Source: Diadema antillarum (lineage: Eukaryota). Taken from it: a stretch of DNA of 64,000 nucleotides. This document shows, piece by piece, positions 1 to 64,000 of this stretch. The first letter of the stretch is position 1. Each line of letters starts with the position of its first letter. A program made the position numbers and the translations under genes. The DNA is taken from NCBI RefSeq assembly GCF_040938485.1, contig NW_027270917.1:1922001-1986000 (forward strand), in the 5' to 3' direction. The notes under the pieces were generated by a model that saw only the letters and a program-made list of their open reading frames with translations, was not told the DNA's origin and did no database searches.

Positions 1-3000
1 CACATTTGACTTCTTTACAAAATGCTTTAAATTGTATTACTGTAGGTGGTCCAGTGTAGAACTTTTAGCTGAAGTGCGCTCGCATGAAATGTCGTTCATT
101 CTATTGGTGATTCATTAATTGCCTCTCATTCTATGCCATCTTCACGTAGTAGCTACCACACGCAAATTCCAGGATGGCGTAGGTAGCATCTGAACGCAGC
201 TTTTAAGATCAATTGAAAACTTTAAATTGAGATTCCTACTGAAATCATTCGATTTGGTTGCTGCATTAGATAAAGATTTGTAAAATTAAAGGTTTCAGTC
301 AACAGAATCAATACAAACAGCTAATGATCAGTGATACAAATTCATAAACATGAACTGTCAATTAAGGTTCCTCGGCAGAGACTTTGAGCTTGTCTATCAT
401 CAAGCTGTACCGTATACCTATCTTAAAAATGAAAGACTGAAAAATGTGGGGTTTTTTTCTGACGGCAACCAACACCCATGCATGATGAAAAAGAGTTAAT
501 GAAATATATCATCTTACATATCATTTTCGTCACTAAGGTTTGATATAAAAGTTTTGTTCTTGGCTCAACATGCTCATTGCACACAGCATGTATAACAGTG
601 AAATTTGGAAAGTTCAGTAGGGCACTTTGATTTCCTCGTGTTTGTCCTCACAAAAACCTACTTATTTTGCGTCCAATTGGCAATCGTGAATCATTTCACC
701 ATTTCTTAACATAAAAGAGTAATAAAATCGCATAGAGAGAGGGGGCTGTATAACTATAACGACTTCGCGAGAAAGCGTCAAATTCAGTCTCGGCGAAGCC
801 GCGAATAACTAAAAAGAAGAGCGAGCGCTTTCAAAGATGTAAACAATGGACAACCAAACTCGGTAAGTTGATAAAAACTAGTTGTGGTTATATACTTTAA
901 CGCCCTCTCAATCTTCTTTCTTTCTTTTCATCATCATTTGAATGAATTCTGAGCTTGTTTTATTCCAAGTGGTCCCTCATGGATTAGGGTAGAGCGCATC
1001 AACCCATATGACACATTTCAGTATTTCCAACGGATTTCAGACTAACCGCTTTTGTCCAACTCGTGTGGGTTGCCATTCATCAGTGACGATTGTTCACCTT
1101 CATTCTCTCCCCTGTACGCGTTCTAATAGGTCACAATGAAGGAAAAAGGCACAATAGAGCTGTACTGATGACGTAATAATACAGAAGCCATTGTGCCCTT
1201 GTGAATGCCTGAATTACCTTGCACAAGTAATACTTTCTTGTACTCAACTCTGTACGCCTCCTCAAGGTCTGCTGTAACGTAATGTCCCCTTGATTGACTG
1301 ATTTTGCCAGTGCTATATTCATTTCTGCTTGTCTATACTTTCTCTTTTTACACTTTATTTCCATTCCACTACCAAATTGTAACATATCCTTTCCATCGGT
1401 GTATGCGTATAATTATAACAACAGTTCAAGAACTGTACTGGCTGCATAATTTCAGATACACCACTGTTCCAATCTCCTGTAGGCTTAGTCGACTGTTTTC
1501 ATGGCATTTGCATTCTCTGTTGTTTGTTTTTTCGCCCACTGGGATCTATTTTCCTCTATGCCATATATACAATATTCATCAACACAAATACATAACTGTA
1601 ATATTTCAACAAAGAAGCACTTTGTAACATTGAATCTTAATGAACTGTCATGTGCATTCAATGAACTGAGGTGTCAAGAAACAATCATAACAAAGTAACA
1701 TTTCAAAAAACAAGTGTCTGAGCAAAACCCACTTTCTCTGATACACGCTTGCAGATTACAATTATTTCTTGCAATAAACTTTTCCATCGTTTTGATACTC
1801 CCTATAATAATATCCTCGAAGGAAAGACAGCGTGGAACTATCATCCTTCGTTTACAGTCATGAATTCCTTTCGAAGAATCATAGTATAGGAACAGATTTT
1901 AATGCCGAATCAAATGACACAAAAACGCTCGATATAGATTCTTGGTTTTCCGCCGTGAATACAATTCCTTATATCCACATATTGGCACTCGATCACTATT
2001 GATGCTAGTAATTACATCGTCGTTTAAATTATCTTTCTTTTCTTTCTATTAATCGATCTAATGCTATTCAACTTCTTTATTATATTTGAATATGAATTCA
2101 AAGAATTTCTATTCAATGATTTATCCTAAAACCACCTTGAATCGATTCTGATGTATACTCTTATGCTGGTCCACGGAAATGACCCCTTTCCTTTCCTCGA
2201 GTTGTATTAATTAAGATGCCTTTTAAGTAAACCTTCAAGTATAAATCTATTTTTTTCCGTGTATATTCAGGTGTGTATGTGTGTGCGTATGTGCATGGGA
2301 GGGGTCCGCTGAAAATGCTGAAAGGTTTATCATAAGGTTTGCCTCCTGTCCTGTGAAGGTTTGTTTTTATGTGTATATAACATGTGCGTCTGTGTGCGTG
2401 TGTTTGTTTATTTATGTGTAAGCATGTTTTTAGTGTTTATTAATTTCTCTTTCAATTCCCTTAAAAAAGGAAAGAATATGTTTCACCACCTGCAACGTAC
2501 CGCGTACTACTGGAACGAGCCAATCACGGTGTAACAGATCTCAACTAATTTTGCTACGAATGAGAAATTGGCGTATTTTGATACATTCAACACAATTGAC
2601 GGTGGGCTGAACCTTTTATTTCTCTTTTTAATACACGATGAATACTCATGATATCCCTTCCCATTCATTGAATGTCATTGTGAAATTCTTTCTTTACTCT
2701 GTTCGTGTCGGAATTTGCGAATCATCAGGAATGTTTGTTCTTCCGCAATGAAACTTGGAAAACTGAAAAAATAGCCCCAATTGACACTTTTTGATTATAT
2801 TGATGAATTTTAACAAAAAGTGAATAAGATGCAAAATGCGACTTTCGTTCTTATGAGTGCCTTATATTTCCCAGAAGTTATGCATGGGTAATATAAATTC
2901 TGGGGGACGACGCTAACTCTATATCATATAGTTACTGACAATTTGTCCGTTTAAGAATGATATGCGGTCTGCGATATAGTGCCTTGGTAAGATGCCAGCC

Positions 3001-4124
3001 TTGATGCTACAATCTTCCGGCGAGCCCAGAAAACAACAACAAACAAAAACAGTAAGAGTCCGAGACACGGTTCGAGGATTTCAGAGAAAAAAAAATCGTC
3101 AGCCCTTTTTGAACAAAACATCAAGAGGCATGTATTATTGCTTCTATTTCCTTCTCCCTTTCTACGGCAAGCACATTTTCACAATAGCATTCCGTGGGGC
3201 TAAGCCGCCAATGGAACAGCCCAAATACCTACATCCCACCGCACTATGAGCGTAGCATATCCTGCTTCTGAACGGTGGTTAAGAGTTCGTTTGGAGGGAT
3301 TCACCCGATGAAAACTGCCTCTTTCACTGGCTCTAAAACCTACGAGTTTCAGCAGTTATCGATCCGAGATACTTCAGTGAGGATTTGCACCGTGTGTAAC
3401 CATCCTCAGCCTTGCGTTTTGTGTGGTACATTTTCAGTCATCGTCGTATAGGACTAAAATATACACGTGCACGAAGCAGACACTGGATAAATACATGCTA
3501 TACGACGAATATGATGACCTATAGGTGGCAAACAGGTGTGCAACGTACTCGACTGTGGCTTAGTTGTTATACTTTTTCTGATTACCAGAGTTTTTCGCAC
3601 GCGTGGATATAGAATTTATTGTGACCTGGTAAATGTTATCCTGGATATCACGCAAAGGAACAGTTAACACTCTTTCATTCATTTCCAGTCCACAAGGATG
3701 TGTGTGAAATTTGTGTACGTTTCCCATTGGCACAGGAAGAGTTAATAAAACTGTAGACTATCTTCGCATCGTAGCTTCTCACAGGCGCTTAAATGAGTAT
3801 TGCTCGACAGGATTCAGAGGACCTGCGCATGGTAGATGTTACTGATTGATGCATGGAGAAAGATTGAAGCACAATTTGATTCATCGAAAAAATAACAACT
3901 GTGTACTTATATTGTCTTCTACTTGGAGATTACTGGACCGAACGAAGGAGAGCTACAGCAGTGAAGCATGAATGACAGGACTTTGTCTGCGTCATAATCA
4001 ATCATTCATTTGATAGGAAACGACTTTTTTAGTATTGTCGGACGAGACAAGTCTTTGATGTCGTCTGTTTCCTATTTTAATGACAATCTACCTAGCTGTT
4101 GATGGACGCAATCATCCAAACATC

Positions 4125-5780
4125 ATGAATTCGATGCAGGTAAATCTTGGTACGATAATGCTTCTTGTGCTAGCGGGGGTCAGTTCTGCCGAATTTAACT
4201 ACACAACTCTGCCAAAAGACTTCTTGTTGATTTCAAATGGAAAAGTCGACACATTGCAGGTGAATCTGACAGGAGTGACGCAGCCGCTAACTGTTGAAGT
4301 TTCCAGCAGTAATACACGTATATTTACCTTGGATCAGGATGTTTTCGAACTAGATGTGGTGGCTTTGCAGACTATAGCGATTCCCGTTCGGGGAATTTCC
4401 CTTGGTATCGATGCCATTCAATTTACAGTACGTGGGAGCACTGGCTTGATCGATCCAAGATTCGATATTCAGCCCTTCGTCGTGAAAGTGAAGCGAAATG
4501 CCGGCCCCATAAACACCATCTTTACATACGTGCTGTTGATCTGGCTTATGGTAAGCTATGTTACCATGGGCGTGAAGCTGGAATGGAACCTGATACGGGG
4601 AAAGCTAAAAAGACCATTTGGCGTCGCTATCGGAGCCCTTTGCCAGTTCATCATCATGCCCGGCTGTGCGGCTCTCTTGGCCAGGGCCTTGAGACTCGAC
4701 GCCCCTACGGCTGTGGCATTGATTATCGTGGGTTCATGTCCCGGAGGATGGTTAAGTAATGTCTTCACGCTCCTTCTCGACTGCGATCTCATATTGAGTC
4801 TGACGATGACTTTTTGCTCCACCGTGATCGCCCTAGGACTCATGCCACTAAATCTTTTCATCTACGCCAGACCTTACACCAGCGGTAATAGCAGCATCCG
4901 TATACCTTTCCTCCAGATTTTCCTTCAGCTCATCACCCTGGTCGCTCCACTCTCAATCGGCACTTACGTCGCCCATCGTTACCCTAAGGCTGCAAAGTGG
5001 TTCCGTCGCCTGCTCAAACCCTTGGCTTTCATTCTCATCGTTCTTGGTTTTGCTGCAGGTTTGTGGGCAAACTACTACGCATTCGCATCTCCGGTCGAAG
5101 TCTATCTTTGCGCCATCCTTCTGCCAGTAATCGGAGCTGTCCTCGGTCTGCTTGTTTCAAAAATGACTTGTCTCTCAAACCACTCCGCCATCACAATCTG
5201 CATAGAAACAGGTGCTCAGAACGCCCTCCTGGCAACCTCTGTCATTGCTCTGTCGCTTCCGCAACCCGAAGCCGACCTTATGACTAGGGTCCCGGTATTA
5301 TTCGTCGTTATGACATTTGTTTTTCTACTCACCATGACCGGCATCTATGTCATCATGAAGCGATATCCTGGTCGATACGAATTGCCCGAACACGAAGAAA
5401 ACGGCAAAGACGTAGCCGTCAATGGAGTCGAGGCTACTACTGAATCTTCAGGAGGCGCCATCACCAGTTTGTCGGCCAGGATCCAGGGAATAGGTCCGGC
5501 GAAACTTCAGACTAAATCTCAGAGAAAAAAAGGAGCTCCGCCGAAGGGAATGTTTTCGAAGTCTACGCAGGTCGATTTCGAAGAGGTGCGACGGTCTAAC
5601 CGGGATGTTTCGTTGGTCAATTACGGTTTCGTTGCCGACTCGGGTAGATCCAACATACGACGATCTGACATTGTAAGACAGATGCGATCAAGTCAGTCGT
5701 CTATTGGTACTTTTGACTCCTTGGGAAGACCAGACGGTGTCGATGTTAGAAACCCAGCTGCGAGGCAGGTTTATTTATGA
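4125..5780 (+). CDS. SLC10-family Na+/bile-acid cotransporter-like protein A1; intronless CDS, 551 aa, signal peptide + ectodomain + long cytoplasmic tail
   Basis: Open 566-codon ORF 4080-5780. ATG 4125 (MNSMQV) is preferred because it aligns with the starts of A2/A3 (MSSMQI, MPSMQI) in the same ccaa(a)c(a/g)tcATG context. SBF motifs: CQFIIMPG, GSCPGGWLSN, DLILSLTMTFCSTVIALGLMPLNL, IETGAQNALLA. Family is clear; exact orthologue is not. Confidence 0.93.
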   Translation: MNSMQVNLGTIMLLVLAGVSSAEFNYTTLPKDFLLISNGKVDTLQVNLTGVTQPLTVEVSSSNTRIFTLDQDVFELDVVALQTIAIPVRGISLGIDAIQFTVRGSTGLIDPRFDIQPFVVKVKRNAGPINTIFTYVLLIWLMVSYVTMGVKLEWNLIRGKLKRPFGVAIGALCQFIIMPGCAALLARALRLDAPTAVALIIVGSCPGGWLSNVFTLLLDCDLILSLTMTFCSTVIALGLMPLNLFIYARPYTSGNSSIRIPFLQIFLQLITLVAPLSIGTYVAHRYPKAAKWFRRLLKPLAFILIVLGFAAGLWANYYAFASPVEVYLCAILLPVIGAVLGLLVSKMTCLSNHSAITICIETGAQNALLATSVIALSLPQPEADLMTRVPVLFVVMTFVFLLTMTGIYVIMKRYPGRYELPEHEENGKDVAVNGVEATTESSGGAITSLSARIQGIGPAKLQTKSQRKKGAPPKGMFSKSTQVDFEEVRRSNRDVSLVNYGFVADSGRSNIRRSDIVRQMRSSQSSIGTFDSLGRPDGVDVRNPAARQVYL

Positions 5781-8700
5781 GGACGTATACATGAGCATGA
5801 CAGTGTGGAGCTTACGCCTTTACACTAATGACTCTTTGAACCAACATAATTGAGAAACTCCAATCTCCTTTGCAGCTGATATCATCAATATAGCCGTGTT
5901 TCTGCAGATGATGCGCGTTTAGTGTGCATGTCTTTTTCATTGTCTCATCTCGTCATTCGTTTGTAGCAGGTTTAAAGCAAGATAAATCCATTTAAATGTG
6001 AGATCTATGCCATGCTTTCGGAAGATAAAACTTTTAGACAAAGAAATGAGTCTGATGTCATTTGGTTCATATACATCTGATATTTAGTACAACCTGCGTG
6101 CTTTGTATACTCTCACCATTCGCTTGCTCACGAGTTTTGAAAAAGTAGCATGTATAACTTAACCATTTTTTCTTTTTCCTTTCACCTAAGTACTGTGAAT
6201 ATATCTCTGATAATTTTTTATATGATTACTCATCAAGTAATTTTGTTTGGTCACGATATATTTCAAATCTATAACTGGATAATTAGGTGTGAAGTTCATA
6301 TGGCTCTATTGATATTTTGTACATGCCCTCACGTGAAATGTGTAGATTACCGCGTACGTTTTACTAAAGAAGCAGTTCACTGTCACTGGTGTTGGTATTT
6401 ATGCTGATACTTCTACTTCGCAAACAGTGACTTACATTATTTTTTTTTTTCAGGACGAATACTCAACAAATATTTCTTGTATACTGAGTCTACGAGACAG
6501 TAATAGGCAGTCTCAGTCAGAGAATACAGCTGTACTTCTTTATGGGTTATGATAACAAAGTCGTGATTGGTTGTCAAGTCACAGTGAGCTGTGTGACAAT
6601 GAGTTGGACGGTCAGCATATCCGAATCAAAGAGAATTAAATATTTTACATAACGTTTGGTTTCGCTTAACTAAATAGAATAGCATATGGTATCTTTACGC
6701 AGCGTGAGGCTTCATCTAAACCAGACTTGCGATAAGAAAGGTATATGGAATTGTACAAGTTTACATGAATGCACATCTCATTCGAATGGTATTATTTGTC
6801 TCAAGCACAACCATTCTTTTGGATTTTTGGCAAATGATGATAAAGCAGCTGTGTTTCATTTCATTTCATTTCACTTCATTTGTTTTCAATGCCAACAAAG
6901 AAACGTGTACAAAACATACCATGCCCCCCCCCACACAAAAACAAAACAAAACAAATCAAAACAAAACAAAACAAAACGAAGCAATGTACGGATTCTACAT
7001 TGCTCGAAACAATGATATAAATGCATAACAATGCATGATATTTATTAAAGAACTGTTGAAAATGGAGGGGAAGCTAAAAAGTTCCATTTCTCCCTAACAT
7101 GAAGTTTTTGCGAGATCATCACCAGCCTACAATAATTCAATCCAAAAGCTGCAATTTATTCTTATTATTGTAAGTAAAAATAAAGGAAATTTTATCATCA
7201 AACTCTGTGTACATGTTAACAGGTCAATGGTAGACAAGTGAGATGATGATTTTTATGTAATCTGTTAATTCTGACTATTCTTCATAAGACCATAAATAAT
7301 TTGTCTATCAGAGGATTGAACTAAGTGAGCATACTATCACTGAAGGTAACTGATCTGTCAGACATCCTTTATTGTCAACCATAATTCTCATCTTTAACTC
7401 TCTAATTCAATGCAGCTTCGCCAACAGATACTGTACATATAAAACTTGGAAATATAGTACCTAGCAATGTATATATAAATCTTTCCTTTTGTGACCATTA
7501 AAGGTTTAACTTATGAATATAATTCTATTCTGTCGTACAAATTTTTGTGCACTACTACTTTATCAGAATGTTTAAGATTGTCGCTCATTCTCAAACATGA
7601 TGACCGGCACATTACAAGCATATTCCAGTTACGCCGATGATTTAGAATACGAATTACTGATGTAATCTCAATAAATAATAGAACCATGTCAATAGATAAC
7701 ATGAAATCAAGAAAAGGTAATATTTTTATTACTTTTTCAATTTTATGAACTTTTTATGTTTTAATGAAACATTATCATTTGTCGCAATGGCATTTGTATG
7801 ATTAATGATACAATGGTATAATCTATATATTTTCCCACACACAAACCATCATTAAATTAAATGTAATTATGAGCGATGAATTCAATCACTTTCCGTTAAA
7901 TTACATAAGAGCAGTCCATTACTTATTGAGAAAAAGCACCGTTTTCAACACCACCTTCTCAAAGAAAAAAATGAGATAGTTAAGAGGCGATGATGAAATC
8001 ATCTCATTTATTTCACATTTGAGATTGCGATCAATCTCACTGCTCCATGACAACTTGGAAACCTTTAGAAAGTTTATAACTTTCATTCAGATTGACAGAT
8101 TTTTATGACTCTGCAAAGATAGCATACTGTGTAGCTGATCTACTTTGGTTATTCATAGTCAAGTCAAACTTGGGGAGTTATTTTACTATAGTAAGTTCTA
8201 GGAAACACAATAAAAGTCACATCGACGTTGTATAGTCTGTGCACAAGTAGTACAATCATCAATCGTCAGCCAAAATTTACTTTATTTGACGATATGTATG
8301 TTAAGATAACATTATGTATACAGAAATAAAGCATTTTTGTGTGTAGCATGATTTCTAAGCCGATATATATTTTCTTTGTATTATGGGACCACCATCCTTT
8401 AGTTAGAATCTGTTTTATGGTGGCGGTTATTTGAATAATTTTTCTCTCCCTTCGCTGTAATGTGGAAGTTCCCTTGTGATTTTGGACTGTGGTCACCATG
8501 GCAACCGATGTTACGAAAGTGGCAATTCCTGTATTGTTTTGTATCGTCTGCTTCACTTTGGTTATGGATTATTCTCTCTCTATTTGTTACGGAACGTGAA
8601 AGATAAAAATGAAATTATACCAAACTGAACCAAAACCAAACCAAAGCTATAACCAATCATTCCTGATCGGAGGGTCTTGCTCAGTGCATGACAGTGAGAT

Positions 8701-9848
8701 TACAATGAGAGAAAAGAGTTTGCGTACGTCATGAAAAATTCTAGATCAAAATGCTTCGAATGAAAATAGGGAGCGTGATGATTATGAATAATCTAAAACA
8801 CGCTTAAAATTGACAACGGAGACAGTCTTGAACAAGACAATAGTATGCTAATTTGTGTGTGTGTGTTTGTGTTTGTCTGTGTCTGAGTGAAAAAAAAATC
8901 TTGCGAGGTCATAGGCTAATTACTGATGAACACATCAGACACTAGAATAACTTTTGCTCATACAGCGCATGACTGTTTACAAAAACTGAGTAAGTCAATA
9001 TTTGACGCAGACGCCGAAAATTACGTGATAATAATGATGCACTAATTTAGCGGGGGGTGGGGTAGGGGGAAGGCGGGAGATGGGGTAGATACCGTCTTCC
9101 TAAATTACAAGCAAACATTAGAATGAATTGCTTGTTTTTAATTTGATAAGCAACACATTTTTAAGTAGGCCTATACTTCATCTGTTTTGCTGAAATCGTC
9201 TATCCTTAAATCAATCATTGGGAAATAACATATTATGACGTTGACGTTATACTAAAAGCCGACTATTGAAAGGGCCGACTTTCATAACCCTACTGTCGAT
9301 CACAATTGTTGACACAATATCCTGAAATAGCACATCGGCAAAACGTGTGATCATCGTTTTGATGCTGGAATTAATTTAGAACATGCAGTCCTTGCGACCA
9401 AAATTAGATATGACGCAAGACACCTTGAAAATAACGAATGTGCCAAACATGATTACGTAATGCATGGAAAAAATCAAACAGGGCGTGTTTGACATGTTCA
9501 CAGCGTCTTTGATTACATTTGAAAATGAGAATCAACATTATGATCTCCTAGAGTCTAGACCGCATCGAACCGACGGCAGACGAATCTGTCCTCATGAATA
9601 AAGACAGAGTAAACAAATACATGTCTTTGTGCAAATTTACATAGTCCGTCATAAGCTGGCTAACACCTTTCGCCTATTTGCCGATACTTTCTCACAAGAT
9701 AATGAGTTGCCCTCAGTGGGAGCCATCGTAGCTCACAGGACAGACGTGATTCACGGGGTCTTACCACGACGGCGCATCTTTCGTGCATGACAATGTATTT
9801 TGTACACGGACATCATGCAAATGGTACCCATGTGTTACAAATGGAGCC

Positions 9849-10315
9849 NNNNNNNNNNNNNNNNNNNNNNNNNNNNNNNNNNNNNNNNNNNNNNNNNNNN
9901 NNNNNNNNNNNNNNNNNNNNNNNNNNNNNNNNNNNNNNNNNNNNNNNNNNNNNNNNNNNNNNNNNNNNNNNNNNNNNNNNNNNNNNNNNNNNNNNNNNNN
10001 NNNNNCATAAAAAAAACAAAGAACATGTAAACATAATATGCAAGGTCCATGGTCCTATTCTGGACACATGACAGGTAATGACAGACTTATTTAAAAATAG
10101 TGAGCAAGTTGTAATAAAGTTATATGTACAACAAATTTTGGTTAATTTTTTGACAAAACTACCAGACANNNNNNNNNNNNNNNNNNNNNNNNNNNNNNNN
10201 NNNNNNNNNNNNNNNNNNNNNNNNNNNNNNNNNNNNNNNNNNNNNNNNNNNNNNNNNNNNNNNNNNNNNNNNNNNNNNNNNNNNNNNNNNNNNNNNNNNN
10301 NNNNNNNNNNNNNNN
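9849..10315. other. Two assembly gaps (N runs at about 9849-10005 and 10169-10315)
   Basis: Runs of N in the sequence. Confidence 0.97.
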
Positions 10316-11775
10316 TATATGATGGATTGGGCAGTCGGAATGGCTTTTCATAAAAGGCACGTTTTCAAACTTTATTGAACTTTGAATTTTCCGTGGAGAG
10401 GTTTTCCAGATTCATTTAACCATCAATACATCACTACGATGAAGGAATTCATTGCTACCTTGTCGACTACCGAAATTGTCTCGTGTCGATAGTACTCATA
10501 AGGCTGCGTATGAAAAACGAATATTGCAGGTCATTAAGACTTTCTTAAATGCTTCGAACCTCAACACTTATGCATAAGGCGTGAGGCCTCAGGGGTTCTT
10601 TGTCATACTTACACGGGTAAGGATGACGAGTTTTTTTTTTTCAGGTCTTACAAATGATAACCACAATGGATTTTCAACCATCAAAAAGTCTCATTTAGGA
10701 TCATTTCTTTTTTGTTTTAACTGGAATAAGTCAGATATTATTTTAAGCAAGCTCCAGATCACACGATGTTCAACTAAAATATGTTAAAGCTTCGTGCTTC
10801 ACATCGTCTCCATTGACCCTCAAGATGTAGGCGCAATGAGTGGGTCCCTGCATCGTCCTTTCCCTCCGGCTGTTGGGCACGGACCAGACAGGTTCAAACT
10901 GCACCTCAAACAAATGCAAAATTTGGCAGTCACAGCGTTTATACATGTATATGCTCATCAGCCGAATAAAGCTTGCAATGTGTATGCGATAATATTACCG
11001 TTGACCATGGCAGACAAAACTAAACGGCGGTATCATACATAGTACTTTTCTACACCTATACTGTTACTGATCAGAAGCCCATTAGTTTCTTACAAAGGCA
11101 ATTGATTGCTTAAGGTTTGGACCTTTGTCAATTACTTATTAGAATCATCCCCAACCCCCTAAAAAGTACACGCGAACTCGTTATCTACTTATCAATTCTA
11201 AATTCGCTGAAGCTTTAAATTATTTGTAATCACTGTGAAGAGTTCATGCAGAAAAACCTATACAATGTAGGCCGTGATAAATACTTGGCAGAGATTTTCG
11301 TTACCTATGGTCGGTCTATCACATATCCTCACTTTCTTCATGGTAGGTGGAACGAAAGCAGCTTAGTTCATATGACAGGAGAGTGTCAAACAAGAATGTG
11401 GGAAATCCCCGAATGCAATGACACCTTTCTGCCTATAACACAAATGCCATGCTGAGTTTACAAGCATCCAGCATCCAGTTGGAAGCACGGAAAATATAAC
11501 AAGGACACATGACTGTGCAATTGATCTTAGACTGTTAAGCTTTTGCCGTCACTTATTCAGCTGGGCTCGGACGCACGACAAGCAGAGACTGTTTAAACAT
11601 TCTCATCATTAATAATGTGTCTTACATGAAATGACAACATTTTTAAAATTTCAGTCTGGAAAGTCATAACATTTTGACATTCTTCGTAGTACTTGATGCG
11701 TTATACAATTATATAACAATCATTTGTTAATGTTTGCTACCTGATGAAATATATTTTTGTAACTTGTGCAGAAAT

Positions 11776-14700
11776 ATGGCTTCCCAAGGTGTGATGAGGA
11801 CAGTCGTCATCCTGACATCGCTGATGGTCCTATTTTCGACTGTCAGCGGTCAATGCGGCACGTCAACCTCCGTCAACATCACCTACGCCGAGGATACCGT
11901 CTATGTGTACGAGGGCTCCGAAGCCAACGTGACCTTGTTTGTCACAGAAGTCACGGAAAACGGAATTTTGACCATGCGTTCAGAAAAGCCGCGGAACTTC
12001 GATCTGGTGGACACCGACTTCAGCGAAAACCTTACGACGGGGGACATCTATCCGCGCAACATTAGTGTAACCATCGCGGGGAAGTTTATTGACATTGGTG
12101 ATCTGGAAATTCTGTTCACGACCGAGGGCGGCCAGGACGCCCTCTCCGTCGGATCTCAGACAATTGGGGTCAGGCGCGTGCCTCGCCTCATTCAGGTGGT
12201 CTATATCTGGGTGATCCTCGCTTGGGTAGTTATCAGCTACATCTCTATGGGCGGCAGTATGGACCTCAAAGCGATTTGGGAGAAGGTCCGGCGTCCATGG
12301 GGCGTCCTCATTGGCATATTCTGTCAGTTCATCATCATGCCAGCTATGACCTACGCTATTGCCATCCTTGTCACAGGTAACACCTTCATCCTTTCTGTCT
12401 TTTAGTATGTCATTCCCAAAAATCTTTGGAAACAAGAATATATTGAAATATATTCTTTAATTAATGAATCCATTTTCATATGTCTGAGATTAGAAAACCT
12501 TCGACTTCTAGCCTTTTTTTTTACTTTAGAGAAACATAATGATTATCTTTACCTTCCGACATTAAATGAACCTAACAATGGTCACTTCTATTATGAAAAT
12601 AAACTGTCAAGAGATTACAAGCAAATATTTTCCTTTCCCTATAGATGAGCCGACGGCGGCTATCGGCATCGTTCTCGTCGGCACCTGCCCAGGCGGCTGG
12701 CTCAGCAACATCTTCAGCGTCCTCCTCGACGTCGATTTCGTACTAAGTGTGACGATGACCTTCTTCTCCTCCATCATCGCCCTGGGAATGATGCCGCTGA
12801 ACCTCTTTATCTACTCGACGCCGTTCACGCGGGGAGACTCTCGGCTGAGCACGCCATACGTCGAACTCGTCCAGCAGCTCGTTATCCTTGTGCTACCCGT
12901 GTTCATTGGCATCGCCTTATCCTACAAGTTTCCAAAGCAAGTCCAAACACCACTAATAAACTAAGCACTCAGTGATTAGCTTGCGAGAATGCATTTATAT
13001 CTTCATTTCTGTATGCCTCCTAGATTTCGTAATAGACAAAGCGTAAAGTACATACAACAGGTAAAACGTGCCATCGCATATTAGTATTGGACATTAATAA
13101 CGTAGCGATGAAAGCCGTTAATTAAGATATAGTATGATGAATCTCAAGAGTTAGGTGATAATTTTTATAATCAATAGCACCGTCGAGATACACCACTAGA
13201 TAGGTCTACAAGACTTGAGATGTATGAGAGCAGTTATAATCTTCTACTCTCAGAAATATGCACGATGTTGATAGGCCCCCTTTTTGGATGAAGCCAGGTT
13301 CCCGCTATTGTAGATGGTATCTTGTAATTTTTACCTTATCCCATTTCATCGATGAGACGACACGACTTACATTCTTTTCCTCTGACACCAGCATGTAATT
13401 TCCTAGCTGCTACGCTTAAAACAGGCCAAGTAAAAGCAAAACACCAATTAGAACAACAACCCCACACAAATGAAAGAAATCACTTTAGTTACACATTTGG
13501 TTAAAGTTGTATACAGTGACGTCCTATCATTATGCATGGTAAATATAAAGTTTGCAACTTGATGTCCTTTATTTTTCCATCATCTTTAATGTCTACTCAT
13601 CTCTATTTGTTCATAAAGGTTCAAGAAATTTTGCGCCAAGGTGATCAAACCGGTGTCAGCCCTCCTCATCATAGTCGGTCTCTCGCTCGGCATCCCGGCC
13701 GATCTCTACGCCTACACAACCTCTCCTCTCAGGGTAGGTCGATCTAAATACTCAAGTCTTACTGCATGGCCCGCTGCCAAATCTTTCATAGTTATCACGG
13801 CTATCTAAAAAGATTGCAATGATGTTAAAAATATATCAATGTTTTCAGAACCGAAGAAGCACTGCGTTGCCACCATGAGTGAGATCATAGAGATTGCGGG
13901 CATTTTTATTCTTTCGTCTACATATTTGTGAATTTATTCATCTTACTTTTCTATGTTTTTCGTAATGAATCATTATATACCTATAGATCAAACCCAACTG
14001 GTTTTTTTTTTCTACTTACCTGATGTATGCAACGTTGAAACGGCAAATATAAGGGCAACAGCAGCTCTTGTAAACTAAAAGCCCTACATTTATTGTGGCT
14101 TAAATGCCGACTGTTATCAGGCTCATTAAGCCATCTTCAAATATATCATATCCTCTCCTATTCCTATCCACCCCTAGAGAGTGAAACAATAGAAAAATAT
14201 GACATGCAAGTTTGAATATGCAAAAATATGCAAATGAGACAGCTATTGAGCAGACTAAGAAGCGTGCGAATACCCGGAGGTTGCTAAATCATCTTTTTAT
14301 CTTTTTGTAGAACTGGATAGCGAGCATCATCACGCCTGCCTGTGGTGCCTTCTTCGGGCTTGCCTTCGCGCGGATCTTCGGCCGAAACGTGCGCACCTCA
14401 ATCACCATCGCTCTGGAGACCGGTGTGCAAAACGCCCTTCTCGGCCGCACCATCGTGGCGCTATTCTACCCGCAACCCGAGGCCGACCTGATTGCACGCG
14501 TCCAGCTCACCGTTGTCCTGGTAACGCTCATCGAAGGCACTCTGGCATCCATCCTCTATTCATGTTTCAGGTATGACGTCAGGGAGTTTGCTTCATGGCA
14601 GAGATATCGAGACCTGCATTGCAGCTCTTCCTGTATTTTTTGTCATCTCTTTTCGAAGTCACAATAAGACGAAGCTCATTTATCTATTTTTACATGTGCT

Positions 14701-15726
14701 CTGCTATCATTAACAATAGATCTCTCTTTCTCTCTCTCCCTCTCTCTGACACATCCTTTCAGTATAAAACATATTATAATGCGACATATCATATTTGCAT
14801 GTGTAACATACACAAGCATCAAATTAGAATACACTCGGATATATAAACTTTGAATTAGGTATATACAAGCTTTAAATTAGAATACATTCGAGCAAGCTTA
14901 GCATAATCGTTAGAGTTTTACTTTTTTTAGTTTGTTTTAGGATGAGACCACTCTAGGAAAAATAAAAGAAAATGGTCGATCGCAAACTTGATATCACTGC
15001 GTCAGCCATGGCGAGATTTATCATGATGCTCGATCGTGTGACTGTTAAAGTTTCTTCATTTCTACAATCAAAATCAACAACACTTTGGTTTTTTTTTAAC
15101 CTGATGGTGAGTTTTTAGGCTAAACAGAGTGCAATATGTTTATTTCTATGACAACAGGAACTGGCACCCCATTAGTTTTGTTGTCGCATTTGTATTTTTT
15201 TTCTCTCTCTTTCTGTTTTTTTTTAAGGGGTGTAAGTTTGAATGTATATAATCTTGAATGTTACATATTCTCTATTTTTGTTGTCAGGTTTATATTGTGT
15301 ACTTTTGCTTTGATTGCAGTTTTGTGTAATTGAATATATGTTTGTGCAATTTTTTATTTTTTCTTGCAGGGCCCCTCGGTAGAGCAATTTTGTAACTGTA
15401 AGGACTGCCCTGTTGAAATAGAACGGAAATAAATAAATAAGCGAATAAATGAATAAATAAGGATATAAATAAATACATAAATACATTATTTAATCAATTT
15501 ACTGATTAATCAATTAATAAACATTCAATCATTCAGGTACCTCATGTGTCGTAGTTGCTGCGAGAAGATGATGGCGCCAGAAGAGGACGAGAAGCAGGAA
15601 GAAGCCGCCGTGGCAGTCGATGATGTCGAACCAAAGATGAACTACGAGAGCAACGGGAATACCGGTCATCCGATGTCCGACACCCCTGGGACGGACAACC
15701 CGGGTTTCGAGCTCAAAGAAGCATGA
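11776..15726 (+). CDS. SLC10-family cotransporter-like protein B1; 5 coding exons, 485 aa
   Basis: join(11776..12376,12645..12936,13619..13733,14311..14570,15537..15726) = 1458 nt, open, ending TGA. Intron phases 1,2,0,2. Acceptors are all AG; donors are GT except intron 2, which is GC (AA|GCAAGT). Motifs: CQFIIMPA, GTCPGGWLSN, LETGVQNALLG. A 5'UTR acceptor tgcAG at 11770-11771 lies just upstream of the ATG. Confidence 0.92.
15360..15480 (+). mobile_element. Non-LTR retroelement 3' end (CR1/L2-type terminal stem-loop + A-rich tail) in B1 intron 4
   Basis: gcagggcccctcggtagagca...actg...ctgccctg followed by (AATAA)n-like repeats. The same motif ends the SINE at ~44700-44750. Confidence 0.5.
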
Positions 15727-15899
15727 GGAAATGTTGACAAATTGACTAGCTGGACATCGCCCTCACGTTTGGCCATTCTGGTGTCCACTGACAAAACTCG
15801 CTAGTTTCTGAAGACTCGCTAGTTTCTGAAGACTCTTAAAAAGTCCCGTACGCACTCATGATGGCTAGTAGTGACAGAATGTGACTATTGCAGTATTCA

Positions 15900-16255
15900 G
15901 TATATAATAGGCAGATTCAGTATTGCAGCACCACAATCCTGGAATAGTCTCTCCCCAAATATCCAATCAGCAGTTAACAGAGATCAATGAAAAAATGTTG
16001 GAAACTTATTTGCTCCAAACTTTAGACCTCAATGATAGTTTGTACTAAATTGAACTGCTGGTGATCTAACAGGTTTAAGGTCACTGTTAATTTGTTTTGT
16101 CTTGTAAATATTGTCGATATCTTGCATTTTGTTGAAATTGTTTAAGCGCTTTGAGTCTGTACACAAAAGGCACTATATAGATATTGGTTATTATCATTAT
16201 TATTATCATTATTATTATTATTATCATTATTATTATTATTATTATTATTACAATT
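15900..16255 (+). mobile_element. L2/CR1-clade LINE 3' end with (TTA)n tail
   Basis: Degenerate RT C-terminus RFSIAAPQSWNSLSPNI...KMLETYL (~15910-16015), then aagcgctttgag...ggcactatatag and a (TTA)n tail at ~16190-16250. Confidence 0.65.
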
Positions 16256-18374
16256 ATGGCAGATGACATCCAACATTAGCAAGCCGTGAGTTTAATTAAC
16301 CCCAGATTTTTAGAAAAAAAAAAAACATATTTCGCCAAATTGAACCATCAAAGCCAGTGAGAGTATCTTGAAAACTTGAACGGGTGTTTTCTTTATCACT
16401 GTTTTATGGATTCCACATTATTTTGTATGCGTGTGTCATACCAATCATAAGTTTGAATTGTTACCATGTGTGCCTGGGTTCAAGACTTTGTTTGAGTTGG
16501 ATATAGTTTGTAAGACAGTCACTGTTTGCTAAACGTTTCATCAGGTTAATTGTTGACCACTTTACCTCATTCAACGATAACTACGATATAATTCATAACC
16601 GGAAAATATGTAGATAGTGATGTGTGTGTATCTGTGTATTTGTGCTTGTTCCCTGATGTCTATGTACAATTTTTGTAGAAAAGAACGTCCAATGGCATTT
16701 TTTATACCATTAAGGTTTTTTATAACTGAGTAAACGCATCTATATCTCATTCTTGGTTTAAAAAAAAGTACCTTACTGTTACTCTACGTAGGACCTATGT
16801 TCAAAGTCGTCTTTATTACATACGTGTCAGCACCTTCATTTGTCAGAGAATAAATAAACAAGACTTTTTGTTGCACTTTATATAAAGGGCAACAGAGAAG
16901 TGTTGTTGTGTCTCATTACAGAGACCATCATTTTCAGGATACACAAAAAGCATTTCGATATGTTTTGCTCAGATTTGGGTTTTTGTATGTATTTGCTGCT
17001 TCACCCTCTAACACAAAGCGATCTGTTCGTTTGTTTGTTTGTTTTCAATCACATGACCTCCTTTGGGCTCTCATTGAATTGAATTGAATGCATCAATACC
17101 TTAAGAAGGAGGAGAACATTGATATGAATGGTCTTTCTTGTGTAGACTGATGGCATGATGCGTTCTAAATCGTACATGTGGTAACACCGGCCATTACTTT
17201 AAGAAATTATAGTTTATGAAATGATGGTTCACGAAATGCTGGGATTCGATTAAGTCCTCTTTACGTCATGACATCCTTGGACGATCCTTGGTTAATATTA
17301 GGACGCCAATTTACCTAGAGCTTCGAGTTGAATATTGTGAGATTTATTTGCTATGCCAACAGTTATGTCATAGTAGCATGTGTTAAGTAGAAACAAACGA
17401 AATCTTCCATTATCATCATGTTCATACGATTGTCAAATGCCTCTGTTGTAAAATATTACTGACGCATATATTGAAAATGTAGAGGTATGTAAAGTAGGTC
17501 GATTTTTTTTTTACAATAATGACTTCATGAGGAAGAATTGTAATAAATTATATGATGAATGTTCATCTCAGTATATCCATCAGCTCATAAAGCTTGATTT
17601 TAATGCATCTTTTATCAGATTGCCTTATGAAAAGTACAAACTAATGACAATTTTTCTTTCATATTTTGTCATTGATTTTGTATCAAGAATGCATCATCTT
17701 TCCTTCTATATAGATTAATCTATAATCAGCTCAGACATCAAATTACTCATTACGAATTAAGAATTATGCCATGATATTATTCGCATGTTCTCACATACTA
17801 GTATAGACAGCGGGGAAGGGAGTTTTATGATCTGAGAAACAATGAAAAAATAGGGGAAAAACACCAAATACATATAATGTACTGAATATTGCATTAATTA
17901 AACAATTCAAAATACTTTGAAATACGTTCCATACGCTAGAAGACTGATTGCTTGCTTACTATAATCCTACATAATACTGCACAAACCAACATTCGTAGTT
18001 ACACACGTGATACCTACGGCTAAAGACAGGGATCACCCCCATTATCCCTTCCTGGTCCTTGTAGGGTCCGCAAGAGAGGGTATTAATGCGCCTCATTTTT
18101 AGTTATCAACAACAGATGGTTAGCGGAATGCCTTGGAATGAAAGTAGGTAGTTTCTTTTTTAATCCGTTTCTGATTTATGCAATATCGTGAAAGATTATT
18201 TATTCTATTTATCTATTCACTTTGTTTTCAGTAGGGTTTTGCTCTGTCAGTGGCTACAGACAAAATAATGTGCAAGTTATCCGTTTCTTCTAGTTTCTTT
18301 TTTTTTGAACAAAAAAAAAACAAAGCACCAGTTTTCTGTAAGCTGCCCATTTCCCTGTCAATTCCTTGTCAATT

Positions 18375-18412
<38 letters not shown>

Positions 18413-19554
18413 CATTTCGCTTTGCAGTAAGGCAGGGTATGTCAGTGTCACGTCTTTTTTTCCTTTGTATTTTACGGTTGCTTAAGATTGTCTTTTCATT
18501 ACTCTGTTAAATGGTAAATCTTTCTTATTTCTATAATTTTAAAAGTGCTGTATAAATTGTATTTATCCTGTTCATGACCTTAAAAATACCCTAATGACTG
18601 AGAACCATTCGTTCGATGAACCAACATTCACACCCACAAGCACACACACTTTTTGCAGACAGTGCCTTTTTTTTACAATTAATCGAAATTTACATGATGA
18701 TGGAAAATGTCGCTAAGCACGGAGAGAAATCCCAGGTTAAAAGATTAAGATATAATAGGCCTATCAAGATGCGATTCATTTGCTTTTTGAGCAGAACAAT
18801 TAACACTTTCAATCACGATCGCAAATGTCGGCAGAACGAACTTGACTAATCTTCTGCTTAGAATTATAAACAGTGTTTCCACTAAACTATCATATGAATA
18901 TTGTTTTATAACAGGTGAATAGTTTGCATTGATTTGATGAATAACTAGTATAAACTGTGAATATAAGCACGCTTTGGTGAGTTATGTAAACTTGGTGTTT
19001 CAAGCATGTTATCATAATTCTTTCTGCAACGTGACTAGAATGTCCAGAATGCTACAAATTACTCTCTAACAAACAATCGTGGTGATTCAACTGCAAATCT
19101 GCATTGAGGATATAAACCCAGTTTGTACTAACCCCTGAATATGCTTAATAACCATGTGGTTTAATGATAAATCTGTTGAGATGATTTAGGTGTTTGTTTT
19201 TCTAGTTCAAAAGAAAGAAGAATAAATGTGAAAGGGCAATGAGGATCGCTAGCATTGCTGTAACCGTCACCTCTTTTCTTCGTCATGCCCCCCCCCCCTC
19301 TCGTTGCGTAAGGCCATGAGACCGAGGTTTTTATTATTTCCCTCCACGCTATGAATACTCAGGATAATTCTTTTAAATCAGTGAACGTTGGCAGCATTTA
19401 AATTCTATCATTAGTTGCAAATCTGCAGTGATCATCTTTCTCTACAAAAAGAAAATATGGTAGAGCCTTGAAAAGATTATGGATATTACGACAGGTAACT
19501 GTTATTCAGGACATTCAGACCAATACTCTTTAATATTTTTTGATTTGATTTGAT

Positions 19555-19770
19555 TTGATTTATTGGTTTCTGTATCATCATTGTACATATACACATTCAT
19601 GTACAAACATAAATATGATAATATATATACGTATTTTCTTGTTCATTGCCTGTGTACAATGTACAGCAAAAGTACAACAAAACATACTACAATGAATAAT
19701 ACAGAGGGGCTACAGCATAAGCGTAGCTTGATTTGCGTGCAGCCCCCGTAGCATAACATAATATAATGTA
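19555..19770 (-). mobile_element. Probable CR1-type LINE 3' end (minus strand)
   Basis: (TTTGA)n at 19549-19562 reads as a (TCAAA)n tail on the minus strand, next to a ggggct...agcccc stem-loop (19706-19748). This stretch is absent from duplicate copy 2. Confidence 0.4.
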
Positions 19771-20314
19771 CATCGGAAGGAGAATAGGAGGGAGGGATGA
19801 CTTGCATAGAGATAGGATAGTTGAAAGGAGAAAGGGAAGGGAGAGGCTTGTCTGCTTTCACTAAAGGTTTATACAAAATAAAATCACCTGTATCACTGAT
19901 TAGCAAGACATGACAAAATATTTCTTCAACGTATATCTTCGCATCGTATAAGCTTCTTCACAGGTGCTTAGATACCGTGGTAATTGGTTTCAAGAACTTG
20001 CATAGATTGATGGAGAGTGATTAAAGCCCTATAAGAGGAGGGTGATTGACTACGTAGTATTATTCATCGATAAAAGAATCAAAGTCTTCTGGTTGAAGAT
20101 TACTGAGCTACGGGAAGGACAGTGTAATATGAATAACACGTCATTGTCGCCATCAGCACTCAGCCAGTCGGTCAGTCATCGGCAGTCTCTCGGGAGGGTG
20201 AGTTATAACTAACGTCGGACCAAGCAAATGAAGCATCGCACTTCGATATCCTCTATATATGCTTCTCATATCAATAATATTCTACCGAGCTGGTGATCGA
20301 CACATCCCAACGTC

Positions 20315-21664
20315 ATGTCTTCCATGCAAATAATTCTTAAAACGATTATGCTTCTTGTGTTGGCAGTTGGTAGTTCGGCTGAATTGAACTATACAACCCT
20401 GCCGGAACACTTCTTGTTACTTTCACAAGGAGACATCGACATTTTGCAGGTGAATCTGGCAGGAGTGACAGAGCCGCTCACCGTCGAGGTTTCCAGCAGT
20501 AATTCACGTATATTTACCTTGGATCAAACTGTTTTCCAGCTGGATGCTGCAGATTTGCAGACTATAGTGATACCCGTTCGGGGGGTTTCTCTTGGTATTG
20601 ATACCATTCAATTTACAGTACGTGGGAACACTGGCTTGATCGATCCAAGATTCGATATTCAGCCCTTCATCGTGAAAGTGAAGCGAAAGACCAACCTCAT
20701 ACAGAAAATCTTCGCGTACGTGATGTTGGTCTGGCTAATAGTGAACTATGTTACCATGGGCGTGAAGCTGGAATGGAACCTGATACGGGGAAAGCTAAAA
20801 AGACCATTTGGCGTTGTTATCGGAGCTCTCTGCCAGTTCATCATCATGCCCGGCTGTGCGGCTCTTTTGGCCAGGGCCTTAAGACTCGACTCTACCACTG
20901 CTGTAGCATTGATCATCGTGGGCTCATGTCCCGGAGGATGGTTGAGTAATGTCTTCACTCTCCTTCTCGACTGCGATCTCATATTGAGTCTGACGATGAC
21001 TTTTTGCTCCACCGTGATCGCCCTAGGACTCATGCCACTAAATCTTTTCATCTACGCCAGACCTTACACCAGCGGTAATAGCAGCATCCGCATACCCTTC
21101 CTCCAGATTTTCCTTCAGCTCATCACCTTGGTCGTTCCACTCACTATCGGCACTTACGTCGCCAATCGTTACCCCAAGGCTGCAAAGTGGTTCCGTCGCC
21201 TGCTCAAACCCCTGGCTGTCATCGTCGTTATTATTGGTTTCGCTACAAGTGTGTGGGTAAAATACTACGCATTTGTATCTCCGGTCGAAGTCTATCTTTG
21301 CGCCATCCTTCTGCCAGTTATTGGGGCGGTCCTTGGTCTTCTTGTTTCAAAAATGACTTGTCTCTCAAACCGCGCAGCCATCACAATCTGCATAGAAACA
21401 GGTTCTCAGAACGCTCTCTTGGCAACCTCCGTCATTGCTCTCTCGCTTTCGCAACCCGAAGCCGACCTTATGACTAGGGTCCCGGTCCTACTCGTTGCTA
21501 TGACATTTGGTTTTCTACTCACCATGACCGGCATTTACGCCATCATGAAGCGATATCCTGGTCGATACGAATTACCCGAACGTGAGGAAATAGGCAAAAA
21601 CGTGGCGACCGATGAAAACGAAGGTACCGCTGGCTCCTCCGAACGCGCTGTTTGCGGCCTGTAG
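20315..21664 (+). CDS. SLC10-family cotransporter-like protein A2; intronless CDS, 449 aa, short tail
   Basis: Open ORF, close paralogue of A1. Signal peptide MSSMQIILKTIMLLVLAVGSSA; motifs GSCPGGWLSN and IETGSQNALLA; ends at TAG. Confidence 0.93.
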   Translation: MSSMQIILKTIMLLVLAVGSSAELNYTTLPEHFLLLSQGDIDILQVNLAGVTEPLTVEVSSSNSRIFTLDQTVFQLDAADLQTIVIPVRGVSLGIDTIQFTVRGNTGLIDPRFDIQPFIVKVKRKTNLIQKIFAYVMLVWLIVNYVTMGVKLEWNLIRGKLKRPFGVVIGALCQFIIMPGCAALLARALRLDSTTAVALIIVGSCPGGWLSNVFTLLLDCDLILSLTMTFCSTVIALGLMPLNLFIYARPYTSGNSSIRIPFLQIFLQLITLVVPLTIGTYVANRYPKAAKWFRRLLKPLAVIVVIIGFATSVWVKYYAFVSPVEVYLCAILLPVIGAVLGLLVSKMTCLSNRAAITICIETGSQNALLATSVIALSLSQPEADLMTRVPVLLVAMTFGFLLTMTGIYAIMKRYPGRYELPEREEIGKNVATDENEGTAGSSERAVCGL

Positions 21665-22879
21665 GCTAGGATCCACAGAAATATCCAAACGATAGTCCAA
21701 GCTCCTGGCCATTTTTTTTTTTGAGAAAAGAAAGCTCCTCCGAATGTTTCCAAAGTCCTCGCAGGTCGATTTCGAAGAGGCGCGATGGACTAACAGAGAT
21801 GCTTCAGCCACGGTTTCGTTGTCGACTTGGTAAGAACAACATACGGCGATCTATATCAAGATGTAACCACGTCAGTTGTCCTTGGTTACTCTTGACTCCA
21901 TGTGAGCTGCCGGTATTGATGTCAGGAGTTCTGATGTTAGGGCAGATTAATTTGTGGGGACACAAATATGACAAAAGGGGACTTGTGATCACTCATTATT
22001 CATTTCGCTTTGGAGCAACATTCATGAACAGAGAACTCTGATTTCACAAGTAAAGCAGCCCACTGCTGTTAGCAATGTTGCTGATTATGATTTGCGGTAT
22101 ATGTGCATTTCATTTGCATCTTTGCATCTTGTCATTTGTGGCAGATCTTAATGCGATATTCATTTGTTTATCAGAAAATGTAACTTGTACACAGAGAAAA
22201 GAGCCTATAGCATGTAATGCTTTGATATCATTTTGCTGTATAGTCGTAATATTTTGATATAATTTTACTGTATAGTCTAATAAAGTCGAGTACAACTGCA
22301 TGCATAATGTATGATTAGATCATTGTTGACCGCTTAAAGAGTCACGATTCAAGGCAATTTATGGTCATGTAGAAAATATACATAAATATGTTTTTCATAT
22401 GTTGACACAGTGCAGGTGCACACTGCAAAGGTGCATAGACGTGCTTGCTCACAAGCTTATATCAACTACTAACATCCTTTTCAGTTCAACTTATGAATAC
22501 ATTACATTGTTGCATACATTTCTGTATTGCTTTATTCGAATTTCTAATGTTTTTTATTCTTCGTTTTATTTAAACCAACACATTACAGACATAATTATAT
22601 CAGATACAATATTACTTTAGAATTGGGATTAATGCTTGCTAATTTTGTGCCGAGCACACCAGTTTGTTTTGTATATCATTTAATGATACAATTAATTGTA
22701 TAGCTAATAACATAGAATTGAAAAGAAAGTAGTAGAAGTTTCAATCATATACGTAGCTGGTGATGAGCTAAGAAATTTATGGAATTATAAAGTATTTCAT
22801 ATTTAAAACAAAAATTTCATTCACAGTGATCATATCTAAAGATGATGTTATGATATAATAGCCTGACAAGTCTTTCAGT

Positions 22880-23160
22880 TGTGAGTTTCTGCAATCGCGT
22901 CACTGCCGGCAACCAGGGACAGCCTGGTGGTAGTGCCGCTGCCCGGAAAGCAGTAAATGACTGGTTCTTGTCCCACCGGTTCCTTTTTTTTCCCCGACAT
23001 GTTTGATTTTTTTAATTCGACACGTTGATTTACATATCAGCAGTTGCGATCTTAACAAATTTGATTTGTATAGGGAGACAAAACTCGCACCTGAACCTCC
23101 ACACCTCTGTTTATCTTTCTTTGATTTAATAAGTCTTCTATTTATCAATGCACGAACCAT
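22880..23160 (+). mobile_element. Insertion with a degenerate tRNA-like segment (SINE-like)
   Basis: gcctggtggtagtg...cccggaaagcag...ggttcttgtcccaccgg resembles A and B boxes. The block is missing at the homologous site in copy 2 (~37810-37850). Confidence 0.4.
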
Positions 23161-23759
23161 AAGTAAACGTCATCATTTGATAACATTTCCGTTAGAATGT
23201 CAAAGAGCAGTCGTTAAATCATTGACCAAAGCATCACTTTAATCAATTTTGTTTGAACAAGTATGGAGGCAATGCAAACATAGGGCCACTATCCTCGTCA
23301 AGCGTGTGCTTGTGATCATTGTCTCCTGGATTTCTCTCAGTCCCTACATTTAGAGTTGCTTAATTTTTTGTGTTTTTTTTTAACTGCAGGTGCATGAAAT
23401 TTTCTAGCTTGATGTGTATACAAAAAATAACACCTGCCCGTCTTCATTTTGTATTAACATAGAATACTTTCATAGACTTCAGTTAATCACTTATCTGTTT
23501 CCACTTTTAGAATCAAACAATTCCATAATTTTGTTCAATTGGCTTTGTACTTTCATGTATGAAAACGAAATAAAGAAATGAATTCACTTAATCATCAATT
23601 AACATCTACAGTAAAACAACAACATCTACATCTGCAATACAATACAACGCAATAAATACAATAAATTGAGAGTTAGAAAATATTGCCTAATGGATAAGAG
23701 CAAATATTAAGTTATCTGTCAATCTTCAAAAAAGGATGATTATATGCTTTTAGCAATTC

Positions 23760-24305
23760 TACATTACTGTTGATAATGGCTTTCATGGTACTCCACTCGA
23801 AAATGTTTCCCATGCAAAATTTCTTGGAATAACAGTCCATAATAAGCTTTCATCGAAATTTTATATTGAGAGTACAAACCGTATATGTAAAACTATTTCA
23901 CGTAGCATTGGTATAATAATAATAAGCATACATTTTGCTTTCCTTTATCGTCCCTGCTCACATTATATTCATCCCTAATATTGCCATATCTTGATTATGG
24001 TTTTTTCGAGTGGAGAAATACATAATAAATACTCTTAGATAAACTACTTTTACTACAAAAGAAATCACTCCGTATCATATGTCATACTGGATTTTTGTTA
24101 CATACTGACCCGCCCTTTTTTAGCACAAAATATTGAAAATTGAAGATTTGTATCTTTTCAATTTAGGAAAATTTATATACAATTGTAACAAAAACACTCT
24201 CCCAAATACATTTGAACCAATGCTTCGAAGAAATCAATCCGTTCACAATTATCCAACAAGGCGATCGAATGATTTATATTTGCCAAAGAACAAATTACGT
24301 CGAAC
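23760..24305 (+). mobile_element. Decayed CR1/L2-clade LINE reverse-transcriptase C-terminal fragment
   Basis: Frameshifted pieces HAKFLGITV, CKTISRSIGII, LLTLYSSLILPYLDYG, LQKKSLRIICH and LKIEDLYLFNLGKFIY...HNYPTRRSNDLYLP (ORF 24133-24372). Not present in copy 2. Confidence 0.8.
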
Positions 24306-24401
24306 AAATTGCGTCGAACGAAGAGACGTGGCGCCTGTAACAACAGAAAATAAAGAAGAACTGTTACATTGAAAACGGAGTCAGTCCTGAACCTTTATGT
24401 G

Positions 24402-24449
<48 letters not shown>

Positions 24450-37314: not shown

Positions 37315-37769
37315 ACCATAAATTCAATTGAAAGTGCGTTAGGGTAAGTTGTTACACCACTCGATTCTCCAGACGGGTCAAGTTGTTGTAACAACTTGAC
37401 CCAGTGCGTTTTCAAAAACTTTTCACACGTGTGGCCAATAAACAATCAAACATCACGTGTTGCTACTTTCACCAAAAGACAGCCAAAAGACGGTTCTTTC
37501 AACTACATACTCATCACTTACTGGAGAAGAATGGATTTGGTGTAATAAAGAAAAATCGAATTTTTCAAAATCTTACTCAGAGAGGTAAAAAAGTGTTTTT
37601 TGGACCTGCCTTCTACATGTGACGTCCAGGCAACGCCAGATTTCGCATGCAGAGATCGTTGGCTATACGTTTTGATTAGTGATATTACTTGTAACGCCCT
37701 CTTTTGATCAAAATAGAGAAAATGACAGTGTAACAACTTGCCAGTGTAACAACTAGACCCGGTCTCCCC
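36884..37769. mobile_element. Tc1/mariner-superfamily (pogo-like) MITE, 886 bp
   Basis: Perfect 25-bp TIRs GGGGAGACCGGGTCTAGTTGTTACA, flanked by TA at 36882-36883 and 37770-37771. Internal TGTAACAAC repeats and a (TG)n tract. Absent at the homologous site in copy 1 (~22830). Confidence 0.9.
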
Positions 37770-39139
37770 TATGTTTGATGATGTAATGATAATCATAATC
37801 GCTTTACAAGTCTTATCTATACACACAGGAAATATCAGTAAACGCTCCCTTTGAAGATAAGATAATGTAGAATAGATTTGATTACCTTACCGTTAGATTG
37901 TCGAAGAGCAGTCATTAAATCATTGGCCAAAAGCATCACTGTAATACTACTGTAATCAATAATTTGTTTGAACAAGTTTGGAGGCAATGCAAACATCTGG
38001 GGCCAATGATTAATAATATAATATAAATTAATAAATAATTATAATCATGGTCTCCTGGATTTTCTTAGGCCCTATATTTAGAGTTGCTTTATTTTTTCTT
38101 TAACTGCAGGTGCATGTAATTCTAAAGCTTGCGTATACATTACACCTGCTCGTCTTGACTTTGTATTGACATGGAATACTATCGTAGACTTCAGTTAATC
38201 ACTTATCTGTTTCAACTGTTAGAATGAAATAATACTCCATAACTTTGTTCAATTGACTTTGTATTACATTCATGTGTGAAACGAAACACAGAAATAAATT
38301 CACTTAATCAATCATCAGTCAACACCTCTTCATCTAATTTGCATTTGAGATTGTGGTCGATCTCACTGCTCCATGGCAACTTATAAACCTTTGGGTAGTT
38401 TAAAGCTTTCATCCAGTTTAATCGATTTCATTTAAACTTTTAAGATGCCATGCTATTTCACTCTCTGTATGTTGATTAACATACAGAGATTAACTCTCTG
38501 TGTGTTGATTAACTCTGTATATGTATTATAGTCAAGCTGAGTGTTACTTCGCATCTATTATATATATATCTGTCTGTTTATACTTTGCATATTCTGCCGC
38601 TCATTGTCATGGTACTTGGAGAGAAATAAAACGACACGGAAATAACACCAAGCCAAACCAAAGAAAACAAAGGTAATTAATCTGCGCAGAAAAAAAAAAA
38701 ATCAGATTTTTGGTTCCAGGGCTCAGCTCAGAAAGACTGACATCAATTGCATTTCGTTTTCTGGTCACACTATTTAGCTGTCCTAGACTTGGCGCAACCT
38801 TCGTGTGATTTTTTTACTTACAAATGACTACGTCTAAGTAAATTTCTATTAGTGCAGGTCAGATAGGTGTCAATTACACAATATTGGTTTCACTTGGAAA
38901 TATCTGTCTAAGTTTGGCACCGTGAAATTAGTTCACGCTCTAATCGTTTGGAAAAAAACTCTTTTGTACAATGATTTACCTCAGAATCTTTTGTCACAGC
39001 TTCAAAAACGTCAAAATTCACAAATTCGCAAAGTGATCACACTGTCAGCCACCAAACGATCCACATAATACTTGTCTTGAAGTGGCTGCAATGAGTCCCC
39101 AATAATATGATCGAATCGTTTTTTTTACAGTTTTATTGC

Positions 39140-39470
39140 TTGCTCTTCATTGTGTTCATGGTTCCGGCCAATGTTACAATACCTCTCAAGTCAAAGTGAC
39201 ATCCCCACAACATTGTTGCGGTCTTCTGCTTCTGGTTCCCATGTTCTCCCTAAAGTCACTAAAATCATGGGGAGAAAGAATTTTTACTTACGCTTGCATG
39301 CCCCAAATTTTGGAATAGCCTTCCTGACGACATCAAAGCGTTTATGACGTGTGACTCCTTCAAAAGCTTGTCTGTATTTGCTCTGTATTTATGCGACTTG
39401 AGCACTTTACAGAATGGATTTGGCGCAATATAAGTCCTATTATCATGATTATCATTATTTAATATTATTA

Positions 39471-39501
<31 letters not shown>

Positions 39502-39580
39502 TATTACTATTATTATCATTATCATTATTATTATTACTACTGTTTTTTATTACAATTATTATTAGCATCATTAGCATTAT
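39140..39580 (+). mobile_element. L2-clade LINE 3' end with (TTA)n tail
   Basis: LLLVP...LKSWGERIFTY and WNSLPDDI remnants, then ttgagcact...ggatttggcgcaatataagt and (TTA)n at ~39440-39580. Confidence 0.7.
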
Positions 39581-39752
39581 TTTTCCTGGGAACCTTGCTC
39601 GGTGGCAGTGAGGCTTCTTGTGAGAAAGAAAAGTTTGCTTCGGAAATGAGAAAGAACAAATGACTTCGAATGAAAAGACATGGCGCCAAAAACAGCAGCA
39701 TATCAGAGAATAACATTGAAAACGGAGTCAGTCCTGAACCTTTGTGTGTGCA

Positions 39753-39794
<42 letters not shown>

Positions 39795-41237
39795 GGCTCG
39801 TTCGTGTGTAGACTTTGAGAAAGCGTCTAACTCGGTTTCGCTTTCCTTTTTTTCTTAAGTGTATAAAAGCTTTTTGGAGTTGGTCCTTCATTCTGCTCTT
39901 GGATACAGATAATTCATACTGATTACCGATAAGAAGATGTGTAATAAATGGGGGTCCTTCACCGGATATTTCAAGATGGGGCGAGTGAATTGAGTTCGTC
40001 AAGATGACCCACTTTTATCGTATTTTTTGTAGTTATCGAAACTTTTGCAAATGCTTTAAGAATGGAGGAAATTTTAAAGGTAATTAATTTTGGTGATTAC
40101 AAAGCAAATATTGTATGCTGATGATACATAATTTATCTTAAGAGATAAAGTCTAAATTATGATGTTGAAAAGTATGTTTCAATTTTTTCTGAAATTTATG
40201 TTTTAAAGATAATAAAATATTTCAAAAAAATCTTAGTTGCTAAGAATATAGAGAATTCAAGAGTGTATTAACAGAAATTTAGATTTTAGGGTCATTTTTT
40301 TTCATTATATAGGAAAAAAAGTTCGGAATTTTATTATAAGGACAAATCGTGTAAAGTAACAAAAAAAAATGTGGGATGATGGAAGCAAAATATCAGACCT
40401 TACAATTTTGGGTATATATATTTACTTTTATATAAAAGGATGCATTGCTAAACTGAAGTATGCATCTTCGTCATCACCTGTACCTTTGAAATGGCCTTTT
40501 GCTGAAATTCCAAACATCAGATGTGCTTTTTATTTCGATGAAAAATGAAACGTGTCTTTGAGTCGATACCGTGTTAACCGTATGATTTTCTTTTTCTTAC
40601 GATGTAAAATAATACGAAATCGATTGTTGTTTCTTTGTAAAATAGTAATGGGGGAAAATACATGTGTACTTGGAAAATCTTGTGTGGTAATACAGGTTGG
40701 CATCACATTGTCCAGATTACGAAGTTTACACAAGATGGCAATACGAATATGGAATTTTCAATTCGTGGGACGTTGACCCCGCTAACATGGTCAACTAACA
40801 ATCAATAACTGAAGCAAGTACAGAAGGCAGAAACTAGATCACTCGATGACACCAGCACCATGGAAGAAGACTACACGAAGATGTTAATCTTTATTTAGAA
40901 GTTTACTCGAAGGACGCAAGAAGGAAACACAATGAAGGGTTTTGCATCCGGTCACGAAATTGCTGCTTGAGTCTGAAAAATCTACCTGCTGTAAGATAGT
41001 ATCGTAGCTTAAGATGCTCTCATGAATAACTCGATGTCTTTCTAATACGATTAGCTGAGGGACTAGAACTATTTCTTTTATTGTGCGTCCATCTTCGTTC
41101 AATTTCAGAACAGCGTGACACCTGCTTAAAGGGACATTCCAAACGATTTACATAATCTTTTACATCACGTAGTACACAAATCAAGTGCCACGGAGAGACT
41201 TGATGAATGTATTGTGGTCCTTGAGCAGACAAACCAT

Positions 41238-43374
41238 TTGACCGAAAGCAGTGGCGTATCTAGGGGGGGGGGGCAAGGGGGGCACGTGCCCCGGGCGCCA
41301 CNNNNNNNNNNNNNNNNNNNNNNNNNNNNNNNNNNNNNNNNNNNNNNNNNNNNNNNNNNNNNNNNNNNNNNNNNNNNNNNNNNNNNNNNNNNNNNNNNNN
41401 NNNNNNNNNNNNNNNNNNNNNNNNNNNNNNNNNNNNNNNNNGGGGGGGGCAGAAAACCAAATCAAACAAGACCAAAAAAAAAAAAAATGATGCCGCCGAC
41501 AAAATGACAATGTTTATTGTGTTCACACAAGAATTCCATGTTCTGTAAGTAAGCTGAAGTACAAAAATTTTCGGCTCGCTCGATGCGCTCGCTCGCCAAA
41601 ATTTGTATAAAAAAGAAGGTAAGAACAAAGCGTGATGATGACATGGACAAAATGACAATGTCTATTGTGTTCACACATGTCACTTTATATTTAGCAGGCA
41701 AATGTTTCACGGAGCAGCGGCTGCCATTTCTTTCGTTCTGAAGCGATCGCCAATTGGATCAAAAGAAGGCGCCAACGGTTTCGAACATACGGGGGGGGGG
41801 GGTTGGGGCGCAAAAAACCCCCCAAACAACCCAAAACAAACAAGATAAGAACAAAACGTAATGATGACGCGGATATATACAAATTTCGGCTCACTCGCTC
41901 GTACTAATTTAGAGTATTTTTTAAAGTCTTCAGTTTGGGTCGTCACTATATCTCGTAAGAATTGTAAGATTTAATAAGCAAAAAATGACAAATATTTCAT
42001 GTTTTGTAAGCTGAAATACAAAGTTTTTCGGCTCGCTCGCTGCGCTCGCTCGCGCCAAAATTCATCCCCAAAAAAGAGATAAGAACAAAACGTGATGATG
42101 ACGCAGAAATATACAAATTTCGACTCACTCGCGCGTACTAATTTAGAGTATTTTTTAAAGTCTTCAGTTTAGGTCGTCACTATATCTCGTAAGAATTGTA
42201 AGATTTAATAAGCAAAAAATGACAAGAATTTCATGTTTTGTAAGCTGAAATACAAAGTTTTTCGGCTCGCTCGCTGCGCTCGCTCGCGCCAAAATTCATC
42301 CCCAAAAAAGAGATAAGAACAAAACGTGATGATGACGCAGAAATATACAAATTTCGACTCACTCGCGCGTTCTAATTTAGAGTATTTTTTAAAGTCCTCA
42401 GTTTGTTGGTATAAATCGTTATCGTCGTCACTATATCTTGATTAGAATAGTAAGATTTGATAAGCAAAAAAATGACAAGAATTCCATGTTTTGTTAGCTG
42501 AAATACAAAAATTTTCGGCTCGCTCGCTGCGCTCGCTCGCCAAAATTTATTAAAAAAAGAGATAAGAACAAATCGTGATTATGCCGCGGAAATATACACA
42601 TTTCGGCTCACTCGCGCGTACTAATTTAGAGTAGTTTTTCTAAGTCCTCAGTTTGTTGGTATTAATCGTTATCTATAAGGCCGTCACTATATCTTTATTA
42701 GAATTGTAAAATTTGATAAGCAAAAAATGACAAGAATTCCATGTTTTGTTAGTTGAAATACAAATTTTTCGGCTCGCTCGCTGCGCTCTCTCGCCAAAAT
42801 GTATAAAAAAAGAGTTAAGAACAAATCGTGATGATGCCGCGGAAATATACAAATTTCAGCTCACTCGCACTTACTAATTTAGAGTATTTTTAAAGTCCTC
42901 AGTTTGTTGGTATAAATCGTTATCGTCGTCACTATATCTTGATTAGAATTGTAAGATTTAATAAGCAAAAAGTGACAAGAATTCCATGTTTTGTTAGCTG
43001 AAATACAAAAATTTTCGGCTCGCTCGCTGCGCTCTCTCGCCAAAATTTATCAACATTCATTACATTTAAATCACCCTCAAAAAGACCCCTTTTAAGTGCT
43101 TGAAAAACTACATCATGTGGACTGTGTTTAAAGTCCCTACTGGGATGGGGTTGGGGTGGAACACTTTTTCAGAAATTAGGGGCGCAATTTTCGCGCTTGC
43201 CCCGGGCGCCGTTTTCCCTAGATACGCCACTGACCGAAAGATCGGTCTGTATCTGGTCGTCGGGGATAATGTTCCGCGGAGATTGCGTCTGGCTTCACGG
43301 TTCCCCTCCTAGAGGAGAGTGATAACGTCAATAAAAAGAAAAGACTCCTCCGGACAGACGGATCTTGCATTCTA
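41238..43374. mobile_element. ~145-bp MITE with a 9-bp TSD (MULE-like), split by a nested hAT element
   Basis: Direct repeat acaaaccat at 41229-41237 and 43375-43383. Imperfect inverted ends aagatcggtctgt / acagacggatctt (12/13). Copy 1 has a single acgaatcat and no insert (~25713-25722). Confidence 0.55.
41249..43232. mobile_element. Non-autonomous hAT-superfamily element with an internal tandem array
   Basis: 17-bp TIRs CAGTGGCGTATCTAGGG; perfect 8-bp TSD ACCGAAAG at 41241-41248 and 43233-43240. Internal ~235-255-bp tandem units contain ttttcggctcgctcgctgcgctcgctcgcc. N-gap at 41302-41441. Confidence 0.9.
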
Positions 43375-44489
43375 ACAAACCATATAACTGAAAGCCCCGA
43401 AAGATATCACACTTATGAACCTGTGCTACCTCTTGGTTCTTTTAGCAACCTCATTGTGTACAACATTGCCATATTGTAGCTCTTTTTAGATTAATAGTTT
43501 TAGATTACATAATCATTTATCAATTTTATATCATAGATTATATTCAATATGTTTTGTTTAGATCGGTTAGACAGTTACATGTGCTATGTATTGATATTGA
43601 TGTATGAACATGTATTCAAACTTTCCTGTACATATGTTGTTGTTATAAATAAACTCAAAAATAAAATGATGTCTGAGGCTATTATATTCCGGTAATGTAG
43701 CATACATATTCCATTGCATTACAAGTTCACCCTGCTTAACAAGTTCACCCAGAACCCTCCTGGAGCCATAATACAGGCCCCTGGATCTCTTCCTCACTGG
43801 GCCGGACAGTTCCCTTACACTTAAATGGGGATTTCGTAATAGGACCTAGTCCCAGCGTTTTAAAAATGTACATGTCAGGAAAAATAAAAGCTTTTAACTT
43901 TCATTCGATAGTATTGTTGATCGCTCCTCAACGACAAAGCATAAGGCGAATTCACTCAAAACGTTTTTCTTCCATCTATACTCATAAAGAGACTCTAGCC
44001 TGAGGTAGAGTCGCTTTGGGAGTAGCCATGACGCCCTCTATAGGTTGCTGATTAAATGCATGCCTCGCCCACTGAACTCTACAAGAGTTCAGGGACCTCG
44101 CCTCATTCAGGAGAATCATATAGGTCTATATCTGGGTGGTCCTATTTTAGTGTAAACGGCCCTGGCGCAGTTGTTGGAGTCGACCTCGGTGCAAGCTCTT
44201 CCGTTGACCAGGGAGGTACACTACAACGGACTCGAAAAACGCCAGGGCAGGGAGCCTAGCTATAGAGGCTATCACTTGCATTCATGATCTGAGATATACG
44301 CCATTGTCAATCTTAATTGTCACAGGATAATACATGCACATCTTCTATATCCCTTCATCCCTTGATGATTATGGCCACCTTTCGTAATATGTCTTGTTTG
44401 TTTGTATGTGTGTTGGGCGTTTGTTTGTGTGTGTGTGTGTGTATGTGAGAGTGTGTATGTGTCTATGTTTAATATCACTTTCTCGTCAA

Positions 44490-44800
44490 TCATAAAGGGA
44501 TCCTGTGGGATAGTGGGAAGACTCCCAGTCGGAAAGACTCCCAGTCGGAGGACTCGAATTCGATTCCCGCCCAGTGCTTACGTCCTTGGACAAGATGTTT
44601 TTACCCACCATGCTCCTTTTGACCCAGGTGTTTCAATGGGTAGGCCCTACCTGGCAACGCTAGGGTAAAAATAATGGCAGGGCCCTCGGGTAATAATAAT
44701 GGCAGGGCCCTCTGGTAGAGCAGTGGCAAGACTGATGATGCTGCCCTGGATAAAGAAAACCTCTTATGTATGGTTATCATTATTATTATTATTATTATTA

Positions 44801-44841
<41 letters not shown>

Positions 44842-44950
44842 CCAATTGTCATTACGATAATTATCAACATTATTATTGTTATTACCATTAATATTAATGT
44901 TATTTAATTAGTTTTATTATTATTATCATCATTATCATTTTAATTATTAC
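44490..44950 (+). mobile_element. Near full-length tRNA-derived SINE with a LINE-like 3' end and (TTA)n tail
   Basis: tRNA-like head with a local duplication of agactcccagtcgg; B box gaattcgattccc; core gtccttggacaag...gacccaggtgtttcaatgggta; 3' stem-loop gcagggccct...ctgccctgg; then (TTA)n. Confidence 0.7.
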
Positions 44951-45994
44951 TATTAGGTGTAAATGGTGATATGACATAATTCCTGCGACAATTGCTTCGG
45001 TCTTATTTTCTCCAAGGAGTCAGGGTAAGAGTTGTGATAGGGGTTTAGATTTAGTTTTATGTGAGGATTAGGATCAGGGTTGGGGTTATATTTCAGGATA
45101 GAATTTATGTTTGGTCGTGCAGACATATCATGGGAGCAATTGTTGCAGAAAACCACACACAATATTCATGAGTTGCGAAGATAACAGATTCCTTCTTCCC
45201 AACGAAAAAAAAAACCCGAAAAACAAAACAAAAGCAAAACAAAACAAAACAAAACAAAAAAGAAACACCAAAAGACACATGATTTGAAAGGGATTGTGAC
45301 TAAATCAAACCGGAGCCAGAGTTCAAGGTTTTGATACCTATGAGATGTGTCATAAAAAGTTTATAGTTCATAAAAGAACCACATATTTGAACTTAGGCGG
45401 GGAAAGCGAGGGTTCAGAGAAACAATATAATGACCAATTATTTGTTTAGATCAATATAACTGCACAAAAAAAAATCTTCATAAATTCACCTAAAGGACCA
45501 TTTTTGTCTTTGATCATTTCTTTTCAGATATGATCACATCTATTCCTGAATCAATATCGGCCTGGCTTAGCTCTACCAACACCACAACAAATTACTGTCA
45601 TCTTTATACCAAGCTGAATGGGTACCTTTACGTTTCGTTTATTATCAATATCATAATGGTATTACACCGTTACCTTTTATGATGAAAGACAAATGCAACG
45701 TCGAGTTCATCCTACAGGCTGACAGAAAGTTACTATTTTCCTGTCAAGATTATACTTTCATTCATATAAATATAAAACTAAACAATTTATCACTCATCCA
45801 ATGTCTAGGAATCACGATCATCTTATTATTTCAAACTTCTCTATCCTAAAACAGCTTCTGGCAACAATGTTCCCCTACCAAAAATGCAGTGTACGCCGAA
45901 AGAAAAGTATACAACTTATTTTTGATAGAGCTTCACACACACGAACGCACACGCGCTTACAAACAAATACACATCCGCATATGTTCATTAAATA

Positions 45995-46160
45995 TTTTAT
46001 ATGTATATATATATATATTTATATATATATATATATATTTCATATTCTAATATGATAATCCCAATATTGAGATATATATAAAAATTATATATATATGCAT
46101 ATATGTATAATATATATATAGCACATGTATATGTATATATATATATATGTATATATATTG
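45995..46160. repeat. (TA)n-rich microsatellite. Other simple repeats: (TA)n 18378-18410, 54660-54713; (TG)n 24407-24447, 32465-32538, 39755-39792, 60444-60480
   Basis: Seen directly in the sequence. Confidence 0.95.
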
Positions 46161-46426
46161 TAGTTTTGTATTTATATTGCACTCATAAGCGCACAACATG
46201 CGTTTGTTGTTATTATCTATTATTTTTTTGTTTTGGTTACACATATTGCGCGCGCTAGCAGGGTAGTAACACCAACACCTCACTCTTAATAATCATTGTG
46301 AATATTCGCACTGTCATGCCTGAAGAAGAGGAAGGATCCTCGAAAATTCGGATTATTCATTAAATCAAGATTGGCTATTAATGCATTCCCTGCATTCCTC
46401 TGTTGTGACTTTGTTATTGCTATATG

Positions 46427-46462
<36 letters not shown>

Positions 46463-46466
<4 letters not shown>

Positions 46467-46716
46467 GGGGTCGGTTCAATATAGTGCTATAAACCCACAC
46501 TTTTGTCAAAATTGAGTTACATGCATTTTCATAATCCTTATCCTTCACTCTAACCTCCGTGAAAATATCACATTTGAATTCAACCAATAAGATGGTAAAA
46601 AATGCATGCATTCATGTTTTATTAATGTACAATGTATGGACTTTCCAAACATTCAACAGCGATTATCTCAAAATGACTATTGTGTGGGTTAGCACTATAT
46701 TGCACCGACCCCTTCA
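46463..46716. mobile_element. Tc1/mariner-type MITE (254 bp) inside a (TA)n tract
   Basis: TIRs TGAAGGGGTCGGT(T/G)CAATATAGTGCTA match 26/27, with (TA)n on both sides. Confidence 0.8.
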
Positions 46717-46725
46717 TATAATATA

Positions 46726-46761
<36 letters not shown>

Positions 46762-49700
46762 GATAGATAGTATTCTTTTTTTGTAACAACCTGCATCCGA
46801 AAATAGAAACTCTTTGATAAAGTTTTGGTAAAACTTCGGAACCTGGCTGACAAAATCGTATGGAAAACGTTGGTGAGATGGCCTACTTTGGCATTTATTT
46901 TGCAATGCCAGCAATCTTTCGTTACTCTTTATATTGTCCCTGCCTGTCTATACTACTGGCCATTCTTCATATAGCCTGCTAAAATCCCTGGTCTATAGCA
47001 ATGGCTAGTCTTCAACCTCAATGTGTTTGGACAAATCTCACAAGACTTTCACATTAACATAATACATACACACACGTACAAACCTAAAAATGATACGTGT
47101 ACAAATATGTTGAAAATGTAACCAAAATGCAACACGATTTGGCGTGATGCAAATCTTTGCGTCATGGTCTAACGGGAATATGTCGTGTCAAAATTCAAGA
47201 AAGACATTGTGATTATTTCAGCCATTGCCGCAGTTATATCTTCCGAAACGTAATGCCAGTTCGCATGTGAGATAAGTTATGGTGTGATATCGGACATTTA
47301 AATAACAATTCCAAATTTCACAATAGTGTGTGCATGAATATACAATCTGTTGCCTCAACACTGTGATTACTTTCAGCACAAACTTTGATCTAACTTCGCG
47401 TCATGCTGTAAAATTGTCGACATGTGTACATGATGAGTTCTTATAAATAGAAGGCAACTGCTATTTGCATAACCCATCTGTGAACAAATATCATTTGACG
47501 AAATTAACCCCGCTCGATATCTGTGACGGTTTTGCTCTGTGGGTGGTGCAAACTTGTCTGCTGATAATATTTCAAAAGAGAATTTTATAGCCGCCGCCCA
47601 GATAAGAAACGTTTAAGGAAATATCTAACCCAGTAACCCTTTGGTATATTATAGCTTACAGACTGCTCGCATGTGCGTACCTACAAAATGTACACAATTC
47701 ATGTATCCGCGTGTACTTTCAGACGTATGTCGTCTGCTAGAAAATGAATCTATGAAAAAAAATGAATAGATCATGAATAGATTTTTTTATGATTATATAC
47801 CACGCACAATGCACCCATCAAAGAGGAAGGAGTTGTAAAGATCAATTGTTGTCATAACTGAGAAGTGAATACTATGGTGGCAACGTACTATGATATAGCT
47901 CACAACTGATGGTTGATGGTCATATCAGTTTCTAACATGTTTTCATAATTCAGCTGTATGATAGATATCACTACACAAGTATACTATTTTCCTTTTAATC
48001 ACAAATGTCTTGGACTCTATAGTGCTTAGTGTCAAAACTGACACAGTCATCCACTCTTTCTTTCTTTTTTGATAGCTACAAATGGATTGATCTGAAACCT
48101 ATCTCAGTTGCAACAAAAGTCACCTAAAAATCTCTTCCAGTTTTGTATCTCAATGGACAGTATGTGGACAGATCGTGGGTACAAGTTTGTTATTTTGGCA
48201 AGTGAGCCTGTCTATTGCTTACCAAGGTCTCAGTTGTTTTCTTGGGCTCGGAAGGATAAGAACTGAAGTTCTTTGGCATGATTGTGTTATAAATTTCAAA
48301 AGAGTGTCATGATCAGAATCGCGAATCTTATGATGCAGATGAAATGTGGCACATAAATTCACAATCACAAAATATGGTAGTACCAGTACTGACGGCAAGA
48401 ATTTAACTACGGGGTATTTCATTGAAGTGTAAAGGTTCAGAACTTGAAACTGACAGTTAAAATCGCGGTGAAAAAGTACTCACAATGTTGATTTTGGGGT
48501 AGATCTTTTGATCAATGGAACACAATTTATTTATTTGACTACTAAATGACTTCCCAGAACTGTATCTATAACGATGTGGTGATGATTAACCATCTAATTC
48601 TGATCAGAGACGGAACAGATAATTCTATATTATATTTTAGAACGTGTATATAGCTTACGTAAAGTAAAATGAATGTGTAGAGCTCATACCTTGCGTGAAA
48701 AGTGCGAAGTAAGCCAAAAATATGAGTATCCGCATTTTTATCTGGTTTTATTAGTTTTCAGTCATTCAGCATATCCTGCAATGTAGAATTTGAAAACAGA
48801 TCAAAATAGCAAAATAGAAGATAAACGGTAATTATTTAGACAGAGAAATATACAGACAATGACAGAAATCATCCACAAATACATAATAAGCAGATATATC
48901 TTTCCCATCGTTTCAGTGGATCTACCAATCTACTATTACGAAACAAAGTACGTGTCATGACCAGAACATTGTAGTTTGGAACAAACTGTTGTATTAGACC
49001 TTATCTCTCCACGAACTTCGATAAAGATATTAGATTCAACCAGTATAATAGTGTAAGGAACCCAACAACCACAGAAATACATACATACATACGGGTATAG
49101 TATACAGCTGCCTTCTCCAGCACTCATGCATAATTATGGATAACTTTCAAAATGTTATATCCTGTACGATTTTGATAATTTTATTTTATTTTTTTTTACA
49201 AAACCAGAACTTGGAGAATCAAATTTTGAGAATCGGGTGATTGTGAAAAGAACAAAGACTTTTTCATATGAGTTGTGTAAACATTCCAGGTGATTAGGCT
49301 CACTTCTGAGCAAATACATTCGAGAAGAGATAGAATTTCCTGTTAAAAGTTTTTTTTTCCTAAAATAGATCTATCCAGCATACTAAGCATATCACACGCT
49401 ATAATCACAGCCGCATCCTTATTTGAAACACTATTTTTTTTTGTCCATATGAAAGACGAAAGACAAACAGCATCGACTTAGCACCAATAAATTTCAAACA
49501 ACAAAAGCATGAAGAGCAGTGGTAGTCTTGAAAACTGAAATCAAAAATGTCATGGCAAAAATTACGAAAGAAAATGATTAAGATAATATGATAATATCTT
49601 TGTACCAATAATATAGAAATAAAAGCCATTAACAAATGCCTGTATTCGTGAATGAATACTAGTACAATGATTAGAATGATCAAATGCAAATAATATGATG

Positions 49701-50023
49701 AATTATGTCAATGCATTTCGAAAAGGAATAGTATTAAGGACTAATATCAAATCATGACAAACTTATCTGATTTGCACAGCTTAATGGTGCAATTATCAGT
49801 ACTTAGTTAGACAGTGTGAAATTTTTGAACTATATTCTTATTCTTTTATCCACACTTGATAAAAACATTTTACATTTCCGTCTATATGTTTTCACACCAG
49901 TATTTACTGTACAGTTCATTGAAACACGAATTGAAAACCCTTTCAAGATATTTTAACATCCCATTTCTGCTCCTCAAGAATCTTTCTAGAGCTTTCGCAA
50001 ACTCTCGACGGGTTTCCCGGAGT

Positions 50024-53000
50024 CTATGAAATTTCGAAAGCTACGTTTGTGGCGCCATTGCGAGGCAGGACATCGTCTTCCACCGCGGTGCTGCCACCAC
50101 GCCCGTCCTTTCTCACGCCTTCTTCTCCTCCCGCAGAGATCTGCGCCAGCCTCTTACGGCACAGCCAGTACCTGTATAGGAGAGATGATATTCACATCTT
50201 CTGTTGATGTTGAGGATATAATGTGCGTGTTCCGTCTCTATGCTACCAAGAAACTTGCCTTATGAGTAAGTCTCTTACAGTGTTCGTTGTCAGTATATCA
50301 ATACCATAATGAAAAAGACACGATATCTACATGAGTGCAATATCTTGCCCCAAAGGCTTATCTAGATACAATGACAATAAAAAAAATGCTAGATAGATTA
50401 CCACAAAAGGAATCTAACCACACAGATTGTTTGATTTCTCATTGCATGTGAACACATTTTGTCACATTATAGGTTCATTTTTTTTCTTTTTCTACATCTC
50501 AACATAATGAATACTCTGAGTAACATGAATACGCACAATGTATACGTGGAAGTAAAGAAATATTAACATAAGTAATCAACATAAGTAATATGAACATATA
50601 TATTTATATATGATATACATATTTTTCTAATTTAACGACTTTATTCGGAATCTTCTGCATTGAGCATATATTACAAATGATATACAGTCATGTCTTTTTC
50701 CAACACAATTACAAGGCATACAGTGTACATCCGAACATAACTGAAGTCTATACGCATACAATGGGTTGTTAATAGACTAAAGAAAAGGAAAAGAAAAAAT
50801 TGGGAGCTGCATAGGACAATGAAACAAATGATCTGACTGAATTATGGTACATGATATATTGGGAATGTGAATGCAGAAGACTGTCGTCAAATAAGCATAT
50901 AGCTCGAAGATACGACAGCCTTGAAAGAAAAAAAAAAACGAATAAGGAAAAAGGAATAAATCGCTCACATGACTTTACCTGAAGATGGAGTAGATGAAGA
51001 CTGCGGCAGACCCTTCGCAGATGGTGACCAGGGCGATGGTGAGGATGACGCGCGCCAGGAGGTCCGCCTCGGGCTGCGGATAGAAGAGCGCTACAATGGT
51101 GAGGCCGAGAAGTCCGTTTTGGATGCCGGTCTCGAGGGCGATGGTGACAGAGGTTCGCACGTCTCGGCCGAAGATGCGGGAGACTGACAGGCCAAGGAAG
51201 GCTCCAAATCCGGGGACAACGATACTCGCCATCCAGTTCTGTCACAAGATGGGAAAGCAATGCAAATAAACAAAACAAACTTAAATTTGTTTGGCGAGCC
51301 ATCAAATTCAAATTCAATTTCAATTTCAATTTATTTTCATATTTTTCACAAATAGCACAGAAAAAAATATGATTGTACCATACGAAAATTTTACAGGGCA
51401 TGAATCAGATGAAACTTCACTGGAATATGCAACAGTTTGTCTCAGTATAAACACAAATGTCTGTATACATTAGAGTTGAGCTATGGTCATATTGCGAGAA
51501 ATATGATGGGGGCTGCGTAAAATCAAGCTTCTACAGCCGCAGGTCTCGTGTATAAGTCTCCGTAAGAACAATCATATTCAGGTAATTTTATGCCGGCAGG
51601 GCTCGACACCCAACTTCTTTACTGGTGGTCCGTTCGGGCCTATGAAAGTTTTAAATCTGAAATTTTGGTGGCCCGAAATAGATATGGTGTGGCCCGAAAT
51701 AAAAGCAAAAGTAACGATCCATTTTAAATCTTAGTTGCCCAATCGAGCCACCAAAAAGATAAATTTGATTGCCTGACACAATTTTTAAGTGACCCTTGCT
51801 AAGATGTAGAGCCCAGATATACGCATGTTTGAATAATCATTGAGCAAGTTTTGCACACTACGATCGCATGAAATGAAATGGATGAAATTTTATACACAGC
51901 AGACAACTTGTTTAAGAATAATCCCATAAACTTACCTAGGCTATATGGATACGCGGCTTTAATGCATAGATTTGATGTAGGAAAAGTTGTTGTTTTGTTA
52001 ATCTCCGAGCATGATGTGCAGATGTCTGCTTTGATATTAATCGTTAAAGAAAAGGATAACTTAACTTTATTTTTCTGATGACGCTTGATATCATATTCGG
52101 GTTTCCAGAACCAAACATCATCCTTGATTACGAACATTGCATGAGGTGTATTGCAAAGGAAGATCGAAATAGTTCATGTCAACTATTTTCTATTTCGCGA
52201 TATCCCTTAATGGCAAATTAGCAGGAAAATAGAATTGCAAATAGAGTACATATTTTGTTTTAACCATCCATTCGTCAAGAAACGTTTTCTTACATTGAAC
52301 GGCGATCGGGCGAAAGCGTAGAAGTCGCTTGGCACCGCAAGACCAATCGCAATAATAATCAGCAGGATCGCAATTGGTTTGATAACCAGTCGAGATAACT
52401 TCTTGAATCTGCAAACACATGAAAAACAAACAAACTTAAGTTATATTTCCAGATATGCTGTGGAGAAGATGCAGCTCTGGCGTACGAAATGATTAAAACG
52501 ACGAATTCAAAGAGAGGACAAAATGAATTTGAACAGACAGTCAGTTTCTTACGATTCCCTGAAAACAAATCCTGATTTTTTAAGTATGTATTTTACTTCA
52601 AAGTACTACCTTGCTCCACATCAACGAGGATTTAATGGGTGAATCATGATACTTAACATTCCAAGTAAAGGCTTGTTACTCAAAAGGATATCACACCAAA
52701 ATAATCTCATCAAGGCATCAGATATATTATATCAATACAATTAAGCATAGGAATACCACAACCCCTCAAAAGCATACGACTTGTAATATGTCACTTTGGC
52801 TGCCTCTGTGTGTCAAAATACCATCGCCTGCCATGCAAAGACTGCACTAAATGCTCGCTCTACGGATATCACACCTAAATTACCTGTTTGGACTGTTTAA
52901 ACATTTTAATATCCCTTTTTCGTCTGAATAATAATTGTATCAAATTTTCTTCGTTTGAAATCAGTGATGGAATTAAAATTTGAAAGAAGCATGAAACAGA

Positions 53001-54657
53001 ATAAGATAATTCTACATTTTTTAAAAGCATTGCTTAAGACTCCTATCTTGCACCCTTTATCATCTGTAAAAATTAGTTCATTTAAACATTTGGTGAAGAG
53101 AATAATGGACAATTACATGGCGTATCAATCTTTAAAGACAATTTGTTTCAACTATATTTCTTCTTTCTACCACGTTTTCCCGCTTCTACTATGTTTCACG
53201 GAAAATTAAATTTAGTGTTTAAACACAAGTGATAATTATGCAATGAAAATGGTTGACCTTGACACAGAATACCATTATCAGGAAAAGCAAATTGGTAGTT
53301 AGTCTCTGCATGCTTCTAAACACAGTATATTCGATGGCCAGTCTACACTTGTCATTATCAGTAAACATGGTATATAATGAAATCAACGTAAATTCAAGCA
53401 CATATTTTCCTGGGTTCATTCAATGTTTGTTCCTTATTTATATATTTTCCCCTTCATTTAGTTGAATTATTCATGTATTTCATCAAAGTACAATACATAT
53501 TGACACAGGAGAAAAAACTGAGTATTAAAGTCATCAAAGCATGGAAATGAATTACAAATGTAGGTGCAATGGCGCATGATAGGAACATAACAAAAGGCAT
53601 ATTCTCTTTTAAGGAATAACAGAACCAAGACATTCCCTCGATAACGAGGGAACAGTGTAATATGACGGAAAAAAACAAAATCACTTCATGTGAATACTAG
53701 TCGGTTTCAAGGTGAAGTGCGTCGTTGCTTTCTACGAAACAAGATTCTTTAAAACATACATAAACACTAAGTACTTAATGTCCATGGCAGTGACATGAAT
53801 TACAGATGTTTAACAGTAATTCATATTTACTTTTGAAATTTGTGAGAGAGTGCCATGCCGACGAAACAGGGAACGACGAGGTATAGGATCTGCTGGGCGA
53901 GGTCCCTGAAAGGAGTTTGCAGGCGGGAGCTGCCGGCGATGAACGGAGTCGCGTAGATGTACAGGTTCAGCGGCATCATGGCCAGGGCGAGCACGGTGGA
54001 GCAAAAGGTCATTGTGATGCTGAGAACGAGATCGACGTCGAGGAGGACGCTGAATATGTTGCTAAGCCAGCCACCAGGGCTGGTTCCCACCAGCACAATA
54101 CCAAGAGCTGTTGGAGCATCATCTCCTGGGTTTTTGTTGTTTAAATCGTCGGGAATTTTCCCAGCCAGGAATGAAGAGGATGAAGACAGCTTTGTATATA
54201 AGATTACTCCTAAGTAGGCCTATACTTTGTTTCATAAAAATTGCACTGTCTGATGACGCATAATAATTGTTAGATCGTACGACAGTCGATGACAAGTACA
54301 TTCAATGATATAATTTTGTTTCATGTGATTTACTTTACAAATCTTTACAGGTCTTACAGGTCAGATCAACCAACTATTTGATTACATATCTAACAAAAAT
54401 GATTTTCAATCCAATAGACAAACAACAAAGTTATTAGTACCATAAACAAACAGAATTCAAAATGATTACCATTGATAAGAGATTGTGCTGATATTGCTGA
54501 ATTGATTAAACTGGAAACTAAACAGGCTCCCCCCGTGCGGGGAAAAATCTACATTGTCACGCTACGCATATCGTGGGTAGTACAACACACTTATATTGTT
54601 AATTTATCAAAATATCAAGTTATGTACACTATGAGCTCCATTATTTGATATATACGT

Positions 54658-54716
<59 letters not shown>

Positions 54717-55822
54717 GTCTCGACACTAACGGTGGCCCGGTGGCCCGGGGCCACCAAAAATGAAAGTCGGGCCACCAAATTTCAAAACAGTTCAAATTTG
54801 GTGGCCCTCCTTGGGCCCTCAACATTTTTTGAAAAGTAGGGGCCTATGTCAATAAATTCGTAACTTTTTGTGCCGGAAATGCATAAATGCATGCAGTGAG
54901 TGTGTCATTGATTAAAGGAAAAAAAAAAGGACTTTTAATGTTTTTTATTGGGTTTTTTTCGGGCCACCAAAAATTTGAAATTGAAGATAGGTAGTTAGTG
55001 TGGAGCCCTGATATATATATATATATATATATGATATACGTATCACCGTGAAATCGGCAATGTGCAGGATACCTATTGCTCGGGATATAATTCTGCATTT
55101 CAAATAATCTCAATTACTATCAAATAGAACTGTTTTATGACATATCACCATGACAACGTAACATTTCTCATTGCTTTCGTAAAATTATGTGACTTCTTTT
55201 GCCGGTGTGCCTGATACGTACTTGCCAGAAGGAGAGCGATGACGAAAGTCGATGCCGGCATAATGACGAACTGGCAGACGAGCCCGATTAGTATTCCCCA
55301 CGGACGACGAACTCGCCGCCAAATGTCGCCGACCTCCATGCCTCCTCCCATCGAGAGGTAGCTCAGAATGAGCCATATCAGCAGCACGTAGACATAGATC
55401 TGTCGGATAAGCGTCGGCACACGTTTCACGCCGATCTTCTGCGAGCCTACCATCACGGCTCGCCCGTCGCCATCGACGTCGAACAGGACGTCAAGTGTCG
55501 CCAGTGAAATGAACTTGCCCTCGATCGTCACCGTCACGTTCATGGGGAAATCATCGCTCCGTGACAAGGGAATGATGGTGTTGGTTTCCTTTAGAATGAA
55601 ATCACTGACGCTCGATGACCGGAAAGTTAGAACGCCGTCTTCTATGATGCCGTGAACGGTTACGGTCACGTTGGCTTCATGCCCTTCGAAGACATAGACA
55701 GTGTCTTCAATGTAGGAGATGTTAACCGCACTTGCTGCACCGCTCTGTGCATGAACACCTCCCCCAAAGACGAGCAAGAGGATCAGTGCAGCTTCAAGGA
55801 TACTGTTTTCCAATGGCACCAT
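50024..55822 (-). CDS. SLC10-family cotransporter-like protein B2; 5 coding exons, 472 aa
   Basis: complement(join(50024..50171,50979..51238,52294..52408,53831..54125,55222..55822)) = 1419 nt, open. All introns GT-AG, with phases identical to B1; exon lengths 601/295/115/260/148 vs 601/292/115/260/190. Motifs GTSPGGWLSN and LETGIQNGLLG; C-terminus ...GATNVAFEIS*. Confidence 0.92.
51597..51816. mobile_element. Diverged relative of the 54714 MITE, in B2 intron 3
   Basis: Starts cagggctcgacac and contains ggtggcccg repeats. The right end is degenerate (tgtagagcccag) and no TSD is visible. Confidence 0.35.
54714..55010. mobile_element. hAT-like MITE inside (TA)n, in B2 intron 1
   Basis: TIRs CAGG(T/G)CTC(G/C)ACACTAAC match 15/17. 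Internal GGTGGCCCG/GGGCCACC repeats. The TSD cannot be resolved within the TA repeat. Confidence 0.7.
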
Positions 55823-58800
55823 TGTGTTAAGCTCTCAAAAGCCTATAGTGACCTAGATAAAATTTCAGAGAATAAAGAACTCGTAGTAAAGATGCCATCT
55901 TGTATTTATACGCTGCGTATACATAACTATGATATTAGTATACGCTATCATAGTCAAATATAAATCTTTGAAAGACATGTGCTCAAGGAAAATTCCCAGT
56001 CAGCGCATACATTGTAGGACTTGATATTACATGATATTATGGAAAACATAACAAAAATAAAACAATTTTACAAATCAAGATAATTATGATACAAACTGAT
56101 TCAAAATAGGTAAAAGAGCTGAACACCTAATCAAGCGGCATATACTGTGACGAGATATTACACAAGTGATAAACACTGAAGGACATAACATGCTAACATT
56201 ACTTAAGAAACAATAGTGACTTTATAAAATACATACAGCATTATATAATGTGACCTTGAGCCCTTCAGCACGGGATGCAAAGATTTCCACATGTCATTAT
56301 ACTCCATTTCACGATGTGATAATTTCATCAATAATACACACAAATTTTACAAGATCATAAACGTTTTTACAGTAAAACTTCATTTACGTAATTATATACG
56401 ACTAAAAGTGCTTTTCTGTTTGAGATGAAATCACGAATAATAGAAAGTGACAAACGAATAATGAACTTACTGTGTGTTTGAAACTCTACCTTGTGGTGCG
56501 CAACCGGCCAAGGACTAATTTTCGAAACACATCAAGGGCTCAGATTAAGTAAAATGCACAGGTTTACTGGGAATCTGAGCTTTTAAAGCTATAAGCCAAT
56601 TGTTCAGTAAAACGATGCAATCGACTGTTTTCTCTTTGATCAGATGTACCTGGAGTGTTACAAGTTTTCTTGACAACATCTAGGTGCCAATAATCTTTCT
56701 AACAAGTGTTACCATTATATTTGTTCTTCATGTCTAACAAAAGTCTTCCCTCAAATGCTCCTTTCGTGAAAACAAGAGCGGGCAAAGTAATCCAACAAAA
56801 AGAGACTTTTTCGAGATTCAAAGCAGAAATGATCATAAACGTAAATTATATACCGCACAATACTATTTTCACGTTTCTTGCACTGGCGCCGCTTGAGGAA
56901 ATTTATTCAGAAAGCTGTGAAAATGAACGCCAGGAGTTTGGTGTAAGGCGTTGTAGCACATGTTTGTCCACAGAGGTACCTTTTCCAAAAAAAAAAAAAA
57001 TATCACAACATTTTGTTGTAAAAGCTGTGAAAACGAACGCCAGGAGTATGGTGTCATAAGGCGTTGTAGGACACGTTTGTCCTAAGAGGTATTTCTTTAA
57101 TTTTTTCAAACCTATCATAACATTTTGATCTGAGGGAAAAATAGACATACTTGCTGTTGTGCAACTCCCGATTTTTGCTACAAAGTGTCAAAGGACTATG
57201 CCCCAGCGGTCACGACCGGAAAAGCATTCGTCACTTTGTATTAAAAAGCAGTATCCTTTGAGTATATTTTAACATAATCACGCAGGAAAAAAAAACACTG
57301 CAGGTTGTTGTTGCTGCTGCCGTCGTTGTTGTTGTTGTTGTTTTTAATTATTAGTTTGTAGGAGGTTGTGTAAGCTTATGGTAATGCGCTAAATCGTTTA
57401 CTCACGCATAGATTGTTTGTTCGTGTTTTTTTGCCATGATATGAACCATTCAGACATAATGTTTAAGCTGCGAGAAAGGTTCGTTACCCATTTCATTACA
57501 CTGTAATATTACTGCGTTGATCTGAAATGATCAACAACATTTTGTTGGATTGAAGTCAACATTTGAACTCTTGCCTGTCCTGTAAATGCATTGGGAGCTT
57601 CATTCGAAAACAGCTGTGGTATAAATTTTTAGCTTCATATTTCTTAGTTATAAAATACCATGGAAATCATGGATGTGGTAAGATTTTAGTATTTCTCATT
57701 GCCACTTGAGTGGTCAATTGCGTATAAACTTTATGGATGTATCATGGCAGGTTTAGTCATCTCACATTCCACAAGGCTGACTACCGGACTTTGATCCACG
57801 ATGAATATAGTTCGCCGAACCAGCCTTATTAAACTCCATTCCAGAGAGTCCTGTGTTGCATAGGCAACCAAATTAGGCGTGTCACGACTTTAAGGTGAGA
57901 GCTCTAAATCTCGTTTCTGCGCAGAAGGTACCAGTTTGGCGTAAAAACGCCCAGTTTTATGGCAACAGGCGCCAGCAGTCTTTCCATCAGGTGCTTGAAA
58001 AAAAGACCAAAAATAGTCCCGCCATTCCCATTGTTCGATGGAAGCATGCGCTCTAATCGGCGCCTAATGGCTTTGTTGCAATGGCACAAGGAACATAGAT
58101 TGTGCAATTGGGAGGAAATAATGTGTTTACATATTCAAGGTGTTTGGAATATGAATATCACGGATGCAAAAATAGGAGTATCGGGTCATCGACCTGCGCT
58201 AACAGGGGATCTGATAGAAGAGGAAAATCGTTATAACATGATACGATAGTCAAACAATAAGAGCCGACCTAAAACAGGTAGCTGATCCTTCGATATTACC
58301 GAACTAATGACCTATAGTGAAAAAAAAAAAAGAGGTCATTCTTGACGGAACAATCATAAAATTGCGTCATCATTGAACGAAATGGTCTTGATGCGAATAC
58401 TATAGCTATTCAGATTTCGGGTTTACATCGCTTTTCGATTTTAACTGTAATTCATCTATGATTCAAGTGTTCTAGAAGTCTATGACATAGTGCGGATGAA
58501 CTTTCCATTGTTTCAAATCACCATGCCAAAAATATACGCTCGTGGTGTATCAATGTTTCATATATAGCTGTTGTCATAATGCGCAAGCACAATGGTTGTT
58601 GATTTGATTTATCCAATCATTTCTTGAAAGTGTGTTTACTTTGATGTTTGAGTGTTTACATAAATGCATCACAATATCTTTCAGGCATAAGCATTGGACA
58701 CATGGCCTTTATCTTTATGTGTATTGAGATTCTGCTGTATTGTATTTTGCTCATTTGCTAATTTTGAAAGCTTTATTTTACAACTACAATTTGACAAAAC

Positions 58801-59559
58801 ATAATCGTGCAGTCCTCATTCACACAAAACAGCAGATATTCTTTCATTCGGGTTCAGTATTACGATGTTACTCTGTGAACATTGTATCCTAATTTCTTTG
58901 TATGGACACGCTCAAATTCTTCATAACGATAGCAGTCTGACATAAATTGATTGCATGTTGATCGTTTCTTATCGGAGGAGTAGCTCCTGGTTTATTAAAT
59001 ATCAAATAAACTTTTATCACTTTATGGCCCCTTCATCACGTCCGTACTTTGAACTCCAGGGCTGTGTTGGATTAGACCATTGGGCTTGAAGTCCTCCACC
59101 CTATTTTCTTCTCTTTTTCCTTAACTTTTGTTTTTCAATTTATTTAATTTCATTTCATTTTTCCTTAAAAAGATTTTATGGTGGAAATTGAGGGGGAATC
59201 AATGGTATATTGCAGTGGTTATCATGGTAATGACGTTCGAAATTTAGCATTCGTTTCTAATTTAGCTTATTGTGAAACAACATTTTACTCAAGTACCGTT
59301 ATTTTGTCACTTAACACAAAAACCCTTCTTATTTCTTTTCTTCCATGCATATGATACTTTTTCAATCAATTCTTATTGTGAGTGTTTTTTCATGTTAATT
59401 TTGTTTTGCTTGTTTTATATCCGTGTGAAAACCAATGCATATTTTACGTGATTATTAATAGGTTTGGAGTAATCATAACAACACTGTAAAAATCATGTGA
59501 AATGGATTTCGGTTCTGTTTAATCTGAACTTTAAAAAGCAGAGGATAAGGGGAAAGTTG

Positions 59560-59720
59560 TCGAAAATAATCAGATGTGTCATTATAAGCTGCTGCAGCTC
59601 TGTATGAGAATGATCTCTTACAATAATTTGTTTTAGACTGTGGTAGCTGTAAATCGTTTTGATTACGATGAGAGAAGGGCGATGTCTTGTTCTTGAACAT
59701 TATCTTTCTTACATTCCGGG
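59560..59720 (-). mobile_element. CR1/L2 LINE RT C-terminal remnant
   Basis: RNQNDLQLPQSKTNYCKRSFSYRAAAAYN within ORF 59473-59730. Confidence 0.65.
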
Positions 59721-60439
59721 ACCACGTCATTCATAATCTTATTTATGAATGAAAGCAAATGAATCTTTTGTCTTTTGGTTACTGTTTAAAAGAGTGAGTG
59801 AGAGAGACAGAATTACAAGATATCATATCACCCCGAGGCCGTCATCCCAGTCAAGCAGACTACCTGTTGATGATGGTCTCCTCCGCTTGTTCCTTAAGAT
59901 ACAATAGAAAATGAAGGGGACCTTGTAGACACGTAATGATATAAACTTCCGTTTAAGTACGTACTCTTTAAGGACTATACCTTTTTGATGAAAACGCATT
60001 TTCGATTTGGTATGATTATGATTTAATGTGCACAAATGGGGAAGTAAAACAGATGAAACAGTCAGATAATATGTAGTTTAGTCCCATCGTTTATAGCATT
60101 CCAGATTTAAAAAAAAAAACAACAAAAGTTGTTCACCGAAGAAACTTTCGTTCTTAAGCAAACAGTAGTAGAATAGTAATTGCTAAAAGACGATCAGTAA
60201 TGTATACATTTTGACATAAAAACTGTTCTCCTCCAGGAAACAACACCCCCCCCCCAAAAAAAAGGCAACGTCTACAAACTTAAGGAAAATAATTCTTGTG
60301 TCCCATCTACATTGCAAGGCCAAAGGAAACGGATTAGGTAAATAACGGTGGCATATTGCTGAGTTTAATGAGATTTTGCAATGTTGCTAGGTGATCGAAA
60401 TATGTTTTTTATGGGGTTTTTTTTTGCACTCGTGCGTGC

Positions 60440-60481
<42 letters not shown>

Positions 60482-61486
60482 CTGTGTCTCTGTCTCGCGC
60501 GCAAAATTTGTGCTCGTTTGTTGGAGAGTAGGAATGCAATATTTAGTGAATTGACACTATAAAAGTAGATTTAATCTTGCCGCCTATTTACTTTTCTTGC
60601 CACAAGACAAAGCCATAGAAACTCAGCACTTTTAAGAGCCACCTAAAATATCTCTCGAGTAAACAAGAAAAAAAAATCAACTACACAGCTGACAAATCTT
60701 ATTACCATGAATATCATATAAAGGAGCAAACTTCACCAAGGCGGTCATATTGTGTGAGATACGGCTTTCCCATTCAACATTAACTTTAACTGAGAAACTT
60801 ATACTCTGGAGAATAATCATAGTTAGGGGTTGACATCCTCTCAAGTTCTTTGCATCGGAGAAATCGAGTGGCAAATAAAGTTCTTGTTTCCTTGGCGATA
60901 TTTCTAGTAATGTTCAAATTTCGGTGACGAAAAGTGGTTTCTGGTGCTCTAATTTCACCTGGAGTTCTCATCATTCATGAGAATATTTACTTGAAAGGTA
61001 CAGTGATGTGACACCTTGTTATGGGTATGATTTCTTTCATTCGTGTTGCTTTTAATGGTAAGATGTTTGTATCGAGGTACACATATCGTTTCATAGTGTG
61101 ATGATGCATGTAACTATCAGTAACAGATTACAGTATTGGTGTCTGTTTAGTCAAGGGAATTCGTTTTTAGTGTTGAAGGTGTCAACAATTTTGCAACATT
61201 TGAACCGCTTCCAACGTATCCATGTCTTCATGATCATCCTAAGTTATTTGCCTTCCATAATATTTTGCAGATACGATGCTTTCAGATAATTCATTCCCGA
61301 CGTGAAGAAAATGAAGTCTAGATGGCTATTAGATATGTGATGGAAAGCTATATGTATGGCTGAGCATAATCATTCTGGTATGAGATTAAAATATCTCGTA
61401 TCTGGGTATACCCCCTCCCCCCAGCATACAGATAGGTAGTGTTTTATTCAATCATGTTGAGAAAGAAGGTGTCTGTCATATTAATA

Positions 61487-61645
61487 CAGTCAAACCTGTC
61501 CATAGCGTCATCCAAGGGAGACGAAAAAAGTGGCCCTTATTGACTGGCAGCCGCTGTATACGGGGTTTCCAGCATGTCTTCCTCTCGGAGGGAATTGTTT
61601 TTAGGGGCCACATACGGCAGGTGGCCGCTAAAACAGGTTTGACTG
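61487..61645. mobile_element. Tigger/pogo-like MITE (159 bp)
   Basis: Perfect 13-bp TIRs CAGTCAAACCTGT, with TA on the left and TG on the right (probably a mutated TA). Confidence 0.75.
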
Positions 61646-61772
61646 TGCTCTAATTCGTGGCATTTATAATTGCTATATAGGTACAAGAGTTAGTGATGAA
61701 TATGATCAAGATTTCTTTTTTTTTTCTGTCATATTTCAATGCAGGGCAGTTCTGTTGCAAAATTTGGCAGAC

Positions 61773-63384
61773 ATGACGACTCGATTATCTTTTACCATCG
61801 TGACAATCTTCCTAGTCGTGATCGCCCTTTTACCAACTACGACCCGTGGGCAATGTGACAGTGATGGGTTGGTAAATATCACCTACTTCGAAGACACTGT
61901 GTACGTATTCGAGGGCGAGGAGATAAACGTCACGATTTTGGTTAACGATGTGAAAACGGACGGCAGACTCTCCTTTTCGGCACAAAATGATGGCTACTTT
62001 GAGGTGGTTGTCGACCGAGATTACCAGGTCGAGACCTCGGATGATTTTGAACCGTTCAACATAACGGTGCCCTTGCTGGGTAAGGCGATCTCCATCAGCG
62101 ATCTCCTTATCGAGTTCCGGACGACTCCGGACGTCAGCACACCCTTACTAGTTGGTGCGCAGACGATTGGGGTCAAGCGAGTGCCCGTGATATTGCAGAC
62201 GATCTACATCTACGTGCTGATGGCGTGGGTAGTCCTCAGCTACCTGTCCATGGGCGGGAGCATGGACGTCCCAGCGATCTGGCAGCGAGTGCGCAGACCA
62301 TGGGGCGTCATCATTGGAATCTTTTCCCAGTTCATCGTGATGCCAGCAATGACTTACTTCATAGCAAGGCTGTTGCCAGGTATAGAGTGACAAGCAGCAT
62401 CTATACAGTGTACTATGACAACTAAAGCGTATGTGTATGTGTGCGTGTGTGTGTGTTTATGGCGGGTGTGCTCGGATAATTGTTTTTGAATCGCATATTA
62501 TGATAACAGTATTATGATTCTGCTGGCGAGAAAAAGAAAACACACTCAACATACCCACGGCAATGAAAGTAGCAATGACACATACTTCCTGTCATCTCCA
62601 AGAAATAATAATTAAGAGTATTCATTCCATTACTAATAATCATCGCAGCATCACCTACTTCCCAGCTAGTTCTGACATTTGCCACCAATGAAGAAGGTAC
62701 TAAAATTACTGGTCATGATTATCATGGCAATAGTAGAAATTGTTATGATGATAATGATGATGAATTACTCTGTCCATCAAAAATGTTCAGATGCACAACT
62801 AATATGTCCCGAGGACCATCGTGCCAGATCTTAAAAGCATTATCACATAACCATCACGATATGAAGCACGATATGAAGTTGTCCAAAGGCATACAACTTT
62901 CCTTCGTTTAGGTATTCTTTAAAAATAATTATTGTCAGATACTTGTCTTCGAATACCAGGCACTTTTCACAAGTTAAACCCATCAGCAGTAAGAACTTGT
63001 CATCAGCTATCATTAGTTGCAGAAATATCACGCAAGCAACTCTTCAGTCATCAGTGACGACGGATTTTGTGATTGTTTTACCCACCCAGGCGATGATGCC
63101 AGCATAGCCATCGGCATCGTGCTTGTCGGCACCTGTCCTGGAGGCTGGCTCAGCAACATCTTCAGCGTCCTCCTCGACGTCGATTTCATCCTGAGCGTGA
63201 CGATGACGTTCTTCTCCTCCATCATCGCCTTGGGAATGATGCCGCTCAACCTCTTCATCTACTCCACGCCGTTCACGGACGAAAACTCTCGCCTGAGTAC
63301 TCCGTACCAAGACTTGGCGATTCAGCTCATCCTCCTGATCATACCGTGCTTTCTCGGGATAGGAATATCGTATAAATATCCAAA
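61773..63384 (+). CDS. SLC10-family cotransporter-like protein B3; coding exons 1-2, gene continues beyond the window
   Basis: join(61773..62379,63090..63384), with GT-AG sites and phases 1 and 2 as in B1/B2. Signal peptide MTTRLSFTIVTIFLVVIALLPTTTRG; motif GTCPGGWLSN. 5'UTR acceptor at 61743-61744. Confidence 0.9.
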
Positions 63385-63707
63385 GTAAGTGGATATTTTC
63401 TTCTTTGTTTTTCAACCCCTTTCGTTGTTGTTATCTTATATTTCATTAGAATTCCCAGTTTCTATCATCTAATACATTATTTTCGCTCAAATTAGAGTTA
63501 GACATTTTGGAGGGAATCGTTTCAATGAATGAAGGATCTTACTGCGATCGTTATGATCGTGAGAACATTCAAGCGCAATTGCATTTCGAAATAGTTACGA
63601 CGATTTAGTAAGGCGGTCGTAAGATAGGTGTTGCCGTCGTGCGCAACTGTAAATGACATTTCCAGTCAATTCATTTTCAATTCATTTTCCATAGAACAAA
63701 GTGTAGG

Positions 63708-64000
63708 CAGTGGCGTATCTAGGGGGGGGGGCAAGGGGGGCACGTGCCCCGGGCGCCANNNNNNNNNNNNNNNNNNNNNNNNNNNNNNNNNNNNNNNNNN
63801 NNNNNNNNNNNNNNNNNNNNNNNNNNNNNNNNNNNNNNNNNNNNNNNNNNNNNNNNNNNNNNNNNNNNNNNNNNNNNNNNNNNNNNNGGGGCAGAAAACC
63901 AAATCAAAAAAAGATAAAAACAAAACATAACGATGACTCGGACAAAATGACAATGTTTATTGTGTTCACACAAGAATTCCATGTTATGTAAGCTGAAATA
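63708..64000 (+). mobile_element. Second copy (left end) of the hAT element at 41249, in B3 intron 2
   Basis: Same left terminus CAGTGGCGTATCTAGGGGGGGGG..CAAGGGGGGCACGTGCCCCGGGCGCCA, an N-gap at 63759-63887, then sequence matching 41442-41560. Confidence 0.88.

Follow-up and report, generated by a model that had tools for sequence, protein, structure and literature searches.

The six SLC10 genes of this 64,000-nucleotide stretch of Diadema antillarum DNA (contig C29; hereafter, the window) appear to form a tandem cluster in which two old subfamilies of an echinoderm-only radiation are mixed and one gene, g1, has been duplicated, with tail loss in the copy, a reading to which we assign a probability of about 0.8. 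A tblastn search of the window returned exactly six loci (g1-g6), and the Pfam SBF profile (PF01758, cut-off 24.3 bits) matches at all of them. In the single-ORF genes g1, g3, and g4 the match reaches 118-121 bits (E 6e-35 to 7e-34). For g2, g5, and g6 the first exon alone matches with E 2e-9 to 8e-5: at 29 and 38 bits, g2 and g5 pass the cut-off, and at 22.8 bits g6 falls slightly short of it, with matches in further g6 exons. The first-pass annotation, made from the sequence, had described six SLC10 paralogues, five complete and the sixth running off the window; the SBF matches, the six tblastn loci, and the gene models bear out the count, and the SBF matches, the NTCP structure match, and the fold of the g1 model bear out the family membership. 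RefSeq already annotates the window genes as "ileal sodium/bile acid cotransporter-like", and in the literature searched we found no paper on SLC10 expansion in echinoderms.

The genes are of two types: type A (g1, g3, and g4) has an intronless coding sequence, and type B (g2, g5, and g6) comprises five exons and four introns, with GT/AG splice sites throughout the gene models. On the forward strand, g1 (4125-5780; ORF) encodes 551 residues arranged as a signal peptide (about 1-22), a β-sandwich ectodomain (25-123), a nine-TM SBF core (128-413), and a long cytoplasmic tail that ends in QVYL. The spliced model of g2 (11776-15726, forward strand, 484 residues) begins with exon 1 (11776-12376), which carries the signal peptide, the ectodomain, TM1, and part of TM2, and continues with exon 2 (12645-12940), exon 3 (13626-13733), exon 4 (14311-14570), which carries the ETGVQN and PQPEADL motifs, and exon 5 (15537-15726), which holds the cytoplasmic tail, an N-P-G-F motif, and the stop codon; the boundaries of intron 2 are the least certain part of this model. 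The tail-less genes g3 (20315-21664, 449 residues) and g4 (34970-36322, 450 residues), both on the forward strand and defined by their ORFs and SBF matches, end at the same TAG stop. On the reverse strand, the spliced model of g5 (55822-50024, 472 residues) has its five exons at 55222-55822 (an open frame that is intact on the other haplotype), 53831-54125, 52294-52408, 50979-51238, and 50024-50171, the last including the stop codon. Finally, g6 starts at 61773 on the forward strand and runs past the window end: exons 1 (61773-62381) and 2 (63086-63385) match residues 1-203 and 202-301 of the 497-residue RefSeq protein P0036 at 100%, and exons 3-5 lie either past the window end or in the assembly gap 63759-63887, which begins 374 nt after exon 2. 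The other assembly gaps lie between g1 and g2 (9849-10005 and 10169-10315) and between g4 and g5 (41302-41441), and none in the window overlaps any placeable coding exon. Without use of the gap letters, the other haplotype (C1316) and D. setosum each provide independent confirmation of the gene order.

Each gene would give a type I-like membrane protein with a cleavable signal peptide, a glycosylated Ig-like ectodomain, the membrane core, and a cytoplasmic tail. At the N terminus of all six, a hydrophobic stretch of 12-17 residues is followed by small residues at positions -3 and -1, in signal-peptide-like contexts such as SSA/E, VSG/Q, VHA/Q, and TRG/Q (the slash marks the cleavage point, judged by length and the -3/-1 rule). 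The next ~100 residues carry 1-4 N-x-S/T sequons, and the signal peptide and ectodomain ascribed earlier to every paralogue are found in 6/6 genes. For g1, AlphaFold predicts a confident all-β domain (pLDDT 92.5, nine strands) that the fold matches place among generic Ig-like/PapD/macroglobulin-type sandwiches. With E-values of 8.6e-10 and 1.8e-5, respectively, the ectodomain profile matches the N-terminal domain of an echinoderm "cotransporter 5-like" protein and a Lingula SLC10; it also matches many bacterial Big_2 repeat proteins. The brachiopod SLC10 and the echinoderm "SLC10A5-like" gene have the same kind of N-terminal domain, and an ESM Atlas feature search with the ectodomain gave no usable match. 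The V(K/R)R junction of the first-pass annotation could be located at residue 122 in the A genes and 132-134 in the B genes, and in the g1 model this segment forms the final β-strand of the sandwich and lies 3-4 residues away from TM1. This strand (consensus VKVxR) would lead directly into TM1. As a family feature, a proprotein-convertase site at this position was rejected: across the family the consensus reads VKVxRxP, the residue before the R is often L, I, N, or V, and a basic pair is absent from many members.

The urchin ectodomain is predicted to have the same fold as Big_2 (bacterial Ig-like domain group 2, PF02368), PapD/MSP, and macroglobulin MG sandwiches. With Big_2 there is also a weak common pattern, S-x-D/N-x-x-hydrophobic-F-x-V ... 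G-x-x-x-G-I; per-domain scores are weak, however, and the Pfam Big_2 model picks up just one family member (E 0.085). Moreover, Big_2 occurs in repeat proteins, whereas the urchin ectodomain is present as one copy fused to a transporter. Cystinosin, which is among the fold matches, combines a signal peptide, a glycosylated luminal β-sandwich, and a small-molecule carrier in a layout like that of the urchin proteins, but its membrane domain, a 7-TM PQ-loop, is unrelated to the urchin core, and the likeness is one of analogy only.

The membrane core has the NTCP fold in the AlphaFold2 model, computed for g1 alone (overall pLDDT 84.9), which shows nine NTCP-like TM helices with TM3 (193-204 and 209-217) and TM8 (352-363 and 367-377) discontinuous. 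With Foldseek, the model aligns to NTCP with a TM-score of 0.75-0.83 by NTCP length (E 3.5e-16). The best solved relatives of g1 are likewise NTCP structures (E 3e-36), residues 118-402 aligning to NTCP 9-297. In NTCP, the Na1 side chains are S105, N106, T123, and E257 and those of Na2 are Q68 and Q261 (PMC9242856). Their equivalents in g1 are S211, N212, T229, and E361 for Na1 and Q174 and Q365 for Na2, and all are present in g1-g6. Across 38 family members five of the six positions show no variation, the exception being the equivalent of T123, which is conserved in at least 90%. The PQPEADL motif, announced for all five complete genes, stands in 4/5 of them; g3 has SQPEADL, and g6 has PQPEADL in the off-window part of P0036. 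The urchin proteins would possess an NTCP-like nine-helix core with both sodium sites intact. Across this core they are 27-29% identical to NTCP/SLC10A1, ASBT, and SOAT, and they share with NTCP the fold, the unwound TM3 and TM8, all the Na1 and Na2 side chains, and, by prediction, an outside N terminus and an inside C terminus. They differ in having PGGW in place of PGGN and QNALL in place of QNVQL, and the short, unstructured N terminus of NTCP contrasts with their signal peptide and folded ~100-residue β-sandwich. By analogy with these carriers, the window proteins are most likely sodium-coupled carriers of amphipathic organic anions operating by an NTCP/ASBT elevator-type mechanism.

Two other views of these proteins have to be weighed. 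If the N-terminal hydrophobic stretch stayed uncleaved, it would form a tenth membrane helix and make the β-sandwich an extracellular loop, an arrangement likened to bacterial ASBT and SLC10A7. The g1 n-region indeed has no positive charge and AlphaFold places a helix at g1 residues 2-16, but the low confidence of this helix (pLDDT 57-63), a hydrophobic core of just 12-17 residues with small residues at -3/-1 in 6/6 genes, and the absence of sequence conservation of the segment across the family make a tenth helix quite unlikely. Less probable still is a main role as receptor or sensor, exerted through the ectodomain, in place of a carrier function. An Ig-like domain is a common binding module and NTCP itself serves as a virus receptor (PMC9242856); nevertheless, the sodium-site residues and core motifs are invariant across the 38 members, apart from the at least 90% conserved T123 equivalent, and constraint is equally strong in core and ectodomain.

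The likeness of the window genes to the N-terminally extended SLC10A3/A5 type is supported: SLC10A3 (P3) and SLC10A5 (P5) also have a long N-terminal extracellular extension ahead of the SBF core. The coding sequence of vertebrate SLC10A3 and SLC10A5 lies in one exon, which is also the case for g1, g3, and g4; g2, g5, and g6 have five exons. The link is based on the NCBI name of an echinoderm gene and on one sub-threshold match to PF24690 (NTCP5_P3_N), that of the relative P0027 (E 4.9e-5, 23.9 bits, under the cut-off of 27). The same profile gave no match to the window genes, to the echinoderm "cotransporter 5-like" protein, or in a scan of the Diadema genome, which is uninformative because the controls were silent too. 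The echinoderm single-copy clade named SLC10A5(-like) by NCBI is separate from the window-gene clade, and by this placement the window genes are not orthologues of that gene. SLC10A5 has been implicated in bile-acid uptake (PMC11737122).

In our trees, which come from a quick search and have poorly resolved deep branches, the expanded clade consists of echinoderm sequences only with 99% SH-aLRT support, no vertebrate sequences being included; the window genes do not fall into orthogroups that are single-copy across bilaterians. Types A and B, ~40% identical in the core and ~20% in the ectodomain, are two old echinoderm subfamilies mixed in one tandem cluster. Type A has one orthologue each in Lytechinus and Strongylocentrotus, and g2 and g6 each have a separate camarodont orthologue in the same two genera. 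A listing of RNA runs for 11700-21699 was empty, and a 2.1-kb Logan contig that carries the S. purpuratus A orthologue has no poly(A), so that an RNA origin and a DNA origin are indistinguishable. The A-then-B adjacency is common to Diadema and Lytechinus variegatus, and on either haplotype g2 and g5 are undisrupted, the g2 exons being 96-100% identical in D. setosum. Within the window, only the g1/g3/g4 triplication arose in the Diadema lineage. The lineage-specific expansion proposed in the first pass therefore holds in part. The expanded clade is echinoderm-only, but it is old and spread across the genome, which holds ~35 SBF loci by rough count; in the window the proposal fits g1/g3/g4 in Diadema, and it does not extend to the old split between A and B, to the A-then-B adjacency found in L. 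variegatus as well, or to g2 and g6 with their camarodont orthologues.

Within Diadema, g1 was probably duplicated, and the copy then gained a stop codon removing 101 tail residues; a second duplication, of a 14.7-kb tandem unit that carries this tail-less copy, would have given g3 and g4. The g1 tail aligns with those of the Lytechinus and Strongylocentrotus orthologues, and the stop codon common to g3 and g4 takes off this conserved 101-residue tail, its TAG corresponding to TCG at g1 codon 450. A truncation by the duplication breakpoint, suggested by megablast, was rejected on the evidence of this shared nonsense codon and of a sensitive blastn search, in which g1 region 4066-5784 matches 20260-21961 and degenerate sequence that once encoded the ancestral tail is found downstream of the g3 stop (21665-21961, forward strand). 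In a self-comparison, the first copy of the ~14.7-kb unit (g3 and downstream DNA) spans 19988-34648 on the forward strand and the second begins at 34649, with collinear blocks, 74-89% identical, followed to 41237. The coding sequences of g3 and g4 differ by ~7.5% and the aligned flank blocks by 11-32%; with this divergence, and with the D. setosum copy grouping with g4, an assembly duplicate was rejected. The number of tail-less copies still varies, with two on this haplotype. The other haplotype (C1316) has five genes in all; it carries one g3/g4 chimera, whose sequence changes from g3-like to g4-like between 21442 and 21608, and D. setosum has one tail-less copy with the same 450-residue frame. 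The single copy of C1316 was rejected as the ancestral state, since the sharp switch from 98% g3-like to g4-like sequence near the coding 3' end is the signature of unequal crossing-over.

Two alternative histories bear on the A genes. They could be recent retrocopies of the neighboring five-exon B genes, as their lack of introns and their interleaving with B might suggest. Yet the identity between A and B is as low as given above, the two part among echinoderm-class-level clades without A being nested in B, the Lytechinus A orthologue is itself intronless and likewise upstream of the g2 orthologue, and at least nine other Diadema family loci, plus the SLC10A5-like gene, consist of one uninterrupted frame each. 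At such an age, poly(A) tracts and target-site duplications would not be expected to persist. A retrocopy origin is accordingly highly improbable, and the intronless Lytechinus orthologue and the other single-frame loci make it more likely that the single coding exon is old or ancestral. A somewhat greater, still small, likelihood attaches to g3 and g4 being dying copies, their protein disabled by the shared stop and the genes kept by chance only. Diadema g1 and its orthologues in Lytechinus and Strongylocentrotus all conserve the missing tail, and the copy number varies between haplotypes and species. In addition, the branch leading to g3 is long, with 43 private changes at polarised sites compared with 16 for g4, and the first residue of PQPEADL is no longer P in g3. 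On the other hand, the 449/450-codon frames are still open at dS 0.15-0.32, dN/dS among the A copies is 0.30-0.38 (0.30 for g3 versus g1) and similar in ectodomain and core, D. setosum retains the 450-residue frame, and the sodium-site residues are intact in both genes.

Overall, the six genes are unexceptional members of a known family that has expanded greatly across echinoderms. A more far-reaching proposal, which we consider speculative and rather unlikely, is a phylum-specific radiation of Ig-ectodomain SLC10 carriers, with dozens of loci per genome and with ectodomains and pockets diversified for sulfated sterols, saponins, or other amphipathic anions that belong to the phylum itself; the ectodomain would capture the ligand or bind a partner, and tail loss in g3 and g4 would yield differently trafficked isoforms. 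Echinoderms are not known to make vertebrate-type bile acids, and the substrates are therefore a question of comparative physiology. The SLC10A3/A5-type architecture, in which an ectodomain is joined to an NTCP-like core, is poorly understood; this family supplies numerous natural variants of it, and its natural tail-less forms and copy-number polymorphism could help to resolve the roles of the N-terminal domain and of the tail.

The best protein matches of the window are RefSeq proteins of Diadema antillarum, with the window's own products located on a 7.38-Mb contig. The six-gene SLC10 cluster of the first-pass annotation is real and was described correctly there: all six genes (g1 to g6) match the Pfam SBF profile, and models or exons could be placed for each. 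The cluster belongs to a known transporter family, and RefSeq already annotates its genes. The type A genes g1 (4125-5780), g3 (20315-21664), and g4 (34970-36322) are long single open reading frames on the plus strand. Three further frames (starts 11734, 55822 on the minus strand, and 61755) end after about 200 codons; the remaining exons of these type B genes were located by tblastn with an intronless protein and P0036, the RefSeq product of g6, as queries, and spliced models were chosen from the enumerated GT/AG pairs by their scores against P0036. The models of g2 (plus strand; 11776-12376, 12645-12940, 13626-13733, 14311-14570, and 15537-15726; 484 aa) and g5 (minus strand; 55822-55222, 54125-53831, 52408-52294, 51238-50979, and 50171-50024; 472 aa) are close to the annotated products of their D. 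setosum orthologues (485 and 471 aa, respectively). Two exons of g6 (plus strand; 61773-62381 and 63086-63385), both 100% identical to P0036 (497 aa), precede the point where the gene runs off the window. None of the four N runs in the window interrupts a placeable coding exon: they fall in the g1-g2 and g4-g5 intervals and 374 nt past g6 exon 2; g6 exon 3 may lie inside the last gap or outside the window. A tandem array of 234-253-bp units (41827-43050, about 3.5 copies, 88-89% matches) closely follows the gap at 41302-41441, and a 136-bp repeat occupies 31789-32158.

The common layout proposed at first pass is seen in all six proteins: a hydrophobic stretch of 12-17 residues with small residues at -3 and -1, an ectodomain of about 100 residues with one to four N-glycosylation sequons, V-K/R-R, and the SBF core. 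The PQPEADL motif, claimed for all five complete genes, is present in g1, g2, g4, and g5, as well as in g6 (via P0036), but reads SQPEADL in g3. An AlphaFold model of g1 alone (residues 1-440, 38-sequence alignment; mean pLDDT 84.9) comprises a weakly supported helix (residues 2-16), nine β-strands (residues 25-123), and nine membrane helices, with TM3 and TM8 broken. In Foldseek, NTCP structures came top (E 3.5e-16, TM-score 0.75-0.83 by target, 27-29% identity), followed by bacterial ASBT, and g1 118-402 aligns in sequence with NTCP 9-297 (E 3e-36). The residues of the NTCP sodium sites (PMC9242856), Na1 (S105, N106, T123, and E257) and Na2 (Q68 and Q261), correspond in g1 to S211, N212, T229, and E361 and to Q174 and Q365, respectively; these are intact: across 38 family members each is either invariant or conserved in at least 90%, and they also occur in the g2 and g5 models. 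We considered V(K/R)R as a cleavage site and rejected it, as the family consensus is VKVxRxP with no conserved basic pair and the segment forms the last strand of the modeled g1 sandwich; we read it as a structural junction.

Modeled alone (pLDDT 92.5), the ectodomain best matches PapD/MSP, macroglobulin MG, and Pom152 Ig-like repeats (TM 0.5-0.66), with the same result in an Atlas fold search, and is predicted to be a generic Ig-like sandwich. Models mf2615a15c321 and m1ecd9148f8c1 also match, by fold, cystinosin and an arthropod PQ-loop cluster whose N terminus is a β-sandwich, an independent instance of such a domain ahead of a small carrier. Searching 1.84 billion representatives with a profile built from 37 ectodomains yielded 173 matches in four groups: echinoderm SBF proteins with one N-terminal match each; echinoderm proteins named "sodium/bile acid cotransporter 5(-like)" by NCBI (e.g. 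D. antillarum P0079, residues 140-249, E 8.6e-10), whose genes are single-copy in all five echinoderm classes; the brachiopod Lingula protein P0140 (residues 22-136, E 1.8e-5); and long bacterial proteins rich in Big_2 repeats. On these matches, which include a Lingula SLC10, the domain-plus-core architecture predates echinoderms. It is plausibly of the SLC10A3/A5 type, with a sub-threshold sequence link to PF24690, the Pfam model for the N-terminal domain of vertebrate SLC10A3/A5: only one family member, P0027, matches it (23.9 bits, cut-off 27 bits), and a Pfam search found no PF24690 match in the window genes or the "cotransporter 5-like" proteins.

In the core, types A and B are about 40% identical; in the ectodomain, about 20%. 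In IQ-TREE quick-search trees with SH-aLRT support, they fall in one echinoderm-only clade (99%), apart from the echinoderm SLC10A5-like clade, Lingula, and two short Diadema SLC10s. The A genes, arranged as (g1, (g3, g4)), adjoin one orthologue each from Lytechinus variegatus and Strongylocentrotus purpuratus, within a group (96%) that includes ophiuroid and holothurian sequences. The B topology, (g5, ((g2, L. pictus P0038), (g6, (L. pictus P0035, S. purpuratus P0037)))), has separate camarodont orthologues of g2 and g6, which places the g2/g6 split before the Diadema-camarodont divergence. The A orthologue of L. variegatus is a single exon of 1,710 nt, and the g2 orthologue begins about 4.5 kb further downstream in the same orientation, so that the order A then B and the lack of introns in A are both old. 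The proposed lineage-specific expansion holds in part: the expanded clade is echinoderm-only, and of the window genes only g1, g3, and g4 arose within Diadema. In L. variegatus L018 (CM031016.1:49815379-49837088), an annotated 490-aa SBF gene (4012-20691) encloses the A orthologue (10001-11710), reflecting either nested genes, with a 5' exon lying upstream of A, or two genes fused by annotation; the g2 orthologue has its ectodomain part in two pieces there (16189-16473 and 17082-17363).

A six-frame SBF scan of the 1.75-Gb assembly (2,963 contigs; window at C29:1922001-1986000) gave 107 matches, and since these pair with identical scores, the assembly evidently holds both haplotypes. Grouping by eye gives, as a rough lower bound, at least about 12 single-exon and two dozen multi-exon loci per haplotype; many other Diadema loci of the family likewise consist of one open frame with the same N-terminal layout. 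Another tandem SBF array, larger than this cluster and with about seven multi-exon genes, is found on G000 contigs C7:2128632-2212484 and C552:716709-798284, which look like the two haplotypes; the exon pattern differs, with the profile split near position 91, and the array is therefore probably another SLC10 subfamily. At L009/L010 (C36:381200-385200 and C295:555000-559000), the open frame of a family member covers the core, ends early, and lacks a start codon ahead of the ectodomain region, its first Met being at 177-185 of the frame; the locus is either a decaying copy or a gene with introns.

The A genes have a more recent history. In a sensitive DNA comparison, g1 4066-5784 aligns with 20260-21961; codon 450 is TCG in g1 and TAG in both g3 and g4, and the g3 stop is followed by a frame-shifted tail remnant. 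The 101 residues missing from g3/g4 carry motifs that the Lytechinus and Strongylocentrotus orthologues retain (MFSKSTQVD-EE-RRS, N-x-x-F/Y, and terminal QVY-L/I). Across echinoderm classes, most family members have N-P/x-x-F/Y near the C terminus (alignment A1, columns ~700-749; e.g. HVNPVFD, and TDNPGFE in g2), and the A-type group ends in Y-V/I/L; both motifs, absent from g3 and g4, look like sorting or PDZ-type signals. Purifying selection is seen among the copies (g1 versus g3/g4, dS 0.27-0.32, dN/dS 0.30-0.34; g3 versus g4, dS 0.15, dN/dS 0.38), with similar dN/dS for ectodomain and core. Both g3 and g4 lie within a tandem unit of about 14.7 kb. On contig C1316, the other haplotype, one gene replaces them, 98.4% g3-like from the upstream flank to ~21442 and g4-like from ~21608 into the downstream flank: an unequal-crossover deletion that leaves five genes, g2 and g5 being intact. 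A single copy of 450 aa sits between the g2 and g5 orthologues of D. setosum; because it groups with g4 (support 94/96; 24 versus 7 shared derived sites), the g3/g4 duplication is at least about as old as the split of the two species, and copy number is unstable. Between haplotypes, g2 introns and flanks differ by 5-13% with indels (L002, C1316:198300-203200, versus window 11357-16431), its exons are 90-100% identical in protein, and the g1 region is 99.4% identical.

Vertebrate SLC10A1, SLC10A2, and SLC10A6 are characterized, SLC10A3, A4, A5, and A7 were classed as orphans as of 2021 (PMC8165160), and SLC10A5 has since been linked to bile-acid uptake (PMC11737122). The window proteins probably carry amphipathic organic anions by sodium-coupled transport, sulfated sterols or saponins being a guess; the signal peptide would be cleaved, the glycosylated ectodomain would face outside, and trafficking of the tail-less g3/g4 may be altered. 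The cluster is of interest mainly because it belongs to a large radiation of ectodomain-bearing SLC10s in echinoderms that is apparently undescribed, and also for its natural tail-less and copy-number variants.
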